Shown piece after piece: positions 1 through 64,000 of a stretch of DNA of 64,000 nucleotides. The stretch is from assembly GCA_965660855.1 (NCBI GenBank), contig CBFIBM010000008.1:17079-81078 (forward strand), written 5' to 3'. Both the position numbers and the translations under genes were made by a program. Each line of letters starts with the position of its first letter. Within the stretch, counting starts at the first letter, position 1. A model generated the notes under the pieces. The model was given only the letters and a program-made list of their open reading frames with translations, was not told where the DNA came from and ran no database searches. The DNA comes from an uncultured bacterium (GTDB lineage Bacteria; Fidelibacterota; Marinisomatia; Marinisomatales; UBA1611).

Positions 1-95
1 CCAGAGTTTTTGTAGTTAATAGAAGCTGCACTAGCATTTTTCAAAACAGATTGAGGCAAGCATGCAGGACCAGCACTAAAATTAAATATCTTCAT
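1..95 (-). CDS. serC: Phosphoserine aminotransferase, N-terminal fragment (runs off window)
   Basis: Manual translation from ATG at 95: MKIFNFSAGPACLPQSVLKNASAASINYKNS, with the SerC N-terminal FNFSAGPA motif; not in the ORF track. Confidence 0.85.
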   Translation of the reverse strand, partial: MKIFNFSAGPACLPQSVLKNASAASINYKNS

Positions 96-194
96 ATTAT
101 CCTAAATTGTATAAATAGTTTAAAATATAATAATATAAAAATAGCATTATGAGGTATTACAAAAGAACCATAATTATGTTAATTAATTCTTAAA

Positions 195-734
195 TCAATT
201 CCATATACTTTTCCTTCCTTTTCTATTTTTTTTTAATTTTAATCTATCATCTTTATATCCTCTTATCTCTTTTCTCATTTCTTTCATCATTTTATGTTTA
301 AAAACACCAAGAATAGCAACTTGCTTTGGATCAAGTATATTTTCTACTTCCTTTATAAATTGTTTTTTTTGATCAAGTTTTTTTTCTTCTAAATTATTAT
401 ACTTGATTAAAATATTTCTTACCCCAGTTTTAGAAAAAGATCTATTACTATCTACATCAGTTTTAATTTTATCAGCAATCTCTTTTTGTCCTTCATTAAT
501 TTTCTTTAGATCTGACATATGTTTTCTGTAAATAGGGAAAAAACCTTCAGCTTGTTCCGTTTTTAATTCTAATTGATCCGTTAGCCTCCATATCATCATA
601 TTTTCCATTCGTTCTCTTTTATTTTTCGCTGTGATTTTTTCATCATTAAACTCTTTTGGGTGAGTATGTAATAAATCTCCTTGACCTATCAAGAACCCAA
701 AAAAAATAATATTAATTATAATTATAATTTTCAT
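195..734 (-). CDS. Exported Spy/CpxP-like helical protein (ECF-associated sensor type)
   Basis: Signal peptide; RLTDQLELKTEQAEGFFPIY and ILDPKQV LTxxQ-like motifs; third gene of an ECF sigma operon. Confidence 0.6.
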   Translation of the reverse strand: MKIIIIINIIFFGFLIGQGDLLHTHPKEFNDEKITAKNKRERMENMMIWRLTDQLELKTEQAEGFFPIYRKHMSDLKKINEGQKEIADKIKTDVDSNRSFSKTGVRNILIKYNNLEEKKLDQKKQFIKEVENILDPKQVAILGVFKHKMMKEMRKEIRGYKDDRLKLKKNRKGRKSIWN

Positions 735-1107
735 ATTGATACTCCTCTTCTATTTTAATTTCATCTAAAAATTCTAAAACGTTCCAAATGTCACCGAAAG
801 TAAAAAATGTTTCTTTTAAATCAATAATATATAGACTATCCAAGTAAGTGGAATCAGGATATTCTTCAATGTTTGATTCAACATAGAAATTCGAGCCTAA
901 CTTATTCTCAAGATTTTCTGAGGTTTTATTATCAATCATTTTTATTACACTAAAAGTAAGTAAAAATAATGAAAGTAAATATTTTGAATATTTATTTACT
1001 CTATTATCATGAACTCTTTGATGCAAGTTATCAATAAACTTTTTCTTATTTACTTTACCATAAAATTTTAAATGATATTCTTCAATCTTTTTTTCAAAAT
1101 TTTTCAT
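712..1107 (-). CDS. Probable single-pass membrane anti-sigma factor
   Basis: Directly downstream of the ECF sigma (1-nt overlap); short N-terminus, one hydrophobic stretch (YLLSLFLLTFSVI), acidic C-terminus. Confidence 0.5.
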   Translation of the reverse strand: MKNFEKKIEEYHLKFYGKVNKKKFIDNLHQRVHDNRVNKYSKYLLSLFLLTFSVIKMIDNKTSENLENKLGSNFYVESNIEEYPDSTYLDSLYIIDLKETFFTFGDIWNVLEFLDEIKIEEEYQYENYNYN

Positions 1108-1628
1108 TAATTCAATACTTTTTTAAGATTGTTAATCGCATGATGAAAATGAACTTTAGCAGTTCCAGTTTTCATATTTAAAACCTCAGAAATGATTTTA
1201 AAAGGTAGTTGCTCTGCAATTCTAAGTAAAGTCACTTGCTTTTGTTTAGTAGGTAATTTTTCCACAGCATCCCATAATTCCTTACGCTTCCAATCATTTT
1301 CTATAGATTGATCTAAGACTCCAACATCTTTTCTTTGATCTAAATAAAGATAACGTTTCCATTTATTTTTAGTAAGCCATGTGTTTGCTTTATTCATATT
1401 TACTCTATACAAGTAAGTGGTAAATTTTGAATTAAACTTAAAATTTTTAAGATGTTTATGTAAATTAACAAAAACATCTTGAGCCAAATCCTCCGCCTCC
1501 ATTTGATTATTAGTAATATTAAAAAAAAATCCAATGGTATTTTCAAGGTGTCTAAGAACTAATTTATTAAAAGAATTAATATCTCCATTTTGGTATTTCA
1601 AAATTAAATTTTTATCTATTTCATTCAT
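1107..1628 (-). CDS. ECF-family RNA polymerase sigma factor
   Basis: Region 2 EAEDLAQDVFV...FTTYLYRV; region 4 LPTKQKQVTLLR...EVLNMKTGTAKVHFHHA; 173 aa. Confidence 0.92.
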   Translation of the reverse strand: MNEIDKNLILKYQNGDINSFNKLVLRHLENTIGFFFNITNNQMEAEDLAQDVFVNLHKHLKNFKFNSKFTTYLYRVNMNKANTWLTKNKWKRYLYLDQRKDVGVLDQSIENDWKRKELWDAVEKLPTKQKQVTLLRIAEQLPFKIISEVLNMKTGTAKVHFHHAINNLKKVLN

Positions 1629-1640
1629 TTTATATTTTGA

Positions 1641-1667
1641 TTAGACTCAAAAATTTAAAAAAGGTTA
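1641..1667 (-). promoter_or_regulatory. Putative ECF-type promoter upstream of the sigma gene
   Basis: Minus strand TAAC (1667-1664), 17 nt, then GTCTAA (1646-1641), matching the general AAC-N17-GT(C) ECF architecture. Confidence 0.5.
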
Positions 1668-1735
1668 AAAAAAATTATCTCTAATTAATTTTATAAACTT
1701 TATTTTATAATGATAATTATAGATATATAATAGAG

Positions 1736-4702
1736 ATGTTAAAACAAGCACCAAACAAAAAACAAAAGGAGGCAATAACTCACCCTCCTTCACCATTAAT
1801 GATTCTGGCTGGCGCTGGTACCGGAAAGACCTTTACCCTTGAATCAAGAATCATTTATATGATTAAAAAATTTAATGTTAATCCAAATCATATTTTAGGA
1901 ATCACTTATACTGAAAAAGGTGCAAATGAATTAAAAAGTAGAATTGTAAAGCAGATAGGCAAGAAAGGAGAGGCTTTAACAATTAATACCTTCCATTCAT
2001 TTTGCTTTAAGATTTTAAAAGAATATACTCCTTTAGCATCAATGCAACTATTAGAAGAAAGTGAAGCGATTCATTTATTTTTAGAAAGGTTTGATGAGCT
2101 CGGTCCTTTCAAATCAGATGAATTTGCCATGGATCCTCAAAATGCTATAGTTTCAAGTTTTATTCCATTTTTTAACAGAATGAGAGATGAGTTAATAGAA
2201 ATCTCAAATCTTAGTATAAAGCATAATGAAAATGATAGTAGTCAAGAAATTCACAATCAGTTAATAGATTTAAAAAGAATTTATCCTATTTTTCAAAAAT
2301 GGAAGCAGAACATCAATGTAATTGATTATGGAGATATGATCCTTTCTTGCTATGAATTACTTAAATCAAATAAAAAAATTCTATCTTTAATTCAAAGGAA
2401 GTATCGGAACATTATTATTGATGAATTTCAGGATAACAATTTTGCATTAAATGAGATAATTAATTTAATTGTTGGAGAAAGAAAGCACCTAACTGTTGTA
2501 GGAGATGATGATCAAGTTATCTATAGTTTTCGTGGTGCAAATATGTATAATATAAAATCATTTCAAAATAAGTATAAAGAAAATAACAATTTTAAATTTG
2601 TAACTCTTGAAAAAAATTACAGATCTAACCAAGCTATTCTTGACCTTGCAAATTCATCAATTATAAATAACATCGAAAGAATGGATAAAACATTAAAATC
2701 TAATTTAGATTTTAATAATCAAAAACCAATACGGTTTTGGGGTGAAAAAAAAGAGCAGTTAAATTTTCTTGTTCATGAAATAAAATCATTAAAAAGTGAA
2801 GGTATTTCTTTAACTGATATTGCTATTTTATGCCGAACACACAATCAATGTTCGCAAATAAACAATGTACTCCAGAAATCTGGAATTGTAATACAACCTC
2901 AGTATAGTTCTTTTTTTCAAATCAAGAAAATACGTGACATTATTTCATGGTCACAAGTTATCGCAAATGGAACTCTCATGGATTCTGCCTTATATCGTTT
3001 GATATCGGAAAAATGTGGTTATAAGATTACTAATAAGATTTTTTCAAAATTTGAATTTAAAAATTTAAAATCAAGGTTTGATTTAATATCTAAAGATAAA
3101 ATGTTAATAAAAGAGAATGTTCAATTATCCAATTTGGTCAATCAAATTTTTGTTTTTAAAAAGTTATTACCAAAAATGTCTGCTAGTGAAATGATATGGG
3201 AGATTGTTGAAAAAACAAATATCCTAACTTCAATTGGAAATTATTATTCACTAAACAATAAATTTATCCTTCTCAACGTTGGGCATTTGTTAAAAAGATC
3301 TCAAAACTTTACCAAAAGAAATAAAAATAAATCTTCCCTTTACTCTTTTAACAAATATATTGAAACTCTCATGAAAACTGGTGGAATACCATCAATCAAG
3401 CCTATTCAATCTCGAAAAAGGAATGGTGTATATGTAAATACAATACATGGAGTAAAAGGTGGTGAATTTCCTGTTGTTTTTCTTCCATTTTTACGATCTT
3501 CAAGCTTTCCACTATCGTTTCGAAAACAAAAACTTGTTGATAAACCTCCAGATGATTGGTTGAAATATATTCAAACAACTGATCTAACAGATAGAGAGCA
3601 CCACCTTCAAGAAGAAAGAAGATTGTTTTATGTAGCAATTACAAGGGCAAAAGAAAAATTATATCTACTGACACCAACAAAAGCAACTTCTAAATTAGTC
3701 AAAGAATTACCTGATCATTTAATTGAGGATAAGAATATGAAAATTATAGATGAAAAAGAATATCAAACCTATTCAAACCTAAGAGTTAAATACGAAAATC
3801 TAATTCAAAATGCTTTAATTGAAGAAATGTATGATGAAGTTATCAACTTATCAAATGCTTTAAGAGCTATTAAAAAATATGAAAATGGCGAAAAACTTAG
3901 TCTAGGAAATCAAATTTGGGAAAAAAACCTAAAGAAAGATTTGAAGAAACCTTTTCAACCTGATATTCCAGAAACTATTTTTCTATCTGCTAGTTCAATT
4001 GAGACATATAAAACTTGTCCACTTAAATTTCGATTTTCTAAAATTGATGGTTTACCACAAAATGCAAAAAAGCCACAATTAATTTTTGGAAATATTATTC
4101 ATAAAGTTCTTCAACGATTTCATGAACCAAATAAAGAAATTTCATCTAATCGTATTACTAGATTATTAGTTGAAGAATGGAAAAAAGATGATTTTGATTA
4201 TCAAGTCAGAGAAGAAAAATTTAAGGAACAGGGAATCAAAATTTTAGAAAAATATGTTGAAAATATTATTAAAAACGTTCCTGAAGTCATTAAAACTGAA
4301 GAACAATTCAGTTTTGATATTGGACCCATAACCATAAGAGGTGCGATTGATAGAATTGATAAAATTGATGAGGGCTTAGAAATAATTGATTATAAAACTA
4401 GCAAGACACCTTCTTCAGCAAAGAATAGTCTTCAATTAGCAATTTATTCTATGTATCTAGAACAATTGGACGATTCAGATTTAGGTGGGATACCATATAA
4501 ATCTTCATTTTATTTTCTCAGAGATGAAGAAGATCCAATAAAAAGCCATTCATTTAGTAAAGATCAAATAGCTGATGCTAAAGAAATTATAATCGAAGTA
4601 GCTGCCGGAATAAAAAATAAAAAATTTGATTCAAAAACAGGAAAACATTGTGACTGGTGTGACTATAAAGCTTTAGCTTGTCCAGCTTGGGAAAAAATCT
4701 AG
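1736..4702 (+). CDS. UvrD/PcrA-type SF1 helicase fused to a C-terminal PD-(D/E)XK (RecB-like) nuclease with probable Fe-S cluster (AddA/AdnAB-like)
   Basis: AGAGTGKT, DEFQD, VGDDDQVIYSFRGA, NYRS, EERRLFYVAITRAK; nuclease GAIDRID...IIDYKT...QLAIY; Cys in YKTCP and CDWCDYKALACP. Confidence 0.9.
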   Translation: MLKQAPNKKQKEAITHPPSPLMILAGAGTGKTFTLESRIIYMIKKFNVNPNHILGITYTEKGANELKSRIVKQIGKKGEALTINTFHSFCFKILKEYTPLASMQLLEESEAIHLFLERFDELGPFKSDEFAMDPQNAIVSSFIPFFNRMRDELIEISNLSIKHNENDSSQEIHNQLIDLKRIYPIFQKWKQNINVIDYGDMILSCYELLKSNKKILSLIQRKYRNIIIDEFQDNNFALNEIINLIVGERKHLTVVGDDDQVIYSFRGANMYNIKSFQNKYKENNNFKFVTLEKNYRSNQAILDLANSSIINNIERMDKTLKSNLDFNNQKPIRFWGEKKEQLNFLVHEIKSLKSEGISLTDIAILCRTHNQCSQINNVLQKSGIVIQPQYSSFFQIKKIRDIISWSQVIANGTLMDSALYRLISEKCGYKITNKIFSKFEFKNLKSRFDLISKDKMLIKENVQLSNLVNQIFVFKKLLPKMSASEMIWEIVEKTNILTSIGNYYSLNNKFILLNVGHLLKRSQNFTKRNKNKSSLYSFNKYIETLMKTGGIPSIKPIQSRKRNGVYVNTIHGVKGGEFPVVFLPFLRSSSFPLSFRKQKLVDKPPDDWLKYIQTTDLTDREHHLQEERRLFYVAITRAKEKLYLLTPTKATSKLVKELPDHLIEDKNMKIIDEKEYQTYSNLRVKYENLIQNALIEEMYDEVINLSNALRAIKKYENGEKLSLGNQIWEKNLKKDLKKPFQPDIPETIFLSASSIETYKTCPLKFRFSKIDGLPQNAKKPQLIFGNIIHKVLQRFHEPNKEISSNRITRLLVEEWKKDDFDYQVREEKFKEQGIKILEKYVENIIKNVPEVIKTEEQFSFDIGPITIRGAIDRIDKIDEGLEIIDYKTSKTPSSAKNSLQLAIYSMYLEQLDDSDLGGIPYKSSFYFLRDEEDPIKSHSFSKDQIADAKEIIIEVAAGIKNKKFDSKTGKHCDWCDYKALACPAWEKI

Positions 4703-4763
4703 AGTAAATTTTCCTATTTCTTCCATAAAGAACTAATTTATAAGTAAAAACTAAAAATTAATT

Positions 4764-5198
4764 TTATTGTAGTTTTAATAATTGATATTCAATTCTTCCT
4801 GAAAATTTGTTTGCATCAAATGAAAAGTTATTGGGTAAACCAAAATTCAAAATAGTATCAATTTCACTCGATACTATTTCGTTAAAGATTTGAATATAAA
4901 ACAAAGTATCATTTTCTTCATTTTTAAGCAAAAGGTGGGTTGTATCTAAAGAATTAATATTCAAATCTTTTACTATTAAAGTAGACAAAATTTTATCAGA
5001 TTCTATTAATAAAAGATTTAAATCCCATTTATTATACTCAGTAAAATCATCTCCAAAAATTGAAAATGAAAAATAATCACTCTCATTCATGATTGCAGGC
5101 TTATTTTCTAATAATCCATCAGAATATTCCGGAGGAGAAACACATGAAATGGTAAATATCATTAAAAATATAAAAAAATAAATAATATTATTCATCAT
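4764..5198 (-). CDS. Hypothetical lipoprotein
   Basis: Hydrophobic leader ending in lipobox-like TISC; overlaps the end of rmuC. Confidence 0.55.
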   Translation of the reverse strand: MMNNIIYFFIFLMIFTISCVSPPEYSDGLLENKPAIMNESDYFSFSIFGDDFTEYNKWDLNLLLIESDKILSTLIVKDLNINSLDTTHLLLKNEENDTLFYIQIFNEIVSSEIDTILNFGLPNNFSFDANKFSGRIEYQLLKLQ

Positions 5199-6318
5199 TT
5201 GGATCCAATTCTTTTATTTGTTTGCCTAATTGTAATTTAGAAATCTTATTCATTGGTTTTTCTAAAGCTCTAAAACGAGGTCCTTTCAAATCTTCATAAT
5301 GATTAGAAATTATATTTATAGATTTACCCAGTACATCAATCTTTCCTGTAAATTTCTCCCATTGATTTTTAAAAACACCAACTAATTCTTGCATTTCACC
5401 AGCTTTTTGTTCCATTGCAAAATTAGAAACAGCCTGTCTGATTAATGATAATATCGCGTAAAGTGTTATAGGTGAGCATAACATAATTTTATTTTCTAAT
5501 GAATAATCGATTAATGAATTATCCTCCTGATTTAAAAAAGAATATATACCCTCATTTGGTATAAAAAGTAAAACATAGTCAACTGTTGAACCTTCCGGAT
5601 CAATATAGGATCTTTTTGAGACTTCTTTCACTCTGTTTCTCACATCCTTAAGAAATGCTTTTTTTTCTACATTTTTATCTTTTTCATTATCGGAAGCAAT
5701 GTATTTCTCATAGTGGGCAAGAGGAAATTTAACATCCATATTTAACATTTTTTTATCAGGAAGAAAAAAAGTGAAATCGGGTCTATCAGAACCAGATTGC
5801 ACCTGTTGTTTATAATTAATTCCTTCCGTTAGACCAATGAAATCAAGAATGTCTTCAACCATTCTTTCCCCCCACTGCCCCCTTGATTGGGAACTTGAAA
5901 GAATTTGCCGAAGCTTTGAAGTTGTATCGGATAATTCTCCAACACTTTTTCTTGACTCTTCCATTTGAGATTTAAGCGCAACAGTATTTTCAGACAAACT
6001 CTTTAGGTCATCTTTCATTTCTTTCAGAGTACTATCAATTAATTCCTTTTTTTTACCTAGTTGCTCATCTGATTTTCCAAGAAGTGATGAAAATTTATCT
6101 TCAGCAAGCTCAAGAAATTTTCTTTGATTATCTACAAGGGCTTCATTCGATAATGCACCAAATTTTGTTTCTAACTGTTCTTGGTTTTTTTCAAAAGTTT
6201 CTTCTAAGTATTTTTGATTTTTTTGATATGAATTAATCTCTTTTTCACGCAAAAACCAAACGGATATAGCTCCAATAGCAAGACCAACTAAAAATAATAG
6301 TACTCCGTCAAACCCCAT
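5188..6318 (-). CDS. rmuC: DNA recombination protein RmuC
   Basis: N-terminal TM, coiled coil, RGQWGE, RPD...MDVKFPL, LFIPNEGIY, SPITL. Confidence 0.9.
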   Translation of the reverse strand: MGFDGVLLFLVGLAIGAISVWFLREKEINSYQKNQKYLEETFEKNQEQLETKFGALSNEALVDNQRKFLELAEDKFSSLLGKSDEQLGKKKELIDSTLKEMKDDLKSLSENTVALKSQMEESRKSVGELSDTTSKLRQILSSSQSRGQWGERMVEDILDFIGLTEGINYKQQVQSGSDRPDFTFFLPDKKMLNMDVKFPLAHYEKYIASDNEKDKNVEKKAFLKDVRNRVKEVSKRSYIDPEGSTVDYVLLFIPNEGIYSFLNQEDNSLIDYSLENKIMLCSPITLYAILSLIRQAVSNFAMEQKAGEMQELVGVFKNQWEKFTGKIDVLGKSINIISNHYEDLKGPRFRALEKPMNKISKLQLGKQIKELDPNDE

Positions 6319-6322
6319 ATCT

Positions 6323-7645
6323 TTACAAGGTTAAAGAAAAAGAGTCAACCAATATTCCAGGGCATGAAGTTGCGCCTAGCGAGCGACCACCATAAGTACC
6401 GACTTCGGGATTAGTGTATAATCTATCTTCGACTTCAGACAATTCATCACCAAAAAACCTATAAAAAGAATCGTCAAATCTCATGGTTTCAATTGGTGCA
6501 ACAATTTCACCACCTTCTACCCAAAAACATGCATATCTGGTAAGTCCTGTTATGCGACCTCCTGGATTGTCGCTCCAGTTAAGGTAATGAATATTCGATA
6601 GGAATAGACCTTTATCAAGTTTTTTAACTACATCATTATGATTTAAATCTCCAGTTTCCATTCTTGGAGATCTTAAATATTCTCCAGTTTCAGCATAATT
6701 TGATTTTAAACCATATTCTTTAGCTGATCTTGAACTAACTAATGTATTTTTTAAATTGCCATTTTTAATAAGGGATAACTCGTTGGATGCCACCTCACCA
6801 TCAGAATTAAACTTAGGACAGTATCCAGGAGAAAAATCTTCTAAAATTGAAAATTTTGGAGATAAAGTTATATCATTATGTCTCATTTTTCCAAAGCCAC
6901 TACAACCTTGTCTTAAAGAAGCTTCACTAATACCATTCCAAGAAAACATACCTAAAAAATCTGAAACTGCAGCTGATTCGAACCAAGTCCTGTAATCTCC
7001 CGTTTTCATTTTGATTGGCTTTCTTTCCATAAGAGATAATTTTTCTTTACTTCTATTAACATATTCTTCATAATCATTTTGATTCCAATCGTTACCTGAA
7101 AATGAACCTTTTACCATTTGATGATTTTGAGTTACTAATGAATAATCTAAGTTATAAGTATCTGTTTCAAACCAATGATTTTGCCCCTTACTGTTTGCAT
7201 TTCCTCTAAACATTTTTCCATTAGAAAAAATTCCAACAAAATCAACCTCAGACATCACAGGTAAAATCGCATCAACAGAATCTTCAAACATTAGTCCATT
7301 TGAGGATTTTTTCTCAATACTAGATCCCAAATTTTTTGGTAAAACTAAAAAAGGATCTTCTGGTAATTCTTTAACTTCTTCACGAAGCCTTGCGATCTCA
7401 TTTCTTCCTCTTTTAAAATCAAGATCTTTTTTACCTGATATTGTAAATCCACCACTGGAAATTCGATTATTAGAAATAAATTTTAATTCTAATTCCGCAT
7501 CATCTACAAGGCCCGTTTGCCGAACTGAAGCATTGTTGAAACGTATAAATTGACTATTTTCTCCTGATAATGAGAGTATTAAATCCTCTTCCTTGTTCAA
7601 TTGACTAAATAATAATTCACTTATATTTTTAAACTCCTTTTCCAC
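6323..7645 (-). CDS. TldE/PmbA-family metalloprotease partner subunit
   Basis: QFIRFNNA, YLNWSD, ITGLTRYACFWVEGGEIVAP, MRFDDS; follows tldD with 1-nt overlap. Confidence 0.85.
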   Translation of the reverse strand: MEKEFKNISELLFSQLNKEEDLILSLSGENSQFIRFNNASVRQTGLVDDAELELKFISNNRISSGGFTISGKKDLDFKRGRNEIARLREEVKELPEDPFLVLPKNLGSSIEKKSSNGLMFEDSVDAILPVMSEVDFVGIFSNGKMFRGNANSKGQNHWFETDTYNLDYSLVTQNHQMVKGSFSGNDWNQNDYEEYVNRSKEKLSLMERKPIKMKTGDYRTWFESAAVSDFLGMFSWNGISEASLRQGCSGFGKMRHNDITLSPKFSILEDFSPGYCPKFNSDGEVASNELSLIKNGNLKNTLVSSRSAKEYGLKSNYAETGEYLRSPRMETGDLNHNDVVKKLDKGLFLSNIHYLNWSDNPGGRITGLTRYACFWVEGGEIVAPIETMRFDDSFYRFFGDELSEVEDRLYTNPEVGTYGGRSLGATSCPGILVDSFSLTL

Positions 7646-9087
7646 TAGACTCCTCCAAAGACTTGAATTTTATCAAAAAGACATGCTGGAGATGCGTGAC
7701 CAACTCTTATCACCTGATTTGGTTCACCTTTACCACAATTAGGTGTTCCATATATTCCAAATGTGTCAGTATCCCCTACTCCTTTCAAACTATTCCAAAA
7801 AGGAGTTGAGATTCCTCGATAGTTTGGATTTTTAAGAGTTTTTGTTAATTTTCCATTTTCTATTAATTTTCCATATTCACAACCAAATTGAAATTTATTT
7901 CTATAGTCATCGATTGACCAAGATTTGTTGCTTTCAACATATACACCAAGTTCCACTTGACTAATTAAATCATCAAAACTTTTATCTCCTGGTTCTAAAT
8001 TAATATTAGCCATTCTATCAATAGGCGCTCTGTTCCAACTGCTCGCTCTAAAATTAGCAACACCATCTAAACCTGATCTTATTTGACTTTCCTGACCTCC
8101 AAGACCTCTTACTAGTAACCCATCTTTAATTAAATATTCTTTAGTTGCTTTCAACCCTCCATCATCAAATGCATAAGATGCAAATTCTGATTCTAATGTT
8201 GGGTCAAATGTTATATTCATTAAATCAGAACCATATTTTAAAGAACCAAAATCTTCTAATTTAACAAAACTCCATCCGGCATAATTTCTTTCATCACCCA
8301 AAATTCTATCTACTTCAAGAGCATGACCAATACTTTCATGAATTTGCAACATCATTTGGTCTGGAGCTATAACTAAATCCATTTCTCCTGTAGGACATTC
8401 TTCTGCATCTAAAAGCTCTATTGCTTGCGAACCAATTCTATTTGCATTCGCATAGATTTCATATTTATCAAAATATTCCATTCCCATTTGCCTACACGTA
8501 CCTCTCATACCCCCAAATGTTCGAGTTTGTTGGTTTGCACCATCAGCTGCAGTTGCACTCAGGTCAAATTCAAACATCAAAAACTCTTGATTAATATCGC
8601 TGCCATTAGAACTAACAAAATTAAAATTTGATTCAATTACTTGACAAAGTGATGAAGCACTAACAATTTTTTCATTTACTTTGAGATGTTGATATGCTTC
8701 CAGTAAAATCTCATTTAACTGACCCGCAGATAGAGATTGCTTATTTTTTATATAAGGAGATTTATAAGCTCCTTGATGAGGCGGTCTAGCTGTTAAATCA
8801 AAAGAATGTACTGCATGTTTTGAGGCAATTTTTGCTTGGTCAAATGCTTTTCTTGCAGCACTAGATATACCCTCTGAAGTCATTTTTGGAGTACCATAAT
8901 AGCCAAATTGTCCATCAATTAGTATCTCAACCATTATTCCGTGTGTATATGAGGTTGAATTCATAACTGGAACTCCATCTCTTATCATTCTAGGCGTATG
9001 AACCTCATAAACTTCTCTTAATCCGACCCAATCCGCAGGAACATCAATTGAACCTAATAGATTTTTTATATCTATATCTAATTTCAT
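7645..9087 (-). CDS. tldD: TldD-family metalloprotease
   Basis: LQIHESIGHALEVDR (HExxxH), IDRMANINL, SWSIDD, CGKGEPNQ. Confidence 0.9.
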   Translation of the reverse strand: MKLDIDIKNLLGSIDVPADWVGLREVYEVHTPRMIRDGVPVMNSTSYTHGIMVEILIDGQFGYYGTPKMTSEGISSAARKAFDQAKIASKHAVHSFDLTARPPHQGAYKSPYIKNKQSLSAGQLNEILLEAYQHLKVNEKIVSASSLCQVIESNFNFVSSNGSDINQEFLMFEFDLSATAADGANQQTRTFGGMRGTCRQMGMEYFDKYEIYANANRIGSQAIELLDAEECPTGEMDLVIAPDQMMLQIHESIGHALEVDRILGDERNYAGWSFVKLEDFGSLKYGSDLMNITFDPTLESEFASYAFDDGGLKATKEYLIKDGLLVRGLGGQESQIRSGLDGVANFRASSWNRAPIDRMANINLEPGDKSFDDLISQVELGVYVESNKSWSIDDYRNKFQFGCEYGKLIENGKLTKTLKNPNYRGISTPFWNSLKGVGDTDTFGIYGTPNCGKGEPNQVIRVGHASPACLFDKIQVFGGV

Positions 9088-9293
9088 AATTAATCTCTTT
9101 ATATATATTAGTAAAAATATTTATTAAATATCATCATTAACTTATTAATCAAAAAAACTAATACCAATGAATTCATCGAATTAAAATTTAAAAATATATT
9201 TTAATATGCCAATAAGGCGTTCTTAGGCGTATTGACTTCGGTTAAGTATGTCATATAGTCACTATAGTATGTTAAATTCTATCATTTTTTTTA

Positions 9294-9310
9294 TTGGTTC
9301 GTTTTTTGAA
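9294..9310 (+). promoter_or_regulatory. Putative sigma54-like -24/-12 promoter of hsp20
   Basis: TTGGTTCGTTTTTTGAA: GG at 9296-9297 and TTGA with G at 9308 give the sigma54 spacing, but GA replaces the consensus GC. Confidence 0.4.
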
Positions 9311-9351
9311 GATCAAAGATAATCAATTAATTTTAATAATGAGGATTAAAA

Positions 9352-9789
9352 ATGAACTACATAACATTAAATGATTTTCCTAACGATAGAGTTAACAATA
9401 TACACCATGTATTAGATGATTTTTTCAAAAATGATTGGTCTTTTAAAAGGAATAAAAAAAGTTTCAATCCAATTTTTGATATAATCGAAGATGAAAAGAA
9501 ATATGTTTTTTTATCAGAGATACCTGGAGTCTCAAAATCTAATTTAAAGGTTGAGGTTTCTGAAAAAACGTTTAAAATAAGTGGAACAAAAAAGGCACCT
9601 GAGGAACTGAATGAAAAAACAATATTTTTTAATAAATTTATCTTTGGTGATTTTGAAAAGACGTTTAACTTACCAGATAAAATAAATAAAAGTAAAATCG
9701 ACGCTTCTTTCAATGATGGAATTTTAAAAGTTATTTTACCAAAAGAAAAACAAGTAGAACTAAAACCTAAGCTAATAAAGATTAAATAA
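9352..9789 (+). CDS. Hsp20/alpha-crystallin small heat-shock protein
   Basis: EIPGV, FGDFEKTFNLP, IDASFNDGILKVILPK, C-terminal IxI (LIKIK); GAGGA RBS upstream. Confidence 0.93.
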   Translation: MNYITLNDFPNDRVNNIHHVLDDFFKNDWSFKRNKKSFNPIFDIIEDEKKYVFLSEIPGVSKSNLKVEVSEKTFKISGTKKAPEELNEKTIFFNKFIFGDFEKTFNLPDKINKSKIDASFNDGILKVILPKEKQVELKPKLIKIK

Positions 9790-9805
9790 ACAATTTAATC
9801 AAAAT

Positions 9806-9836
9806 AAACTAGGGGGAATTACTTCCCCCCTAGTTT
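9806..9836 (+). terminator. Probable intrinsic terminator hairpin after hsp20
   Basis: AAACTAGGGGGAA-TTAC-TTCCCCCCTAGTTT inverted repeat (one bulge) 16 nt after the stop. Confidence 0.8.
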
Positions 9837-9947
9837 AGTAGGTATTCTATAGTCAAAATAATATTGAATTTTTAATTAATTTTGATTTCTTTAATTAATA
9901 TCCATACCTTTAATCTAAATTTTGAGTAATAATAGAATATTTAATTC

Positions 9948-11180
9948 ATGTCAAAAGTAATCAAAAACCACTTCTTCCATCTTCCCCTTGATTATTCAAA
10001 TCCAAAATCTGAAAAAATTCAAATTTTTATTAGAGAAATATCAAGAAAAGAGCATAATAAATTACCATATTTACTTTATCTTCAGGGAGGACCTGGCTAC
10101 GAATCCCCAAGGCCAATATCTAGTTTAAAATGGATCGATTATGCATCAAAATTTTATAATATTCTTCTACTAGATCAGAGAGGAACAGGTAAAAGTACAC
10201 AATTAAACATTCATGACTTTTCTCATGAAGAAAATAATGTTGCAGTCGAAAAGATAGCACTTTACAGAGCTGACAACATTGTCAGAGATGCTGAAGAAAT
10301 TAGAAAATCACTTATTGGAAATAAGAAATGGTCTATTTTGGGACAAAGTTTTGGTGGATTCTGCTGCGTTCATTACCTTTCTTACTATCAAGATAGCCTT
10401 GAAAAGGTATTCATTACGGGTGGTCTTCCTCCTTTAAGTGCTCATCCAGATGACATTTATAGAAAAACTTATAAGAGGGTATTTGAAAAAAATCTTTTAT
10501 TTTATAAAAACTTTCCAAAAGCTCAAAAAAATGCAATAAAAATAGCAAGGTATCTACAAAAGAAAGAAACCTTTTTACCAAATGGAGATAGCCTTACAGT
10601 AAAGCGTTTTCAACAGCTTGGCCTTCAATTAGGTTTCAGCGATGGTCCTTCTAAATTAAATTATCTTTTTGAAGATGCTTTTGTAAAAGATGAGCTATCA
10701 TATACATTTTTAAAAAATATTTTTTCAGAGCAATCTTTTGATACAAATCCTTTATTTACTATTTTACATGAAGCTTGTTATGCTCAAAAATTCAGTACAA
10801 ATTGGTCTGCTCAAAGAATAAGAAAAGAATTTCAACAATTTAACGATGGTCATGATAATTTTTATTTTACCGGAGAAATGCTTTTCCCATGGATGATGGA
10901 TGAATATAAAAATTTAAAACCGTTTAAAAATATTGCTTTGGGTTTAGCTGAAAAAAACGATTGGTCAATTTTATACGATAAAAAAATACTAAATAATAAT
11001 ATTGTCCCCGTCGCTGCAGCAGTTTACACTAATGATATGTATGTTGATAGAGATTATTCAATCAGAACCGCGTCCGAAATAAAAGGTCTAAAAATTTGGG
11101 AGACCAATAAATTAGAGCACAATGGCTTAAGAAGTGACGGAATGAAGGTTTTAAAAAAACTATTTAAATTATTGAATTGA
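9948..11180 (+). CDS. pip: Proline iminopeptidase (alpha/beta hydrolase, S33)
   Basis: LQGGPG, LDQRGTG, RADNIVRDAE, GQSFGG nucleophile elbow, DMYV, EHNGLR. Confidence 0.88.
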   Translation: MSKVIKNHFFHLPLDYSNPKSEKIQIFIREISRKEHNKLPYLLYLQGGPGYESPRPISSLKWIDYASKFYNILLLDQRGTGKSTQLNIHDFSHEENNVAVEKIALYRADNIVRDAEEIRKSLIGNKKWSILGQSFGGFCCVHYLSYYQDSLEKVFITGGLPPLSAHPDDIYRKTYKRVFEKNLLFYKNFPKAQKNAIKIARYLQKKETFLPNGDSLTVKRFQQLGLQLGFSDGPSKLNYLFEDAFVKDELSYTFLKNIFSEQSFDTNPLFTILHEACYAQKFSTNWSAQRIRKEFQQFNDGHDNFYFTGEMLFPWMMDEYKNLKPFKNIALGLAEKNDWSILYDKKILNNNIVPVAAAVYTNDMYVDRDYSIRTASEIKGLKIWETNKLEHNGLRSDGMKVLKKLFKLLN

Positions 11181-11185
11181 CCTAT

Positions 11186-12664
11186 TTAAAAAATTTTATT
11201 CTCAAATGTAAGTTTGAAATTTTTGGCTTCCTTTTTGATGATTTTTTTGTATTTATTAGGACCACTATAAAAGATATGATTTTTGGTTTCAACATTATTA
11301 TTTGTTAACAATTTTAATTCTTGTTTCCAATCTGGTAGACCGAATTTTGATTTCCCCCAAATATTATTTATCAAGGTAACATTAGTTTTAGTTTTAGATA
11401 AATCAGTGGACATAAACATTAACTTTTCTGAAACTTCATGAGCAGATTTATCAATAAAAAATATATTATAAGTGAATATATTAATTTTTTCCTCTCCTTC
11501 AATTTCATTTAAAAACTTTGTAAACCATTCAAAGTATGTCTCATTTTCTATAAGCCAATAAAGACTAATTTTTTTCAAGGTTAAATTGTTTGATTTTTTA
11601 TCGAAACGCAAAGCTATATCTTGAAGAATTGGGGCAATTTTTGATATTCCGTGTCCTACACCGATTAAGATAGCATGTTCTGTGTTAAGAATATTTCTAC
11701 TTGAAGAACCATAGGGTCCATCAATTTTAAGGTTAAAATGAATGAGTTTATTTTCTTTATATTTTTCGAGAATTAATGAAAACATACTTCTAGTCCAATT
11801 ATCTATTGACTTAATATGAAGTACTAATTCACCATCTTTATTTATACGAATTATGTTAAACGGGTGCCATTCTACAGAGGATATATTTTTACAATTAACA
11901 TAAATATAATCACCCGGAACAAATTCAAAACCTATTGATGGTTTTAAAATTATTTCTAATGTCTCAGATGGTAATAAAAAAGCTGATGTAATTTCAGTAC
12001 GAATATGATTCTTTTTCCTATTCAGAAGAATATTATAATAAGATATCATCTTAGGAATTAAAATTGATTGAAAGAATCCTATTTCCTGAACTTGAATTTC
12101 TTTATTTTTTTTGTTTTTATTTAAATTTTCTGAGGCAGAAAGTCCATTATTAGATGTAAGCCATTTTATTGGATTTACAGCAAACCCCTCCATAAAATCA
12201 GGAAAATCTTTAGCGATAATTAAAAATTCATTAAAATCAATTTTATCATTTTTATCTATATCTGCCTTAAAGAAAATTTCATCAACAAGTAAAGAAAGTT
12301 GAAAATCATCAAAATCAAGATTATTCTGAATAAAACTTTGAACTATCAAAATTTTCAATTCTTTCTTATCTATAAATCCACTATTATCCAAATCATGTAA
12401 ATTAAATGCAAATTTGATTTTGTCTTTTTTACTACCAAGAATAATTGTTTCAATTGTAGATAAAAATTCATGATGATCAATCCTTCCATTTTTATCCTTA
12501 TCAAATAGGTCAAATAGTCTATCTGACAAACTCCTATTTGATACTTCGAGTCCATCAAAAAACTCTTGCTTATCAATCAATTGATCTTCGCCAGAAAGTG
12601 ATCGAAACTTATTCTTTAATTGTACAAGAAAAGGACCAGTAAGTTTATTTGATGTATTTAACAA
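11186..12664 (-). CDS. NOX5-like protein: EF-hands plus FAD/NAD(P)H dehydrogenase domain, lacking the heme transmembrane domain
   Basis: EF loops DKDKNGRIDHHE, DLDNSGFIDKKE, DIDKNDKIDFNE; PGDYIYVN, EWHPF, IDGPYG, LIGVGHGI, YFEWF, GLPDW, FYSGP; no multi-TM segment. Confidence 0.85.
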   Translation of the reverse strand: MLNTSNKLTGPFLVQLKNKFRSLSGEDQLIDKQEFFDGLEVSNRSLSDRLFDLFDKDKNGRIDHHEFLSTIETIILGSKKDKIKFAFNLHDLDNSGFIDKKELKILIVQSFIQNNLDFDDFQLSLLVDEIFFKADIDKNDKIDFNEFLIIAKDFPDFMEGFAVNPIKWLTSNNGLSASENLNKNKKNKEIQVQEIGFFQSILIPKMISYYNILLNRKKNHIRTEITSAFLLPSETLEIILKPSIGFEFVPGDYIYVNCKNISSVEWHPFNIIRINKDGELVLHIKSIDNWTRSMFSLILEKYKENKLIHFNLKIDGPYGSSSRNILNTEHAILIGVGHGISKIAPILQDIALRFDKKSNNLTLKKISLYWLIENETYFEWFTKFLNEIEGEEKINIFTYNIFFIDKSAHEVSEKLMFMSTDLSKTKTNVTLINNIWGKSKFGLPDWKQELKLLTNNNVETKNHIFYSGPNKYKKIIKKEAKNFKLTFENKIF

Positions 12665-12754
12665 TTATTTTTTCAGTATTATGATTCTATATACTAGGTT
12701 AATTTATCTTATATACTTTAATCATTAATAGAACTTTTTAAAAACGATTTATAC

Positions 12755-13708
12755 ATGATATATAATACAATTCTAGAGACAATTGGAAATACACCAGTTA
12801 TTAAAATAAATAATATTTCAAAAGAAATTGAATGTGATATTTACGTTAAATGTGAATTTTTCAACCCTGCCGGTTCTATCAAAGATCGTATCGGTTACAG
12901 AATGGTTATTGATGCGCAAAAATCTGGGAGGATTAAACCTGGAGATACCCTTATAGAACCCACTTCTGGTAATACCGGACAAGGCATAGCCTTAGCATGT
13001 GCTGTTCTGGGATATAAATGTATCATAACTATGCCAGAAAAAATGAGTCAAGAGAAGCAAATAGCCCTTGAAGCATTAGGAGCAGAAATAATAAGAACTC
13101 CAACTGAAGCAGCATTTGATGACCCTGAAAGCCATATACAAGTCGCTCAAAAGCTTCAAAAAAAAATTAAAAATTCTCATATTCTTGATCAATATGCTAA
13201 CCCATCAAACCCTAAAGCGCATTACGAAGGGACTGCTGAAGAAATCATTGAAGACTTTGGAGAAAATTTAGATATGGTTGTAATGGGTGTTGGTACCGGT
13301 GGAACAATTACAGGTGTTGCAAAACGTTTAAAAGAATTTTACTCTGATATTAGAATTATAGGAGCAGACCCTGTTGGTTCTATTTTAGGAGGAGGAAAAA
13401 AGGTTTCATCTTATTTAGTTGAAGGTATTGGTTATGATTTTTTTCCAGATGTTTTAGACAATAACCTAATCGATCAGTACATTAAGACAGAGGATGAAGA
13501 AGCATTTAAAATGTCTAGAAGACTAATAAAAGAAGAGGGGTTACTCTGCGGTGGTTCTTGTGGGTCAGCAATGATAGCAGCTTTAAAAGCTGCAAAAGGC
13601 CTAACACAAAATCAAAAAGTCCTGGTTATTTTACCTGATAGTATCAGAAATTATATGACCAAATTTCCTAATGATAGTTGGATGATTGAAAATGGATTTG
13701 AAGTATAA
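12755..13708 (+). CDS. cbs: Cystathionine beta-synthase catalytic core (PLP fold II; cysteine synthase superfamily)
   Basis: [49 protein letters not shown]; no heme or CBS regulatory domains. Confidence 0.82.
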
Positions 13709-14213
13709 AATATTCTACTTTATATTAGTTCAATCTTTAGTTTGGGGAAACTCAAATGATAACAAAAGAGGTTTTATTGTAGACATTGGTGATCCTGCTC
13801 CTGATTTTTCTATGTTACTTACAACAGGAGAAACCTTAAAATTATCTGAATTCAAAGGTTCTACAGTTATACTACAGTTTACAGCTAGCTGGTGCTCTGT
13901 TTGTAGATTAGAGATGCCACACCTTGAAAAAGATATTTGGAAAAAGTATAAAGATAAAAATTTACTCTTAATTGGTATTGATAGAGATGAACCACTTGAA
14001 ACAGTAATTAACTTTAAAAAAGAAATGAAGACAACATATCCTATTGCATTAGACCCTGGAGGTAAAATATTTAGCTTATTTGCTGAGAGAAATTCTGGTG
14101 TTACACGAAATATTGTAATTAATCAGTCTGGAGAAATTGTCTTTCTCACTAGATTATTTGAAGAAAATGAGTACAAACAAATGTTAAAAGTTATTGAAAG
14201 TCTAGTTAATTAA
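13692..14213 (+). CDS. TlpA/ResA-family exported thiol-disulfide oxidoreductase
   Basis: [21 protein letters not shown]; signal-like leader; exact start uncertain (13686/13692/13698). Confidence 0.85.
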
Positions 14214-14217
14214 TGTA

Positions 14218-14784
14218 CTACTCTGGTTTTGCTACACTTGAACCTGACTTCATTTTACTAATTGCTTGATCTAATGAATCAAATGCTTGCCTTGCTTTGA
14301 ATTCATTAAAAAGTGCCTCTTCTTTTTTCGCCTCAAACTTCGCACTCTCTTTGGCGATTTCCCTCGCTTTGTTTGCATCATAGGTAACCATAACAAAAAC
14401 TCTATCTTTGAAAACCTCAGTTTTTTCTATGTTACATCCTTTTAGTGTCGTATTTACTAGAGATTTTGAAACAGACTCTGTGAATTCTGTGGCGCTAGCA
14501 CTAGCTCCCATTCCAGAAGACTGCATGTGATCATTTAAAGCTGAAGTTATCGATGTTTCAACAGCTCTTGCAACTTCAACTCTTGCTCTCTCAGTTGCAA
14601 CCTGCTTTGATAAACTGAATTGAGGTCTAAGTGCATCGCCAACACCAACAAAACGATCCTCAAATTTTGGAGGATTCAAATACCATGAAGGAAGATCTTT
14701 GTTCGTTAGTGGTTTTTGATTAGAACCTGCGCATGCAAAGAAGATAAATGTTACAATTGTTGAGAAAAAAATATTTTTATACAT
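14218..14784 (-). CDS. LPP20-family lipoprotein
   Basis: Lipobox FFACAG, LPSWYLNPP, VGVG, A...AR.E.A pattern. Confidence 0.65.
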   Translation of the reverse strand: MYKNIFFSTIVTFIFFACAGSNQKPLTNKDLPSWYLNPPKFEDRFVGVGDALRPQFSLSKQVATERARVEVARAVETSITSALNDHMQSSGMGASASATEFTESVSKSLVNTTLKGCNIEKTEVFKDRVFVMVTYDANKAREIAKESAKFEAKKEEALFNEFKARQAFDSLDQAISKMKSGSSVAKPE

Positions 14785-15008
14785 AATGTCTTCCTAGAAA
14801 TTTTATAATTAAATATAACAACATAGAATTCAACTAAATAGGAATTATTTTATTTCAAATATTTTACGGTTACATTAAAGGTCTTTATATTTTTTGATCG
14901 ATTCGTTAAAATATTTTAACATTTCAGAACTATCTTCGATCTTTGACTCTAATACATCGTTTTGGAAAATAAGATTATTGATATTACAATCAATTGTGTA
15001 AAAATTAG

Positions 15009-16301
15009 CTAGACTACTTTTCCAATTAATTCATACTCATTAACTCGTTCAACTTTTACTTTAACAAAAGATCCTTTTTCCTGATATCCTTTAATATGTA
15101 CAATGTTGTCAATTTCAGGTGAATCAAATTCTGTTCTACCTATACTAACGTTTTCACTAGCCTCATCCACTAAAACATTAATTATTTTGCCTATAAAAGA
15201 TTCGTTTTTCTCAAGACTTATATCATGCTGTATATCGAGAATTTGATTTTTTCTATAATCTTTTAATTCTCTTGGGATATCATCACTTAAATTTTCAGCA
15301 GATGTTCCTTCCTCCTCTGAATATGTAAAAACACCCAATCTATCAAATTCTATTTCTCTAATAAAGTCTGATAAAGATTCAAAATCTTCTTCGGTTTCAC
15401 CAGGATAACCAACAATTAATGTAGTACGCAGTGCAATACCTGGAATCGCTTTACGCAACCGACTAATACGATTCCTTATTCCATCTTGACCCAAACCACG
15501 TTTCATTGATTTTAAAATATTATCTGAAGCATGTTGTATTGGCATATCTAAATAATTACATACTTTTTCAGATTCAGCTAAAGAATCTATTATTCTTTGT
15601 GAAAGATGGGCTGGGTGGGCATAATGAATTCTAATCCATTCTAATTCGTTAATGGTATTTAATTCTTTGATAAGATTATTTAAATATACTTTTCCAGGAA
15701 GGTCATATCCATATGAAGTAGTATCTTGTGCAATTACTAACAGTTCTTTGGTACCATTCATTACAAGCCTTTCGGCTTCTTCCATAATCGCAGGAATGGA
15801 TCTGCTCTTCTGTAATCCTCGCATTAATGGGATACTACAAAAAGAACAAGCATTATCACAACCCTCTGCAATTTTTATATAAGCATAATGGTTAGGTGTC
15901 ATGAGAGATCTAAAGAAAAGAGGATCATCTTTTGCATAATCTTTTCCAGTTAGAAAACTTACTATTTGCTTATGATCGTTACTTCCAAATATTCGATCTA
16001 CTTCAGGTATTTCATTTTTTAATTCATCTGGATATCGTTCTGAAAGGCAGCCCATTACTACCAATTCCTTTAAAGCTCCCTCTTTTTTCATTTGTGCAGC
16101 TTGAAGAATTGTATCTACCGATTCTTCTCTTGCTATATCTAAAAACCCACAAGTATTAACAATTATTGTTTCTGCTTCTTCAATATTATCAGTAATAGAA
16201 ATATTTGTTTTTTTTAATCCACCTAATAATATTTCAGAATCAACTAAATTTTTTGCACACCCTAAACTTATCAAGTTCAATTTCTTATTATTTTCAATCA
16301 T
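15009..16301 (-). CDS. rimO: Ribosomal protein S12 methylthiotransferase
   Basis: SLGCAKNLVDSE, NTCGF, GCLSERY, radical SAM CDNACSFC, C-terminal TRAM with DSPEID. Confidence 0.95.
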   Translation of the reverse strand: MIENNKKLNLISLGCAKNLVDSEILLGGLKKTNISITDNIEEAETIIVNTCGFLDIAREESVDTILQAAQMKKEGALKELVVMGCLSERYPDELKNEIPEVDRIFGSNDHKQIVSFLTGKDYAKDDPLFFRSLMTPNHYAYIKIAEGCDNACSFCSIPLMRGLQKSRSIPAIMEEAERLVMNGTKELLVIAQDTTSYGYDLPGKVYLNNLIKELNTINELEWIRIHYAHPAHLSQRIIDSLAESEKVCNYLDMPIQHASDNILKSMKRGLGQDGIRNRISRLRKAIPGIALRTTLIVGYPGETEEDFESLSDFIREIEFDRLGVFTYSEEEGTSAENLSDDIPRELKDYRKNQILDIQHDISLEKNESFIGKIINVLVDEASENVSIGRTEFDSPEIDNIVHIKGYQEKGSFVKVKVERVNEYELIGKVV

Positions 16302-17197
16302 GAATCCTCTTCATTTAAAACTCCTAAAAGACTATCAATATAGATAGTTGGATCAAAAGCTTCTAAATCGTTCAGTGTTTCTCCTGTACCAATATATTTT
16401 ATAGGAATACCAGTCTCTATGAAAAGAGGAAACAAAATTCCTCCCTTTGCAGTACCATCTAATTTTGTAAGAACCGCACCATCAATCTTACAATATTTAT
16501 TAAACTCTTTTGCTTGTACCAATGAATTTTGTCCTAAACCAGCATCTAAACTTATCAAAGTATTTACATTAAATTCAGTAAAACGTTTTTCAATTAATGT
16601 ATACATTTTTTTTAACTCTAGCATAAGATTATCGCTTGTATGAAGCCTTCCTGCCGTATCCACTATCACAATATCAAAATTATTTGAAGAAGCTGACTGA
16701 AGTCCATCAAATAAAACAGAACTAGGTTCAGAAGTGTTATTATTATAAATAATTTTACAATTAATTCTTTCACTCCATACTTTTAATTGTTCTACAGCAG
16801 CAGCACGATATGTATCACAAGCAATTAACAGTACTTTTTTTCCTGATTCTTTATATTTGTAAGCAATTTTTGCCGCTGATGTTGTTTTTCCTGCACCATT
16901 TATTCCAATGAGCATAATTATTTTAGGTATGCTACCTTCTACAACTTGTTGCTTCATTTGGAGGATGGTATAAAGATAATTTTTGACATCTAGTATTATA
17001 TCATTGGAGTTATTTTTTTTAATAACATTTATTACATTTTCTACTGTATCAAATCCCATATCTGTTTCTAATAGTTGCTCTTCAAGGTCTTCTAAAACAT
17101 CTTCATTGATACCTTTATTTAATAAGTTGTAAAATGTATAATTAAACTTATTTCGAGTTTTATTTAAAGCATTAAATAGTTTATTTAGCATGAGCAT
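16298..17197 (-). CDS. ftsY: Signal recognition particle receptor
   Basis: GINGAGKTT, DTYRAAAVEQL, DTAGR, TKLDGTAKGG; start may be 17191. Confidence 0.95.
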   Translation of the reverse strand: MLMLNKLFNALNKTRNKFNYTFYNLLNKGINEDVLEDLEEQLLETDMGFDTVENVINVIKKNNSNDIILDVKNYLYTILQMKQQVVEGSIPKIIMLIGINGAGKTTSAAKIAYKYKESGKKVLLIACDTYRAAAVEQLKVWSERINCKIIYNNNTSEPSSVLFDGLQSASSNNFDIVIVDTAGRLHTSDNLMLELKKMYTLIEKRFTEFNVNTLISLDAGLGQNSLVQAKEFNKYCKIDGAVLTKLDGTAKGGILFPLFIETGIPIKYIGTGETLNDLEAFDPTIYIDSLLGVLNEEDS

Positions 17198-17774
17198 CTC
17201 TTATAGAATTAATAAATTCTTTTAAGTATAAATAAAAACTAACTGTTAGTAAAATAAATGCAACATAAATAGAGGTCATTTTCAACCAAGGTAAAGCTGT
17301 AAACTCGAAAATATGAAGAAAGATTCCTAATGCAGTAATGTTAACGGACCATTTTCCCCACCAATTTGAATGAAGAATCATGTATTCATAATTCATACAA
17401 TATATAGCAAAGCCTGCGATAATTACATGCCTGCCTAAATAATAATAAAAAAACCATAATGGAAATTTATTTATTCCAACTAAATAAACTAATACTGAAA
17501 TAATAACTATAAAATCAGCAGCAGGATCAATCCACTTCCCAAAATGTGTCACTGCTTTTGCTTTTCTTGCGAAATAGCCATCTAAAGCATCTGAAAGTGC
17601 CGCCAAAAGAATGAGAATACCAGTTATCCAATTCCACTCTGGATTAGCCATGCTGTAAATGATTGGAATAGCTGAAAGAGCTCTAAGAATACTGATAAAA
17701 TTAGCCAGAGTAATAATCCTACTGGGATCCGTAATTTTATTGGTATTCTGATTATTTTTGATAATTGAATCCAA
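17181..17774 (-). CDS. CDP-alcohol phosphatidyltransferase (PgsA-like)
   Basis: SDALDGYFAR...FGKWIDPAAD signature; multiple TM helices. Confidence 0.88.
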   Translation of the reverse strand: MDSIIKNNQNTNKITDPSRIITLANFISILRALSAIPIIYSMANPEWNWITGILILLAALSDALDGYFARKAKAVTHFGKWIDPAADFIVIISVLVYLVGINKFPLWFFYYYLGRHVIIAGFAIYCMNYEYMILHSNWWGKWSVNITALGIFLHIFEFTALPWLKMTSIYVAFILLTVSFYLYLKEFINSIRDAHAK

Positions 17775-17777
17775 GAT

Positions 17778-19073
17778 TTAACTCTGAATGGCTAATGTAT
17801 CAAAATCTATAACTTTATCACAAAGTGATCCAGAAAACTTTTTATCATGGGATACAATTATAAAATGTTTATTTATCATAGATTCCTTTAGATAGGATCT
17901 TAGTAAGACTCTTTGATTCCATCCTAACCCAAAACTTGGCTCATCTAATATCAATACTTGAAATGAACAATGAGTTAGAATTACTATTAATGTTATGCGT
18001 AAAGTAACCCATGACATTTGTAGACTATTAAAAAATTTTATATCATGCCATTTTATATTGAAGATCAAAAGTTTCTTTTTAATGGAATTAATTTGATTTG
18101 GTTTAAGTAACTTTAAATTTTCTAACTTTTTTAGAAAGTTACCAAGTTTAGTTAATAATAATAAATTTTCTGGAAATTGATCAAGATATCCCACTTTTAA
18201 ATTTGAATTTTCACCTATTAAGAAATGTAAACTACCTTTTGAGGGTTTTAAATCACCAAAGCATAATCCAGCTAAGGTGGTTTTACCTGAGCCATTATTT
18301 CCTAAAAGACCTAAACATCTTGTATTTATAATATTTATAGAAAAGTCGTTAAATATTACTTTTCCATTTCTATAATTAAATTTTAGGCTATCAATTTTAA
18401 GTGTTAAGTATCCTTTGGGATTTAAAAGTGCATTATGGTTCTTAGCTTTATATTTTCTGACATTTTTCAAAGATTTTGTACTTAAAATCCATTTACTTTC
18501 ACATTTAAATTTTAAATCTTCATAATCTGATGTACACCAAATAATTATTCCATTATTTTTTATAGTCCATTCTTTTAATAAAGTTATGGATCGTATTTTA
18601 TTCTCCTCAGATAAAAAAGATAGACCATCATCAATCATTAATATTTTTTTTTCTAATTGAGTTGCCGTAATAATATTAAGTAATTCTTTTTCTCCACCTG
18701 ATAAAAAACCAGGATTCATTTGTTTATCTATGGGCCCTGAAAAATTATTTAAACCTTTATAAACAAATTCATCAATCTCTTGATGAGTTTTCTGCAGGCA
18801 TTCGCCATTAAAGGCTAATTCACTTTGTACAGTCCTGCATACCAATTGAGTATCAGGGTTTTGATTAATAATAAATATATCTTCAAAATTTAATTGACTT
18901 TCTATATTAAAATTACTTCTATGACTAGATGTTTTTTCAAAAAAAGATTTTAAAAAGTAGCTTTTCCCAACTCCACTTTCACCGTATACAATATGTAGAC
19001 CTGGAGAAAAAATCATTTTTTTCTTATCATGTAAATACTTATCAAAAGTAATTGAAAATTTTAAATCATTCAT
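17778..19073 (-). CDS. Double-domain ABC ATPase (ECF-type-like), degenerate
   Basis: Two Walker A motifs GESGVGKS and GNNGSGKT; QNPDTQL..TVQSELAF; LSGGE; LILDEP; VSHD. Confidence 0.7.
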   Translation of the reverse strand: MNDLKFSITFDKYLHDKKKMIFSPGLHIVYGESGVGKSYFLKSFFEKTSSHRSNFNIESQLNFEDIFIINQNPDTQLVCRTVQSELAFNGECLQKTHQEIDEFVYKGLNNFSGPIDKQMNPGFLSGGEKELLNIITATQLEKKILMIDDGLSFLSEENKIRSITLLKEWTIKNNGIIIWCTSDYEDLKFKCESKWILSTKSLKNVRKYKAKNHNALLNPKGYLTLKIDSLKFNYRNGKVIFNDFSINIINTRCLGLLGNNGSGKTTLAGLCFGDLKPSKGSLHFLIGENSNLKVGYLDQFPENLLLLTKLGNFLKKLENLKLLKPNQINSIKKKLLIFNIKWHDIKFFNSLQMSWVTLRITLIVILTHCSFQVLILDEPSFGLGWNQRVLLRSYLKESMINKHFIIVSHDKKFSGSLCDKVIDFDTLAIQS

Positions 19074-20349
19074 TAGTTAAATCTTTAATTATTCTATTTG
19101 TTGCACCTAAATTTGCTTCAATAGTTCTTTTTGAAGTTTTACTTTTCTGATATAATTTTTCTTTATCTTCAATTAGTTCCTCTAAAAAAAAAGAAAATTC
19201 AATAGAGTTGTTTATTGAGACCGCACCTCCATTTTTTAATAATTCTTCTGCCTCTGGAGAGTTATTATACTTAGGACCTATTATAATTGGTAAACTAGCT
19301 ATGGATGGTTCCATAATATTATGTATCCCTGTAGAAAACCCTCCTCCAACATAGGCTATTTTTGCTATCCAATAGAGTTTTGCAAGTAAACCTACTGATG
19401 ATATAAGATAAGTTTTATTTTCTGGAAAGCTCAGATTTCCATCTGATATAATTTTAACATCTTTATTACTTCTGTTAAACATCAGTTTTATTTTATTATT
19501 TTTTTTCTTAATTGGATCATGTGGGACATATATGATTTTCCAATTTGGAAATTTATTATGGGTTTTTATTAATCCAGGAATAACAATTTCATCGTCTTTG
19601 TCATGAGTACTTGCAATTATTATTATATTTTCTCTTTTAAGAATTTTCAATTTTTGAACATCCTCACTTGTATTCTGAAACTCATCATATACATAGTCAA
19701 CTCTTGGATTTCCAGAAACCAAAACTTTTGTGTTATGCCCATTTAACCCTAAAATAATTTCAAGGTTTTTTTTATCTCTTTCAGTTACAACATGTATAAA
19801 GTCTAGATTTTTGTATATAGTTTTATAAAAAGACTTGATTATTTGGTTAAGCTTATTTGAATTATCATCAATAACTAATGAAGTAAGAGTGGTTTCAATA
19901 TTTCTAAATTTTGCTAAAAATAAAAAATTAAACCATATGTCGTAAGATGAAAAAACAATTTTTTTTGGTTTTATAATATTTAGAGTTTTACCAATTATCC
20001 ATATAAAATCAAAAGGAAGATAGAACTTTAAATCAAATAAATTATCTCTTGCGTTATTATAACCTGATGAAGATGTAAAGCTAACAACTATTTTGATACG
20101 TGAATTAATCTCTCTTAACGACTTAAGAACAGAGGTAATTTGAAAATATTCACCTAAACTGGATACATGAAACCAATATATATCATTTCCTCTATTAAAC
20201 AAATTTGAATTAGTTCTTATTACTGATAGTGATTTAAACTTTCCTAAAATACTTTCTCTTACTTTTAAACTAAATAGAGAAAAAATCATTGCTGTAAGAA
20301 ATAGAAATGGATAAAAAATATTATATAAGAACAACCAAAAATAAAACAT
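19066..20349 (-). CDS. waaA: 3-deoxy-D-manno-octulosonic acid (Kdo) transferase
   Basis: WFHVSSLGE, YLPFD, ASTH, AYVGGGF, HNIMEP, GP. Confidence 0.88.
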   Translation of the reverse strand: MFYFWLFLYNIFYPFLFLTAMIFSLFSLKVRESILGKFKSLSVIRTNSNLFNRGNDIYWFHVSSLGEYFQITSVLKSLREINSRIKIVVSFTSSSGYNNARDNLFDLKFYLPFDFIWIIGKTLNIIKPKKIVFSSYDIWFNFLFLAKFRNIETTLTSLVIDDNSNKLNQIIKSFYKTIYKNLDFIHVVTERDKKNLEIILGLNGHNTKVLVSGNPRVDYVYDEFQNTSEDVQKLKILKRENIIIIASTHDKDDEIVIPGLIKTHNKFPNWKIIYVPHDPIKKKNNKIKLMFNRSNKDVKIISDGNLSFPENKTYLISSVGLLAKLYWIAKIAYVGGGFSTGIHNIMEPSIASLPIIIGPKYNNSPEAEELLKNGGAVSINNSIEFSFFLEELIEDKEKLYQKSKTSKRTIEANLGATNRIIKDLTNE

Positions 20350-20352
20350 ATG

Positions 20353-21354
20353 TTATAATTTAGGTATACTGTTCAAAACATCTTCAGGATTTATTAAATC
20401 CATACAATACTGCTTTTTACGATAACATCTAGCACTTCCATTTTGAGAACAAGGTCGACACCAAATATCTTTTTCAATATTAATTGAACTATCTAAGTTT
20501 ACTCCCGCTCCGGTCTCCCTTGAAGTAGGACCTAATATCATTGTCACAGGTTTTCCAATTGCCTCTGCTGCATGAGTTAAACCAGTATCGCTACCTATTA
20601 CATACTTTGATAATGATAAAATAGATAGTGCTTCGCGAAGTGATGTTTTCCCAGCAAAGTTATGAATTTTTTCTTTTGACTGTTCTTCTATATCAAAACA
20701 GATATTATCTTTTTTAGTTCCAATTAAGACTACATCAAAATTAATTTTTTCAATTAATTTAATATAATACTTTAGTCTCCACTGCTTTTGCTTCCAAGCA
20801 GCCCCAGGGATAATAGTAATAAATTCATTATTAACTAATTTGTTTCTCAATAGTGTTTTTGTTTGTTCTAGTTCTGATTTAGTTACTTTAAGATATGGTT
20901 TAGGTATTTTTTGAACTGGAATAGAATTTATACTTATACAGTCATGATACATTTTCAATGTTGAAAATTCTTTATCAAATGTGTTTATGAAAAAGTTGAA
21001 TAATAAAAATCTTTTAAATCGTGGTTTATGTAAACGAAATATTTTTGACTTATTACCAAATAATATTACTCTAGACCTCAGTGAATTATGTAAATCAAAA
21101 ATTATATCATAGTTTTTTTTTATTAAATAGTTTTTAAAATGAAACAATTTATTCAGAGTGTCTGTTTTTGATATTGAAAGAATAGCATCAATGTCCGGAT
21201 GAAACTCTAAAAGTGGTTTAAATACATCCAATGTTAAAAACGTTATCTGTGCATTTGGATATGAAATCCTAATTGTTTTCAAAGGCGAAGTCGAAAGAAT
21301 AATATCACCGATAGAGCTAAATCGGATGATCAGAATTTTCTGATCATATTTCAT
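20353..21354 (-). CDS. GT9 LPS heptosyltransferase (WaaF-like)
   Basis: ILIIRFSSIGDIIL, DLHNSLRS, GKTSL, GSDTGLTHAAEA, LGPT, CRPC. Confidence 0.88.
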   Translation of the reverse strand: MKYDQKILIIRFSSIGDIILSTSPLKTIRISYPNAQITFLTLDVFKPLLEFHPDIDAILSISKTDTLNKLFHFKNYLIKKNYDIIFDLHNSLRSRVILFGNKSKIFRLHKPRFKRFLLFNFFINTFDKEFSTLKMYHDCISINSIPVQKIPKPYLKVTKSELEQTKTLLRNKLVNNEFITIIPGAAWKQKQWRLKYYIKLIEKINFDVVLIGTKKDNICFDIEEQSKEKIHNFAGKTSLREALSILSLSKYVIGSDTGLTHAAEAIGKPVTMILGPTSRETGAGVNLDSSINIEKDIWCRPCSQNGSARCYRKKQYCMDLINPEDVLNSIPKL

Positions 21355-21359
21355 TTTAT

Positions 21360-22349
21360 CTATTTCACTCTACTCTTATTAAAATTTACAAGATTAATAA
21401 GGGCCGTTTTGTAGATTGTATCTGGGTAAGTAGATATGGATGCTAGTGCTCGATTTGAATATTCATCAAGTTTACCAATTGCATAATCTACACCACCTGT
21501 ATCCTCTATGATTTTATGGATTTCAGAAAGAATTGAATTATTTTTTCTTTTTGATTTTAATAGTTTTTTCAATCTTCTTTTATCTGCCCCTTTCATATTA
21601 GACATGGAATAAATTAAAGGCAAAGTCTTCATATTTTTTTTAACATCACCTCCACTATTTTTCCCAGTATCATTTTCAGAACCCATCAAATCAAATAAAT
21701 CATCTTTTATTTGAAATGCCATACCTAATGACTCACCATAATTATGTGTTGATGTTCTATCGGGTTCTGTTTTCGTAGTGGTTATCGCCCCTAACTCACA
21801 ACTCGTAGCAATTAATGATGCTGTTTTTTGCCGAATCATATCAAAATAAACACTTTCTGTCATAGAGCCTGTTATGCTCTTTTCCAACTGGAGAATTTCA
21901 CCAGAACTTAACTTTTCAGCAGTACTGGATATTTTTTCAAGGGCATCAAAATCTCTAAGTCTTATCATATTTATTAAGGCCTTACTTAGAATAAAATCTC
22001 CCATTAGGACTGAAATCTTATTCTTCCAAATTTTATTTATTGATGGCTTACCTCTTCTCTTTGTAGCATCATCAACAACATCATCATGTATTAAAGTTGC
22101 TAAATGTAGTAATTCCATCATTGCAGCTGCTCGATATGTATTTTCATTTGGTACACCACATAATCTTGCTGATAAAATAGTTAGGATTGGCCTTATATTT
22201 TTTCCTCTATTTCTTATCATGAAGTTAGAGATAGTGTTTATTAATTTAACATCAGAATAAAGCGCCTCGTCAAACTCTTTTTGAAAAAGCTTTATATCCT
22301 CTGAAATAGGAAAAGTTATATTTTTAAGACTTAAAATATCAGTAAACAT
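21360..22349 (-). CDS. ispB: Polyprenyl diphosphate synthase (IspB-like)
   Basis: GKNIRP, ATLIHDDVVDDATKRRG, KTASL, AFQIKDDLFD. Confidence 0.88.
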   Translation of the reverse strand: MFTDILSLKNITFPISEDIKLFQKEFDEALYSDVKLINTISNFMIRNRGKNIRPILTILSARLCGVPNENTYRAAAMMELLHLATLIHDDVVDDATKRRGKPSINKIWKNKISVLMGDFILSKALINMIRLRDFDALEKISSTAEKLSSGEILQLEKSITGSMTESVYFDMIRQKTASLIATSCELGAITTTKTEPDRTSTHNYGESLGMAFQIKDDLFDLMGSENDTGKNSGGDVKKNMKTLPLIYSMSNMKGADKRRLKKLLKSKRKNNSILSEIHKIIEDTGGVDYAIGKLDEYSNRALASISTYPDTIYKTALINLVNFNKSRVK

Positions 22350-22385
22350 CTATAAAAATTACTATTTTCTTGAATGACTATTCAA

Positions 22386-23111
22386 TCAGGATTTATCACG
22401 GTTGACCAGCCAAGATATACCTATACTTAGTTCATATAAAAAAATTAGAGGAAAAGCCATAATAATCATAGAAACAGGGTCTGGCGGTGTGATGAATGAT
22501 GATAAGACTAAAATAACAATTATTGAATGCCTCCTGTAATGTCTCATAAATGCAGGAGTAAGTAGCCCGATGATAGATAGTAATAAAGATAAAACAGGAA
22601 GCTGAAATATTAAACCTGTTCCAATTAATAACCACGTTAAAAAACTAAAATAATACTGGATTGAAAAATTATTTTCTACTTGTCCTTGACTTACGCTACT
22701 AAAAAATTCTAGTGAAAAAGGTATTAAAATAAAATATCCAAAAGACACACCCAGAATAAAAGATATAAATGAGAAGAAAACTATCGGAATCGAATATTTT
22801 TTTTCATTTACCTTTAAACCTGGTGAGATAAATTTCCAGAATTGATAAGTTAAAATTGGTAGAGAAATTATAAATCCTGATACAAATGCAATAAACCACT
22901 TAATTAAAAACATTCCTTGGACAGAAAGAACTTGTAAGTTGATTGTTGTCGAGGTCTCATAAGTTGGTTTTAAAAGAAAATAGAGAATGTGATCCATAAA
23001 TTGGAAAGAAAAAATTGAACCAATTAGAATAGAAATAACGGACTTTATTAAACGCCACCTAAGTTCCTCTAAATGGTCAAGAAATCCCATTTCATGATCA
23101 TTTTTATTCAT
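22386..23111 (-). CDS. tatC: Twin-arginine translocase subunit TatC
   Basis: FLDHLEELRWRL, YQFWKFISPGL, FQLP, ITPPDP, LYE. Confidence 0.95.
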   Translation of the reverse strand: MNKNDHEMGFLDHLEELRWRLIKSVISILIGSIFSFQFMDHILYFLLKPTYETSTTINLQVLSVQGMFLIKWFIAFVSGFIISLPILTYQFWKFISPGLKVNEKKYSIPIVFFSFISFILGVSFGYFILIPFSLEFFSSVSQGQVENNFSIQYYFSFLTWLLIGTGLIFQLPVLSLLLSIIGLLTPAFMRHYRRHSIIVILVLSSFITPPDPVSMIIMAFPLIFLYELSIGISWLVNRDKS

Positions 23112-23112
23112 A

Positions 23113-24045
23113 CTATTTATTTGCTAATAATTGTCTTACTATCCAATCAATATTTAAATCTGAAGGAGATTTATCTTTTAATATCTTTTCAAATTTATCA
23201 TTCTGGTAATCTGTCCAAAATTGGTTTTCTAAATGCTCTGATATTTTATTCTTAACTCTATTTTTAATCCTAGTAAAGCGTTTTTCATCAAGAACCCCTT
23301 TTTTTTTCATTAACTTTTTCAACCTATTTATACCAATAAATAATTCAACTATTCCTTCTCCTTTTGTGGAAATAACATTAAAGACCTCTGGTTCTTTTTT
23401 TATATTTTTAGAAAAGTAATGCAGAATATTTTTCAATAAAGAAGCCAATTTATTCGCACCTTTCCTATCAGATTTATTTACTACAAATAAATCGGCAATC
23501 TCAATTAATCCAGCCTTCATCAGTTGAATTTCATCACCTGATTCAGGAACTAATACAACAACTGTAATATCTGCTGTCGAGGCTATATTTATCTCACCCT
23601 GGCCAACACCAACTGTTTCAAAAATGATAAAATCTTTTCCACTCGCTTCAAGGATATCTCCTACTTCATGTGATTTACGAGCTAAGCCCCCTAAATCACC
23701 ATGACTAGCCATACTTCTAATAAAAACTCGATCATCCCACATGTATTTGTTCATTCTTACTCTATCACCAAGAAGCGATCCACCAGAAAATGGACTAGTT
23801 GGATCTACAGCAATAACTCCAACTGTTTTTTTATTAAATAAGATTGTCTCTATTAACTGATTAGTTAAGGTACTCTTACCTGCACCTGGAGGACCAGTTA
23901 TCCCTATTCTTAAGCTTTTATTATTTAAATCTAAATCTTCGAACGGATTATTATGAAATGTTAGGTTATTTTCAATTATTGTTATCGCTTTTGATATACT
24001 TAAATGATCATTTTTATATATTCCTTGCAAAAGACTTTTGGACAT
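23113..24045 (-). CDS. meaB: MeaB/ArgK-family G3E GTPase
   Basis: GITGPPGAGKST, VDPTSPFSGGSLLGDRVRM, ETVGVGQ, QLMKAGLIEIAD, VNKSD. Confidence 0.9.
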   Translation of the reverse strand: MSKSLLQGIYKNDHLSISKAITIIENNLTFHNNPFEDLDLNNKSLRIGITGPPGAGKSTLTNQLIETILFNKKTVGVIAVDPTSPFSGGSLLGDRVRMNKYMWDDRVFIRSMASHGDLGGLARKSHEVGDILEASGKDFIIFETVGVGQGEINIASTADITVVVLVPESGDEIQLMKAGLIEIADLFVVNKSDRKGANKLASLLKNILHYFSKNIKKEPEVFNVISTKGEGIVELFIGINRLKKLMKKKGVLDEKRFTRIKNRVKNKISEHLENQFWTDYQNDKFEKILKDKSPSDLNIDWIVRQLLANK

Positions 24046-24729
24046 TTATGAATCAAACTCCTTAACAAATCTTTTATAGTTCTTTATAACTAATTCACGT
24101 CCCTCACGTCTGATGAACTTTTCTTTTTCTAATAGATTAAGTGCTCTAGAAACAGTTTCTCTAGAAGTACCCGACATGTTTGCAATATCTTGTTGTATTG
24201 GTATTTTGGGTATATTCACCTCACCATTTTTAATAACACCTTGTTCATCTGCAAACCTTAATATACATAGTGCAATTCTTTTTTCAGCATCACTTAATGA
24301 AAGACTAGCAATTTGCCTATCGCTTTTTCTTAATCTATGTGCCATTTCTTTAAGTAATTGAATAGCAATTTGAGGATATTCTTCTAAAACAGATAAAAAG
24401 TCTTTTCTATTTAAAGTTAAGACTTCAGTTTTTTCTAATGCTATTACATTCGCAGATCTAGATTCGCCATCTAATAATGCCATTTCCCCAAAAAATTCAC
24501 CTTTATTTAGCATTGCCAAAATAACTTCTTTCCCATCTTTACTTAATCTTGTAACCTTTACGCTACCCTCTGAAACAAAAAAACACTTTTCACCCTCCGA
24601 ATTTTCCATAAATATCAAACTTCCGGTTTCAAAATTTTTGGTAATCATTCTAGATGATATATATCCTAATTCTTTGTCACTTAGGTCATAAAATAGAGAT
24701 ACAGACTTCAAAAGATTATTTTTATCCAT
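24046..24729 (-). CDS. Crp/Fnr-family transcriptional regulator
   Basis: cNMP-binding FFGEMALLDGESRSA; HTH QQDIANMSGTSRETVSR; likely start is ATG 24729 rather than 24762. Confidence 0.92.
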   Translation of the reverse strand: MDKNNLLKSVSLFYDLSDKELGYISSRMITKNFETGSLIFMENSEGEKCFFVSEGSVKVTRLSKDGKEVILAMLNKGEFFGEMALLDGESRSANVIALEKTEVLTLNRKDFLSVLEEYPQIAIQLLKEMAHRLRKSDRQIASLSLSDAEKRIALCILRFADEQGVIKNGEVNIPKIPIQQDIANMSGTSRETVSRALNLLEKEKFIRREGRELVIKNYKRFVKEFDS

Positions 24730-24825
24730 ATTGTAAAATACAGAATACCGGACACATATCAAATTTTATAAAAAATATTTTCAATATTGTTCTAAAAATA
24801 GAGTCTTATTTACACCACCAGATTA

Positions 24826-24855
24826 TTGACTTTTTGTTACAATAAAGTGTAATTT
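24826..24855 (+). promoter_or_regulatory. Possible sigma70 promoter for rpsT
   Basis: TTGACT (24826-24831), 18 nt, TAATTT (24850-24855), then AAGGA RBS. Confidence 0.35.
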
Positions 24856-24883
24856 TATTATCTTCAATTTAAAGGAAATAATA

Positions 24884-25138
24884 ATGGATAGACATCCACA
24901 ACAAATTAAGAGAGAACGGCAAGATATAAAAAGAAGAGCAAGAAATGTCGATGCCCTGTCAAAACTTAGAACAAACGTAAAAAAAGTTTTATCTACAACA
25001 GATAAAAAAGAAGCTCTAGCTATCTATCAAGTAGCGGTAAGTGTTATTGATCGTGCCGTAAATAAAAATCTTATTCATAAAAATACTGGTTCACGAAGGA
25101 AAGCCCAGATTACTAAACATTTTAATTCACTAAAATAG
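24884..25138 (+). CDS. rpsT: 30S ribosomal protein S20
   Basis: 84 aa basic protein; IDRAVNKNLIHKNTGSRRK motif. Confidence 0.92.
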   Translation: MDRHPQQIKRERQDIKRRARNVDALSKLRTNVKKVLSTTDKKEALAIYQVAVSVIDRAVNKNLIHKNTGSRRKAQITKHFNSLK

Positions 25139-25147
25139 TTTAAACAC

Positions 25148-26620
25148 CTAACTATCAGATACCTGGTAGTTAGGAGCCTCTTTTACAATTCTTACTTCAT
25201 GCGGGTGATTTTCTTTAATACCTGCAGATGTTATTTCTACAAATTGAGTTTCTTTTCCAAAATCTGATATATTTTCACATCCACAGTATCCCATTGATGA
25301 CCTTATGCCACCTAGTAATTGATGAATCGTATTTCTTACAGGACCTCGAAAGGGTACCATGCCTTCTATACCTTCTGGTACTAATTTTGTTGCCTCGGCA
25401 CCTTCTTGAAAATACCTATCTCCACTTCCTCTTTCCATTGCCCCCATCGAACCCATACCACGGTAAGATTTATACTGCCTACCTTCATAAAGGATAGATT
25501 CACCTGGACTCTCATCCATACCAGCTAAAATACTTCCCAACATAACAGAATCTGCACCAGCTGCAAGAGCTTTCGCTATATCGCCACTATATCTAAGTCC
25601 TCCATCTGCAATCACAGGAATATTATCTTTTTTTGCTATATCAACGGCGTTTATTATTGCAGTAAGTTGAGGAACACCAACACCAGCAATCACCCTAGTG
25701 GTGCAACTAGCTCCAGCTCCAATTCCAACTTTTACTGCATCTACACCATTATCTATAAGAGCCTTAGTTCCTTCACCTGTGGCGACATTTCCAGCTATAA
25801 TTTCTATATTTGAATATGAGTTTTTAATATTATCAATAGCCTTAAGCACACCTTTTGAATGGCCATGAGCAGTATCAATAATTATTGCATCGACATCAAC
25901 GTCTGCTAGGGCTCCAGCACGATCAATAGAATCATTTGAGATTCCTAATGCAGCAGCTACTCTTAATCTTCCATTTTTATCTTTACAAGCTTCAGGATAA
26001 TCTTCATTTTTCTGTATATCTTTGACTGTTATTAATCCAGTCAAATTATTTTGATTATCGACAACTAGTAATTTTTCAATTCTGTGCTTTTGTAATATTT
26101 CCTTTGCTTTTTCTAAGGATGTTCCGAAAGGAACAGTAATTAAATTCTTGGAAGTCATTCTCTCTGAAATATTCAAATTATTGTTTGTCTCAAAGCGAAT
26201 ATCGCGATTTGTTATAATTCCAACCAGATTTCCTTCCTCTCTTACTACAGGAAGTCCACTAATTTTATATTCAGACATAATTTTTCTAGCTGCATGGATA
26301 GTTGAGTTTTCATTGATCGTTATTGGGTTAAGAATCATACCACTCTCAGATCGTTTTACACGGTCAACCATATTTGCCTGTTTTTTAATTGACAGATTCT
26401 TATGTATCACACCTAATCCACCTGTCCTTGCCAATGCTATTGCCATATCTGTCTCTGTTACAGTATCCATTGCTGCGCTTAAAATAGGTATATTTAAATC
26501 GATCTTATTTGTAAGCCTAGTTCGTAAGCTTACATCTTTTGGTAAAATACTAGACTTTTGAGGTACTAATAAAACATCGTCAAATGTATATGCTTTTTTA
26601 AAAGGTGGTCGATTTTTCAC
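25148..26620 (-). CDS. guaB: IMP dehydrogenase
   Basis: [20 protein letters not shown] pair, [31 protein letters not shown]; likely GTG start at 26620 with GGAG upstream. Confidence 0.96.
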
Positions 26621-26630
26621 TTTTTCTCCA

Positions 26631-28148
26631 TTATAAATTATAATCAACTTGATTTAATAAATCACCAGTTTCTATGTAATGCTTTAAGAGAGTAATCTCA
26701 GAGTAAAGAGATCTATCTCCAATGTGAAATTCACACTTATTTTTGACATATGAAATTATTTTTCGAATGCCAGATCCAGATTTCATGTTAGAGCTACAAA
26801 TATAATTAACTGCACAAGCAACAAGAAGTTCAATTGATAAAATCGTACATACATTTTCTTGTATCATTAATAACTTATTCCCAGCCCATGGTGCCATACT
26901 AACTAAATCTTCTTGTCCTGCTGATGAATTAATGGAATCTACACTTGCAGGATGAGCGAGTGTTTTATTTTCTGAAGCAAGAGCTGTTGCAGTAACATGA
27001 GCAATCATATAGCCTGACTCTAAACCAGGTTTTATTGCAACAAATGGTTCAAATTTTCCTTTTACCCCTTTCATAAAATTATGAATTCTTCTTTCTGATA
27101 TAGCACCTAGTTCAGAAAATGCAACTGCAAGAGAATCTAATGATTGAGCTACATGCTCCGCATGAAAATGACCCGAGCTTGCTATAGTTCCATCTTTTAA
27201 AATTAATGGGTTGTCACTTACACTATTAATTTCATTATTAATAATTTCGGCTGCATTTTCAAATATATCTCTGGATGCACCATGAACATGAGGAATACAT
27301 CTAAAACTATAAGGATCTTGAACCTTATCACAATCTTTATGAGAATTAATAATTTCACTATCTTGGAGGATATTATAAACAATTTCAGCTGTTTTTCTCT
27401 GACCTAAATGCATTTTAGCTTCATGAATTTCTTTTCTAAAGACATTCAGACTTGAATAACTATTTTCTACTGATATACCACCGACTACATCCGCTGAATC
27501 CATTAAAACTTTGCCATTTAATAATGTTTTTATTGCAATAGCTGTTGAAACTTGAGTTCCATTGATTAAACTTAAACCTTCTTTAGGTTCAAGTTTTAAC
27601 GGTTGAATATTTAATTGATTTAGAATATCTGATGTTTTTGATCTTTTACCATCAAAAAATACCTCCCCCTCTCCAATTAAAGATAAAGCCATATGCCCCA
27701 TTGGTGCTAAGTCACCACTAGCCCCAACAGATCCTTTTTGAGGTATAACTGGCAAGATGTCATGGTTGAGATATTCGATAATTTTTTGAACAACTTGAAG
27801 CCTTATTCCACTATACCCTTTTATAAAAGTTAATATCTTAAGATAAAGTATTACTCTTACTAAGCCAAGATCAAATGGCTTACCAATACCTGATGCATGG
27901 CTTCTTACTAGATTCTCTTGCAATAAAATTTGATCTTGATCACTAATCGAAACATTACTCAATTTACCAAAACCTGTATTAACACCATAAATAACTTCAG
28001 ATGAATATAGTTTTTTAGTAAAACTCTTATGAGAATTTTTAATATTTTCTTCAGATTTTTTTAAAAGTTTAACTTTTATAGGACCTTTAAAAAAGCATTC
28101 AAAATCCAAAAAAGTATGGTTTCTTTGATCTATAGTTATATAACTCAT
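26631..28148 (-). CDS. hutH: Histidine ammonia-lyase
   Basis: YGVNTGFG, LVRSHA, MIO motif GASGDLAP, KEGLSLINGT, QDPYSFRC, NSVSDNP. Confidence 0.88.
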   Translation of the reverse strand: MSYITIDQRNHTFLDFECFFKGPIKVKLLKKSEENIKNSHKSFTKKLYSSEVIYGVNTGFGKLSNVSISDQDQILLQENLVRSHASGIGKPFDLGLVRVILYLKILTFIKGYSGIRLQVVQKIIEYLNHDILPVIPQKGSVGASGDLAPMGHMALSLIGEGEVFFDGKRSKTSDILNQLNIQPLKLEPKEGLSLINGTQVSTAIAIKTLLNGKVLMDSADVVGGISVENSYSSLNVFRKEIHEAKMHLGQRKTAEIVYNILQDSEIINSHKDCDKVQDPYSFRCIPHVHGASRDIFENAAEIINNEINSVSDNPLILKDGTIASSGHFHAEHVAQSLDSLAVAFSELGAISERRIHNFMKGVKGKFEPFVAIKPGLESGYMIAHVTATALASENKTLAHPASVDSINSSAGQEDLVSMAPWAGNKLLMIQENVCTILSIELLVACAVNYICSSNMKSGSGIRKIISYVKNKCEFHIGDRSLYSEITLLKHYIETGDLLNQVDYNL

Positions 28149-28195
28149 TTGAGAATTTATAAATTAAGAATCAGTGAAGCTAATTAATGTGAAGT

Positions 28196-31006
28196 TTATT
28201 TAATTGAGTCCATTTGTGAAAAAGGTTCAATCTCAACGGGTAATGAATCACTGAAAATTCTCCCATATCTTTTTGTAACTATTCTATTATCTAGGCAAAT
28301 AAACCTACCTGAATCAAAACTGGTTCTGATTAATCTTCCAAACCCTTGTCTAAATCTAATAACTGCTTCAGGTAAATTATATTCCATAAAGCTATTACCA
28401 CCCTGTCTATTTATATATTCAGAATAAGATTTGACTAAAGGCTCGCTTGGAACATCAAACGGTAACTTTACAAGAATTAATATTTCTAATAAATTACCCG
28501 GCAAATCAACACCTTCCCAAAAACTATTCGTCCCAAAAAGAATACCATTTGATTTTTGATGCATACCCTTAATTATAGCAGGCCTTGATGCACCTTTTAT
28601 TTGTGCGAATAAAGGTAGTGTTCTTCCTCCAGGTTTTTCACGAATATATGAGGCTGTTTCAGTTAAAGTATTAATTGAAGTAAATAATACCATTATTCTT
28701 TTAGAAAGCGATTTATGAAGATTATAAATAAGATCACCAATACTATTTGGATCGTTTACAATTTCTTTATTACCACTATATTGATGATAAATTACTTGTT
28801 CATTATAATGGAAGGGACTAAAGTACTCTTCTTTTAAAAAGTTTATATTGTTATCTAGACCAATACGTTTTATGAAATAATCAAATGAATCTTGAATTTT
28901 TAAAGTAGCAGAAGTTAAAACACAGTTCTCTATTCGCTTAAAAAAAGAATGGTTAATAGTTTCAGAGACATCAATTAAAGAGGAGTGCATGGATATTATT
29001 AATTTCTCTTTATCAGTTTTTGGAGATTTGTACTCCCCTTCCAACCAGTATACATATTCTGTGCTTTGATCCTCTGTTAGATGAATTAAAGATTTTAACA
29101 ACGAATTACAGATTTCTGTAGAGCGTTCTAATGTAGAGTGTAATGCTGGAAAATCTTTTCTACTTTTATCAATTTCAAGAATTGAATTTTTAAGTCTTTC
29201 AATACATGAAAAAATTATCTCTAATGATTTTTTCATATTCTTTAACTCTATATCCAAATGTCTATATAAATTGTCTAGACTATTTACTATCGGTTTATCC
29301 TGGTAAGATCGTTCTGAAGAAAACTTGCTCTTATTATCTTCTTTAAACTCGCTCATTAAAGTTTTTAAAAAACCATATGAATCTTTAATAGACTCTTTTA
29401 GAGCATCTCTTTGTTCAATAACATCTTTATTAATTTCACCAATTCTGTTTAATATATTATTCCAACGAGCAGATCTAGAAAATGAAGGGTCCATTGTTTG
29501 CAGTAAATGGGTTACTTGTTGTTCACTCCATTCTATCCTGAACTGATCATAAGCAGACTTTACAAGATTATGCGCCTCATCAATGATAATATTTTTATAG
29601 TCTGGTAAAAAACCTGGTTGAGCTACATCTGTCATTAATAAAGAATGATTTATTATAATTATATTTGCTCGGAAAAGATTCTTTTTTAATTTTCCGTAGA
29701 AACAACCATCATTTTTTTTACATAATTCTCCTGTGCAAAATCCTGGCTCGCTACAAATTAAAGATTGCAACCAGTTCCTTCTTGAATTAAAAAAGCCAGA
29801 ACACTCTGAGATATCCCCAGTCCTTGTCCAAAACATCCAAAAGATAATTGGAATTAAAGCTTCTAAATCTTGAATATCAAGAGTTCTAGAATCAGATATA
29901 ATCCAATTAAGTCGAGTCTTACAAATGTAATTCCTTCTACCTTTTAACATTATTGCCTTTATCGGAACGCGAAGAGCTTCCGATAATTGTGGTAAATCTT
30001 TAAAAAAAAGCTGATCTTGCAGTGGTTTAGTATGACAAGCAATTATGGTTGGTCCAGAGCCTTCTAAGTCATAAGAACTTTTATATGCTCCAAATAAATA
30101 TGCCATAGATTTACCAAGACCCGTTCCTGCTTCAATAACACCAAACTTTCCATTATTATTGAGAACTTCTTCAACTAGCTTAGAATATTTTATTTGATTT
30201 GGTCTTTCTTCAAAATTTGAATAAACTTCATTGAGTAAACCATTATTTCCAAAAACATTTTCTGCTGTAATATTCGATAAATCATTCACACCGTCACATT
30301 TAAATGTATTTTTTTTGAAAATCTCTTTATCTGAATTTGTATTCAATCCCTGGGATAATTCACCAATACGAGTTAGTTCATTTCCTAAATTAATATATAA
30401 CTTTTGATTTGGAACTTTAGACCCTTTTAACATTGCATTAACTTTGGAAATAAGCTCTAAAGGATAAGTAGATAAAATATCTAACATTTCTAGAAATATT
30501 AATCCGGTATTTTCAGTATCTTTTTCTGCTCTATGTGAACCCTCTGATGATAAACCAAATGATTCAGAAAGTGCACCTAAATTAAAAACTGGTTGTTGAA
30601 ATAAGACACTCCTAGCTAGTTGTAATGTGTCATATTTGACAAAAGTAGGGTCATCTCTTCCTAACCTATTACACATTGAGGAAAGAAATTTTTGATCAAA
30701 ACTTATATTATGGGCTACAAGAGGAAGATCTCCTAAAAACCCTAATAAATCATCTATAATCATCTCTTCAGTTGGACAGGATTTCACCATTTTATTTGAT
30801 ATTCCGGTTAATCGAGTAATCATACTAGATATATTCTTTTCAGGATTTATTAATTGTACATATTTGTCTGTTATTTTTCCATTCTCGAATCGAATAGCAG
30901 CAACTTCGATAACCTTATCATTTTTAGAGTCTAGACCTGTCGTTTCAAAATCAAAAGCAGTAAAACTTGATAATTCTAATACTTCTAACAATTTAATTCT
31001 ATCCAA
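28196..31006 (-). CDS. dinG: DnaQ-type (DEDDh) exonuclease fused to a DinG-family SF2 helicase
   Basis: FDFETTG, AHNISFD, HRAEKD; EAGTGLGKS, KGRRNYIC, DEAH, TSATL, FWEGVD, QGFGRLIR. Confidence 0.88.
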   Translation of the reverse strand: MDRIKLLEVLELSSFTAFDFETTGLDSKNDKVIEVAAIRFENGKITDKYVQLINPEKNISSMITRLTGISNKMVKSCPTEEMIIDDLLGFLGDLPLVAHNISFDQKFLSSMCNRLGRDDPTFVKYDTLQLARSVLFQQPVFNLGALSESFGLSSEGSHRAEKDTENTGLIFLEMLDILSTYPLELISKVNAMLKGSKVPNQKLYINLGNELTRIGELSQGLNTNSDKEIFKKNTFKCDGVNDLSNITAENVFGNNGLLNEVYSNFEERPNQIKYSKLVEEVLNNNGKFGVIEAGTGLGKSMAYLFGAYKSSYDLEGSGPTIIACHTKPLQDQLFFKDLPQLSEALRVPIKAIMLKGRRNYICKTRLNWIISDSRTLDIQDLEALIPIIFWMFWTRTGDISECSGFFNSRRNWLQSLICSEPGFCTGELCKKNDGCFYGKLKKNLFRANIIIINHSLLMTDVAQPGFLPDYKNIIIDEAHNLVKSAYDQFRIEWSEQQVTHLLQTMDPSFSRSARWNNILNRIGEINKDVIEQRDALKESIKDSYGFLKTLMSEFKEDNKSKFSSERSYQDKPIVNSLDNLYRHLDIELKNMKKSLEIIFSCIERLKNSILEIDKSRKDFPALHSTLERSTEICNSLLKSLIHLTEDQSTEYVYWLEGEYKSPKTDKEKLIISMHSSLIDVSETINHSFFKRIENCVLTSATLKIQDSFDYFIKRIGLDNNINFLKEEYFSPFHYNEQVIYHQYSGNKEIVNDPNSIGDLIYNLHKSLSKRIMVLFTSINTLTETASYIREKPGGRTLPLFAQIKGASRPAIIKGMHQKSNGILFGTNSFWEGVDLPGNLLEILILVKLPFDVPSEPLVKSYSEYINRQGGNSFMEYNLPEAVIRFRQGFGRLIRTSFDSGRFICLDNRIVTKRYGRIFSDSLPVEIEPFSQMDSIK

Positions 31007-31017
31007 AGAGTCTCCAA

Positions 31018-32232
31018 TTACGATAATAAAATTTTAAAATAAAATAAAGGGTTTGATAATTCTTCTTTTGGTATTTCATGAGCTAACATTCCAGCTATTA
31101 TTTCTTGAACATCTTTATTCCTTGCTGCTCTATTAATAACAAAGTTTAAAAGAAAACTTGACTTTGCAAGACTTTGTAATCGAGTACTTGTCTTTAATTC
31201 TTTTCCTATTTCTTCCCACAGTATTTGATCATACTTCTTAAAAGAATTTTTACTAAAATCTTTTTTAGTTTTCGATTCTGCTAATATTTGCATAGCATAT
31301 TTTCCTGATACCATAGCATTTCCAATCCCTTCGCCAGTAAAAGGGTCAATTAAACCTGCTGAGTCGCCTATCAGCATAAATCTATCTCCACAATTTTCTC
31401 TATGGGTGCTTCCACAAGGTAAGTTCCACCCTCGTGGTTTTTCTAGCTTTTCAGAGTATTTAAATCTTTTTTTAAATGGCCCAGATTTAATAACTTGATC
31501 CAATATTTGACTTAATGTTCTACTATCATTTTTAGCATGATTTTTACTTAGACCTATACCAACATTTGCTTTATTATTTCCAATTGGAAAAAGCCACAAA
31601 TAACCAGGGTTAACTTCATTTAAATAATGTAATTCTATTTGATCAGTTAAACCTTTAACATTTGAATAATAACACCTTATTGCAATGGAGGTGTTTTTCA
31701 TATCCATTTTATATAAACCTGTTTTTCTTGCAATGATTGAGTTTGCTCCATCTGCTCCAACAACAACTGAAGAATGAATAATTTCATTTTCACCTTTATT
31801 ATTAATTCCTTTGACACCAACAATTTTACCATTTTTATAAACTAGATCTTTAACTTTAAAGCCTTCTTTAGTGTCTGTGACATCTTTTACCTTTTCGAAT
31901 AAAAAATTATCAAATATATGGCGCGGAATAACAAATCCTTTTGAAACATAATCTCTTTTCTTTGTTTTTGTTAAATGTAAATTGAATTGATTATAACTGG
32001 GACTACCAAATGTAATACGATTAATTGCTGCACCTTCTAATTTTTCTACATCATCTAATAAATCAAGCTCCCTCATTATTCTGATACACTTTCCAGAAAG
32101 TGCATCACCACAAATTTTATCTCTTGGAAAATAAGACTTATCTACAACAATAGACTTCAAACCAAACTTTTTTGCATATAAAGCTGCAGCTGATCCAGCT
32201 GGACCACCTCCAACAATAATAACATCATACAT
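31018..32232 (-). CDS. Geranylgeranyl reductase-family FAD oxidoreductase
   Basis: VGGGPAGS, FPRDKICGD, GADGANS, GYLWLFP, GDSAGLIDPFTGEGI. Confidence 0.85.
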   Translation of the reverse strand: MYDVIIVGGGPAGSAAALYAKKFGLKSIVVDKSYFPRDKICGDALSGKCIRIMRELDLLDDVEKLEGAAINRITFGSPSYNQFNLHLTKTKKRDYVSKGFVIPRHIFDNFLFEKVKDVTDTKEGFKVKDLVYKNGKIVGVKGINNKGENEIIHSSVVVGADGANSIIARKTGLYKMDMKNTSIAIRCYYSNVKGLTDQIELHYLNEVNPGYLWLFPIGNNKANVGIGLSKNHAKNDSRTLSQILDQVIKSGPFKKRFKYSEKLEKPRGWNLPCGSTHRENCGDRFMLIGDSAGLIDPFTGEGIGNAMVSGKYAMQILAESKTKKDFSKNSFKKYDQILWEEIGKELKTSTRLQSLAKSSFLLNFVINRAARNKDVQEIIAGMLAHEIPKEELSNPLFYFKILLS

Positions 32233-33047
32233 TATATTTCTTCATCTAAAAAATCAACAGCAAATGAAGGGTAAGCAATACCGTAACGAAAATAATTAGT
32301 TATCCTTAATATAAAAAAAAGAAAAAATAATGGGAGAATAAACCAAGGAGCTCTTACACATAAAAACATAGCGAAAGTAAAAAGTGGATAGAATCTTGCT
32401 CTTTGCAAATGTCTTACATGCCTAGGCCATAAAAGAGCAATTAAAGCATAAGGTGAAGAAACCATTCCTGCCGTGCTTATTATTGGATCATCAAATATTA
32501 TTCCTAAAGCGACCGCTAGTAGCATAATAAGTAATGAAGTAAATAGGTAAATCTGTTTATTTTCCCAATTTAAGACATCCCAGGTACCATTATCTATATT
32601 AAGGAGTAATTTAAATTGAAAAATTAAAATACAGGATACAAGAGCTAGATAATATGGAAATAAAAGAAATATATCATTGAACGTTGTACTGAAATTTACA
32701 TATCCAAAAAACATGAGCATGAAACCTATGATACTATGATGTATAATTTCCTTTAAATTCAAAATTTTACTTCCAAGGCTCCATTTCTTGTGATGGAATA
32801 AGTATAAAATAAAAAATATGCTTGTTAATATTAGTTTTAAGCTGCCCTCGATCCAAGTAGACCAATCCCAGTATGTGTACCTGTCATAGGAATGTGTATT
32901 TACCACAACTCCTGATACCACAATTGTCCAAATTGAAAATAAATGAATAAGACCTAGCCTATCAAAAATTTCACCAATATCAATAAAATAAGGTTTTATT
33001 TTTTTGTAAAAACTAGATTTTTTTGTAAATATCTTTTCTATTAACAT
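32232..33047 (-). CDS. Polytopic membrane protein of unknown function
   Basis: About 8 hydrophobic segments; translationally coupled to the GGR-family gene. Confidence 0.6.
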   Translation of the reverse strand: MLIEKIFTKKSSFYKKIKPYFIDIGEIFDRLGLIHLFSIWTIVVSGVVVNTHSYDRYTYWDWSTWIEGSLKLILTSIFFILYLFHHKKWSLGSKILNLKEIIHHSIIGFMLMFFGYVNFSTTFNDIFLLFPYYLALVSCILIFQFKLLLNIDNGTWDVLNWENKQIYLFTSLLIMLLAVALGIIFDDPIISTAGMVSSPYALIALLWPRHVRHLQRARFYPLFTFAMFLCVRAPWFILPLFFLFFILRITNYFRYGIAYPSFAVDFLDEEI

Positions 33048-33048
33048 C

Positions 33049-34422
33049 CTAACCTAAAATGGCATTTCCTGTTAATTCTAAAATAATCTCATTGATTAAA
33101 ATAAAACCTATTAAAATTGCAGAGATAATAAAAAATATTTTAAACATCAAGACGTCCTTATTAAAACTAAAAATCTTTTGTCCTAGCTCTTTAACAAAAG
33201 ACTTTACAGTCCATTCTTTTAAAATAAACAACGCTGTAAATAGTCCACCAATAGGTAACATATATTTAGATGATAGCTCATCCATAAAATCAAAAAATGT
33301 CTTTCCCATCCACCCTGTTAAATTAACACCCCCTCCCATAGATAAAGAGCAAAAAACACCCACAATTGTAATAATAATACCAAAGCCAATTGTGGACTTT
33401 TTTCTAGACCAGCCTTTTTGATCAATAGTGTAGGCTGTTACAACCTCTAAAATTGAAATAGCTGAAGTGAGTGCAGCCATAAATAGAAGAGTGAAGAAAA
33501 GTGTACTCCATACAATTCCGTATGTTAATTGTGGAAAGATTGAAGGTAAAACAAAGAATATAAGACCTGGACCACCTGCTGGGTCAGCATTTAAAGCAAA
33601 GACTGTTGAAAAGATCGCAACTCCTGCAAGCAATGCTATAAATGTATCTAAAAAAATAACCCATAAAGCCGACTTAATTAAATTTTGTTTTTTATTTAAA
33701 TAGCTACCATAGGTTATCATGGTTCCCATACCAAGACTTAGAGTGAAAAAAGAGTGACCAAGTGCCAAAACAATTGACGATGCAGTTAGGTCAGAGAATC
33801 TAGGAAAGAATAAAAATTTAAGCCCCTCTGTTCCACCAGGCATCAACAAACCTTTAATTGCTAATACAAACAGTAATAAGATTATAATTGGCATTAAAAT
33901 TTTAGACCAGGTTTCAATACCTTCCTTTATTCCATTAACAATAACATAAATACATAATGACATGAATACTACTTGGAAAAATATTGGAGACCAAGTTGAC
34001 TGAATAAAATTTGTAAAAAGAGTTGATGCAGCATCCGTATTCCCATCTAGTGGACTAAATCCACCGGAAATAGATATAGTAATATATTTTAAGATCCATC
34101 CACCAACCACACCATAAAATGATAAAATAACAAATGCTGAGCCAACACCTAAAAACCCTGCATATTTCCATTTTGTTTTAGGTGCTAAAACACTAAATGC
34201 ACCAACAGGACTTAATTGTGTTTTTCTTCCAATTGCGAATTCAGCAACTATTAAGCTTAGACCAATTATTAGTATAAATAACAGGTAAATAAATGTAAAA
34301 GCTGCTCCTCCATTTTGACCAGCAATATGAGGGAATTTCCATATATTTCCAATACCAACCGCTGAACCTGAAGCCGCTAAAATAAAACCTAATTTAGAGC
34401 CCCATTCTTCTCTATTTTTCAT
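33049..34422 (-). CDS. Sodium-dependent amino-acid transporter (NSS/SNF family)
   Basis: REEWGSKLGFILAASGSAVGIGNIWKFP, FFTLSLGMG, YGSY, GPGLIF. Confidence 0.92.
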   Translation of the reverse strand: MKNREEWGSKLGFILAASGSAVGIGNIWKFPHIAGQNGGAAFTFIYLLFILIIGLSLIVAEFAIGRKTQLSPVGAFSVLAPKTKWKYAGFLGVGSAFVILSFYGVVGGWILKYITISISGGFSPLDGNTDAASTLFTNFIQSTWSPIFFQVVFMSLCIYVIVNGIKEGIETWSKILMPIIILLLFVLAIKGLLMPGGTEGLKFLFFPRFSDLTASSIVLALGHSFFTLSLGMGTMITYGSYLNKKQNLIKSALWVIFLDTFIALLAGVAIFSTVFALNADPAGGPGLIFFVLPSIFPQLTYGIVWSTLFFTLLFMAALTSAISILEVVTAYTIDQKGWSRKKSTIGFGIIITIVGVFCSLSMGGGVNLTGWMGKTFFDFMDELSSKYMLPIGGLFTALFILKEWTVKSFVKELGQKIFSFNKDVLMFKIFFIISAILIGFILINEIILELTGNAILG

Positions 34423-34864
34423 CAGTATTTTCCTTATTTATTTTTGCAGGATTTTCAATTGAATTATTCATAACCTCATTAAAATCAATAAAATGTTTAT
34501 CCACTATAGAATCTAGCATGGAGTAAAAATATATAATACCAACCCACCATGCATATTTATTTCTTTTTTCAAGATATCTATTTTTTCTTAAATCGTATTG
34601 ATCAGGATTAGAATCATAATCTTTATATTTGGAAGAATTTAATAACCAATAATTAATTGCTGCTAGTTCTGCTCCAATTAATATTATTGATTTGACTATT
34701 TTTTTATTTTTTATTTGGCCTAATCCGGGAATCAAATAATATGGAATATTTTTAGTTTTTTTTTCATTTGAGTCTACTTTTTTTGCAACCAAAAAATTAC
34801 ATGTTACAATAAATAAAATTAAGTAAAGTTTCAAAAAATTAATTCCTAAAGAGTTGCAATACAA
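34412..34864 (-). CDS. DUF5683-like membrane protein
   Basis: IPGLGQ motif and YFYSMLDSIVD C-terminal motif; true start probably downstream of 34864. Confidence 0.6.
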   Translation of the reverse strand: MYCNSLGINFLKLYLILFIVTCNFLVAKKVDSNEKKTKNIPYYLIPGLGQIKNKKIVKSIILIGAELAAINYWLLNSSKYKDYDSNPDQYDLRKNRYLEKRNKYAWWVGIIYFYSMLDSIVDKHFIDFNEVMNNSIENPAKINKENTDEK

Positions 34865-35226
34865 TCTATCTCAATTAGTGCACCTAAAGGTAAGGCTGAT
34901 ACTTCGATAGTTGTTCTAGCTGGATATTCATAATTTTTAAAAAACAACTTAAATGCATCATTTACATCATTGAATTTTTTAAGGTCTGTTACAAAAACAT
35001 TTAGCTTCAAAATTGAACTTTTATCGAGACCTACTTCTTTTAAGATTAAATATATATTATCTAATACTTTCAATGCCTGCTCTTTCATACCTCCATTGAT
35101 CAATTCTAATTTCTCTGCATCAATTGCTATTTGTCCACTTGTGAATAATAATTTTCCCTCTACAACTGCGGTGCTATAAGGTCCAATAGCATCAGGTAAA
35201 TTTTTAGAAGTTATATTTTTTTTCAT
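34846..35226 (-). CDS. ridA: RidA/YjgF enamine-imine deaminase
   Basis: AIGPYS, TSGQI, PARTTIEVSALPLGALIEIDCIA. Confidence 0.9.
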   Translation of the reverse strand: MKKNITSKNLPDAIGPYSTAVVEGKLLFTSGQIAIDAEKLELINGGMKEQALKVLDNIYLILKEVGLDKSSILKLNVFVTDLKKFNDVNDAFKLFFKNYEYPARTTIEVSALPLGALIEIDCIATL

Positions 35227-35231
35227 TTTTA

Positions 35232-35663
35232 TTAAAATTTATTTTCCAGAACTATACAAGGAAGCCCAATATCATCATTTAGTTTCCTATAAGCTTCATT
35301 ATCAATTTTTTTAAGAAAAAACTCACCTACTGCAGCTACAGTTGTTTCAAAAAGATGACCTCCATATGTATTCATATCGTGATCACTCAAAACAACATGT
35401 GCGTGAGGAAAAGGAGCATCATTATTCAAGGTAATATTTCCCTCAAAACTTACTAACTCAAGAATATTGTCAAATTTCTTTTTTATATATTGTTTTTTTA
35501 AAATATCATAAGCTCCGATCTCGGTATTTTTAACTGCACCTATGCCAGAAATTTTTGCATTACTTATATTATTTTTTATGCAAAACTGTGTAAATGTTTC
35601 CATGATCTTTTCATTTTTTTCAATATAAATGAAGTAATCATCATTTATTTGTTTGTATTGCAT
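35232..35663 (-). CDS. DUF296/PPC-domain protein
   Basis: SGIGA, ELVSFEGNI, HAHVVLS, GGHL. Confidence 0.85.
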   Translation of the reverse strand: MQYKQINDDYFIYIEKNEKIMETFTQFCIKNNISNAKISGIGAVKNTEIGAYDILKKQYIKKKFDNILELVSFEGNITLNNDAPFPHAHVVLSDHDMNTYGGHLFETTVAAVGEFFLKKIDNEAYRKLNDDIGLPCIVLENKF

Positions 35664-35667
35664 TTAT

Positions 35668-38235
35668 CTATCCTTTTAATTTTTTGAGCACAAGCTTTTC
35701 TGTTTCATCTATAATCTTTTTCATGTTTAAACCTTTTTTACCCCCAGCCGTAGCCAGATGGGACTTTCCGCCTCCTCCTCCTCCCATAAAGCCACCAATA
35801 TCTTTTGCTAATTTTCCAGCGATTATACCAATTTTATTTAAATCTTCGCTTACTATTACGACAGCTGAAGTTTTGTCTAGTTCTTGATTAAAGACAACTG
35901 CTATACCACTCCTTAATTTTCCATAGATTTGGTCACCAATAGTTCTAAGGTCGATTTGACTACTTTCTAAGTTTTCAATTAGAAAACTATGGTCCCCTAC
36001 CTTCTTAAATTTATCTGAAAAATTAAACGAATGATTTTTATTAATATTTTGTTTTAATTCTTTTTCTAACTTCTTTTTTTCGCTTAATAAATCATCAATT
36101 CTAGAAATAATTTTATTTGGAGCAATATTTAATAAATTTTGAATTTTATTAATTATTAAATCATTCTTTTGCATTCTGTGGATTGATTTATTACCAGTGA
36201 CAGCAACCATTCTTCTTACACCACTTGATAATGATGATTCTTCGATAATTTTAAAAGATCCTATATCTCCGGTTCTTTTGACATGGGTTCCCCCACACAG
36301 CTCCATGGAGAAGTCTCCTACTTGAACTACACGTACTTCTTCATCATATTTTTCTCCAAAAAGTGCTTCAGCTCCATCTTTTTTTGCATCTTTAAAACTT
36401 TTTAATGAAAATAATAATTCATGATTTTCTAAAATTTCATAATTAACTAAATTTTCAATTTCTATTATTTCATCAATTGTTACTTTATTAAAATGTGTAA
36501 GATCAAATCTTAAATAATCAGATTCAACGAGTGAACCAGCTTGATTAACATGATCTCCTAAAACAATCTTAAGTGCTTTGTGAAGTAGATGAGTAGCTGT
36601 ATGATTTCTTTTAAGCTTTGATCTCTTTTTAGAGTCTACTTCGCATTTAACTTTTGAAGGTTTAATGAAATCTCCTTCACAAACATGTATAATCGAGTTA
36701 TTATCCTTTATAACATTAATTACATCTAACTGAAAACCCTGACCAGAAATAATACCTATATCACCAACTTGCCCCCCAGATTCTGCATAAAAAGGTGTTT
36801 TATCTAGGATGAGTAAAATTGAATCACCTGTTTTGGTATAACGCATAATATTTGATACAGACTCTAATGTATCATAACCAAGAAAGATAGAATCTTTATC
36901 ATCACTTAAAACTTCCCAATTTAAATTTTCTTTTTGAACTTTAAATTTTCCAGATTTTTTTGCTTTTAGCTTTTGAGCACTCATTAGATTTTCAAATGCA
37001 ATTAAATCTATTTCAAGATTCCTTTCTTTGGCTAATAACTGAGTTAAATCTATAGGAAACCCATACGTATCATATAGCTTAAAGCTCTCATCTCCAGAAA
37101 TGATTTGAACCTTTTTATTAGAAATAATTTTCTCAAAATGAATAAGACCTCTATCTAACGTTTTATTAAAAGATAATTCTTCAGACTTGATTACTTTTTG
37201 AATATAATTTTGTTTTTCTAAAACTTCAGGGTATATATCTCCCATTAATTCTCCAATTATTGGGACAAGTTTAAATAAAAATGGATCTTTTAGATCAATT
37301 TTCCTTCCAAATCTTGAAGCTCTTCTTAATATTCTTCTAAGAACATAACCTCTCCCATCGTTTGATGGGATTGCACCATCAGCAATTGAAAAGCAGAGCA
37401 TCCTTATATGATCCGCAATAACATTATGAGGAATAGGATTTTTTTTATAGGATTTTTTGGATATTTCTGAAAGCTTTTTAATTATAGGTTTGAATAAGTC
37501 CGTATCATAATTACTTTTTTTACCTTGTAAAACTGCAGCTATACGTTCTAAACCTGCTCCAGTATCAATGTGTTTATTAGGAAGTGGACTTAGTGAACCA
37601 TCTTTCAAACGATTATTTTGAATAAAAACAAGATTCCAAAGCTCCCAGTATTCATCAGACTCATTAACTCCTGAAGCTTTTTGATTTTTTAGATCATCAC
37701 CAACATAATAGTGTATCTCGGAGCAAGGACCGCAAGGTCCAGTATCTCCCATCTCCCAAAAGTTGTCCTTTTTACCCGATTTTAAAACCCTAGTATTGCT
37801 AATGTCTGTTTCTGATTTCCATAAATTATAGGATTCAATATCTTCTTCATAAACAGTGACCCAGAGTCTACGCTTATCTAGTTTCCATTCTTTAGTAAAT
37901 AATTCCCATGACCACTTAATTGCATCCTTTTTGTAATAATCACCAAAAGACCAATTACCAAGCATTTCAAAAAAGGTATGGTGAAATGAGTCTATACCAA
38001 CTTCTTCTAAGTCATTATGTTTTCCTGATACTCTTATACACTTTTGACTATTTACAACTCGTTTATTCTCAGTTTTTAATTCATCTAGAAAAATTGGTTT
38101 AAATTGATTCATACCTGCATTAGTAAATAATAAGCTAGGATCATCTAATGGAACAACCGAAGAACTAGGAATATTTTTATGGTATCTATTTTGAAAAAAT
38201 TGAATAAAAGTCTGTCTTATTTTTTTTGAGTTCAT
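35668..38235 (-). CDS. alaS: Alanine--tRNA ligase
   Basis: LFTNAGMNQFK, TFFEMLGNWSFGDY, GPCGPCSEI, editing HTATHLLH and ELCGGTH, GGGGGK; likely start MNSKKIR at 38235. Confidence 0.97.
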   Translation of the reverse strand: MNSKKIRQTFIQFFQNRYHKNIPSSSVVPLDDPSLLFTNAGMNQFKPIFLDELKTENKRVVNSQKCIRVSGKHNDLEEVGIDSFHHTFFEMLGNWSFGDYYKKDAIKWSWELFTKEWKLDKRRLWVTVYEEDIESYNLWKSETDISNTRVLKSGKKDNFWEMGDTGPCGPCSEIHYYVGDDLKNQKASGVNESDEYWELWNLVFIQNNRLKDGSLSPLPNKHIDTGAGLERIAAVLQGKKSNYDTDLFKPIIKKLSEISKKSYKKNPIPHNVIADHIRMLCFSIADGAIPSNDGRGYVLRRILRRASRFGRKIDLKDPFLFKLVPIIGELMGDIYPEVLEKQNYIQKVIKSEELSFNKTLDRGLIHFEKIISNKKVQIISGDESFKLYDTYGFPIDLTQLLAKERNLEIDLIAFENLMSAQKLKAKKSGKFKVQKENLNWEVLSDDKDSIFLGYDTLESVSNIMRYTKTGDSILLILDKTPFYAESGGQVGDIGIISGQGFQLDVINVIKDNNSIIHVCEGDFIKPSKVKCEVDSKKRSKLKRNHTATHLLHKALKIVLGDHVNQAGSLVESDYLRFDLTHFNKVTIDEIIEIENLVNYEILENHELLFSLKSFKDAKKDGAEALFGEKYDEEVRVVQVGDFSMELCGGTHVKRTGDIGSFKIIEESSLSSGVRRMVAVTGNKSIHRMQKNDLIINKIQNLLNIAPNKIISRIDDLLSEKKKLEKELKQNINKNHSFNFSDKFKKVGDHSFLIENLESSQIDLRTIGDQIYGKLRSGIAVVFNQELDKTSAVVIVSEDLNKIGIIAGKLAKDIGGFMGGGGGGKSHLATAGGKKGLNMKKIIDETEKLVLKKLKG

Positions 38236-38236
38236 T

Positions 38237-39823
38237 TTAAAATGTAAAACTTGTTTCAATGCTAGTCATATTATTCATTTCACCTGAATCAGAGACATCA
38301 CCATCTCCGTTTAAATCATTGAATGTTCTTCGGAAAACATAGGTGAGTAGCATACCATTACCTAAGTTTAGCCCAATATTATAACCCATGATAGTACTTT
38401 CAGAATATTCAAATTCAAAAGGGTTTGGGACATTTCGTTGTTGATAAAACCATGTTGCTTTCTGTATTTTGCTTATGGATTTCTTTAACCCTAGAATTGT
38501 GGTAAAACTTTTATTTGTTTCAGTTTCAAATTTATTCTCAACAGAATCATATTGTTGACCATTGAGATTTTGAAAGGATAACCTAGCATCAACTAACGAA
38601 CCTAAGTCCAAATTCAGTGAAGCGAAAAATCCATTTTGTTTACCATATGTTCCTAACTTTTTTGCTTTTGTAACAATCTTACCTTGATTGCCATTTATAC
38701 TTTGAAAAATTGCTCTTTCTATTTCATATGATCGATCGAAATAACCAAATTCAAAATTTCCATTAGGAACCATTCTAAACTCAAAATTTAACTTTGCAAT
38801 GCCTAATCTTGCAGAAATCCCAAATGGTATTATTCCATATCCAGCATCTATTTCTTTATCGTTAATAGGGTCAGTTGTTTTACCTAGAAGTGCTGCATAT
38901 TGCGAATAGGCATTAATATTGACTCCAGATTCAGAGTATATAGGAAATCCTATATCAACAGCAAAAGCATTAAATGATTCTTTTTCTTTATTAATATTTA
39001 TAGGATTAGGCTTTCGAATGATACTAGTATCTAAAATTACGATAGTATCTAAATTCCAACCTGGAATTTTGTTACTCAAAGTATCTGTTATACCGTCTCC
39101 ATCGATATCCCATTCTTCTTCTTCATCATCTGCTAAACCATCACCATCAGTATCTACCTGCCATTTTTTATTGTTTGGAAAGTCATCTACCAAATCAGGA
39201 GCACCATCATTATCCGTATCCTTTAACCCTAAATATTGATTTCTGTCTCCAACCCATGAAAAACCTAAATTAAAATTATATGAAACTGGAGCAGATGCGC
39301 GAAATCCAGTTAATCCAAAATTTTCCTTGAAGTCATTTGTAAAACCATGAATATTTACCCCGAATAGATAAGATTTAAATTCCATTCCAACTTTTCTATC
39401 TTGTGGGTAAAGTAAAGTGTTGGAGTAATTATTTAAAAGAATACCATAGCCCATAATTACATTATTAAGTGCACCTATTTGAAAATAGTTTTTCTGCCAT
39501 TTATTTCCGTACCGTACATAATAAATTTTATCCACTAGTGTATTCTTAACATCATTTCCTGATGAAAAATTCCAATCATCATCATGTATATTTCCATCTT
39601 GGTCAATATAAAGTACCAAATCAAAAGCCACAGATAACTTTCCAAATGGGATAATTGGGCGTAATGCGATTTGATTCCAGATTTTCCCGTCAATGGTAAC
39701 TGCACCAAATGCACCTTCTAGCGATTTTTGATTTGAAATATTATTATCAACTATATCATTATCTTGGCTAGAAAGTGAAGAAAAAAGAAAGAATAAGAGA
39801 AATAGATTAGATTTAAAATACAT
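38237..39823 (-). CDS. Probable outer-membrane beta-barrel protein with inserted acidic Ca-binding (thrombospondin type 3-like) repeats
   Basis: Signal peptide; alternating beta-strand pattern; C-terminal IETSFTF; DTDNDGAPDLVDDFP, DTDGDGLADD, DIDGDGITD, DLNGDGDVSD. Confidence 0.55.
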   Translation of the reverse strand: MYFKSNLFLLFFLFSSLSSQDNDIVDNNISNQKSLEGAFGAVTIDGKIWNQIALRPIIPFGKLSVAFDLVLYIDQDGNIHDDDWNFSSGNDVKNTLVDKIYYVRYGNKWQKNYFQIGALNNVIMGYGILLNNYSNTLLYPQDRKVGMEFKSYLFGVNIHGFTNDFKENFGLTGFRASAPVSYNFNLGFSWVGDRNQYLGLKDTDNDGAPDLVDDFPNNKKWQVDTDGDGLADDEEEEWDIDGDGITDTLSNKIPGWNLDTIVILDTSIIRKPNPININKEKESFNAFAVDIGFPIYSESGVNINAYSQYAALLGKTTDPINDKEIDAGYGIIPFGISARLGIAKLNFEFRMVPNGNFEFGYFDRSYEIERAIFQSINGNQGKIVTKAKKLGTYGKQNGFFASLNLDLGSLVDARLSFQNLNGQQYDSVENKFETETNKSFTTILGLKKSISKIQKATWFYQQRNVPNPFEFEYSESTIMGYNIGLNLGNGMLLTYVFRRTFNDLNGDGDVSDSGEMNNMTSIETSFTF

Positions 39824-39937
39824 TTTTCATCAGATTTATATTGATAAAATTAGTATTCAGCTAGAAATTGAACAATGGGTAAATAAGATTCAATTTACTA
39901 TTATGATAAATTTAATTTGAGAACAAAAAAAATAAGT

Positions 39938-40539
39938 ATGAAAAAGAGTATAATATCTATCCTTTTTTTTTATCTAATATACTTCAAGGAGAAAAAGCTC
40001 GCTTGGATGATATCTCCATAAGCTCAAAAAAGAATGGTATTATAGTGGAGTTTATTTGTACTTCAAGTATCCAAGAAAAAAATATAACAGGTTGGCAATC
40101 TAATTCTGGATGGTTTTATATCACTCTTTATAACTTTGATGGTGATTCCACAAAATTTTATCCAAAAAATATACCAGAGGAAATTTCAAAATTTCAAATT
40201 ATCAAGTTAGATGATTCTATTCAAATCGGCTTAAGAACATTTAACAAAATTGATTATATCGAATATCAAACAAAAAAAGAGAAAAACAGTGTTATTGCTA
40301 CATTGCATTATTCAAAAGACATACTCGCTCATGAGTTAAAAAATCATCCATCTATGAAATATACATACAATAAGAGAAAATTTGACGGTGTCAAAAAATG
40401 GCTTTATCTAACAGGTTTCTCTATTATAACCTCTAGCTTATTACATAATAATAGTGATAGCAGAAAGAATATTCAATTGACTACCGGTTCTGGAATAATT
40501 GCCATAACAGCAATTTTAGACCTAATTGGTTTTTTTTAA
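39938..40539 (+). CDS. Exported/membrane hypothetical protein; N-terminus frameshifted in a T9 run as assembled
   Basis: ORF track gives 40003-40539 (TTG). ATG at 39938 plus one extra T in the run at 39963-39971 gives MKKSIISILFFLSNILQGEKARLDD..., a signal peptide in frame with it. Confidence 0.55.
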
Positions 40540-40655
40540 TGAAAGAATCTATTATATACTTTTCTTTATTTTGGGTAATTGGATTTATTTGTTTAGGCAT
40601 TTATCTAAGATTTAAGTTTAAAAATCGATTTGATGAATTAAATGATAAATTATAA
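40539..40655 (+). CDS. 38-aa single-TM small protein
   Basis: MKESIIYFSLFWVIGFICLGIYLRFKFKNRFDELNDKL; TAATG coupling to the upstream gene; overlaps the downstream start at 40642. Confidence 0.6.
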   Translation: MKESIIYFSLFWVIGFICLGIYLRFKFKNRFDELNDKL

Positions 40656-42285
40656 ATTTTTATTTCTTTTTATTTCATTGGTATTTTGTCATAATACATC
40701 TGTCAAGAAATCTTATGAATTATTACTGGATTCGACATCTTTTAACCATGCGACAACAAGCATAACAAATATTTTAAGAAACGATCCTATCCATCTTTCA
40801 ATCGATGAGATCGGAGAACTATCTAAGTTCGGATTGGAATATTATGATGGATCCATAAAAGTGCTAAAGCCTACTTACTTAGATAACTCATATGAAACGG
40901 AACATTTTAAATTTCATTATACATTAGATGGAAATGATGCAGTAGCAGATATTGAATACGTACATTCTATGGGACGAATTTTTGAGCAGGTATGGAATTT
41001 TTTTATTGATACTTTAGAATACACGCCTCCTCCTGAAGTGGACCCACAAAATGAAAAATTATATAATATTTTTATCGAGAGGTTGCCTTCTTATTATTTT
41101 GGAATAACATATGTTGAAAATTATAGTGAAAATAATTATTCATGCACAAGCTTTATAAAAATGCGTAATAATTATACAAGTTCCCAATTTAATAATAAAA
41201 CAGAAATTGAAAATATAAAAGTAACTGCTGTCCATGAATTTTTTCACTCAATACAATTTGGATATAATTGTAATGAAGAATTATGGTTCATGGAAGCAAC
41301 CGCTGTTTGGAGCGAAGATGAACTCTTCGATGAGATAAATGATTTATATAGGTATATACCTTCATGGTTTTCCAATCCGCAAAAATCATTATCAGAAGAA
41401 AGTAATCATATGTATGGATCATTTATTTTTTTCCAATATATTGATGAGCATTTAGGTGGTAGAAATACAATAAAAAGATGCTGGGAAAATTCTAAAGAAT
41501 TAAGAAACGATCAATTTAATAATCCTATTATAGCCATAGACAATGCATTAAAAGTTGAAAATTCCTCCATTGAAGAAGCGCATAGTCGAATGAGAGTTTC
41601 AAATATTATAATGACTGATAATTCAAACTTAGATCATTATAACTATGAGGAGGCGAATAATTATAATGAATTAATAGGCGATCAATCGTTAGAAACCATA
41701 GTTTTTGAAAAAGGAAGCTTTGATTACTTTCAATCTAATATTTCAAACGCACTTTCTTGCTCTTATTATCAGATTGCTACTGAAACTCCAATAATGATTG
41801 AATTTGAATCATCAAATGAATTTTTAAAACTAATTACTATTATCAAATTAAAAGATGAGGAAAGTTGGGATATTATTGATCAAAAAAACGTAAATATTGA
41901 CCCGAATATTAATATAGAGTGGATAAAACTTTTAGTCCCAAGGGGTAATGATAATGAGATTAATTCAGAGTACTTAATATCGATAAAAGATGGTGAGAAT
42001 AAAGATTTTACATTTTATCCTCCATTCCCAAATCCATCGACTTTGAATGACGTGTTCTTCAAAATTCAAATTATAAAATCTCAAAATTTTCATTTAAAGA
42101 TTTACGATTTACTAGGGAGGCAAATATTAAGTGAAAATTTTAAATCAACTGGTGGTGAGATTAAGAAAATAAATTGGAATAAATATGATGATGTTGGAAG
42201 GAAGGTAAGTAATGGAATTTATTTTGTAGAACTTAAAGGCGAAAATAAAATAATAACTCACAAGACATTATTGTTTAACTATTAA
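40642..42285 (+). CDS. Secreted zinc metalloprotease (MXAN_6640-like) with C-terminal sorting-type domain
   Basis: TAVHEFFHSIQFGY, WFMEATAVWSED; C-terminal PFPNP...IYDLLGRQI...WN...GRKVSNGIYFV. Confidence 0.75.
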   Translation: MINYKFLFLFISLVFCHNTSVKKSYELLLDSTSFNHATTSITNILRNDPIHLSIDEIGELSKFGLEYYDGSIKVLKPTYLDNSYETEHFKFHYTLDGNDAVADIEYVHSMGRIFEQVWNFFIDTLEYTPPPEVDPQNEKLYNIFIERLPSYYFGITYVENYSENNYSCTSFIKMRNNYTSSQFNNKTEIENIKVTAVHEFFHSIQFGYNCNEELWFMEATAVWSEDELFDEINDLYRYIPSWFSNPQKSLSEESNHMYGSFIFFQYIDEHLGGRNTIKRCWENSKELRNDQFNNPIIAIDNALKVENSSIEEAHSRMRVSNIIMTDNSNLDHYNYEEANNYNELIGDQSLETIVFEKGSFDYFQSNISNALSCSYYQIATETPIMIEFESSNEFLKLITIIKLKDEESWDIIDQKNVNIDPNINIEWIKLLVPRGNDNEINSEYLISIKDGENKDFTFYPPFPNPSTLNDVFFKIQIIKSQNFHLKIYDLLGRQILSENFKSTGGEIKKINWNKYDDVGRKVSNGIYFVELKGENKIITHKTLLFNY

Positions 42286-42287
42286 GT

Positions 42288-43163
42288 TTAAATTGAATCT
42301 AGTAGTCTTTCAATTTCATTCAGAGTTTGAGTATAATATTTATAATCAATTTTATATTTAATTTTATAGCTTTTCTCTTTTTGATTTTTACTTTCCATAT
42401 ACACTGGTGCTCCTACTTCGGTGAGTGCTATATTTTTTATATTGGTTAAAAAGTCTTCATATTCATCTAAACTTTTATTGTACAGCTCAATTTTTTTAAA
42501 AACTTCTTGTAATTCTTTTGAGAAGAAAGAATTTGGTGAGCGAAAAAAAGCTGAGTTAACTACCTTATTAAAATCCTTGAGTTTTATTTCTAACTGAGAT
42601 CTTTTATATCTTATTTTAAAGAGAGTGATTTTATAATCCTTAATTTCATCTGAAATAAAAACTAATTTTTTCTTTTCTTTTTTTAAAACTTTATTAATCC
42701 TAGAAATACTTAAATAAAAAAATTTTTTACTTTTCTCAATTTGTTTACTTTTTATAGCAATTTCATTTCGTAAATCGTTATTTCTTCCATTTTTATTTGA
42801 GTTATTCAAAATTAATTCTGAAGTATTTAACGGAATACTTTTAGTTAAAGTTTCAAATTCAGTTAATATTGTATCTATTTTGTTAATCGATTCTTTATAC
42901 AACTCAAATGACGGAGCTAAACGGTCGTAATTTCTCATATCTGTGTCGATAAAATATTTCAATTGCTTTCTTATCAAATCATCAACAAAAGGATATTCCG
43001 TTTTACGATCTTCTATCCATTTAGAAGTTTCAAATATTTTCACATCCAATGAATGCCTGTCTAAAACCTTCCAAGATTTTATCCTACCTGAACAATCTAT
43101 AAATAAAAAAAGGGTTCCTGTAAGTACAAAAACCCTTAAAAATATGTTTAAATTAGTAATCAA
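42288..43163 (-). CDS. Hypothetical helical lipoprotein
   Basis: Lipobox-like FIDCSG after a hydrophobic leader; Lys/Glu-rich helical body; ATGA overlap with the glutaredoxin gene. Confidence 0.55.
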   Translation of the reverse strand: MITNLNIFLRVFVLTGTLFLFIDCSGRIKSWKVLDRHSLDVKIFETSKWIEDRKTEYPFVDDLIRKQLKYFIDTDMRNYDRLAPSFELYKESINKIDTILTEFETLTKSIPLNTSELILNNSNKNGRNNDLRNEIAIKSKQIEKSKKFFYLSISRINKVLKKEKKKLVFISDEIKDYKITLFKIRYKRSQLEIKLKDFNKVVNSAFFRSPNSFFSKELQEVFKKIELYNKSLDEYEDFLTNIKNIALTEVGAPVYMESKNQKEKSYKIKYKIDYKYYTQTLNEIERLLDSI

Positions 43164-43405
43164 GTTTTTAAAGTGTCCATTTTATTTAATTTTTGTAGGT
43201 CCGTAAATCCTCCAATATTTTCGCCATTTATAACAATTTGAGGAACTGTTCTACCCCCTGTTATTTTATATAAATCTTCTCTCGACATACCTTCTCTTTC
43301 TATATCAATTTCTTCATAGTCAATACCTTTTTCATTTAAAAGTTGTTTTGCATACTTACAAGGGCCACACCATGATGCGGTATAAACTATAACCTTTTTA
43401 TCCAT
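43160..43405 (-). CDS. grxC: Glutaredoxin (Grx3-like)
   Basis: YTASWCGPC, TVPQI, IGGFTD. Confidence 0.88.
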   Translation of the reverse strand: MDKKVIVYTASWCGPCKYAKQLLNEKGIDYEEIDIEREGMSREDLYKITGGRTVPQIVINGENIGGFTDLQKLNKMDTLKT

Positions 43406-46400
43406 TATTTAATTAATAATATTTTTTGAAACTTGGATTTATTTCCATATTTCGCTAAAACAAAATAAGTCCCAGATCCAACTGAATTTCCAAATTTATT
43501 TTTACCATTCCAGGAAAAAGTATAATTCCCAGGAACAAGCGTACCGATTTGGATTACTGAGATTTCTCTTCCAAGGATATCTAATATACTTATTTGACCA
43601 CTTTCCGTTTTAGATATTGATAATTGTAAAGTGGTTGTAGGATTAAAAGGATTTGGGTAGGGAGGTTTTAAATTAAAACCATGAGGTATGAAATCATCAT
43701 CTATTGATAATGGAGCAACATAATTATCGGGTGCTTCTGTAGTAAACCTAATAATTCTCTCATTTTCTAGTATGGCAGCTCCTGGTGCATAGACATTGTT
43801 AAAGACATATTGGAGTCCGTAATTTTTTTCTGGTGCCTCAATTCCTACAGTTGAATAGTTTTTAGTAACATCAACATCCTGTATTTCCAAATATTGGAAA
43901 TCAATAACACCATTTTCACTTTCAGTTGGCATCGAACTTTGATTGTGTAATATTATTTGAAATGTTTCTTCTGTTATTTCATCATATCCATTTAAAGCTC
44001 TTGACCATTCTATAATGAATTGACCATTTTCCTCATCGTACCATGTGTAAACATTAATCCAGATATCGTTTTGACCATCGCCATCAGTATCTAAGGTTTC
44101 TAAATCATCAGAAAAAGGTGCTAGCAAGGCTTTTGGACCCATATACATAGGTATTGACATGTTCCAAAAATAATTGATATCACAGGGTTCAAAAGATGCC
44201 CATCCATTAGAATTAATAGTAATTTGATTATAGTTGACACCATGATATTTAAATGTAAATGGAAGTTCTAAATCAACATGATCATCATCATCTAATTGAT
44301 GGTGAGTACCAAATAATCCTCCATAATTTGGGTCTAATTCAACCCAATTAAAAGTTGGTGTATTAAGATAACCAGTATCGGTATCATCGTATGCCCAGTA
44401 TCCAAAATTATTTGGTGAAACTGGATAGTTGCTAGAGTTAGGAGCTATTTCCAAAGAAATTTCTTGTGAGTAAATATTTATATTATCTTTCAATAACTCT
44501 ACAAAGAGTGTAATCTGACTCCCATAAGATACATCTGATAGTTCTATATTGTAATTTGTTGAATTTATATGTTCTTCAAAAGGTAAAATATCTAATAAAA
44601 AATCAGTTTCATTCATTTCCATATTAACACCATCAGAAACTGGGGTTAGTTTTATGAAAACTGAATCTATTTTTGAATTGGAAAAATTTGAAAGTAAAAT
44701 AGTTGGTGAAAAGATTTCTCCAGGCGAAGGGTTATTTAGAAAATTTAGATTAAAAGCTAATGGGTTAAAATCTATGCATATTTTTGATATGATATTATTT
44801 TCACTATTCTCTATAGCGGCTACTATTGAGTTTCCTAAATCTGGTTTAAAAGCAGTAAATATTAAATTGTTAAAATTGACGGACTCTCCCGGACTCAGTT
44901 GAGGAAAATTTAATATAAGTTCTTGAGGTAAAACGAAATCAGAGAATTTTAAAATCCCTTCAAACGAACCCGTAGTTTCAGTTTGAGAAGTATTTTTAAT
45001 TTCAAAATTTAAATTTACGGGAGAGCCAAAGGATGGCTGTGCTTCATCATCTTCTAAAATAAATGTAAGGTTCGATAATTTTAATCCTTCAGAACTTTCA
45101 ACTTGAAGAGATTTATAACCTTGAATAAACATTTTTTTATTAGCATAGATATCGATAGGACCCGTATTATCAATATTTAGAGTTGAAACAAATTCCCCAT
45201 TAATATCGGATATACCTTTTTTAAGTATTTGGTCATCTTGCATTATACTTATAACAGCATTAGCTATGCGGTTTTGTTGAGAATCTTCAATAATTAACTT
45301 TATGAACCCATCAATATTGGAAAATTCTTGTATGACAATTTCAAATTGGTTTGGGGTATTTAAATAGACTTGCAAAGAAGGATCACCCAAAATATTATAT
45401 ACATGTGAGTAAAATTCTTGCGCTTCACCTGGGCCCGATTGTGCAGGAAATTCTTTTACTAATCCATACTGTCCAGCTTGCATGGCAGGACCCAATTCAA
45501 CAATTCCATGATTTAACATAGCATCATACATATATGCATTAATTATATTATTATATTTAGTACTTGTATGTAAATCAGAAGGTCCAACAAATGCTACTCC
45601 ACCTTTGGGAACTGTAGGAGTTCCTCCGCGAATTATGGCTTCCGCAAGACATGGGTCTACATTATTTGCAAAATCATTTGAATTACAGACATAACTCATA
45701 AACACTGGAGTTAACCATCCATTATTTAAGTCATTTACATCGTCAACATGGAACTCTGGATAATGCCATCCATTTGCATCTCCCCACCCTCGATAATTAA
45801 CTATACCTGCTCCATTGTTGATTAATGGAATAATATAAGAGGCTCCTTGCTGTATTGGTGGATAAAAAACAGTATCAACCTGACTATAACCAAAATCAAT
45901 TAGCTCATCTCTTAGCCAGTAAGATGTCCATTTTGGGGTTACAGGTATAGGGTATGTATTAGAATAATTACCTGCAACAACAATACCCCTACTTAACCAG
46001 TCAGAATTATATTCAAGTGGGTTTCTTGAGTAGTTGATAGTTTTGGACATTATTACAGCGAGATCAGATAATGAATCAATTGATAATCTACCTATAAACA
46101 CATCGGGAATATTATCATCTCCTAAAAGATATGAATATTTTTGATCTGTCACATCATTTTCAGGTCCATAATAAAATGAAGGTAATTCTGAAAATCCGTC
46201 AACATCTCCTATCAATAAAACATATTCTAACATTGGATCATCTATTAGAATTGAATAAATACTTTCCTTGATTCCTTGGGCTGTTTCACCTGCCTCTGAC
46301 AATGACTTGATATATACATCAAATCCTTGAGATTTTTTAAAAGAAACAAAATCATCTAAGTAGTTTATGATTCCGTCTGGAGCAATTATAAGATAACTGC

Positions 46401-46581
46401 CTCTTTCAGAATTAAATTGAGATGGTAATATGTTATAATTCTCTGATACTAAATAGGAAAAGGATAATGGAACTTTTTGACCAATAATTTGGTCCTTACT
46501 TTTTCCTCTAAAAGACATTGTATCTGCCTCAGTAAAATAAACTATAAATATAAGATATATTAATTTTTTAAAATAACGCAT
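43405..46581 (-). CDS. Peptidase C25 (gingipain)-like secreted protein with C-terminal sorting-type domain, atypical active site
   Basis: YLIIAP, KKSQGFDV, YVLLIGD, PDVFIGRL, NYRGWG, SYVCNS, YNILGDP; C-terminal YPNPFNPTT...GSGTYFV. Confidence 0.8.
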   Translation of the reverse strand: MRYFKKLIYLIFIVYFTEADTMSFRGKSKDQIIGQKVPLSFSYLVSENYNILPSQFNSERGSYLIIAPDGIINYLDDFVSFKKSQGFDVYIKSLSEAGETAQGIKESIYSILIDDPMLEYVLLIGDVDGFSELPSFYYGPENDVTDQKYSYLLGDDNIPDVFIGRLSIDSLSDLAVIMSKTINYSRNPLEYNSDWLSRGIVVAGNYSNTYPIPVTPKWTSYWLRDELIDFGYSQVDTVFYPPIQQGASYIIPLINNGAGIVNYRGWGDANGWHYPEFHVDDVNDLNNGWLTPVFMSYVCNSNDFANNVDPCLAEAIIRGGTPTVPKGGVAFVGPSDLHTSTKYNNIINAYMYDAMLNHGIVELGPAMQAGQYGLVKEFPAQSGPGEAQEFYSHVYNILGDPSLQVYLNTPNQFEIVIQEFSNIDGFIKLIIEDSQQNRIANAVISIMQDDQILKKGISDINGEFVSTLNIDNTGPIDIYANKKMFIQGYKSLQVESSEGLKLSNLTFILEDDEAQPSFGSPVNLNFEIKNTSQTETTGSFEGILKFSDFVLPQELILNFPQLSPGESVNFNNLIFTAFKPDLGNSIVAAIENSENNIISKICIDFNPLAFNLNFLNNPSPGEIFSPTILLSNFSNSKIDSVFIKLTPVSDGVNMEMNETDFLLDILPFEEHINSTNYNIELSDVSYGSQITLFVELLKDNINIYSQEISLEIAPNSSNYPVSPNNFGYWAYDDTDTGYLNTPTFNWVELDPNYGGLFGTHHQLDDDDHVDLELPFTFKYHGVNYNQITINSNGWASFEPCDINYFWNMSIPMYMGPKALLAPFSDDLETLDTDGDGQNDIWINVYTWYDEENGQFIIEWSRALNGYDEITEETFQIILHNQSSMPTESENGVIDFQYLEIQDVDVTKNYSTVGIEAPEKNYGLQYVFNNVYAPGAAILENERIIRFTTEAPDNYVAPLSIDDDFIPHGFNLKPPYPNPFNPTTTLQLSISKTESGQISILDILGREISVIQIGTLVPGNYTFSWNGKNKFGNSVGSGTYFVLAKYGNKSKFQKILLIK

Positions 46582-48872
46582 TTTTTTATTGCCCGTTTAT
46601 TATTTGATTCAATTTGAATAAAATACATTCCTGAGCCGTATTTTGTTTCATTAATGTTTTTAAAATCAAAAACAAAGTTTTTGCTTCCAGGGATCATATT
46701 CAATTTTTTTGAAAATATTTCTTGACCTAAAATATTAAATATTTTTAACTGTTTTACTCCACTGTAGTACTGGTTAAAAGAAATTTGAAATCGACCATTT
46801 GATGGATTAGGACTTATATTACTAATTTTCAAGGGTATTGAAGGGATTGTATTAGTTGAACTATTAGATAGGCTTAAATAGTTATCTTGAACTGAAAATA
46901 ATTTTATTCCAGCTATATCCCAACCTTCATAATTCACACTATTATCTAATAAAAATTTTAATCTGATTTTGACTTGGCTAAAAGTAGAATCATTAATTAT
47001 TGTAAAATAATTATTCACAAAAGTATTATTTGTTGATCCAGATATTTTTTTGTCATATAAAATATTATTATAATTATCAATTATCTGAATATTGATAAAA
47101 TCATGATCCCACTCAGTTTCATACCTATGGTTTAATTGTAAAAGAATCCTATTTTTATTTTCAACATTGATAAAATTTGTTTCTATAATTTGAGAGGAAG
47201 TTAAAGAATCAATATTTGCATAATGCTGATTAAGTTGAGAACTTAAAATGCCATTATTGAACACCCAGAATCCTTGCATCGTTTCCCAAACCCATGGATT
47301 ATCTGAAATCATATTTTCAGATTCTAATATTGGGATATCAATTGACATATTTTGATCAAGGACAATTCTTTTTTCCCAAGGAACTAAATTACTTGCCTCA
47401 TTCATAGGAATCACAATCTGATATTCATCACTATGCAACTCAAAATAATTCTGACTGGTTGTCAGAAGTTCAATAGATATTTCATCAAATTCAGATTTAA
47501 GATGTGCTGTGATAGAAGGAACATCAAAAGCATTATTTAAAATATTTATTTCAAGATTAAACTTTTGAGACGGATCAATAAAAATATCATTATTTGTAAT
47601 ACCACTATTATTTGCTACGGATATAACCTGTTTATCATTATAACCTTTAGCTTTAACTAAAATCGTATAAGTTCCTACATCTAATATTCTTCTATATCTT
47701 CCAAATTCATTTGTTTTTCTTGGGGATAATACTGACCCAGTGTGCTCCAGAATTTCGACAACTGCTCCTTCAATAGGTTGATTTGTTTCACTATCATAAA
47801 TAATTCCAGTAATTTGAGAGGCATCTGCATAATATCCTATAGTTCTATCCATTAAATATATCATAGCAGGTTTTGTTCGCTCTATGGTATTTTCAATTAA
47901 AATACTGTCTGGTTGTAAATTTGCAGTTCCACACTCAACTAAGTACTGAAATGATCCAGTAGCTTTGTAAAACCAATCATGTATTTTACCATTTCGAGAC
48001 CCACTAAAAACCGATAAATAGGTACTAGTTCCATCTTCAGTCGGAATAAGACCAGAGAAATGATCTGATATTTTTTTCATAATATTGAGGTCAGGTGATT
48101 CCTTTACTTCTTCCCACTTCCATGAGGTAAATACTTTCTCTGATAAATTTCCAGATCTAGAACTATGCCACACAATTGAAAATACAAAATCATTTTCAAG
48201 TGCCAAATTTCTCAAGGCTATGGATTCAGATTCTGAAAAAGGTTCTTCTCCTTTGTAGTAATCATAATGGGAACCATAATCAGAATTATCAGGTTCAAGA
48301 AATGTATCTCCAAATGCCCAGTTAAATCCAAAATTTCTATTTAAATCAACTCCATCTACATCATTCCCAATGGATGGATCAAAATCAAAAATACTATTAG
48401 GATATGGACCATTAGGAGAGAAATCTCTTTTATTTTTTCTATAACTAAGATCATGACCATCATGGACTACATTTAATCCTTCTGGGTTTAAGGTTGGAAT
48501 TATCCATATATCTAAATACTCTTTTAAAATATTCATGTGCGTGTTAATGCTGGGGTCTGGAAATAACAAATCATTGATAAGATCAAGTACAATTTCAACA
48601 CCAAGTATTTCTTCAGCATGGACTTGACCTACAAATAATACCCTTGGCTCGTCTTCTTTAATGGATGCATTATCAGAAATTTTAATAGCTATTATTGGAA
48701 TATTCTCTTGAGAGGAATATCCTATTGTATCTATCATTAACCATTCATTTAGTTCTTCGATATTATTCAGAGAATCTAAATATGAATAAATTTCTTGTGT
48801 AGAATGGTATCTACTATCGATTTGTTGGGCAGAAATATAAGATAATAATAATGTAAATAATATTTTATTCAT
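46560..48872 (-). CDS. M14 zinc carboxypeptidase with CP-regulatory-like domain and C-terminal sorting-type domain
   Basis: QVHAEE (HxxE), NPEG, RKN, GVDLNRNF, VWHS, LVECG; GIIYDSETNQPIEGA; SPNPSNG...GMYFI. Confidence 0.88.
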   Translation of the reverse strand: MNKILFTLLLSYISAQQIDSRYHSTQEIYSYLDSLNNIEELNEWLMIDTIGYSSQENIPIIAIKISDNASIKEDEPRVLFVGQVHAEEILGVEIVLDLINDLLFPDPSINTHMNILKEYLDIWIIPTLNPEGLNVVHDGHDLSYRKNKRDFSPNGPYPNSIFDFDPSIGNDVDGVDLNRNFGFNWAFGDTFLEPDNSDYGSHYDYYKGEEPFSESESIALRNLALENDFVFSIVWHSSRSGNLSEKVFTSWKWEEVKESPDLNIMKKISDHFSGLIPTEDGTSTYLSVFSGSRNGKIHDWFYKATGSFQYLVECGTANLQPDSILIENTIERTKPAMIYLMDRTIGYYADASQITGIIYDSETNQPIEGAVVEILEHTGSVLSPRKTNEFGRYRRILDVGTYTILVKAKGYNDKQVISVANNSGITNNDIFIDPSQKFNLEINILNNAFDVPSITAHLKSEFDEISIELLTTSQNYFELHSDEYQIVIPMNEASNLVPWEKRIVLDQNMSIDIPILESENMISDNPWVWETMQGFWVFNNGILSSQLNQHYANIDSLTSSQIIETNFINVENKNRILLQLNHRYETEWDHDFINIQIIDNYNNILYDKKISGSTNNTFVNNYFTIINDSTFSQVKIRLKFLLDNSVNYEGWDIAGIKLFSVQDNYLSLSNSSTNTIPSIPLKISNISPNPSNGRFQISFNQYYSGVKQLKIFNILGQEIFSKKLNMIPGSKNFVFDFKNINETKYGSGMYFIQIESNNKRAIKKCVILKN

Positions 48873-48875
48873 GTT

Positions 48876-51800
48876 TTACTTTAAATATGTTATTTTACCT
48901 CTGTATATATTTGATTTTGATTTAAATACATAAAAATATAATCCACTTGATACGGTCGTTCCATTTATCATTTTTCCATCCCAAGAAATTCGGTGGTGAC
49001 CCTCTGTATTCGGTAAAATAAGTTTGCTAGTAATAATTTTACCATTTAAGTCATAAATAGTAAAATCTAATGGTTCTTCACTCGGGACAAAATAATCAAA
49101 TGATATTAAACCATTAAATGGATTGGGATATGCACTATTAAGTGAAAATTTGCGGGGAATTTCACAGTCGATACAAGGTTCCTTGACTGTTAAATATTCT
49201 GACTTTGTGATTATTCGCCCATAATAGTTTGCCAAATCTTCTTTACCAGAGCTTCTATAATCTACCCAATCAAGGAGATATTCAGAGTTCTGGTAATTTG
49301 TTATATTTACATTTTGCTGCTTATGGTATGCTATACAAACTGGAGTACCATTAACTTCAGTTGTCATACCATTTCCCAGAATAAATCCGCTTCCATATAA
49401 ATCTACACCATTGATTAGCAATGGATCATCATTGTAATATCCTCTTCCATCTTCCCAAACGATAAAAAATTCGTCATCCATAAGATGCTTAACCAGTGGA
49501 TTAAATTGATCAGTCGTATCATTAGAAAATTGTATCTCATTGCCACTAATCAAACCATTTTGAAGATTCAAAACATTTGCAAAGATTTCAAAATCTGAAC
49601 CATTTCTGTAATCCTCCCATATTATTAATGAGTGGGTCTTACTTTCATTAATATCAAAAGATATATTTCCTTGATCGTTATCAGCATCTGATATTACTAT
49701 TCCACTAGCTGAAAATTGCAAATTACCATTCCAATCTATAACCTGAGCATATATATCTGAAAAGTTTCCATCTTGGTTCCAAATCGCCAACATTCCTACT
49801 TCTTCATCAATAACTTTTACCTGTAAGTTTCTTGAGTCATACTGAGAAATACTTAGTTGATTTCCATTTGGATTCCAACCTATTTCAACATTACCATCTG
49901 AATCAATTTTTGTAAATTTTAAACTTGCTGCTGGCCAAGCATCCTCTAACCAAAATATTATAAATTTATTATCTCCAGTAGGAATTATTTCAACGATATA
50001 ATCATCTCCATTTGAATCAACTAATTCTATACCTTGATCAACCAAAGCAATTGAACCATCAGAATTTAATCTTTGGTAATAAATATTATAGTTAAACCCT
50101 CTACTCTCAGACCAGAAACATCCAATACCATCACCGATTTCTTGTAATTTAACACTTCTCATATCAAATACAGCTGAAAGAGCAACTCCAGAGGAATCCC
50201 ATAAGTTATTTAAATTATCATCAACCTTATTTATTCTTAGAAATTTTGGTGATGACGCCCCATCGAAAGTCGCAGTGTAAAAATTATTGTTAGATTCAAT
50301 ATAAAATGGGGTTGAAAAATCTGTTTCAGATGATGAGTTATCACCATAAGTTAATTGCTTACCATTTAACGTATCTACCTCTGAATTAAGAATTCTAGTA
50401 CTAAATATCTTTTTAGATGCCCTGTTATCCTCCCATACTAAATATACATCATTATCTGCGATTTTAAAGGTTTTGGTATAATTTATATCGCCATCTAAAC
50501 CTTTCATTACCTCTAAACCATTATTTTGCCACTCAGGTTGATAATCTGTATTTATTTTTTGTACTTTTAAATCTATACTTCCATTACCTTGATCTCCGTA
50601 AATGATAAATAATCCACTGGAATTGTTACCCATAATAGCAGGTGAATATTGATACCCTAATTCTTGATTAATCGAAATAGGTTCATTATGTATTGCAGTT
50701 CCATCAGATGTGATATTTTGATACATAATATCGATTTCAGGAAATGATCCTCTCTCCCATACTACATTTACCCCACCATTATCATCTGGTGCAAACCTCG
50801 CACTAAAATCAGGTAGATTTGAAGGATCAACCCTTACACCATCATTCCATTCTGTATCACCATCTATATTTACTTTTTGAAAATATTGATCACCATCAAT
50901 TGGGTCATCTCTAAGATCTTTCCAATTAACGAAAATCTCTCCAAGAGTGCTTCTTTTGACCCTTGGTGCTGTTTGAATAGATTCACTTGAAGAAATCTCT
51001 TTTGCTGTTTCAAATAAAACCCCATCAGAGTTTATAAATTGATATAAAACCTTAGAATCTTCATCACCAACCTTCCAACATAAAAAGGAAGTGTCATTAT
51101 TTACAAATGTTGCTCGAGGTTTTAACTCTTGTTCTTCAGTACCAGCAATTTGAAAACCATTTTCTTCAAATTGCATAACCATATCGATACCGAATCTTTG
51201 TCCATAAATATTTGCATTAGCACCTTCTCTAAAATCAGTCCATGCAATAAATGCTTCATTATTCCCAGCATATTCAATAGTTTTAGAATTTTGACTTCCT
51301 CCTTGAACTACTATTGGATAACCAGTGCCTGGGGCTCCTATGGTATAATCTGAAGAAACATGAGTTCCATAAATATCATCATCTATACCACTTCTTTTAT
51401 CCTGCCATGTAACAAAAACACCACCTAAACTATCCGTACACATATTTATAGTAATTTGTTTTCCTGGAACATCAGCTAGGGCAACACCGTTAGGATCCAT
51501 TAAGATTACTCCTTCGGAACTAATATGCTGAATAAAAATATCACCTTGAGCATCAAAGCGGTAATCAACCCATGCAATAAATGCACCTCCTGATCCGTCA
51601 GTAATCGAAACTGGATCTTCTTGTCTTCCAGGAAGATTTGTAATGGTAGCACCATTATCACCCCATAATAATTCACCATTTTGATTAATTTTATGTGCAA
51701 AAATGTTCCTCATTCCAAATCTGGTATCAGACCATACGAAAATTGATTCGCCTTCATTACCTGAAGCTAGGGTTCTATACCATTCAATGTGGACACCTTG

Positions 51801-51884
51801 TCTTATTGGTGCGCCATCACCACTATCAAAATTTATTGACATCAAAATCGATGAGAATAAAATTATTATTGATATATATTTCAT
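48876..51884 (-). CDS. Large secreted repeat protein (probable beta-propellers) with C-terminal sorting-type domain
   Basis: About 15 repeats of G-x-F-I-x-W-x-D-x-R...(D/N)I(Y/F)xQ; C-terminal AYPNPFN...WDG...SSGLYFY. Confidence 0.7.
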   Translation of the reverse strand: MKYISIIILFSSILMSINFDSGDGAPIRQGVHIEWYRTLASGNEGESIFVWSDTRFGMRNIFAHKINQNGELLWGDNGATITNLPGRQEDPVSITDGSGGAFIAWVDYRFDAQGDIFIQHISSEGVILMDPNGVALADVPGKQITINMCTDSLGGVFVTWQDKRSGIDDDIYGTHVSSDYTIGAPGTGYPIVVQGGSQNSKTIEYAGNNEAFIAWTDFREGANANIYGQRFGIDMVMQFEENGFQIAGTEEQELKPRATFVNNDTSFLCWKVGDEDSKVLYQFINSDGVLFETAKEISSSESIQTAPRVKRSTLGEIFVNWKDLRDDPIDGDQYFQKVNIDGDTEWNDGVRVDPSNLPDFSARFAPDDNGGVNVVWERGSFPEIDIMYQNITSDGTAIHNEPISINQELGYQYSPAIMGNNSSGLFIIYGDQGNGSIDLKVQKINTDYQPEWQNNGLEVMKGLDGDINYTKTFKIADNDVYLVWEDNRASKKIFSTRILNSEVDTLNGKQLTYGDNSSSETDFSTPFYIESNNNFYTATFDGASSPKFLRINKVDDNLNNLWDSSGVALSAVFDMRSVKLQEIGDGIGCFWSESRGFNYNIYYQRLNSDGSIALVDQGIELVDSNGDDYIVEIIPTGDNKFIIFWLEDAWPAASLKFTKIDSDGNVEIGWNPNGNQLSISQYDSRNLQVKVIDEEVGMLAIWNQDGNFSDIYAQVIDWNGNLQFSASGIVISDADNDQGNISFDINESKTHSLIIWEDYRNGSDFEIFANVLNLQNGLISGNEIQFSNDTTDQFNPLVKHLMDDEFFIVWEDGRGYYNDDPLLINGVDLYGSGFILGNGMTTEVNGTPVCIAYHKQQNVNITNYQNSEYLLDWVDYRSSGKEDLANYYGRIITKSEYLTVKEPCIDCEIPRKFSLNSAYPNPFNGLISFDYFVPSEEPLDFTIYDLNGKIITSKLILPNTEGHHRISWDGKMINGTTVSSGLYFYVFKSKSNIYRGKITYLK

Positions 51885-51905
51885 TAAAATTCCTTTTAAA
51901 ATAGT

Positions 51906-52940
51906 TTATAAATTTAATTTTAAAATCTTGATACCTTCTCTTGTACAAGTAAGAAGCTGTTGATTCCAAAACTTAGTCTTGTATGTATAACCCACAGAAA
52001 AAATACCTTTTTCAATTGGATTTGTTGGATCAGTTATATCATAAATAGCAGTCCCTCTAGAGCCAATAGACAATACTGCTATGTTATCTTTTATCGAAAT
52101 ATGATTTACAGTTAAATCCTCTGCAAATCTATAACCCATTTCACCAGTTGGAAAATTAGGGTAAGGGATGTATACTGCTCCTGCATTATCACATGCCACA
52201 AATACACCTTCTCCTGAGATTGCAGTGGAAAGTGCATTCCCTTGAGTGTTTACCCTTCCTATGAAATTTATTTCAGAGCCTAGGGAATCTATTGAAAAAA
52301 GCTCAACACCCATTTGATCAACAGCCATGGTGATTTTAGAAAATCCATCAGAATCAATGCCCATAGATTTACCTGGGGTGTATATTTCTGATCCATCAAT
52401 AGGTGTCCATTCTATAAATTCTATACCAAATAAATTAGTTGTATCTAAACTATACTTACCCCATTTGAGACCATCATCATTATCCGCTGTATACATTATG
52501 AATTCATCAAGTTTATTTGAGAAAACCACGTAATCTTTTGTTCGAGCGCTCATAATAGTATTTCTGTATCTAAGACTGTCTGCTTCATCTAGATTGTATA
52601 TCATTACATCTTTATTTGATTCAGAAACAAAAACTAGGTTGTTTTTTGAATTATGTTCAATCAGTGAAATATCTTCAAATTCTAAAAAAGCGCCTCCTTC
52701 ATAATAACCATAAAAACTTTTTATTAAAGCCTTTGAAGTAAGATTCCATATTTGAACACCTGACTGACCTGCTGCAACAAAAGCAGTATCATTTTTTATT
52801 GAGACATCTCTAGCAAACCCATTTGTCTCTAAAGTTGATATTATATCATAAGACCATAAATCTTCATCATTTGGTTCCATACAGCCTGAAAACATCAAAA
52901 TTAAAATTATAATATATATTTTATCTTTAATAATTGTCAT
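51906..52940 (-). CDS. LVIVD-repeat-like beta-propeller lipoprotein
   Basis: Lipobox FSGC; GFARDVSIKNDTAFVAAGQSGVQIWNL; AIYDITDPTNP. Confidence 0.65.
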   Translation of the reverse strand: MTIIKDKIYIIILILMFSGCMEPNDEDLWSYDIISTLETNGFARDVSIKNDTAFVAAGQSGVQIWNLTSKALIKSFYGYYEGGAFLEFEDISLIEHNSKNNLVFVSESNKDVMIYNLDEADSLRYRNTIMSARTKDYVVFSNKLDEFIMYTADNDDGLKWGKYSLDTTNLFGIEFIEWTPIDGSEIYTPGKSMGIDSDGFSKITMAVDQMGVELFSIDSLGSEINFIGRVNTQGNALSTAISGEGVFVACDNAGAVYIPYPNFPTGEMGYRFAEDLTVNHISIKDNIAVLSIGSRGTAIYDITDPTNPIEKGIFSVGYTYKTKFWNQQLLTCTREGIKILKLNL

Positions 52941-53952
52941 AATCTATTTTCCATTCAATAGTAATCCAAGTTTGAATTTGGTTAAAGCTCTTTAAATCAG
53001 AAACCCACTTGTATGAGGAAAATGTATCTCTTTTCCTATATCTAAATTTAAAATTTAATTTTAATCCATCTGAGATGTATTTTTTTATCCATAAATCATA
53101 TTTATAGTCTCTATGACTTCTTCCAGAATGTAGAGGATCGTTAAAATCTTCTGCATCATATAGTCGATTTTCATTTCTATATGAGAAACCAAACTCATCA
53201 ATAGTATTAATTTTCTTTTTTATTATCAGAGGTAAATACATTTCAGTAGACTTGTAGGATCTATCAAAGCTACTTGGTTTCAACGGAAATTCTCCTGAAG
53301 TACTTTTTGCATTACCATATTCATACTGTATTCCAAAAATCCCAATATTTTTTAACTTATAGTTATGTTTTGCTCTTATAAAAATAATATCCAAGTCAAA
53401 TTCTGTAAATGGTTTATCATAATATCTTTGTATATAACCTAATGTCAAAATAGACCAAGAATTTTTATAATACCTTTGAGAAATAGAAATATTCTGATTC
53501 CTATCATTGAAAAAACACGGACTATACAAATCATTACTAACATCTCGATTAATATAGTGTCTTAAATAAAAGCTATTTAAATGTCTTATTTGATATTTTA
53601 TATTTTTATATCCACCCCACTTATATATGAGGTCACCTCCACTACTCCAATATTTTTTTTCTTTATTATTTCGGTAATCTGAAAAAGTAAAATTTCCTCT
53701 TAAAATAACTTCATTCTTTTTAACTTTGTACAACGACTTTTGACCTTTTAATCCATATTTAAAAACATAGCTATCAAAAGTAGTTGTTCCTCCTAAGATC
53801 TCTGGGCTAAGAACGGCATCAGAGAAGTCTCGATCAGAAAATCTCATGACATTATTATCATAACCAGATGTAAAACTCAATGTATACTCAAAAGGAGTTG
53901 AACCAAAAACTGTGGATAGTATGAGTAATTTTAAAAAAAATTTATTCATCAA
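52927..53952 (-). CDS. Probable outer-membrane beta-barrel protein
   Basis: Signal peptide; GYDNNV N-terminal strand motif; aromatic-rich alternating strands; terminal strand WITIEWKI. Confidence 0.55.
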   Translation of the reverse strand: MMNKFFLKLLILSTVFGSTPFEYTLSFTSGYDNNVMRFSDRDFSDAVLSPEILGGTTTFDSYVFKYGLKGQKSLYKVKKNEVILRGNFTFSDYRNNKEKKYWSSGGDLIYKWGGYKNIKYQIRHLNSFYLRHYINRDVSNDLYSPCFFNDRNQNISISQRYYKNSWSILTLGYIQRYYDKPFTEFDLDIIFIRAKHNYKLKNIGIFGIQYEYGNAKSTSGEFPLKPSSFDRSYKSTEMYLPLIIKKKINTIDEFGFSYRNENRLYDAEDFNDPLHSGRSHRDYKYDLWIKKYISDGLKLNFKFRYRKRDTFSSYKWVSDLKSFNQIQTWITIEWKIDYDNY

Positions 53953-54827
53953 TATAAAATAAAACGAGTAAGCACAGTTTTTCCCTTATCTAGAACTTCA
54001 ACAAAGTAAGAATGTTTGCCTTTTGGAACTTTAATTTCACAAGATCTCCATTTTCCAGGTACTATATCATCTTTACCTATAATTTTAGATGCAGAAGATC
54101 TTTCGGTATTAAAGTAATATGTTCCAATAACTTTACTACCTTCTTTTACCCTGATTCTAAATGATTCTTGTTGTCCCATTGATTCAGTAAATTCCAGACG
54201 ATTCATTATTTTAAGAATATTTTCCCCATTTGTTTGAATTTTTAGAGGTAGAGTCGGTGAACACTCAAAGTATTCTATTATTTTATTTCCACTAACTAAT
54301 GAAACTGAATTTTTATGTATTGAAGGAGTAATGATTTTCTTCTTCTTTCCAGGATTTTCAAATTCTTTTGACAATACTCTAACTAATGTGGGTAGTTTTT
54401 GATCTGAGTTCTCCAAAATTTCAATTTTATTTTGACCTTTATCTAAATTAATAAAATAATTTCCAGAAAAGGTATAATTATGCTTAGGGTGCTGCACAGA
54501 TCGTACTGCTCTTTGAATTTTATATTTGTGTTTAACAGTTATTGTGTCTTTTTCATTTAATACAATCTGGTACGAATATGGATAGCTTTTCTTTTTTTTT
54601 CTAAGAACAGGAAATCTTGAGATAAATTCTAATCTTTTAGGTCCACTTATAGAAAACACAAGACCTTCTGGTTTAACAGGATAATAAAGCCTTCGTTTTG
54701 AATTAATGATTAAAATCTCTTTTTCTTCACCATTTTCAGTTGGCTTAATAAGTTTACCACTTAAAGGAGTTACCAATAAAAATAGTAAGATTGGTATAAT
54801 TATTTTATAATAAACTATCTGGTTCAT
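53949..54827 (-). CDS. Exported basic protein with two tandem beta-rich domains
   Basis: Signal peptide; halves share a Y...(S/N)G...L....R...(Y/F).I pattern; Lys/Arg-rich. Confidence 0.55.
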   Translation of the reverse strand: MNQIVYYKIIIPILLFLLVTPLSGKLIKPTENGEEKEILIINSKRRLYYPVKPEGLVFSISGPKRLEFISRFPVLRKKKKSYPYSYQIVLNEKDTITVKHKYKIQRAVRSVQHPKHNYTFSGNYFINLDKGQNKIEILENSDQKLPTLVRVLSKEFENPGKKKKIITPSIHKNSVSLVSGNKIIEYFECSPTLPLKIQTNGENILKIMNRLEFTESMGQQESFRIRVKEGSKVIGTYYFNTERSSASKIIGKDDIVPGKWRSCEIKVPKGKHSYFVEVLDKGKTVLTRFILY

Positions 54828-55956
54828 GTTGAGTTAAATGCTCTTTTATTTTTTGTTTACTTTGGAAACCGATCAATAAAACGTATCCTACTATTAATAA
54901 TAAACAGAAGGTAACTACTATTAAATTATATCTTTCAACAGCGTATAGGCTTCCAATTCCAATTTCAGGAACCGGAATTGGTGCAAATTGCATATTATAC
55001 TGTTCAATTAGAGGCTTTATATTAAGTATATGTAATCCTAAAACATTTGATTTAATGAACCGAGAAAAAACGCCTTCGATACCTCCGGATCTTTCAATCT
55101 TGTTAATGTCAGAACGATTAACAACTCCCGGTGATAATAATTTCAAATTAAATGATGTACCCAAGCTAGCTACACCACCGCCAATATTTATTATAGCTTT
55201 ATATGAATCTATGGAAGCATACTTTTTATATTGCTCCATTCTATATAAAATATTATCATTCAATCTATTCTTTTTTATCAATGGAATATTATATTTTGAA
55301 ATATTTTCAATTATCAAATCTCTTCCAGCTGGAGATAAAAGCCTGCCCATATCATTTCTACCTCCTATTGAAGCTGCAATACTTACCGATGGAATTAATT
55401 CTTTTTCAAAAAGAATTCTTTCCATATCAAGCCATGTAAAATCAATTTGATTTGCGCCCCATTGTGATGCACCAACACTGGATATAGTTATAGGTATTAA
55501 TCCAAGTGATTTGCAAGCAGTCAGTACAGCAATATTTGCACCAGGCATTGATCCAGTCATAAGAATTGCTACAGTATCATTCTTCTTTAAACTTAATTGA
55601 GACATGAGGTCAACAATGATTGCAGAAAAATTAGGATCTAAAGTTGTCAATTTTGCATCGAGATCACCTTCATCTGTTGTAATCAAACTAAATGGCCCAC
55701 CAACCAAACCTGTTTCATTTGGATCATTTTCACTATCGATAAAAATACTCTGCTCCATTCTATGGTTTTTTAATTCATTCATTGCAGTTTTCATTAATTT
55801 TGCTGCTTTAATTTTAGAGGTATATGAGGGCGATACTTCTATCGTTTTCATATTTATACTAATGATAAAACAAATAAGACTTAATATTGAAAGCAATACA
55901 AGAGTTGATGTTTTTTGTATAGCAGGAATAAAAGGAGTATTTTTATAGTTGTTCAA
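54805..55956 (-). CDS. pgsW: Poly-gamma-glutamate system protein PgsW
   Basis: DPNETGLVG, ITTDEGDLDAK.TT.DPNF, TGSMPGANIA, SVGASQWGAN, TWLDME, INIGGG; follows pgsC; likely TTG start at 55956 after GGGGGAG. Confidence 0.85.
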   Translation of the reverse strand: MNNYKNTPFIPAIQKTSTLVLLSILSLICFIISINMKTIEVSPSYTSKIKAAKLMKTAMNELKNHRMEQSIFIDSENDPNETGLVGGPFSLITTDEGDLDAKLTTLDPNFSAIIVDLMSQLSLKKNDTVAILMTGSMPGANIAVLTACKSLGLIPITISSVGASQWGANQIDFTWLDMERILFEKELIPSVSIAASIGGRNDMGRLLSPAGRDLIIENISKYNIPLIKKNRLNDNILYRMEQYKKYASIDSYKAIINIGGGVASLGTSFNLKLLSPGVVNRSDINKIERSGGIEGVFSRFIKSNVLGLHILNIKPLIEQYNMQFAPIPVPEIGIGSLYAVERYNLIVVTFCLLLIVGYVLLIGFQSKQKIKEHLTQHEPDSLL

Positions 55957-56392
55957 AAAGAACTCCCCCAAAAATTAACATTACAGAAAGTTTTACTATT
56001 ACTGCCGTAAGTAGAACCACAGAGAGTGTTCGCATTACCCCTTGTCTGTCCATCCAGTTTGCAATTAGACCTGGAATAATATTTCCAATTACTGCTACAG
56101 ATCCGAGGTCAGATTGTATAAAAATTAAATTTCTTGAGATATAACCAAAGAAAAAGCCTAGAATTAAAGCTAGTACGATTCTCCTTTTACCATAAAGAAA
56201 GATATATTTCCCAAGTATTTGAATAATCCCCCAAACTATTAATGCTACCAAAAAAGTAGATAACACTTGGTACGGCTGGTGTAAATAAAGAGAGACATAA
56301 CCGGGTACTATGATACCTCCAGCAGTGACACCTAAAGTCTCAGATAGGACAAGACTAAGGACAATACCTAAACCAATACTTACTTCAATCAT
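55943..56392 (-). CDS. pgsC: Poly-gamma-glutamate biosynthesis protein PgsC/CapC
   Basis: GIVLSLVLSETLGVTAGGIIVPGY, LYGKRR, IGNIIPGLIANWMDRQG. Confidence 0.93.
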   Translation of the reverse strand: MIEVSIGLGIVLSLVLSETLGVTAGGIIVPGYVSLYLHQPYQVLSTFLVALIVWGIIQILGKYIFLYGKRRIVLALILGFFFGYISRNLIFIQSDLGSVAVIGNIIPGLIANWMDRQGVMRTLSVVLLTAVIVKLSVMLIFGGVLFEQL

Positions 56393-57560
56393 TAATTCGG
56401 AATCTTGAGATTAACTTAAGAATTTCCTGACCTGCTCCAACCTGATTTCCAATTGCATAAATAATAGATTTATTAGGTAAATCTTCAATATATTGGATGG
56501 ATATTTCTAATGGTTTCTCTAAATCAAATGTTTGAATTCTGGTATCGGGTGAAAGCAAAGAAAGTTCACCAATAACTTTATTAAGCTTATTACCTCTAAT
56601 AATAAGATAATTAGGTTTTATGCTTTCTAAAGTGAGCTTAATCATTTGCATTGTTCTTATTGGCCTATCCTCTCTAGAGTTTAAAAAAACACAGGTATTT
56701 CTTTTTAATCCGTATCTGCTATTAATATATTTCCAAATATCTAAAGTTGACACAGGGTCATTAGCAGCCATACCATTAATAAATATATATTTATTTGATT
56801 TTAAAATTAAATCCCATGCAATTAATGCACCATCATCAGGTTGAACCTTATACATTCCTTTAAGCGCAGTCTCTCTCTTTATTCCAACTTCTTTGCATAC
56901 ATCTAAAGCAATTGCAATATTAGAAGGATGCTCCATATATTTGAAGGAATTTATTTCTTTTTCTGATATTTCTTTTGGGTTAGAATTAATCATCTTGGAA
57001 TTATTTTGAGCTGCTACGGCCTTTAATAAATTTGGCTTTTGTTCCTCTGCAGTAATAAATATCCCATTAACTGGAACAGTATTACATAAGGAATAAGCTA
57101 CATCATCTTCTGTTGGTCCCATTTCTTCTAAGTGATCAGGCCTCACATTGGTAATTACTCCAATATGAGATTTTACCATTTGATGTTCTGCAATCCATTG
57201 ATATTGCGGTTGAACTGCCATACATTCAATCACTACGGCATCAGGTTTTTGAGATGCAAAATAACGAAGAAGTTTAACCTGTTCCCCAATAGATGGTAAT
57301 CTAAGCCTGTGTATAATTCGATCTTTACCTTCATGATCTATAACCCTTGGGGCAGTACCAGTAGTCTTTGCAAATGTTCGCAGACCGCCTTGTCGTAGCC
57401 CCGCAGCAATTAAACGAGTTACGCTAGATTTACCTCTTGTTCCATTTACATGAATTCTTAATGGTAACATACCAAGCGATCGATTATGAAATTGGAACTC
57501 GATTAAACCTGCAATACAGAGGGATATTGCTAAGGCACCTAATAAATATAGGGGCGTCAT
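56385..57560 (-). CDS. pgsB: Poly-gamma-glutamate synthase PgsB/CapB
   Basis: IHVNGTRGKSSVTRLIAAGL, KTTGT, ECMAVQP, ITNVRPDHLEEMGPT, NGMAANDP, NSREDR. Confidence 0.95.
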   Translation of the reverse strand: MTPLYLLGALAISLCIAGLIEFQFHNRSLGMLPLRIHVNGTRGKSSVTRLIAAGLRQGGLRTFAKTTGTAPRVIDHEGKDRIIHRLRLPSIGEQVKLLRYFASQKPDAVVIECMAVQPQYQWIAEHQMVKSHIGVITNVRPDHLEEMGPTEDDVAYSLCNTVPVNGIFITAEEQKPNLLKAVAAQNNSKMINSNPKEISEKEINSFKYMEHPSNIAIALDVCKEVGIKRETALKGMYKVQPDDGALIAWDLILKSNKYIFINGMAANDPVSTLDIWKYINSRYGLKRNTCVFLNSREDRPIRTMQMIKLTLESIKPNYLIIRGNKLNKVIGELSLLSPDTRIQTFDLEKPLEISIQYIEDLPNKSIIYAIGNQVGAGQEILKLISRFRIND

Positions 57561-57591
57561 TGTAATATTTTTGTATGGCTAATTTTTTGAA

Positions 57592-60500
57592 TTAACCTTC
57601 ATATCTCATAATAGTCCTAATCAATGAAATTAAATCCATGACATTCACCATATTATCACCATTTATATCTGCAAAGAATGCATTTATCTCGCCCTCATAT
57701 CCTAGGTTGTAATCCACTAACAACATTAAATCATTGACATCAACAATACCATCATAGTTTAAATCACCTTCAAGCCTAACATCGCTTCCTCTAGTTGTAA
57801 TTAAAATAGATGTTTCATCTGATAAACTACCGGCAGAGGTATGATAGGTATTATTGAATGTATATTGTAGACCATCTGTCATTGTATGGTCTTCTATTCC
57901 AACAGTGCAGTAATCTCCATGAATCTGATCCCATCCATATGATCCATATGAAGTATTATTAAATTCTTTGTACTGAATTAGAATGTCACCATCACCCGTA
58001 GGAGTTGGATAATAGCTGGGATCAAAGAGTACAACCTGGAATGATTCTCTTGAATTATTTTGATAAGTACGAAGTTCAGACCATTCTACGTAAAACTTTT
58101 TACCTATTTCGTCAAACCATGTATACACCCTTCCACCATTTGTTGTTTTTAAATCGTCCCAAAAAACTGCTACCATAGCCCTAGGTCCACCAGTTCCTGG
58201 CATAGTATAGTTTCGAAAAGATTCCATAGGTGTAGATCCCATTGATATCCAACCATTTGAACAGACACTAATTTGATCATAGTCTTGACCATAAAAACTA
58301 AAGGTAAATGGTAAATCAACAAGGATAACATCGTCTCCATTATTTCCAGCATCTGATAATCCACCTAAATGAGTACCTGGACCACCTTCCCTATCATCAA
58401 TTTCAACCCAGTTGTAAACCGGTGCTAACGTATAGTCAATATCTTCATTACCATATATGTAATATCCATGTGAATCAGGTCCTACCGGATCCGTTACAGT
58501 TGCTGCACCAATCTGGAGAGATACCATAGAATTAGATGTATATCCATCTTCTGTTTCAATATTTACTACCAAATGTGCGATTGTTCCAGGAATTGTCCCT
58601 TCTAGCGCTTTTATCTCAAAATTATTTTCATCATTATACTCAGAACTTCCTGAAGAAATGGATGACCAGGTTCCAGAATTGTCCAATATTTCAATGAATG
58701 GAGAAGAGGATGTAATGGTTCCAGATATAGACTCCGATCCGATACTTCCTTCATTTTTCAAACCTATATCAACCTGAGATGTCGAACCTGGATTAAGTAT
58801 ATCTGAGGCTGAACCAACTATTTCTAAGTTACTAGCACTTATCTTATTTCCAGAAACGAATACATTTAATATTCCTGTAAAATCATTACCACTATCATCA
58901 ACCAAATCAACTATAATTTCTAAATTATTACCATCTTCAATACCATCTCCAAGAATTAATAAAAATGGATCGGTATTGGTAACACTTTCATTTGGCAATA
59001 AATCACCATAAGTAATTGTGTTTAAAGGAATATTAACACTACTATTTTGAGTTGATAATGTTGCAGTTATACCTGATGCATTTTCAGATCCATAATTTGT
59101 AATTGTTAAGTAACTTTCTAAAGTTTCTCCACTATTTGCTATTGAATTTGAATTTCCAATTGAGCCACCTGTGTTATCATCGATTATTAAAAGAGGATTT
59201 TCAGAAACATTTAACGATACCCCCGGATCATAAATTTGGAAAGAGTTTTGATATGGATAGTGATTTTTCTTGGTTACTGTTACTAAAACTTCCCCTGTCT
59301 GATTTGTAGTAATTGGCAGACGAACAAAACCTTGATCATTTGTATACCCTGACTCCACCATTACACCGTCCATCAATATTGTCACCCACGCATCTTCTAC
59401 ATGTCCCAATTCTTTTGAAACATTAATATCTATGAAATTTGTTCCTTTAGTAACAGCATAAGAATGATTAACTGTTGTTAATTCTGGAAATGAACTCCAC
59501 ATTTGTAGAGATGATTCTCCCATTAGACTATTCCAATGAACAAAAATATCAGAAAAATTATTAGGGTTATCTGGATATATTTCATACAGAAGCATTTTAC
59601 CATACATCAATGCACCACCAGCAGAATTAATATCTTTTATTAAACTCCCATAATAAAATCCCATATCAACAATATTATTGAACATTGTATGTGTACCTGT
59701 GGTCGCTGTGCCAACGCAAACAACTGAACCCTTAGGATTTGATGAGGTTCCAGCTCTAATAAAAGCTTCAGACATTGCTTCCTCTTGACCAAAGGAACCT
59801 GTTCCACAAGTAATAACGGTAGCTACAGGTAACATAAAACCATTTGATGTACCATTTATGTCATTATTACTAAAACCACTCACTCCATAAAAACCTCTAT
59901 AATTGAAAAAAGAAACACCGTCAGTAATACCTGATTGCATTTGGCTTGGAAAAGAACCACCATAAATAGTATTGACTTCTTCAAACCCTACCATGTCAAG
60001 GATTTCATGAATAGCTTCATTTGTTATAACACATGATATACCTGATGTGCTTTGATCACCTACTAAGCACGCACGCTCAAACCAGTTTTCGTTCATGTAT
60101 GGATTAGATTCATAATTAATGGTTTTACTTACAATTGTATTTAAATGTGAACTGGTTTCGAAAGATAAACGACCAATAAAAACCTCAGGAAAATTATCAT
60201 TCCCTTCAAGTGTAGTATAAGGATGATCCCCATCTCCATTATACCCACTTTGTGATTCATTCCAAGTTGGAATATCATAAGAACCTGTGACATCACCAAC
60301 TATATTGACATGCACCGGAGGATTATCCCATGATTCATATGCATCTTCGATATAATTTTTTAAGTTGTTTCTATTATTCACAACATTAGAGCTTGAAACA
60401 AAATTAACTTCATAACCTACTCGCTCTTTCCATTTCATAAGTTGCTCAATCGTGCCAAAGAGATTTCCAATATTATTTGGCAAGACATAAAGTATCGATG

Positions 60501-61176
60501 GTCTTTGATATTCTACCTCATCCCTATTCAAGGTATTATAATTCACTACGGTAGCTTCATACAACTTTTCAAATTCTCTAGATATTTTTCTTGGTACAAA
60601 TGGAATGTTTTCAGACTCTATTTCTATTAGAGAAATTTCAGCATCTTTAATAATGGTAAGTTCTCTAGTTGAAGGATTATATTGAAATGGCGTCATAGCT
60701 ATTTGAACCATTACAAGATCTCTCATTACAATTGGTTCTGAAGCATTAATAATTTCTTGTGGAAAAATATTATTTTGAGAATAGACCACGCCTTTAACAG
60801 GATTACCTGTCAAATTACGACCCCACCCTTCGAGTGGCAAAATATCAATATTTTGTACAACTTCTTGTTCATGAATTACTAACTCAACATTCAATTTTTT
60901 CCCAGGATCAACTGCGTACATAGTAGTAACAGTTGGTAAAAATGGTTCTCCAGGCAATGCTACTGAACCTGCATTTTCAATTGTAGGTTTGATGAAATTT
61001 TCACCATTCACATCCATATGTTTTAATTCATAATTAATATTTTTGAATCTCAATTTCTGTTCATTAAGAACACTCGTAAATTCAAATCCATTATGGATTT
61101 TATCAGTAATTCTTTCAGCATAAGCACATACAGTTACTAAAAGTAAAAATCTAAAAATTTGGTAAAGTCTATTCAT
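57592..61176 (-). CDS. Peptidase C25-like secreted protein with propeptide-like N-terminus and C-terminal dockerin-like repeat, atypical active site
   Basis: GEPFLP...TPFQYNP propeptide-like region; WKERVGY, IVGD, PEVFIGRL, NYRGFYG, VITCGTG; C-terminal GDLNYDGIVDVNDL...ADINGDNMVNVMDL. Confidence 0.8.
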   Translation of the reverse strand: MNRLYQIFRFLLLVTVCAYAERITDKIHNGFEFTSVLNEQKLRFKNINYELKHMDVNGENFIKPTIENAGSVALPGEPFLPTVTTMYAVDPGKKLNVELVIHEQEVVQNIDILPLEGWGRNLTGNPVKGVVYSQNNIFPQEIINASEPIVMRDLVMVQIAMTPFQYNPSTRELTIIKDAEISLIEIESENIPFVPRKISREFEKLYEATVVNYNTLNRDEVEYQRPSILYVLPNNIGNLFGTIEQLMKWKERVGYEVNFVSSSNVVNNRNNLKNYIEDAYESWDNPPVHVNIVGDVTGSYDIPTWNESQSGYNGDGDHPYTTLEGNDNFPEVFIGRLSFETSSHLNTIVSKTINYESNPYMNENWFERACLVGDQSTSGISCVITNEAIHEILDMVGFEEVNTIYGGSFPSQMQSGITDGVSFFNYRGFYGVSGFSNNDINGTSNGFMLPVATVITCGTGSFGQEEAMSEAFIRAGTSSNPKGSVVCVGTATTGTHTMFNNIVDMGFYYGSLIKDINSAGGALMYGKMLLYEIYPDNPNNFSDIFVHWNSLMGESSLQMWSSFPELTTVNHSYAVTKGTNFIDINVSKELGHVEDAWVTILMDGVMVESGYTNDQGFVRLPITTNQTGEVLVTVTKKNHYPYQNSFQIYDPGVSLNVSENPLLIIDDNTGGSIGNSNSIANSGETLESYLTITNYGSENASGITATLSTQNSSVNIPLNTITYGDLLPNESVTNTDPFLLILGDGIEDGNNLEIIVDLVDDSGNDFTGILNVFVSGNKISASNLEIVGSASDILNPGSTSQVDIGLKNEGSIGSESISGTITSSSPFIEILDNSGTWSSISSGSSEYNDENNFEIKALEGTIPGTIAHLVVNIETEDGYTSNSMVSLQIGAATVTDPVGPDSHGYYIYGNEDIDYTLAPVYNWVEIDDREGGPGTHLGGLSDAGNNGDDVILVDLPFTFSFYGQDYDQISVCSNGWISMGSTPMESFRNYTMPGTGGPRAMVAVFWDDLKTTNGGRVYTWFDEIGKKFYVEWSELRTYQNNSRESFQVVLFDPSYYPTPTGDGDILIQYKEFNNTSYGSYGWDQIHGDYCTVGIEDHTMTDGLQYTFNNTYHTSAGSLSDETSILITTRGSDVRLEGDLNYDGIVDVNDLMLLVDYNLGYEGEINAFFADINGDNMVNVMDLISLIRTIMRYEG

Positions 61177-61184
61177 TTCTTCCT

Positions 61185-61826
61185 CTATTGCATAATCAAT
61201 AAGTAAAAAAAGTCCGGATAATAAAAACTACCGATGTAAACAAAGGTTGCGGCTACAGTGTAAAACGGAGCCATCGGCATCGCTCTATCCCTATCAAAGC
61301 CCCTAAATATAGAAACGGCTATCCATACAACCAAACTCAACAGTGAAGCAAAAAATAATGTTAATGCCATTCGCATTGGTCCAAGCATTGCTCCAAGAAC
61401 AAAACCTAATTGGATATCACCAAATCCCATACCTTGTCTTTTTGTGATTAGCCACATTACTCCTAAAATAGATAATGGAATAAAAGCGCCAATAAATATT
61501 CCAAAAAATGCAGCTGATAAATAAATATTTTTTAATAAAATATTAGCTATTGAAGATAATAGACAAATAATAATAAATATTAATGGAATTTGAAAAGTCT
61601 TAAAATCAACAATAGAAATTGCGAATAAACTAACAAAGAATAAGCTAAATGGAATGGCTTCCATTAAATCCAAATTATAGAAACTCCACAAGGATATAAT
61701 GATAGACAAACCTTCAATTACTAAATTTTTATTATTTAATGAGAAATCTTCAACTTTGACCCAATTAATTATTTTTTTTGATATAAAACCAATTATAAAA
61801 CCAAATATTATTGAAAATATTATCAT
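61185..61826 (-). CDS. Prepilin peptidase (A24), peptidase domain only
   Basis: Catalytic Asp in IVDFKTFQIP and GMGFGDIQL; PMAPF; no N-terminal CxxC pairs. Confidence 0.85.
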   Translation of the reverse strand: MIIFSIIFGFIIGFISKKIINWVKVEDFSLNNKNLVIEGLSIIISLWSFYNLDLMEAIPFSLFFVSLFAISIVDFKTFQIPLIFIIICLLSSIANILLKNIYLSAAFFGIFIGAFIPLSILGVMWLITKRQGMGFGDIQLGFVLGAMLGPMRMALTLFFASLLSLVVWIAVSIFRGFDRDRAMPMAPFYTVAATFVYIGSFYYPDFFYLLIMQ

Positions 61827-61829
61827 TTT

Positions 61830-63077
61830 TTAAAGACCTGACTGCAGTGCAGACCCAAGATGAAATACAGGTAGATAAGTTAATACAACCATCAATGCAA
61901 TTACAGCTCCCACTAATAGAATAAGCAGAGGTTCAATTAATGTTGTCATTCTTTCAACTAAGGCATCAACTTGTTTTTGATAATATTCAGCCGCTCTATC
62001 TAATAAATCGTCTAGTTCTCCTGTTTCCTCACCAGTAGAAGCTAGTTGTAATAAAATAGATGGAAAAACCTCAGTCCTCCTCAAGGCAGTGGATATATTA
62101 TACCCATCTCTTATGAAATCAGAAGCATTATCTATCGCTTTAGCATATACTTTATTATCAACTACTTTTCTTAATAATGCAGTAGTCTCAAGAACTGGAA
62201 CACCAGCACCAATTAATATACCAAAAGTCTTGCAAAATTTATTTAAAATTGATTGTTCTAAGAGGGATCCAAAAACTGGAATTTTCAATTTAATTGAATC
62301 TAACGCAAATCCACCTCTTTGTGTTTTCGAAACTAACCAGATTACTGATGTAATAGTAAAACCGATAAAAAATAAAAATCCTATATTATCAGTAAACCAT
62401 TCACTAAAACTTATCATTTTTCTAGTTGCAGGTGGCAAACCAGCTCCTAATTGAGCATAAACCTGAGAAAATTTAGGTATAATTATTAATAGCATAACCA
62501 TAAGCATACAAATTAAAAACACAATCATAAAAATCGGATAATTCATCGCAGACTTTACTTTTCGGCGTGTATCATCTAGGTTTTCTAAGTAAGAAGAAAG
62601 TTGCTCTAAAATTTCATTTAAATTTCCACTTACTTCGCCGGCTTTTACCATAGCGATAAAAAGACTATTGAATACCCCAGGATGCCTCGATAGGGACTCA
62701 GACATATTAAGACCTTTTCTGATATTATCACTCACAGATGATAAAACTTTTTTGAATTTTCTATGTTTCTCTTCAGCACCAAGACTCTGAATAGCACGTT
62801 CAAGAGTTAATCCAGCAGAGAACATAGTTGCTAATTGTCTCGTAAAAAATACTATGTTTGCTAACGGTATCCGATTTTTAAGTTTTTCAATAGACAGTTG
62901 TATTTCATCAAGAAAAGGACCTAAGAAATCGAAAGTATCATCTACCTCTTTTAGAGTGATGACCATTTGTCCATTTGCAGTCAATTTCTGAATAGCATTA
63001 TCCAGTGAATCTGCACGTATTTCACCTTCTTTTCTTTTACCCTCTGAATTTTTAGTTAGGTAATTGTAAACAGCCAT
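61830..63077 (-). CDS. pilC: Type IV pilus/T2SS inner-membrane platform protein (PilC/GspF)
   Basis: FTRQLATMFSAGL, AGEVSGNL, SAMNYP, GEETGELD, IEP, YLPVF. Confidence 0.9.
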   Translation of the reverse strand: MAVYNYLTKNSEGKRKEGEIRADSLDNAIQKLTANGQMVITLKEVDDTFDFLGPFLDEIQLSIEKLKNRIPLANIVFFTRQLATMFSAGLTLERAIQSLGAEEKHRKFKKVLSSVSDNIRKGLNMSESLSRHPGVFNSLFIAMVKAGEVSGNLNEILEQLSSYLENLDDTRRKVKSAMNYPIFMIVFLICMLMVMLLIIIPKFSQVYAQLGAGLPPATRKMISFSEWFTDNIGFLFFIGFTITSVIWLVSKTQRGGFALDSIKLKIPVFGSLLEQSILNKFCKTFGILIGAGVPVLETTALLRKVVDNKVYAKAIDNASDFIRDGYNISTALRRTEVFPSILLQLASTGEETGELDDLLDRAAEYYQKQVDALVERMTTLIEPLLILLVGAVIALMVVLTYLPVFHLGSALQSGL

Positions 63078-64000
63078 TATAAATCTTCTACAGTAGACCT
63101 CAATATTTCTTCAATAGATGTTGTTCCGTCAAGTACTCGTTTTAATCCAGCATCTCTTAAGGTTGTCATACCATTTCCTAATGCTGATTGTCTGATCTCG
63201 TCCTCATTTGCATTATCAAAAACCAATTTCCGTAAATCTCTTGCCATAGGTATCATCTCAAAAATTGCAAGTCGACCTCTGTATCCAGTATTACGACAAT
63301 CAGCACAACCTTTTCCTCTATAAATTGGACCCACTATTTTTGATTTATCTAGGCCTACTAAAGATAGTTCCTCATCAGTTGGGGTATATTCCTCCTTGCA
63401 ATTATCACAGATTTTACGAACCAATCTTTGTGCCATGACAAGATTCAAACATGAACCTACTAAAAATGGAGCTATACCTATGTCTAGTAGTCGAGTTATA
63501 GTTCCTGGAGCATCATTTGCATGTACGGTAGAGAAGACTAAGTGACCAGTTAAAGCAAATTTCACAGCGATATCTGCAGTCTCCTCATCTCTAATCTCTC
63601 CAATAAGCAATACATCTGGGTCTTGTCTAAGAATAGATCTAAGTGTTGAACCGAAAGTTAAACCAATATCTTCAAAAACTTGTACTTGATTAACCCCGTC
63701 AAGTTGATATTCAACAGGGTCTTCAACTGTAGTAATATTAGTTCGATCACTCTTTATCTCTTTTAGGGCTGCGTATAATGATGTTGATTTACCTGATCCA
63801 GTAGGACCAGAGACAACAACTAGACCGTAAGGCTGATTAATTACCTTTTTAAAAGTTCCTAAATTTTGTTGTGGAAAGCCTAAAGATTTTAAATTGAAGT
63901 CAAATCCAGTTTTATCTAATAATCTCATAACAACTTTTTCACCATATACTGTAGGTAGGATAGAAACACGGATATCTATATCTTTTCCTGGCGATTTAAT
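63077..64000 (-). CDS. pilB: Type IV pilus/T2SS assembly ATPase (PilB/GspE), C-terminal part (runs off window)
   Basis: Frame open to the window end (IDIRVSILPTVYGEKVVMRLL); GPTGSGKST, TVEDPVE, LRQDPD, GEIRD, TGHLVFSTVH, CDNC...GCADC. Confidence 0.92.
   Translation of the reverse strand: MKSPGKDIDIRVSILPTVYGEKVVMRLLDKTGFDFNLKSLGFPQQNLGTFKKVINQPYGLVVVSGPTGSGKSTSLYAALKEIKSDRTNITTVEDPVEYQLDGVNQVQVFEDIGLTFGSTLRSILRQDPDVLLIGEIRDEETADIAVKFALTGHLVFSTVHANDAPGTITRLLDIGIAPFLVGSCLNLVMAQRLVRKICDNCKEEYTPTDEELSLVGLDKSKIVGPIYRGKGCADCRNTGYRGRLAIFEMIPMARDLRKLVFDNANEDEIRQSALGNGMTTLRDAGLKRVLDGTTSIEEILRSTVEDL

Follow-up and report, generated by a model that had tools for sequence, protein, structure and literature searches.

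NADPH oxidases and related flavin reductases

NOX enzymes are defined by a flavin-haem-haem wire across the membrane. The features that delimit the family include a ferric-reductase domain with six transmembrane (TM) helices, and in NOX5 the first EF-hand, EF1, has been described as calpain-like (excerpt of PMC9421330). In human NOX5, Ca2+ is reported to act on the NADPH-to-FAD transfer inside the dehydrogenase (DH) domain, via displacement of the REFBD and loosening of pre-TM1, and the start of this transfer by Ca2+ is still under debate (excerpt of PMC11088703). The isolated DH construct of SpNOX (8QQ1/8QQ5), also a NOX DH without membrane domain, is an active NAD(P)H:flavin and cytochrome c reductase that makes no distinction between NADH and NADPH (excerpt of PMC11031084); it was made by truncation in the laboratory, lacks an EF-hand regulator and is active constitutively. 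Fre/LuxG and NADH-cytochrome b5 reductases have the same two-subdomain flavoprotein reductase fold, are haem-free and carry no EF-hand domain. The published NOX surveys that we examined select on the membrane domain, and in the literature searched, outside whose coverage lie most subscription journals, we found neither a description of a natural NOX member without a membrane domain nor a published link between Marinimicrobia and NADPH oxidases.

SAR406/Marinimicrobia are a very abundant uncultured ocean lineage, of which we know of no cultured representative. One family of these bacteria has a NOX5 relative that is without the whole haem-carrying membrane part and is strictly conserved. Because the haem part is lost and the remainder is strictly conserved in this one family, the protein is probably a Ca2+-switched flavin enzyme, predicted to be of a kind not previously described.

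A NOX5-like protein without the haem domain

The gene lies in a window of 64,000 nucleotides (contig CBFIBM010000008.1 of assembly GCA_965660855.1) and is an intact open reading frame of 492 amino acids (aa), whose TTG start codon agrees with the N-termini of homologues (pattern M-L/I-N-x-S-x-K-L; Table 1). A promoter and terminator scan returned 18 promoter-like sites versus 15.1 expected and no terminators. Pfam places EF-hands at aa 48-151 (EF-hand_1, 2.9e-14; EF-hand_7, 7.9e-13), and the N-terminal domain has the four EF-hands of the NOX5 subfamily, three with canonical loops plus the non-canonical EF1. FAD_binding_8 (1.9e-20, 73.4 bits versus a cut-off of 22) and NAD_binding_6 (4.6e-17, 63.0 bits versus a cut-off of 22.2) both exceed their gathering scores and together give the two-subdomain fold of a NOX-type DH. 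The motifs quoted in the first-pass annotation of this DNA are all present: FPDFMEGFAVNPIKWLT (aa 154-170), FFQSILIP (197-204), HPFN (267-270), GVGHGISK (335-342), FYSG (465-468) and a terminal KIF.

Table 1. Features of the TM-less NOX5-like gene, in positions of the window
Feature	Position	Strand	Evidence or remark
Whole gene, TM-less NOX5-like protein	11186..12664	(-)	start TTG 12664-12662, stop 11188-11186
NOX5-type EF-hand domain, aa 16-171	12152..12619	(-)	end-to-end with human NOX5 13-168, 82.7 bits
EF1 loop, aa 25-36, non-canonical like NOX5	12557..12592	(-)	alignment
EF2 loop, aa 55-66, canonical	12467..12502	(-)	D55, D57, D63, E66 in 112-113/113
EF3 loop, aa 91-102, canonical	12359..12394	(-)	D91, D93, G96, D99, E102 in 112-113/113
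EF4 loop, aa 135-146, canonical	12227..12262	(-)	D135, D137, D143, E146 in 110-113/113
Post-EF segment, aa 154-171	12152..12205	(-)	P155, V163, P165, W168 in 113/113
Polar variable linker, aa 172-193, in place of TM1-TM5	12086..12151	(-)	alignment, dN/dS, model
TM6 relic (cytoplasmic end) and basic cluster, aa 194-222	11999..12085	(-)	alignment, dN/dS, structural alignments
FAD_binding_8 subdomain, aa 225-322	11699..11992	(-)	Pfam, alignment, structure matches
NAD_binding_6 subdomain, aa 331-478	11231..11674	(-)	Pfam, alignment, structure matches
Glu373, at the NOX2 Arg446 position	11546..11548	(-)	alignment; R446 role from excerpt of PMC11031084
Equivalent of the NOX5 regulatory EF-binding domain, aa 404-447	11324..11455	(-)	alignment
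C-terminal Phe492	11189..11191	(-)	Phe in 96/113 members

The top PDB match of the protein in a phmmer search is human NOX5 (3.3e-52), of which residues 13-168, 374-474 and 507-714 align with aa 16-171, 198-296 and 297-487, respectively, whereas NOX5 residues ~169-373 have no equivalent. Ferric_reduct (PF01794) has no Pfam match in the protein at E<=1, and none of its 19-residue Kyte-Doolittle windows reaches 1.6 (maximum 1.21), compared with 2-7 peaks of at least 1.6 in full-length NOX5 relatives scored alike. The six TM helices that characterize the NOX family are therefore missing, as are the four haem-ligating His residues of TM3 and TM5, together with the segments that bear them. The first-pass annotation had described a NOX5-like protein from which TM1-TM5 were deleted in frame and a relic of TM6 was left, and both the sequence and the structural alignments to NOX5 agree with this description. 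Since TM1-TM5, the haem His residues and PF01794 are absent, transmembrane electron transfer and superoxide formation at an outer haem are not to be expected; judged from the sequence, the canonical transmembrane path to O2 and superoxide could not exist without the haems.

The predicted structure (pLDDT 77.4, pTM 0.72; linker and relic helix 41-65) suggests a NOX5-like fold and domain arrangement. It matches the DH domain of cyanobacterial csNOX5 (5O0X) with Z 26.3 and an rmsd of 1.9 Å over 238 of 243 residues, and human NOX5 (8u85) with Z 25.9 and 409 residues aligned over model residues 7-492. The model fits the Ca2+-free pre-reaction structure 8U85 (409 aligned, 5.3 Å) better than 8U87 (382, 11.8 Å) or 8U7Y (382, 12.2 Å), so that the EF-DH arrangement is predicted to resemble that of NOX5 in its Ca2+-free state. 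Taken together, the likeness to NOX5 (human 8U85/8U86/8U87/8U7Y) extends over the EF-hands, the post-EF segment, the cytoplasmic end of TM6 (W200, P204), the D-G-P-Y-G strand, the C-terminal Phe and the FAD_binding_8 plus NAD_binding_6 fold (Z 25-26). Besides the missing TM1-TM5, haem ligands and PF01794, the TM-less family differs from NOX5 in that its FAD and NAD(P)H motifs carry fixed replacements, its 2'-phosphate site is acidic and its EF-binding region and hinge are altered. The SpNOX DH construct is matched with Z 17.0-17.4; unlike this truncation, the TM-less protein is natural and under selection, carries a Ca2+-binding domain and has motifs that were remodelled. It is much closer to NOX5, in sequence and in fold, than to the Fre, LuxG or b5 reductases: its LuxG/Fre NCBIfam matches are weak (3e-7) and fall far below the family cut-offs (NF005963, 29.7 versus 230 bits; NF052252, 29.8 versus 340 bits), Fre (1qfj) is found by Foldseek at E 6.2e-10, and b5 reductases reach Z ~16.

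Conservation, selection and distribution

A misassembled or recently truncated NOX5, that is, an artefact or a decaying pseudogene, could also be considered, as a frameshift close to the Gly-rich loop breaks one copy elsewhere (L040) and another (G307) contains an internal TAA. We give this explanation next to no chance. In run X13, a contig of 3,467 nt covers positions 10900-13000 of the window with two differences, a contig of run X12 covers 11740-13000 and an RNA-library contig of X15 covers 11960-12185; comparison of the assembled contigs, without a depth profile, revealed no indels or joints in four of four runs. As independent contigs (X12, X13 and X15) cross the linker (12086-12151) cleanly, a misassembly at this point, which the first-pass annotation had named as grounds for abandoning its claim, was rejected. 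The contigs from RNA libraries (X15, X18) hint only weakly at expression.

The second of these grounds, relatives that keep the TM domain combined with relaxed selection on this copy, likewise disappeared. PF01794 is absent from 117 of 119 homologue matches according to precomputed domain annotation, 111 other full-length cluster representatives have the TM-less architecture, and the domain order is common to all 113 full-length sequences compared (463-507 aa). In every one of the 33 loci with sufficient upstream sequence, the window included, synteny places the gene at the same position. Of the 34 gene pairs with 70-97% identity (33 genes), the 25 closest were analysed with the NG86 method; the 12 unsaturated dN/dS estimates have a median of 0.084 and range from 0.03 to 0.13, which is strongly purifying and led us to reject relaxed selection; many pairs are synonymously saturated, and the pairs are non-independent. 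By part, dN/dS is 0.066 in the EF-hands, 0.051 in the relic helix, 0.225 (median) in the linker, 0.088 in the FAD and 0.096 in the NAD subdomain, and the relic helix is thus constrained as strongly as the EF-hands.

The TM-less gene was found in one family of Marinimicrobia, in which 44 of 54 genomes carry it and genus g2 is without it; full-length NOX5 is rare there (3 of 54). The TM-less sequences form a single clade with a stem of 0.78 substitutions per site. A quick tree (LG+G4; composition heterogeneity flagged) points to the phylum's own NOX5 as the donor lineage with a support of 73.6, and a cyanobacterial-type NOX5 is not rejected (p-AU 0.68). The full-length NOX5s of Marinimicrobia (L044-L046, 662-663 aa) have the same EF and DH modules at 27-30% identity and, unlike the TM-less protein, keep PF01794 and all canonical motifs. 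The gene for full-length NOX5 closes a cluster of multihaem cytochrome c genes, and one MAG (L002/L046) contains both it and the TM-less gene, at separate loci. Beside the TM-less gene, a divergent PALP enzyme and redoxin pair and an Hsp20 gene are conserved, but because the conserved stretch comprises more than ten genes, this synteny is indistinguishable from shared descent. Among the same-strand genes that follow, an SDR is present in only 9 loci and an FMN-reductase in only 7.

The TM6 relic and the search for a membrane partner

Three functions had been proposed in the first-pass annotation: a soluble Ca2+-regulated flavoprotein, a split NOX with its cytochrome encoded elsewhere and a non-catalytic Ca2+ sensor. 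We favour the Ca2+-regulated flavoprotein, and our best reading, to which we assign a probability of about 0.5, is a predicted Ca2+-gated reductase of NAD(P)H:flavin (or other acceptor) type that is cytoplasmic and possibly membrane-peripheral. The word soluble is tentative in view of the relic helix. Behind the linker, which is ~22 aa long, polar, modelled with low confidence and the least constrained part of the protein, this helix is hydrophobic and highly conserved, with P204 and K/R205 in 113/113 members, followed by N-R-K-K-N. It is non-amphipathic (muH <=0.14 in 24 of 26 members), and its hydrophobicity is TM-grade in 4 of 26. Structural alignments to NOX2, NOX5 and DUOX1 begin at model residue 195-197.

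These properties of the helix, together with the basic cluster on its cytoplasmic side, are also what a split NOX might display, in which the relic TM6 would dock onto a membrane cytochrome b from a gene elsewhere and restore the transmembrane electron path. Stand-alone ferric-reductase-domain proteins of the YedZ type do occur in bacteria and provide a precedent (excerpt of PMC3591440). The genomes nevertheless make such an arrangement improbable: no match to PF01794 was obtained in 43 of 44 carriers of the TM-less gene, which argues against a split NOX. Of the 12 carriers with a completeness of at least 90%, 11 are without a match, and none was found in the window's own genome (84% complete). 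In the lone positive carrier, the match lies inside a complete 663-aa NOX5, and weak sub-threshold matches in two further genomes (G241, G290) concern genomes without the TM-less gene. Moreover, no membrane cytochrome gene adjoins the TM-less gene in the window or in the other loci whose gene order was read, and a search of the window's genome, without positive control, for the multihaem cytochromes that go with the full-length paralogue returned none. The E/D-R hinge pair after TM6 of full-length NOX5 is also replaced, by N (113/113) and I/V.

Remodelled cofactor sites

The DH motifs were compared between the 113 full-length TM-less sequences and 42 full-length NOX5s. H-P-F-T, G-I-G-V-T-P and C-G-P, which are (nearly) invariant among the latter, read HPFN, GHGISK and SGP in the window protein. 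At the FAD motif, the family consensus is YPFN (position 267, Y in 93 and H in 17; position 270, N in 97 and T in 12). Furthermore, K-S-x-[ND]-x-W-[ST] stands where NOX5 has R-S-x-G-x-W-T, G-x-G-H-G-I-S-[KR] replaces G-x-G-I-G-V-T-P, F-Y-S-G-P replaces F-F-C-G-P, and the E of the C-terminal E-x-F is exchanged for G/K with the Phe largely retained. The counts among the 113 members are 93 for H267 to Y, 97 for T270 to N, 88 for R285 to K, 94 for G288 to N/D, 113 for P342 to R/K, 99 for C467 to S and 85 for E490 to G/K, and nearly all residues held to be catalytic or cofactor-contacting in NOX are substituted. The motifs had been described as drifted; they are instead fixed clade-wide replacements at sites invariant in the full-length NOX5s, with the HPFN of the window as a minority form. 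An Asn in place of Thr/Ser after P-F is unusual within the ferredoxin-NADP reductase superfamily, and for this reason the flavin chemistry could be impaired or lost.

Such a loss would be expected if the protein were a non-catalytic sensor of Ca2+, perhaps also of NAD(P)H or flavin, with the DH as a pseudo-enzyme or ligand-binding module and a signal passed on via a Ca2+-dependent conformational change or via partner or membrane binding. The clade-wide replacements (HPFT to YPFN, R..G.WT to K..N.WS, GIGVTP to GHGIS[KR], CGP to SGP, E-x-F to [GK]-x-F) speak for a sensor, as do the long stem, which is expected after a change of function, and the fact that dN/dS shows the strongest constraint in the EF-hands and relic helix. 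However, these replacements are conservative rather than disruptive (T to S, R to K, H to Y, C to S), and dN/dS of the FAD and NAD subdomains indicates constraint as strong as the gene average. The Gly-rich loop, the D-G-P-Y-G strand, P268-F269 and the C-terminal aromatic residue (96/113) are retained as well. The FAD and nucleotide scaffold present in at least 110 of 113 members comprises W266, P268, F269, W290, D315-G-P-Y-G319, G337, G339, A344, W370, W380, F381, P444, W446, F465, G468 and P469. Within it, the (V/I/L)xGP(F/Y)G strand typical of NOX is I-D-G-P-Y-G (aa 314-319; D315, G316, P317 and G319 in 113/113, Y318 in 111/113), the nucleotide-loop glycines are kept in 110/113 (G337) and 113/113 (G339), and the pair that corresponds to P268-F269 sandwiches the isoalloxazine ring in SpNOX (excerpt of PMC11031084). 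On balance, we regard a sensor as unlikely, if deserving of serious attention, and retain the reductase as the preferred reading.

Most members of the family may use a different nucleotide from NOX5. R446 of NOX2, which contacts the 2'-phosphate of NADPH (excerpt of PMC11031084), aligns without gap to E373; this position is acidic in 73 of 113 TM-less members (E in 53, D in 20) and basic in 12, versus basic in 39 of 42 full-length NOX5s (R in 38, K in 1). The Glu or Asp at this site suggests a preference for NADH in most members, the window protein included, a hint that draws on one of the two arginines at the 2'-phosphate.

A proposed calcium switch and mechanism

The first-pass claim of canonical EF loops in an intact frame holds, and the Ca2+-coordinating residues of EF2-4 are conserved in 110-113 of 113 members. 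The non-canonical EF1 is no less conserved, G25, D27, I30, D31, E34 and F35 being invariant in a 26-sequence alignment and present in 112-113 of 113 members. The segment behind the EF-hands is the counterpart of the part of NOX5 that runs up to pre-TM1, and the equivalent of the EF-binding region is well conserved within the TM-less family. Activation of csNOX5 by Ca2+ requires two Asp residues, D611 and D631; the equivalent of D631 (position 430) is Asp in only 23/113 members and that of D611 is Asp/Glu in 64/113, and with this weak conservation the coupling mechanism of NOX5 may not carry over.

We propose that one ancient in-frame deletion took TM1-TM5, most of TM6 and both haems from a NOX5. 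What remained is the hydride-gating module of NOX5, made up of the EF-hands with the segment behind them, the EF-binding region and the DH with its FAD and NAD(P)H subdomains. This remnant would later have been remodelled, and strong purifying selection has kept it in one marine Marinimicrobia family. Binding of Ca2+ to EF2-4 might rearrange the EF domain against the DH domain in a NOX5-like manner and so permit hydride transfer to the flavin. Without the haem wire, the reduced flavin would then pass electrons directly to a small acceptor, which may be free flavin, a quinone at the membrane surface, a Fe(III) chelate or O2. A more specific version, in which the haem-less NOX5 is an NADH-preferring reductase held at the inner membrane face by its TM6 relic and reduces quinone, free flavin or Fe(III) upon a rise in cytoplasmic Ca2+, is tentative, and we would sooner doubt it than rely on it.

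Implications

The family shows that selection can maintain the EF-hands and dehydrogenase, as the regulatory half of NOX5, on their own, and an output other than transmembrane superoxide production is therefore needed. If the more specific version above is true, the protein would serve directly as a soluble model for the activation step of NOX. A compact, TM-free Ca2+ switch, if well expressed, would make this step easier to approach by crystallography and kinetics. The exchange of Arg for Glu at the 2'-phosphate site offers a simple prediction of a cofactor switch. For SAR406/Marinimicrobia, the more specific version would mean a Ca2+-controlled redox enzyme, and the TM-less gene points to cytoplasmic Ca2+ signalling tied to redox metabolism in these bacteria.

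Gene architecture and authenticity

The NOX5-like gene is an intact open reading frame whose TTG start agrees with the N-termini of its homologues and whose product, P0001, carries EF-hands and both parts of a FAD/NAD(P)H dehydrogenase (DH) domain (see first table). Ferric_reduct (PF01794), the haem-carrying membrane domain, is not detected in this protein by Pfam, even at E<=1. All motifs quoted in the first-pass annotation are present in the frame, each where it had placed them. The top PDB match is human NOX5 (3.3e-52), aligned in three collinear pieces (query 16-171 with NOX5 13-168, 198-296 with 374-474 and 297-487 with 507-714), so that about 205 NOX5 residues, from TM1 to most of TM6, are answered by about 26 residues here, which bears out the proposed loss of the transmembrane (TM) domain. 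No 19-residue Kyte-Doolittle window of the protein reaches 1.6 (maximum 1.21); full-length relatives run through the same script have two to seven peaks each reaching that value. The protein is thus built from NOX5 parts and yet falls outside NOX, as the six-helix domain and the haem histidines are absent and the cofactor motifs are non-canonical; within the ferredoxin-NADP reductase superfamily it belongs to the NOX-type DH branch. Identity as a Fre/LuxG flavin reductase was rejected (NCBIfam score 29.8 versus 340 bits).

Coordinates of the TM-less gene, its domains and the genes discussed with it
Feature	Location	Strand	Remarks
NOX5-like (TM-less) gene	window 11186-12664	-	492 aa
EF-hands	aa 48-151		Pfam
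FAD_binding_8	aa 225-322		Pfam, 1.9e-20
NAD_binding_6	aa 331-478		Pfam, 4.6e-17
alpha/beta-hydrolase gene	window 9948-11180	+	410 aa; converges on NOX5-like gene
PALP-family (cysteine synthase-like) gene	window 12755-13708	+	divergent from NOX5-like gene, 90-bp spacer
AhpC/TSA-type redoxin gene	window 13686-14213	+	W-C-x-x-C motif; start overlaps PALP gene end by 23 nt
Cluster ending in full-length NOX5	L046:2233-9971		same strand; in order, 596-aa multihaem cytochrome (NapC/NirT, MtrC/F-like matches), 453-aa protein without Pfam match, 320-aa cytochrome c554-like protein, ~500-aa multi-CxxCH cytochrome, NOX5; cytochrome stop and NOX5 start overlap by 4 nt

A word-indexed search with P0001 returned 119 proteins, 112 of which (P0002-P0113; 422-507 aa, identity 99% to 38%) combine EF-hands, FAD_binding_8 and NAD_binding_6 without PF01794, a domain present only in P0119 and P0120. 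At the 50% clustering level, an exhaustive search of 1.84 billion representatives found two that are TM-less and full-length (P0013 and P0122); the next matches are NOX5-like proteins of 630-690 aa, leaving aside very long multi-EF-hand proteins matched only in the EF region. Near-identical DNA occurs in sequencing runs of at least six studies. One 3,467-nt contig from run X13 covers 10900-13000 with two differences, a contig from X12 covers 11740-13000, and one from the RNA library X15 covers 11960-12185. Such contigs demonstrate continuity, from which neither depth nor proven transcription follows; in none of the four independent runs do they show an indel or joint across the gene, so that a misassembly at the linker is not borne out. 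Relaxed selection is not seen either: dN/dS (NG86) was estimated from 33 genes, using their 25 closest pairs, and has a whole-gene median of 0.084 (12 unsaturated estimates), with values by part of 0.066 (EF), 0.051 (relic helix, the remnant of TM6), 0.088 (FAD subdomain), 0.096 (NAD subdomain) and 0.225 (polar linker). An artefact or a decaying gene is ruled out by the contigs, the more than 100 TM-less homologues and this ratio. At one locus (L040:8001-9489) a frameshift close to the Gly-rich nucleotide loop divides the gene into ORFs of 361 and 137 aa, which points to a pseudogene or to an error in the sequence of that MAG; the copy in genome G307 has an internal TAA.

Distribution, full-length paralogue and origin

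The TM-less gene, in some cases partial, is present at 44 of 47 loci in species-representative genomes; the 25 of these 47 records named to phylum are all Marinimicrobia/Neomarinimicrobiota (NCBI phylum Fidelibacterota), and in a protein atlas the protein falls into clusters labelled Fidelibacterota. Among 300 further genomes sampled from the phylum, matches were found in 20 of the 24 that belong to the family of the window's genome and in one of the 276 from other families, the latter a 664-aa full-length NOX5. Of the 54 family genomes covered in all (including that of the window) 46 have matches, two of them (G209 and G047) solely through full-length NOX5, so that 44 carry the TM-less gene and the architecture is shared by relatives.

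Three Marinimicrobia MAG loci (L044, L045 and L046) encode a NOX5 of 662-663 aa with EF-hands, PF01794 (1.7e-11), FAD_binding_8 and NAD_binding_6 and with canonical motifs (F-W-K-W, H-P-F-T, G-I-G-V-T-P, F-F-C-G and E-N-F). Both forms occur in one MAG (full-length at L046, TM-less at L002) and likewise in genome G218, the only family genome with both. Genus g2 (G047, G209, G177 and G241) is the one genus of the family in which no genome has the TM-less gene (0/4), and it carries two of the family's three full-length copies; the two forms look nearly complementary in the family, in a few, related genomes. At L046, and also at L044 and L045, all outside the window, the full-length NOX5 is the final gene of a same-strand cluster, which suggests that it passes electrons to periplasmic multihaem cytochromes (an Mtr-like conduit) and not to O2.

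A DH-domain tree built with IQ-TREE (quick mode, LG+G4; 65 rows, 295 columns) places all 13 TM-less rows in a single group (SH-aLRT 100), whose stem measures 0.78 substitutions per site. By score, cyanobacterial NOX5s come closest among the full-length relatives (the P0126 cluster, including Cylindrospermum, Planktothrix and Tychonema, and P0131 from Acaryochloris). Branching from the phylum's own NOX5 has a support of 73.6, and a constraint to branching from cyanobacterial-type NOX5 is not rejected (p-AU 0.68). The simplest interpretation is one deletion event and then rapid change.

Search for a separate cytochrome

A split NOX with its cytochrome encoded elsewhere had also been considered. 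PF01794 has no match in the window's genome (84% complete), in a search in which control genomes did match. It occurs in five of the 54 family genomes, three times inside full-length NOX5 genes (G218, G209 and G047) and twice as weak, sub-threshold matches in genomes lacking the TM-less gene (G241 and G290). As matches are confined to these five, the domain goes unmatched in 43 of the 44 carriers, and likewise in 11 of the 12 carriers at least 90% complete, which argues against a split NOX. No membrane cytochrome gene lies near the TM-less gene in the window or at the other loci read, and the multihaem cytochromes adjoining the full-length paralogue have no match in the window's 84% complete genome, in a search run without positive control.

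The position of the gene is constant: the divergent PALP and redoxin genes flank it at each of the 33 loci, that of the window among them, whose upstream sequence is long enough, and downstream come first an Hsp20 gene and next TldD/PmbA-like genes. With more than ten genes in synteny, this neighbourhood is uninformative on specific function. The stop codons of the alpha/beta-hydrolase and NOX5-like genes are 5 nt apart with no terminator-like hairpin between them; apart from the window, only L001 and L029, the two loci most closely related to it, have the hydrolase in this slot. Following on the same strand, an SDR gene is present at nine other loci and a gene for an NADPH-dependent FMN reductase (PF03358) at seven, with both at six.

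Relic helix and predicted structure

The alignment pairs residues ~194-214 with the cytoplasmic end of TM6 (NOX5 F-W-K-W-L-L-V-P). W200 is found in 96 and P204 in all of 113 TM-less sequences, all of which have gained K/R205, followed by an N-R-K-K-N cluster. For this helix, the maximum of 19-residue hydropathy ranges over 0.92-1.69 in 26 diverse members, reaching 1.6 in four (1.08 in the window's protein), and muH is at most 0.14 in 24. It is modelled as helical at 197-213 (pLDDT ~60), and it is included in structural alignments with NOX2 (8gz3, 8x2l, 8wej), the human NOX5 intermediate 8u86 and mouse DUOX1 (6wxr, 6wxv), since these start at model residue 195-197. The helix is more likely a monotopic anchor or buried in the protein. 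Of the proposed soluble flavoprotein, the loss of the TM domain stands, and solubility is put in question by a hydrophobic, non-amphipathic helix that may be a monotopic anchor.

In Foldseek and VIA-align comparisons of an AlphaFold2 model built from a 26-sequence alignment (pLDDT 77.4, pTM 0.72), the csNOX5 DH domain ranks first (TM-score 0.89-0.90; Z 26.3, rmsd 1.9 A over 238 residues), followed by human NOX5 8U85 (409 residues, model 7 to 492, Z 25.9, rmsd 5.3 A), described as the Ca2+-free pre-reaction state (PMC11088703). Because 8U85 fits better than the Ca2+-bound IS3 state 8U87 (382 residues, 11.8 A) and the post-reaction state 8U7Y (382 residues, 12.2 A), the modelled docking of EF and DH domains resembles that of resting NOX5.

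Conserved and replaced residues

We compared 113 full-length TM-less sequences (P0001, 111 homologues of 463-507 aa and P0122) with 42 full-length NOX5-like proteins, 39 from the exhaustive search and three from the loci. Retained in at least 110 of the 113 are the Ca2+-coordinating residues of EF2, EF3 and EF4; P155, V163, P165 and W168 of the post-EF segment; and P204, W266, P268, F269, W290, D315-G-P-Y-G319, G337, G339, A344, W370, W380, F381, P444, W446, F465, G468 and P469. Phe remains at the C-terminus of 96. Other positions, invariant or nearly invariant among the full-length proteins, are replaced (see second table), so that the supposedly drifted cofactor motifs are instead fixed clade-wide differences under purifying selection; the window's HPFN is a minority form of the family consensus YPFN.

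Residues replaced in the TM-less family
Site	Full-length (of 42)	TM-less (of 113)
H267	42	Y93/H17/F3
T270	41	N97/T12
R285	41	K88
G288	42	N77/D17/G13
I338	42	H61/Y22
T341	42	S100
P342	42	R65/K48
S349	38	D112
S377	30	Y113
C467	42	S99/C13
E490	41	G46/K39
E/D211-R212 (hinge)		N113 and I/V

NOX2 R446 (of Y-W-L-C-R), one of two arginines contacting the NADPH 2'-phosphate in DUOX1 and conserved in NOX2 (PMC11031084), aligns to E373 (gap-free HMMER alignment, human NOX2 chain numbering from 394). This position is R38/K1 in the 42 full-length proteins and E53/D20 (73/113 acidic) with K10/R2 in the TM-less family. Rossmann-type folds with an acidic residue at the end of strand two commonly prefer NADH, a preference that we predict from sequence for the TM-less protein.

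Proposed function

In human NOX5, the Ca2+-bound EF domain displaces a self-inhibitory EF-binding segment from the NADPH-binding subdomain, and Ca2+ also loosens the pre-TM1 helix capping the NADPH pocket, leading to hydride transfer from NADPH to FAD (PMC11088703). In csNOX5, binding of the EF C-lobe to the DH domain occurs only when Ca2+ is present, and D611 and D631 are required (PMC7317449). The gated step thus lies wholly within the parts that the TM-less family retains. The isolated DH domain of SpNOX is an active flavin reductase that also reduces cytochrome c, partly via superoxide, with the Km for FAD raised 263-fold without the TM domain (PMC11031084). Combining these gating data with the active SpNOX domain, we hypothesize by analogy that the TM-less protein is most likely a Ca2+-gated NAD(P)H-dependent reductase whose flavin would hand electrons straight to a small acceptor; judging from its residues, it would probably prefer NADH, and it possibly acts at the membrane surface. 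Given the many replaced cofactor-contacting residues, activity may be altered or lost. Counting against NOX5-like gating, the D631-equivalent is Asp in 23/113 and the D611-equivalent acidic in 64/113, as mapped through the human NOX5 PDB alignment and the 20-residue spacing of the csNOX5 paper.

No prior account of a TM-less EF-hand NOX relative was found in the main texts searched, most subscription journals lying outside that scope; among the surveys consulted, one is founded on the membrane ferric-reductase domain (PMC3591440), one names six TM helices as typical of NOX (PMC9421330) and one deals with transmembrane NOX enzymes (PMC5676040). The TM-less form is restricted to one family of uncultured bacteria and its function is predicted; for NOX specialists such a family would be a surprise, and it could offer a naturally TM-less system in which to model the activation step.

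Follow-up and report, generated by a model that had tools for sequence, protein, structure and literature searches.

Organization of the locus

The window (the whole 64,000-nucleotide stretch of DNA that was analysed) comes from an uncultured bacterium of the Marinisomatales. Twelve open reading frames (ORFs) lie on its minus strand between 42288 and 61176 (Table 1). Their coordinates bore out the co-oriented gene order and the junctions, ranging from a 29 nt overlap to a 31 nt gap, that the initial annotation had described. The same tight run extends upstream into an A24 peptidase gene, pilC and pilB (gaps of 8, 3 and -1 nt). Scanning 44100-64000 for promoters and terminators returned no more hits than shuffled sequence did (107 vs 114 and 6 vs 8) and is uninformative. 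Of 19 sequencing runs that were listed, 14 are registered as RNA (best RNA share 0.39); they provide no evidence on expression or habitat. Closely spaced unrelated genes are also found elsewhere in the window (15009-24762), including rimO, ftsY, pgsA, a kdtA-like gene and tatC. Tight junctions alone are therefore uninformative on shared function, and the comparative data are the informative ones.

Ten of the 12 genes are the system. Glutaredoxin and the 291-aa lipoprotein had been counted among its parts, but they track the block within the source order only, and were absent from all 10 same-class loci with room and from all 80 cross-phylum loci. The A24/pilC/pilB genes were also rejected as members; A24 adjoins the block in 29 of the 80 loci L031-L110, from three families only. 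The pilus genes, like glutaredoxin and the 291-aa lipoprotein, are hitch-hikers.

Table 1. Genes of the run, in the order of transcription
Feature	Position	Strand	Basis
C25a, secreted protein of gingipain fold with a propeptide, a C25 domain and a dockerin at the C terminus	57592..61176	-	Pfam, RgpB alignment, motif counts, co-occurrence
pgsB/capB, poly-gamma-glutamate synthase, Mur-ligase fold, GTRGKS P-loop	56385..57560	-	TIGR04012, sequence
pgsC/capC, membrane subunit	55943..56392	-	TIGR04011 and PF14102 above cut-off
pgsW, 'poly-gamma-glutamate system protein', hydrophobic segments N- and C-terminal	54805..55971	-	TIGR04332, alignment
Exported basic protein (pI 9.9) with a pair of jelly-roll beta-sandwiches	53949..54827	-	model, pLDDT 87
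14-stranded outer-membrane beta-barrel, conserved Arg/Lys	52927..53952	-	model, pLDDT 94.6, pTM 0.89
Beta-propeller (LVIVD-type) lipoprotein, invariant Cys20	51906..52940	-	homologue repeats, co-occurrence
Acidic repeat protein, W-x-D-x-R repeats, T9SS-type tail; lineage-restricted member	48876..51884	-	sequence, co-occurrence
M14 zinc carboxypeptidase, T9SS-type tail; lineage-restricted member	46560..48872	-	Pfam, alignment, linkage
C25b, second Arg-type C25, T9SS-type tail; lineage-restricted member	43405..46581	-	Pfam, RgpB alignment, motif counts
Glutaredoxin, not a member	43160-43405	-	Pfam
291-aa lipoprotein, not a member	42288-43163	-	comparative loci

The synthase core

The three synthase genes that had been recognised within the run all exceeded the curated cut-offs: pgsB matched TIGR04012 with 408 bits (cut-off 223), pgsC matched TIGR04011 with 114 bits (cut-off 96) and pgsW matched TIGR04332 with 288 bits (cut-off 100). 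The only Atlas clusters named for PgsW were those of poly-gamma-glutamate (PGA) systems. CapB and CapC are encoded together with an 8-nt overlap; as outlined in PMC5542703, these two are mandatory in the CapsuleFinder PGA model, while CapA and CapE are accessory and CapD is allowed elsewhere. The depolymerase PgsS is a forbidden component in the capsule model.

The adjacent CapB and CapC orthologues resemble those of Bacillus CapBCADE/PgsBCAE. In contrast to Bacillus, pgsW follows pgsC here, and the block holds no CapA or CapD but has a barrel, a periplasmic protein, a lipoprotein and C25 as extra parts. An unlinked, multidomain protein of 1583 aa contains the CapA domain instead; its PGA_cap match is on contig C7. 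Within the window neither PGA_cap nor GGT was matched, in agreement with the statement that CapA and CapD are unrecognisable there. The claim that CapA, CapD and the racemase are missing and replaced was too strong: in addition to the CapA-domain protein, the genome encodes, on contigs other than that of the window, a GGT (contig C7) and a glutamate racemase. The same-genome GGT could act on PGA. Generic PGA_cap was rejected as a marker of the block, being found in 85 of 201 genomes, including 14 of 20 in a pgsW-free family; only the long CapA-domain form tracks the block, and in Ignavibacteria its homologues are inside the operon.

The same three-gene core has been described in Cloacimonadota and in further Gram-negative carriers as a CapB-CapC-PgsF operon (bioRxiv 10.1101/2025.11.11.687785), in which we infer PgsF to be the TIGR04332 protein. 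Neither a barrel nor a periplasmic protein nor a C25 linked to the operon is mentioned in the passages describing it; Fig. S12 of that preprint may show flanking genes. CapBC with unnamed transport proteins is also noted for Cloacimonadota in PMC8542988.

Co-occurrence with pgsBCW across genomes

Among the 201 sampled genomes of the source phylum, which is marine, pgsW was found in 82, the barrel in 79 and the basic protein in 78, every one of which was barrel-positive (G220 is without the basic protein). A pgsW match was present in 78 of the 79 barrel genomes, and G101, the remaining one, carries part of pgsW where a contig ends. The Arg-type C25 (E<=1e-60) was detected in 79/79 barrel genomes and in 3/122 others (G026, G082, G122), where the block is cut by contig ends. 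The propeller lipoprotein was also present in all 79 and the repeat protein, as a strong match, in 78. Inside families the block is patchy (10 of 26 genomes in f9). Counts of M14 and C25b refer to the individual loci retrieved.

Carriers beyond the source phylum belong to Bacteroidota, Ignavibacteria, KSB1 and Cloacimonadota. At these cross-phylum pgsW loci, the basic protein and barrel were found in 67 of the 69 with room. C25, in two cases of the His type, was present in 50 of 60, and the propeller lipoprotein in 50 of 64. Gene order varies: another class has C25 after the propeller lipoprotein, the Cloacimonadota locus L182 carries REP-M14-C25 upstream of the block, and in G037 M14-C25b is divergent and upstream. 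Our results supported co-inheritance with pgsBCW for five genes, those of the basic protein, the barrel, the propeller lipoprotein, C25 and the repeat protein; their linkage holds through rearrangements for all five, and across phyla for the first four. Independence of the accessory genes from pgsBCW, named in the initial annotation as what would refute one PGA system, was not observed for these five, and for them that proposal stood. Two points count against this reading of the co-occurrence: genes of one block are lost together whatever their role, and related genomes are not independent.

In an independent order, the Bacteroidales (241 genomes, centre G231; at most 11 candidates scored per genome), the Arg-type C25 was found in 10 of the 16 pgsW genomes and in none of the 225 without pgsW, and its motif NYRGEG was present at all 26 loci returned. 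An Auribacterota genome gave no Arg-type C25 match.

A second type of pgsBCW locus contains GGT or other peptidases instead, and mainly hydrolase-like genes. GGT homologues were found at 5 of the 160 loci L031-L190 and at L237, and none of these loci has the barrel or an Arg-type C25.

The basic protein and the outer-membrane barrel

The basic protein, a candidate periplasmic polyanion carrier, matched CBM-like folds at a middling Z of about 9 and BcsB at Z 8.4. Foldseek gave TM-scores of <=0.34 among the matches listed. Since these are low and a VIA Z of about 9 barely exceeds background, we do not assign the protein to a CBM family.

The structure model of the next protein, a closed antiparallel barrel of 14 strands following a signal peptide, bore out its annotation as an outer-membrane barrel and makes it a candidate exit channel. 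Its closest folds were CymA (Z 24.1, rmsd 3.5 over 285) and OmpG (Z 21.3), followed by FadL-type chains of BAM complexes; PgaA, BcsC and PelB scored about 14. CymA and OmpG are uptake porins, so transport through the barrel might run in either direction. Pfam matched nothing in the window protein and OMP_b-brl in 6 of 94 homologues. By a crude alternation guess, 21 K/R and 13 D/E are among the 103 lumen residues. The basic protein is fused to the barrel at locus L184. Complex prediction for the barrel and propeller lipoprotein gave 0.00 in two runs, with no controls folded, and counts neither way.

An inner-membrane synthase, a periplasmic jelly-roll protein and an outer-membrane barrel in one operon are also the parts of synthase-dependent exopolymer export (BcsB/BcsC, PgaA, PelB, AlgE). 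Here, however, the product would be a polyamide, no TPR scaffold was seen in the block, and the barrel, with its 14 strands, is more like CymA and OmpG.

The uptake porins also fit a different explanation, in which PGA is secreted unanchored as slime, the polymer is broken down at the surface by C25s, M14 and the repeat protein acting as a depolymerase set, and the barrel re-imports oligomers or only docks enzymes. M14 is an exopeptidase, the second locus type is mostly hydrolase-like, and the Arg-type C25 has far more copies than loci (G238 has 10 strong matches, and G304 and G349 have tandem arrays), a pattern common in families of degradative enzymes. However, the barrel and basic protein come directly after the synthase in nearly all cross-phylum loci with room and were not found without it in the 201 genomes, which argues against an uptake system, expected in non-producers too. 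We consider this explanation unlikely.

The active site of the Arg-type C25 proteins

Pfam confirmed the annotated C25 (PF01364, two copies), M14 and glutaredoxin domains. As in RgpB, Kgp and PorU, there is a C25 domain with propeptide and nucleophile Cys: Cys457 (C25a) and Cys299 (C25b) align to RgpB Cys244, and the Cys was kept in 155 of 155 C25 domains of these loci. In contrast, the canonical Gly-His-Gly His was found in only 2 of the 155. The alignment to RgpB places Phe429 of C25a (Trp266 of C25b) at His211 and Arg427 (Arg264) at Thr209; 153 of the domains have this Arg without His211, with F, Y, W, E, L, I or Q at the catalytic His position. Three unlinked C25s of the same genome retain Gly-His-Gly.

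The S1 pocket of RgpB is described as lined by Thr209, Asp163 and Trp284 (PMC9559808). Asp163 was not kept either (Cys in C25a and Pro in C25b, within a gapped segment). In profile alignments a new conserved His, His496 of C25a, is near the Trp284 segment, not exactly on Trp284; it was retained in 111 of 116 type-a domains, and C25b proteins have Ser or Asp in that column (37/37). The active site of the Arg-type C25 looks remodelled for glutamate, and from its residues C25a is a candidate glutamate-directed transpeptidase or hydrolase. This remodelled site, tied to pgsBCW, is new here. A single origin of the Arg type was left unsettled by a tree of 24 chosen C25 domains, which showed two long branches and placed the His-type rows on one side in 16% of bootstraps.

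The loss of the catalytic His could also mean that the Arg-type C25 is a non-catalytic binder or scaffold. Alternatively, C25, repeat protein and M14 could be a separate secreted-protein block long linked to pgsBCW. C25b without a substitute-His column, and G062, L076 and L083, where the C25 block is apart from pgsBCW, are in line with this. The invariant Cys, the propeptide of C25a, the retention of His496 and the limitation of the Arg type to pgsW genomes in two phyla argue against it, and we judge it very improbable.

A C25 transpeptidase has been proposed for PG0026/PorU (PMC4560394), a member of the same peptidase family. The Arg-type C25 might be another sortase-like enzyme, one that attaches exported proteins with T9SS or dockerin tails to polyglutamate in the way that PorU attaches cargo to A-LPS, PGA then being an anchor rather than a capsule. 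SprA is present in the genome, T9SS-type tails are found on 81 ORFs and dockerin tails on 16, and an active site with the Cys but no canonical His may promote transfer rather than hydrolysis. However, the genome also holds His-type C25s with T9SS-type tails, which may be PorU. T9SS is widespread in Bacteroidales, and the Arg-type C25 was found in only 10 of 241 genomes there. It is highly doubtful that protein anchoring is its role.

Propeller lipoprotein, repeat protein and M14

The LVIVD-like character given to the lipoprotein stood for its family, with repeats in 23 of 50 homologues, but none were seen in the window's own copy. The W-x-D-x-R repeats of the repeat protein probably form beta-propellers; the Atlas named no family for it (best lead 0.89). 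The catalytic set of M14 (H85, E88, H236, N178-R179, E313) was intact in 38/38. Aligned to carboxypeptidase T, His298 occupies the CPA-255 specificity position (38/38), and Arg293 is near it (35/38). A basic residue at 255 is reported as a marker of acidic specificity (PMC9925722) and defines the acid-specific, CPO-type M14 enzymes. Characterised acidic carboxypeptidases use Arg or Lys there, not His.

A proposed mechanism

We favour, on balance, a PGA system adapted to a two-membrane envelope and built in tiers, which would cover polymer production, export and anchoring. PgsB-PgsC-PgsW, judging from their families, would polymerise PGA at the inner membrane. The basic protein, with its two beta-sandwiches, may keep the polyanion in the periplasm and hand it over to the 14-stranded barrel, likewise basic, which would be its way out of the cell. 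We judge these steps of synthesis and barrel exit likely. At the surface, the exported Arg-type C25 may act on glutamyl bonds of the polymer by means of its nucleophilic Cys and of an S1 site from which the gingipain Asp is missing and in which an Arg has appeared. The outcome would be chain transfer to a surface amine (CapD's job in Bacillus) or cleavage. We lean towards an action on PGA, with transfer and hydrolysis about evenly balanced. The propeller lipoprotein is its likely outer-membrane partner. In the source phylum and one Cloacimonadota locus, the repeat protein, M14 and the second Arg-type C25 may trim or recycle the polymer. The long CapA-domain protein would be an optional member acting from a separate locus.

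Universality is lacking, which counts against the tiers: L151, L235 and L236 have the basic protein without the barrel, L130 has C25-B-C-W without both, and in Cloacimonadota C25 is at 2 of 6 loci with room and the propeller lipoprotein is absent from 4/4. The expansion of the Arg-type C25 is unexplained by a single anchoring role.

More tentatively, the FCB group might have a covalently attached polyglutamate coat, made by a CapD-unrelated route in which the polymer, after its exit through the dedicated barrel of 14 strands, is joined to an acceptor on the surface by a new C25 subfamily. One synthase would then have two independent processing solutions, the other being the GGT-family or other peptidases of the second locus type in the same phyla. 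It is similarly speculative that in this subfamily the clan CD dyad is replaced by the conserved Cys and a relocated His, next to a glutamate pocket lined by Arg. If true, a gingipain-fold enzyme with the Cys kept, the canonical His lost and Arg in S1 would add a new type of catalytic arrangement to clan CD and might serve as a tool for glutamyl transfer. In the literature found, the passage of PGA through the outer membrane of two-membrane bacteria and its holding there are undescribed, and the block offers candidate components for each of these steps that can be tested. The carriers include a MAG (L179) assigned to Melioribacter roseus; this species is cultured, which would make the question directly testable.

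Gene content and packing of the run

Twelve ORFs were found to fill a single run in the window, in the order that the initial annotation had given: a C25-like protein (C25a), pgsB, pgsC, pgsW, a basic exported protein, an outer-membrane barrel, an LVIVD-type propeller lipoprotein, a repeat protein, an M14 carboxypeptidase, a second C25-like protein (C25b), a glutaredoxin and a lipoprotein. The junctions between neighbouring ORFs were −29 to +31 nt. pgsB (TIGR04012), pgsC (TIGR04011) and pgsW (TIGR04332) each scored above the curated cut-off of its model. In C25a the C25 domain is preceded by a propeptide and followed by a dockerin at the C-terminus. The repeat protein, the M14 carboxypeptidase and C25b each carry a C-terminal T9SS-type tail, and SprA is encoded in the same genome (G000). 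The first ten genes (the block) include CapB plus CapC, which is enough for the CapsuleFinder definition of a poly-gamma-glutamate (PGA) system (PMC5542703).

The run continues upstream into A24-pilC-pilB, and unrelated genes are also closely packed elsewhere in the window, so tight packing was not taken as evidence of shared function. The block is co-oriented with the pil genes in three families only. The metalloprotease at the other end (Table) is convergent on the run in many relatives, and similar MXAN-like proteins lie near the pgs loci L156 and L176.

Table. Positions of the gene run, its neighbours and related features in other genomes
Feature	Location	Strand	Remarks
Exported protein, 528 aa	window 38237-39823		Upstream of alaS; Asp-rich DxDxDG repeats; no Pfam match; C-terminus probably barrel-like
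MXAN_6640-family HExxH metalloprotease	window 40642-42285		T9SS tail
Run of 12 ORFs	window 42288-61176	minus	
pilB-like ORF, followed by pilC and A24 peptidase	window 61185-63928		pilB-like ORF only 283 aa, near contig end, starting at T2SSE profile position 109
Secreted PGA_cap-domain protein, 1583 aa (L191)	G000:C7 59847-64598		Dockerin tail
Arg-type C25 tandem arrays or families	G304:C1 34857-57105		Up to 10 paralogues
	G349:C45 19425-40292		
	G238		
Reduced, single-domain basic protein, 149 aa (G065 and G204)	L071 8143-8592; L082 1451-1900		
PgsW, 456 aa (G220)	L084 6989-8359		Reduced form; no basic protein in G220
HGSNAT-type acyltransferase, ~370 aa, and DUF3859-like protein	e.g. L113 14103-16461		

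Co-inheritance of the block within the phylum

Of 61 related genomes, 47 contain a pgsB that scores above the cut-off, and 40 of these loci were compared for gene order. The order C25a-pgsB-pgsC-pgsW-basic-barrel-propeller-repeat was observed in 39 of the 40 as far as the contigs extend, with small insertions in some. The sole exception, L062, belongs to a different locus type. The phylum is Marinisomatota, judging by named homologues from Marinimicrobia and by one of its genomes being recorded as Neomarinimicrobiota.

Presence and absence were then counted in 201 genomes drawn evenly from the phylum: 82 carry pgsW, 79 the barrel and 78 the basic protein. The barrel is accompanied by pgsW in 78 genomes, and the 79th has a pgsW fragment at a contig end. 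The propeller occurred in all 79, as well as in G122 and as three weak partial matches. At E≤1e-100, with 15 weaker matches left out, the repeat protein was detected in 78 of the 79 and in G082 and G122. The C25 profile at E≤1e-60, leaving out 12 matches at 1e-47 or weaker, detected all 79 together with G026, G082 and G122, whose contig ends cut inside the block. Since presence is mixed within families (10/26 in one of them, f9), the distribution points to several joint losses, although related genomes are not independent. In conclusion, the ten genes form a genuine, co-inherited unit, a version of the PGA system for cells with two membranes; all of its functions are inferred. Reduced forms also occur (Table).

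Linkage across rearrangements and phyla

In another class the order was pgsB-pgsC-pgsW-basic-barrel-propeller-C25-repeat-M14. M14-C25b lies upstream and divergent in genome G037, and repeat-M14-C25 precedes pgsB in the Cloacimonadota locus L182. The linkage of the block genes thus survives rearrangement. Among named genomes, pgsW had at least 588 matches, and the loci of the 80 best of these, mostly Bacteroidota, were compared as well. Counting only loci that extend far enough, the basic protein and the barrel followed pgsW in 67/69 (fused to each other in L184), the propeller was found in 50/64, and C25 in 50/60, two of them His-type (catalytic His kept). One locus with the block, L179, comes from a MAG assigned to Melioribacter roseus.

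The glutaredoxin and the 291-aa lipoprotein, which the initial annotation had listed within the system, were found in none of these 80 cross-phylum loci, and no glutaredoxin followed C25b in 10 loci of other orders; the two genes are not members. The acyltransferase and DUF3859-like protein listed in the Table commonly follow the propeller lipoprotein in Bacteroidota loci, and could possibly modify the polymer or its acceptor.

The basic protein and the barrel

The barrel was modelled with 14 strands (pLDDT 94.6), and its closest structural neighbours were CymA (Z 24.1) and OmpG (Z 21.3); the polysaccharide secretins PgaA, BcsC and PelB came behind them at Z ~14. The model of the basic protein showed two beta-sandwiches (pLDDT 87) with middling CBM-like matches at Z ~9. 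Its median pI is 9.7 (n=69 sequences), and a pI above 9.8 is found in 2.8% of the long open frames of G000. Both proteins are basic, and their genes come right behind those of a synthase whose product is a polyanion; they are most simply read as a putative exit route for it.

Active-site residues of C25 and M14

In an alignment with RgpB, the two C25s of the run retain the nucleophile (Cys457 in C25a and Cys299 in C25b), but Arg stands in place of Thr209 and Phe or Trp in place of the catalytic His211, and neither keeps Asp163. This Arg without His was observed in 153 of 155 domains from 117 loci, and Cys in all 155, counting domains with all three columns filled and leaving out six gapped rows. 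His496, near the Trp284 segment, is kept in 111/116 type-a domains, and the type-b domains have Ser or Asp at this position (37/37). The three unlinked C25s of G000 keep Gly-His-Gly. In RgpB, Thr209 forms the base of the S1 pocket, Trp284 its lid and Asp163 its charge anchor (PMC9559808), so the changes point to a predicted preference for an acidic side chain at P1 and to a modified catalytic arrangement.

Two near-identical His-type genes of G000 (SYIGHG, on contigs C29 and C2) have T9SS-type tails and are possibly PorU; their near-identity reflects either a recent duplicate or assembly redundancy. C25a orthologues swap dockerin and T9SS tails across lineages, and G000 has 16 ORFs with dockerin-like and 81 with T9SS-like tails.

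All 38 of the M14 sequences compared share the zinc ligands and the catalytic Glu, and His occupies the CPA-255 position. A basic residue at position 255 marks acidic specificity in M14 enzymes (PMC9925722). The His would be compatible with such specificity without being decisive.

Restriction of the Arg-type C25 and a second locus type

In an independent test of 241 genomes of a Bacteroidales-centred order, Arg-type C25 was found in 10 of 16 pgsW genomes versus 0 of 225 others. Among the six pgsW genomes lacking it, three carry a second pgsBCW locus type, two have only pgsB/pgsC, pgsW and the basic protein, and the contig of the sixth starts shortly before pgsB, inside a T9SS-type tail.

The second type (L062, L089, L094, L105, L107, L232, L234 and L237) lacks the barrel, the basic protein and the Arg-type C25, and carries gamma-glutamyltranspeptidases (GGTs), AstE-like or other peptidases, with a racemase-like exported protein in L094. 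Divergent pgsB, a DUF6305 protein and T9SS-tail hydrolases are also seen in these loci, and G228 and G132 possess both types. GGT homologues were confined to the second type, with five cases among the 160 loci L031-L190 and a further one in L237. This fits, but falls short of establishing, that C25 fills the place of a GGT. CapD anchors the Bacillus capsule via transpeptidation (PMC8062742), and a C25 protein, PG0026/PorU, is a proposed transpeptidase (PMC4560394). A single anchoring role for C25 is counted against by the expansion of the Arg type in some genomes, and by five loci without C25 whose genomes contain strong C25 matches elsewhere, as counted by profile match rather than motif.

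A three-gene CapB-CapC-PgsF operon (bioRxiv 10.1101/2025.11.11.687785) and PGA genes in Cloacimonadota (bioRxiv 10.1101/2025.11.11.687785; PMC8542988) are in print, and the text of PMC8542988 takes dockerin C25s as components of a cellulosome-like complex. Among the openly accessible papers listed by the literature searches, none dealt with the barrel, with the basic protein or with a C25 lacking the His and linked to pgs genes. The present analysis adds the altered active site of C25, the confinement of this C25 type to genomes with pgs genes in two phyla, and a second kind of locus that carries GGT.

CapA, GGT and racemase elsewhere in the genome

CapA and CapD had been regarded as missing and replaced. 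They are indeed absent from the block, but other contigs of G000 encode a CapA-domain protein of 1583 aa with a dockerin tail, as well as a GGT and a glutamate racemase. Among the matches listed, the long split-match CapA form was detected in 43 genomes, all with the block (42 barrel-positive and G122), whereas generic PGA_cap shows no such association. In Ignavibacteria a CapA-domain homologue lies between C25 and pgsB. CapA is thus optional and, in G000, unlinked rather than replaced. The operon-internal homologue in Ignavibacteria (L156 and four more loci) is shorter than the 1583-aa form, and L176 also has one. By eye, the N-terminal domain of the 1583-aa protein resembles that of an ORF in L105, a second-type locus.

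Follow-up and report, generated by a model that had tools for sequence, protein, structure and literature searches.

Why should a gene cluster for poly-gamma-glutamate (PGA) in a free-living marine bacterium include two gingipain-like proteins that have both lost the catalytic histidine of their peptidase family? The window analysed here, a stretch of 64,000 nucleotides of contig CBFIBM010000008.1 from an uncultured bacterium of the Marinisomatales, encodes P0001 (1058 residues; 43405..46581), a W-type His-less C25 protein, and P0002 (1194 residues; 57592..61176), of the F/Y type. Both open reading frames, like all features located below, lie on the minus strand. Genes of this family are annotated in databases as 'C25 family cysteine peptidase'. 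Literature searches returned no description of the family, nor of a link between C25 peptidases or gingipains and pgs genes, polyglutamate or Marinimicrobia, nor of one between polyglutamate capsules and type IX secretion; the literature that treats poly-gamma-glutamate and gingipains together, including passages of PMC8542988, draws no link between the two.

The cluster comprises the poly-gamma-glutamate synthase gene pgsB (56385..57560; TIGR04012, E 2.5e-122; score 408 bits, cut-off 222.7), pgsC (55943..56392; TIGR04011, E 7.3e-33; PF14102) and the gene for the poly-gamma-glutamate system protein TIGR04332 (54805..55971; E 6.9e-86). These are accompanied by four conserved genes that belong to no named family (u292, u341, u344 and a 1002-residue T9SS cargo; 48876..54827), which are syntenic in Marinimicrobia loci, and by a zinc carboxypeptidase of family M14 that bears a T9SS sorting domain (46560..48872; PF00246, E 2.1e-30), directly upstream of P0001. 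P0002 stops 32 bases ahead of pgsB and P0001 sits 9.4 kb downstream of pgsC on the same strand. Profile searches found neither a PgsA nor a CapD gene in the operon. Contigs from four RNA libraries, belonging to four studies, cover the operon; this coverage counts as weak evidence, since DNA carry-over is possible.

P0001 is built from a signal peptide, a catalytic-fold domain, Ig-like repeats, a NIDO-like domain and a T9SS C-terminal domain. Its gingipain-fold domain (residues 58-420; 45322..46410) matches Pfam PF01364 with an E-value of 7.6e-56, and its T9SS type A sorting domain (43417..43659) is recognised by TIGR04183 (E 3.7e-7; score 30 bits, cut-off 23) and by FlgD_ig (34.1 bits). P0002 consists of a signal peptide, a C25 propeptide, a catalytic-fold domain, Ig-like repeats, a NIDO-like domain and a dockerin. 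The propeptide (residues 41-183; 60628..61056; PF08126, E 1.3e-19) also matches the RgpB pro-domain (4ief_A, E 3.9e-11), and the gingipain-fold domain (residues 242-534; 59575..60453) matches both PF01364 (E 2.9e-42) and RgpB (E 4.4e-19). A profile search found no TIGR04183 sorting domain in P0002, whose C-terminus is instead a type I dockerin module (57610..57768; PF00404, E 2.6e-7); for a cohesin partner the only candidate is a marginal PF00963 match of 22 bits on contig C2. On the strength of the sorting domain of P0001, and of the signal peptide and dockerin of P0002, both proteins are predicted to be exported. The NIDO-like domain, a beta-sandwich at 43687..44439 in P0001, is kept across the family; no solved relative of it was found (best Foldseek E 0.19; best Z 4.8 in a wide structural comparison), so that it yields no functional clue. 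Pseudogenes and artefacts were considered and rejected, as both reading frames are intact and conserved in dozens of genomes, and the predicted folds have pLDDT values of 93-96. A Pfam search found no PF01019 (CapD/GGT) match in either protein.

Residue equivalences were taken from phmmer alignments of the two proteins to RgpB (1cvr, 4ief), with E-values of 7e-26 for P0001 and about 4e-19 for P0002. A sequence-only reading of this DNA had held that the catalytic His is replaced in both proteins, and the alignments bear this out: the RgpB frame N207-Y-T-G-H211-G pairs with N-Y-R-G-W-G in P0001 and with N-Y-R-G-F in P0002. Within NYRGWG of P0001 (residues 262-267; 45781..45798), Arg264 corresponds to RgpB Thr209 and Trp266 to His211; within NYRGFYG of P0002 (residues 425-431; 59884..59904), the arginine is Arg427 and Phe429 occupies the position of His211. 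RgpB Cys244 is matched by Cys299 in SYVCNS (residues 296-301; codon 45685..45687) and by Cys457 in VITCGTG (residues 454-460; codon 59806..59808). Downstream, SDLHTSTKYNN of P0001 (residues 335-345; 45547..45579) falls on the L5 loop of RgpB (Gln282/Trp284), and TGTHTMFNN of P0002 (residues 493-501; 59674..59700) contains the F/Y-subfamily motif T-H-T-x-x-N-N. The earlier reading had these motifs right and their positions one base off. A review prints 221 as the number of the gingipain catalytic His (PMC4357240), and in the alignment a His at RgpB position 221 is also missing from both proteins.

Other parts of the RgpB site are altered as well. Asp163, the acidic S1 residue to which RgpB-type enzymes owe their Arg/Lys specificity, pairs with Pro216 of P0001 in a Thr-Pro stretch where the loop alignment is uncertain, and no conserved acidic column was found near this position in the family alignment. 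Glu152, which we take to be the third member of the catalytic triad, pairs with a Tyr and is not conserved as an acid in the family. The arginine at chain position 107 of 4ief_A is presumably Arg126 of the RgpB proform, in the loop plugging S1; in the family this propeptide loop is variable, is missing in many W-type members and shows no conserved acidic residue.

The family alignment holds 148 rows, namely 146 cluster representatives, each 300 residues or longer (drawn from the best 150 matches, 50% identity), together with P0001 and P0002. Histidine occurs in none of the 148 rows at the RgpB His211 column, which reads Trp in 109, Phe in 22, Tyr in 5, Ala in 4, Leu, Gly and Thr in 2 each, and Cys and Arg in 1 each. 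The Arg two residues ahead, which had been noticed in both window proteins, is near-invariant family-wide (147/148 rows), and the adjoining Gly is present in 148/148. Conservation across NYRG-type C25 proteins also extends to the retained Cys, kept at the RgpB Cys244 column in 146 of 147 rows. A family-specific T-x-T-x-x-N-N motif sits, by alignment, in the loop forming the RgpB S1 pocket; in P0001 numbering, T339 is found in 125 aligned rows, T341 in 132 and N344 in 144, and the N345 column holds Asn in 131 aligned rows and Asp in 16 further. P0001 and P0002 each carry the Arg-Gly followed by a non-His residue, the Cys and the T-x-T-x-x-N-N(D) loop. In the tree, a single clade with an SH-aLRT of 98 takes in every row of W, F/Y or GRGW type (63 of 63) and no His-bearing row. 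Alignment and tree place P0001 (W-type) and P0002 (F/Y-type) on two anciently diverged branches of one large C25/clan CD clade, and they indicate that loss of the catalytic His, with retention of the Cys and a near-invariant Arg, is a family trait and not chance or a local oddity.

In clan CD the loops L3 and L5 set S1 specificity, and in RgpB they hold the P1-binding residues Gly210, Gly212, Gln282 and Trp284 (PMC4357240). The alignment of P0001 with RgpB, read against that review, maps the family-specific residues to these same loops. Remodelled pocket and nucleophile are both conserved, which argues for a site in use rather than in decay.

The AF2 model of the P0001 gingipain-fold domain (pLDDT 96) matches RgpB with a TM of 0.87 and superposes on 1cvr with a Z of 47 and an rmsd of 2.2 Å over 345 residues. 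With the gingipains RgpB and Kgp of P. gingivalis (C25, clan CD; 1cvr, 4ief, 4rbm, 6i9a) the family has in common the two-subdomain catalytic fold (Z 47/45, rmsd 2.2-2.5 Å over about 344 residues), the position of the Cys, the N-Y-x-G-x-G frame, an Ig-like domain after the catalytic domain and, in P0002, the propeptide. It differs from RgpB in that His211 has become Trp or Phe, Thr209 the near-invariant Arg, and S1 Asp163 and the Gln282/Trp284 loop the T-x-T-x-x-N-N loop; moreover, gingipains are set in a proteolytic virulence locus, whereas the family is set in a polyglutamate operon of free-living marine bacteria. PorU (NF033707; 6za2) is alike in C25 membership, fold class and export, but the model is much nearer RgpB/Kgp than PorU (Z 16), and neither window protein matches NF033707 at E <= 0.01. 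Caspases (C14A) resemble the family in their clan CD fold and in having Arg residues that give the S1 pocket a basic character, suited to an acidic P1 (PMC4357240); they keep the His/Cys dyad, however, and their Arg residues lie on L1 and L5, whereas that of the family lies on L3 beside the His position.

The same genome encodes an intact PorU on contig C29 (SYIGHGS...GTCSFG; NF033707, E 1e-178; score 596 bits, cut-off 420), which, unlike P0001 and P0002, keeps the catalytic His, and a canonical His/Cys C25 paralogue with a propeptide (NYTGHGS...VACVNG). The His-less state is therefore not a general trait of the organism. A GGT/CapD-family gene (PF01019) is present at C7:40955-42499, outside the operon, and a PGA_cap domain is also encoded elsewhere in the genome.

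The setting of the two genes recurs well beyond this window. The best 80 of 295 loci from a search for relatives are all from Marinimicrobia; among these listed loci, wherever the flank is long enough (68 of 68), the gene immediately upstream of the P0001 orthologue is the M14 carboxypeptidase, and where there is at least 9.3 kb upstream, a TIGR04332 gene occurs in 45 of 47 and pgsC in 43 of 47. In a survey of 201 genomes of the phylum, counted by hand, the family was found in 69, of which 65 have PgsB (two of these copies being cut by contig ends), and a high-scoring PgsB was found in 0 of the 132 family-free genomes; such counts overstate independence, since genomes of one phylum are kin. 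The four genomes with the family that show no PgsB have a completeness of 85-92%, and within one genus (g16) the two features occur together in one genome and are both absent from three. A family gene lies within 30 kb at 53 of 67 pgsB places, on the same strand in all 53, and genes chosen for their position beside pgsB rather than for their motif read NYRG, a non-His residue and Cys in 20 of 20 cases. Among 39 His-less metagenome loci, from a subfamily bearing Krumholzibacteria/Eisenbacteria names, 22 have pgsB/pgsC/TIGR04332 genes alongside, or 22 of 28 if those truncated about 1 kb or less from the end of the gene are left out; six well-flanked loci are without pgs genes (L107, L108, L113, L114, L115 and L123). 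The same genes were found at 0 of 9 His-bearing C25 loci. The association with pgs loci on which the sequence-only reading had turned is hence strong both inside and outside Marinimicrobia, and P0001 and P0002 are fixed members of a PgsB-PgsC-TIGR04332 PGA gene cluster.

As the family travels with PGA-coat genes, its members probably handle the polymer and do not digest proteins. Judged on sequence and gene context, the chances are about even that P0001 and P0002 are surface enzymes acting on polyglutamate. On this view PGA would be their substrate at the cell surface. The Arg on L3 and the Thr/Asn residues on L5 would line a pocket that takes up the free alpha-carboxylate of gamma-linked glutamate, and attack by the retained Cys would give a gamma-glutamyl thioester. 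Water could then resolve this intermediate, so that the polymer is trimmed or released, or an amine could do so, so that it is tethered. Most members have a His or Asp adjacent to the first Thr of the L5 motif, and this residue may act as the relocated acid/base; the alignment to RgpB suggests that Arg264 or a His would come close to the Cys. The presence of two paralogue types per locus suggests two different tasks.

The downstream His had been noticed earlier in both proteins, as a possible neighbour of the Cys. It is conserved within subfamilies, and well so in that of P0002, where T-H-T occurs in 19 of 20 proteins of one set and in 15 of 18 of another, but it is not one residue across the family, as the His columns of P0001 and P0002 differ and lie on opposite sides of the first Thr of T-x-T. 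His stands at either L5 column in 96 of 147 rows, the two L5 positions hold neither His nor Asp/Glu in 21 of 147, and no invariant His, Asp or Glu column was found in the family alignment. Alternatively, the proteins might be read as pseudo-proteases, non-catalytic modules whose former S1 pocket, lined by Arg, would bind PGA or some other anionic ligand and so hold or organise the coat on the surface. The absence of the catalytic His from every row with no invariant base in its stead, the loss of the RgpB active-site partners, and the large non-catalytic parts typical of surface scaffolds (Ig-like repeats, NIDO-like domain, anchor modules) all speak for binding, which the pgs linkage suits as well as it suits catalysis. 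A free Cys so widely kept among rows at no more than 50% identity is nevertheless hard to explain without chemistry, and P0002 and many relatives keep the C25 propeptide, the guard of the active site in RgpB; we regard a purely binding role as the main rival reading, though less likely than not.

Nested within the preferred reading, that of surface enzymes acting on polyglutamate, is a more specific one. In Bacillus, PGA is known to be anchored and cleaved by enzymes of the CapD/GGT family; GGT belongs to the Ntn hydrolases, uses Thr as its nucleophile and binds the carboxylate through an Arg. PorU, the T9SS sortase, is a proven C25 transpeptidase and a precedent for transfer instead of hydrolysis. 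P0001 and P0002 might likewise cleave PGA and pass it on to an amine acceptor of the outer surface, as PorU does with T9SS cargo, in an operon that has neither PgsA nor CapD. In a computational study of RgpB, the catalytic His assists the water-dependent deacylation step (PMC10882967). From this we infer that its loss should disfavour hydrolysis more than aminolysis. The likeness to CapD/GGT is nonetheless limited to the proposed role on extracytoplasmic gamma-glutamyl bonds and to a carboxylate-binding Arg, fold and nucleophile being unrelated to C25. The earlier label of a 'CapD substitute' is weakened and not forced, because the genome has its GGT/CapD-family homologue on another contig; the far closer fold of RgpB/Kgp, the missing PorU match and the lack of a candidate acceptor also count against anchoring by transpeptidation, which we hold to be unlikely.

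That the proteins are ordinary secreted proteases with another base, perhaps cleaving after Glu/Asp P1 residues for food or for processing of operon proteins and tied to pgs genes by co-regulation, accords with their annotation, with the counting of C25 genes as extracellular peptidases in MAG surveys (PMC8359207) and with a pocket Arg suited to an acidic P1 residue, but is quite improbable given a same-strand pgsBC linkage that spans families of the phylum and other lineages, and a canonical His/Cys C25 protease with propeptide already in the genome.

Considered as a whole, the clade may, tentatively, be a new catalytic version of clan CD, in which a Cys without the canonical His, helped by the L3 Arg and a relocated L5 His/Asp, would act on gamma-glutamyl bonds; it would then form a second, non-GGT class of enzymes tethering or sizing the PGA coat on the outer surface of diderm T9SS bacteria. 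To our knowledge, PGA capsule machinery has not been reported from such a surface. For PGA biology, P0001 and P0002 offer candidates for polymer attachment or trimming in bacteria with an outer membrane; for enzymology, a clan CD fold that retains the Cys while the His is lost from every sampled member makes a clean test of whether the dyad can be rewired or the nucleophile serves some other end. When MAGs of Marinimicrobia, Cloacimonetes and comparable uncultured groups are surveyed for their potential to degrade carbon, C25 genes are counted as extracellular proteases, as in passages of PMC8359207. If the family serves a polyglutamate coat, such protease counts would be inflated, and an abundant ocean lineage would possess an undescribed surface polymer system.

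The operon of interest is a run of tightly spaced or overlapping minus-strand genes in a 2.09-Mb genome (84% complete), and homologues of the window's proteins bear the names Candidatus Marinimicrobia or Neomarinimicrobiota. Type IV pilus genes (63928-61185, minus strand; T2SSE ATPase, T2SSF platform and A24 prepilin peptidase) pass straight into the gene for P0002 (61176-57592, minus strand) on the same strand. Behind its signal peptide, P0002 has a C25 propeptide (E 1.3e-19) ahead of the Peptidase_C25 domain (E 2.9e-42), and it ends in a dockerin. It is followed in the run by pgsB (TIGR04012, E 2.5e-122), pgsC (TIGR04011, E 7.3e-33), a 'poly-gamma-glutamate system protein' gene (TIGR04332, E 6.9e-86), three unnamed genes (u292, u341 and u344), a T9SS cargo protein of 1002 amino acids and a zinc carboxypeptidase of family M14 that bears a T9SS sorting domain (46560-48872), all on the minus strand. 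The M14 gene adjoins, on the upstream side, that of P0001 (46581-43405, minus strand), a protein in which a signal peptide and a C-terminal T9SS type A sorting domain flank a Peptidase_C25 domain (E 7.6e-56); the same arrangement, with the M14 gene directly upstream, recurs in 68/68 Marinimicrobia loci of P0001 orthologues with sufficient flank. Since the M14 family includes carboxypeptidases that trim polyglutamate, this enzyme is a candidate exo-trimmer of poly-gamma-glutamate (PGA). Four metatranscriptome libraries, each from a different study, yielded contigs covering between 20 and 30 of the 30 bins of the 17.8-kb stretch, which is compatible with expression of the operon and short of proof.

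The four genes 3' of pgsC (51906-55971, minus strand) encode the TIGR04332 protein, with membrane segments at each end; u292, with a signal peptide; u341, with a signal peptide, a C-terminal IDYDNY and a resemblance to outer-membrane barrels; and u344, with the lipobox FSGC. Together they may make up a route for PGA export across two membranes. Weak tblastn matches to u292, u341 and u344 likewise occur after pgsBC in metagenomic loci from other lineages. Just past the operon, at 40642-42285 on the plus strand, lies the gene of an HExxH metalloprotease of the MXAN_6640 family (NF045524, E 3.8e-54); it bears a T9SS sorting domain and is conserved in most Marinimicrobia loci.

Phmmer alignments pair N207-Y-T-G-H211-G of the gingipain RgpB with N-Y-R-G-W-G in P0001 and with N-Y-R-G-F in P0002, and identify Cys299 of P0001 and Cys457 of P0002 as the equivalents of RgpB Cys244. 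The claim of the sequence-only reading that both proteins had lost the catalytic His and kept the Cys is thus borne out; the motifs it named were located, but its coordinates were one base off. The catalytic His of RgpB is printed as His221 in the review PMC4357240 and as His211 in PMC10882967; the His-Gly pair stands at position 211, and in the alignment to RgpB neither protein has a His at position 211 or 221. Around this site, Arg264 of P0001 corresponds to RgpB Thr209 in loop L3, beside Gly210, His211 and Gly212, and a T-x-T-x-x-N-N motif stands in place of the L5 stretch with Gln282 and Trp284. According to PMC4357240, the P1-binding residues of RgpB are Asp163, Gly210, Gly212, Gln282 and Trp284, S1 specificity in clan CD is set by alpha1/L1, L4 and L5, and the caspase pocket is made basic by Arg residues, to take Asp. 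PMC10882967 places Thr209 near bound inhibitors and has the catalytic His help the water-dependent deacylation step. We infer that the family Arg (Arg264 in P0001) binds a carboxylate.

The AlphaFold2 model of P0001 residues 58-420 (pLDDT 96) superposes on RgpB with a TM score of 0.87 (Z 47, rmsd 2.2 Å over 345 residues) and matches Kgp at Z 45, whereas the sortase PorU (6za2) is matched at Z 16 only. A NIDO-like domain of about 250 amino acids, found family-wide, lies at 43687-44439 in P0001 and at about 57700-58500 in P0002 (both minus strand). It is predicted to be a beta-sandwich (pLDDT 93), and no solved relative was found by Foldseek (best E 0.19) or by a wide VIA search (best Z 4.8).

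Conservation was assessed by searching 1.84 billion cluster representatives, of which 7168 matched at E <= 0.001; 146 of the best 150 (those of at least 300 amino acids) were aligned with P0001 and P0002. In this alignment of 148 rows, the column of RgpB His211 holds W in 109, F in 22, Y in 5, A in 4, L, G and T in 2 each, and C and R in 1 each; among these best matches His occurs in 0/148. The Arg two residues before the lost His is present in 147/148 rows, the Gly directly after it in all 148 and the Cys of the catalytic position in 146/147, so that within this aligned set Arg and Cys are conserved, a check that the same reading had proposed. The T339-x-T341-x-x-N344-N345 motif is kept at 125, 132, 144 and 131 rows respectively, with D in a further 16 at the last position. 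Members share a propeptide-like N-terminus, a catalytic domain, Ig-like repeats, the NIDO-like domain and an anchor module, and the organism names available (for 7/20 representatives looked up) include Marinimicrobia, WOR-3, Eisenbacteria, Cloacimonetes, Delongbacteria and Krumholzibacteria.

The downstream His to which the sequence-only reading had also pointed fared less uniformly. It precedes the first Thr in P0001 (H-T-S-T) and lies between both Thr in P0002 (T-H-T), hence in two different columns; His is found at either of them in 96/147 rows, His, Asp or Glu in 126/147 and none of these in 21/147, and no catalytic-domain column holds His in more than 77 rows. Within the F/Y subfamily it is conserved, the T-H-T His being present in 19/20 pgsB-adjacent genes of the phylum and in 15/18 second paralogues of metagenome loci. 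As judged from these residues, a relocated base on L5 is possible. Taken as a whole, the alignments suggest that the nucleophile of the His-less family was retained while the surrounding pocket was rebuilt and then conserved, which points to continued use of the site.

The window's genome also encodes three His-bearing C25 genes: PorU (SYIGHGS...GTCSFG; NF033707, E 1e-178), a near copy of it at a contig end, and a canonical gingipain-like paralogue (NYTGHGS...VACVNG) with a propeptide and a putative dockerin-like C-terminus, as read from its residues. A quick maximum-likelihood tree (short search, SH-aLRT support without bootstrap) was built from 75 catalytic domains, namely 38 of the 146 representatives, hand-picked so as to be well spread, 33 ORFs drawn from 21 of the 59 loci found in metagenomes, and four proteins that the window's genome encodes. 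One clade (SH-aLRT 98) unites the W-type, F/Y-type and GRGW-type rows, 63 in all, with zero His-bearing rows inside. P0001 falls in a group of 11 W-type rows (support 99), and P0002 in an F/Y-type group of nine (support 100) that also takes in the second paralogue from pgs-linked loci of other lineages. A third type, 'YRGQG', branches outside the main His-less clade; it has the Cys and lacks the T-x-T-x-x-N-N loop, and its paralogues (L118:14293-17718, L120:9071-10972 and L131:14300-17689) adjoin GRGW-type genes, 8-9 kb downstream of pgsBC.

Inside Marinimicrobia, 47 of 80 loci with P0001 orthologues extend at least 9.3 kb upstream, and these contain the TIGR04332 gene in 45/47 and pgsC in 43/47; because they were fetched via motif patterns, they are unusable as a test of motif conservation. 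In a phylum sample of 201 genomes (figures hand-counted from two tables), a full-length member of the family occurs in 69 (best E <= 1e-120) and a high-scoring PgsB (>= 330 bits) in 63, and 2 more contain a PgsB truncated at a contig end; all 65 PgsB genomes fall among the 69, confirming an association with pgs loci. PgsB was not found in the four other family-bearing genomes (G183, G027, G076 and G100; 85-92% complete), and 126 genomes have neither feature. Six family-less genomes (G032, G064, G072, G109, G122 and G148) have only a weak PgsB-like match of 232-257 bits, barely above the cut-off, which may be a different Mur-ligase-type enzyme. Genus g16 comprises one genome with both features and three that lack both. 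A family gene lies on the same contig within 30 kb in at least 53 of 67 pgsB places, and at most 3.5 kb upstream in at least 34, these counts being lower bounds drawn from the best 150 of 618 matches; among the matches listed the strand is that of pgsB in every case. For scale, 60 kb amounts to about 2% of a genome of this kind.

The association extends beyond this lineage. A metagenome scan seeded by the 'EHWSH' subfamily (Krumholzibacteria/Eisenbacteria names) returned 59 loci. A His-less C25 gene is present in 39, and the flanks of 22 among those 39 contain pgsB/pgsC/TIGR04332. Among the remaining 17, 11 stop within about 1 kb of the gene, and pgs genes are absent from L107, L108, L113, L114, L115 and L123 (flanks of 2.8-10 kb). 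Loci with His-bearing C25 genes have pgs genes in 0/9, most such contigs being short. A second, F/Y-type paralogue occurs in 18 loci, always with Arg-Gly and Cys and without His. The literature searched yielded no description of the His-less family or of its pgs link.

We regard the existence of the His-less clade, the conservation of its site and its position within a PGA operon as established, and we infer the function of proteins of the P0001 and P0002 type. A non-catalytic PGA-binding module would accommodate the missing His and the pgs link, and is a tentative alternative; the retained Cys and rebuilt pocket speak for a working site. CapD-like anchoring, a sub-case of the surface-enzyme reading preferred below, appears rather unlikely: a GGT/CapD-family gene (PF01019, E 1.5e-162) is present on another contig than the operon, so the C25 genes need not stand in for a missing CapD, as had been suggested. 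A PGA_cap (CapA-like) domain is also encoded away from the pgs operon, on another contig and unlinked to it (G000 contig C7:61284-62162, minus strand, within a 1591-residue open frame). That these are ordinary proteases, with a pgs link that is regulatory only, is improbable. The reading we prefer, at about even confidence, is that these proteins would be surface enzymes whose Cys acts on the gamma-glutamyl bonds of PGA, with a role in trimming or tethering the polymer.
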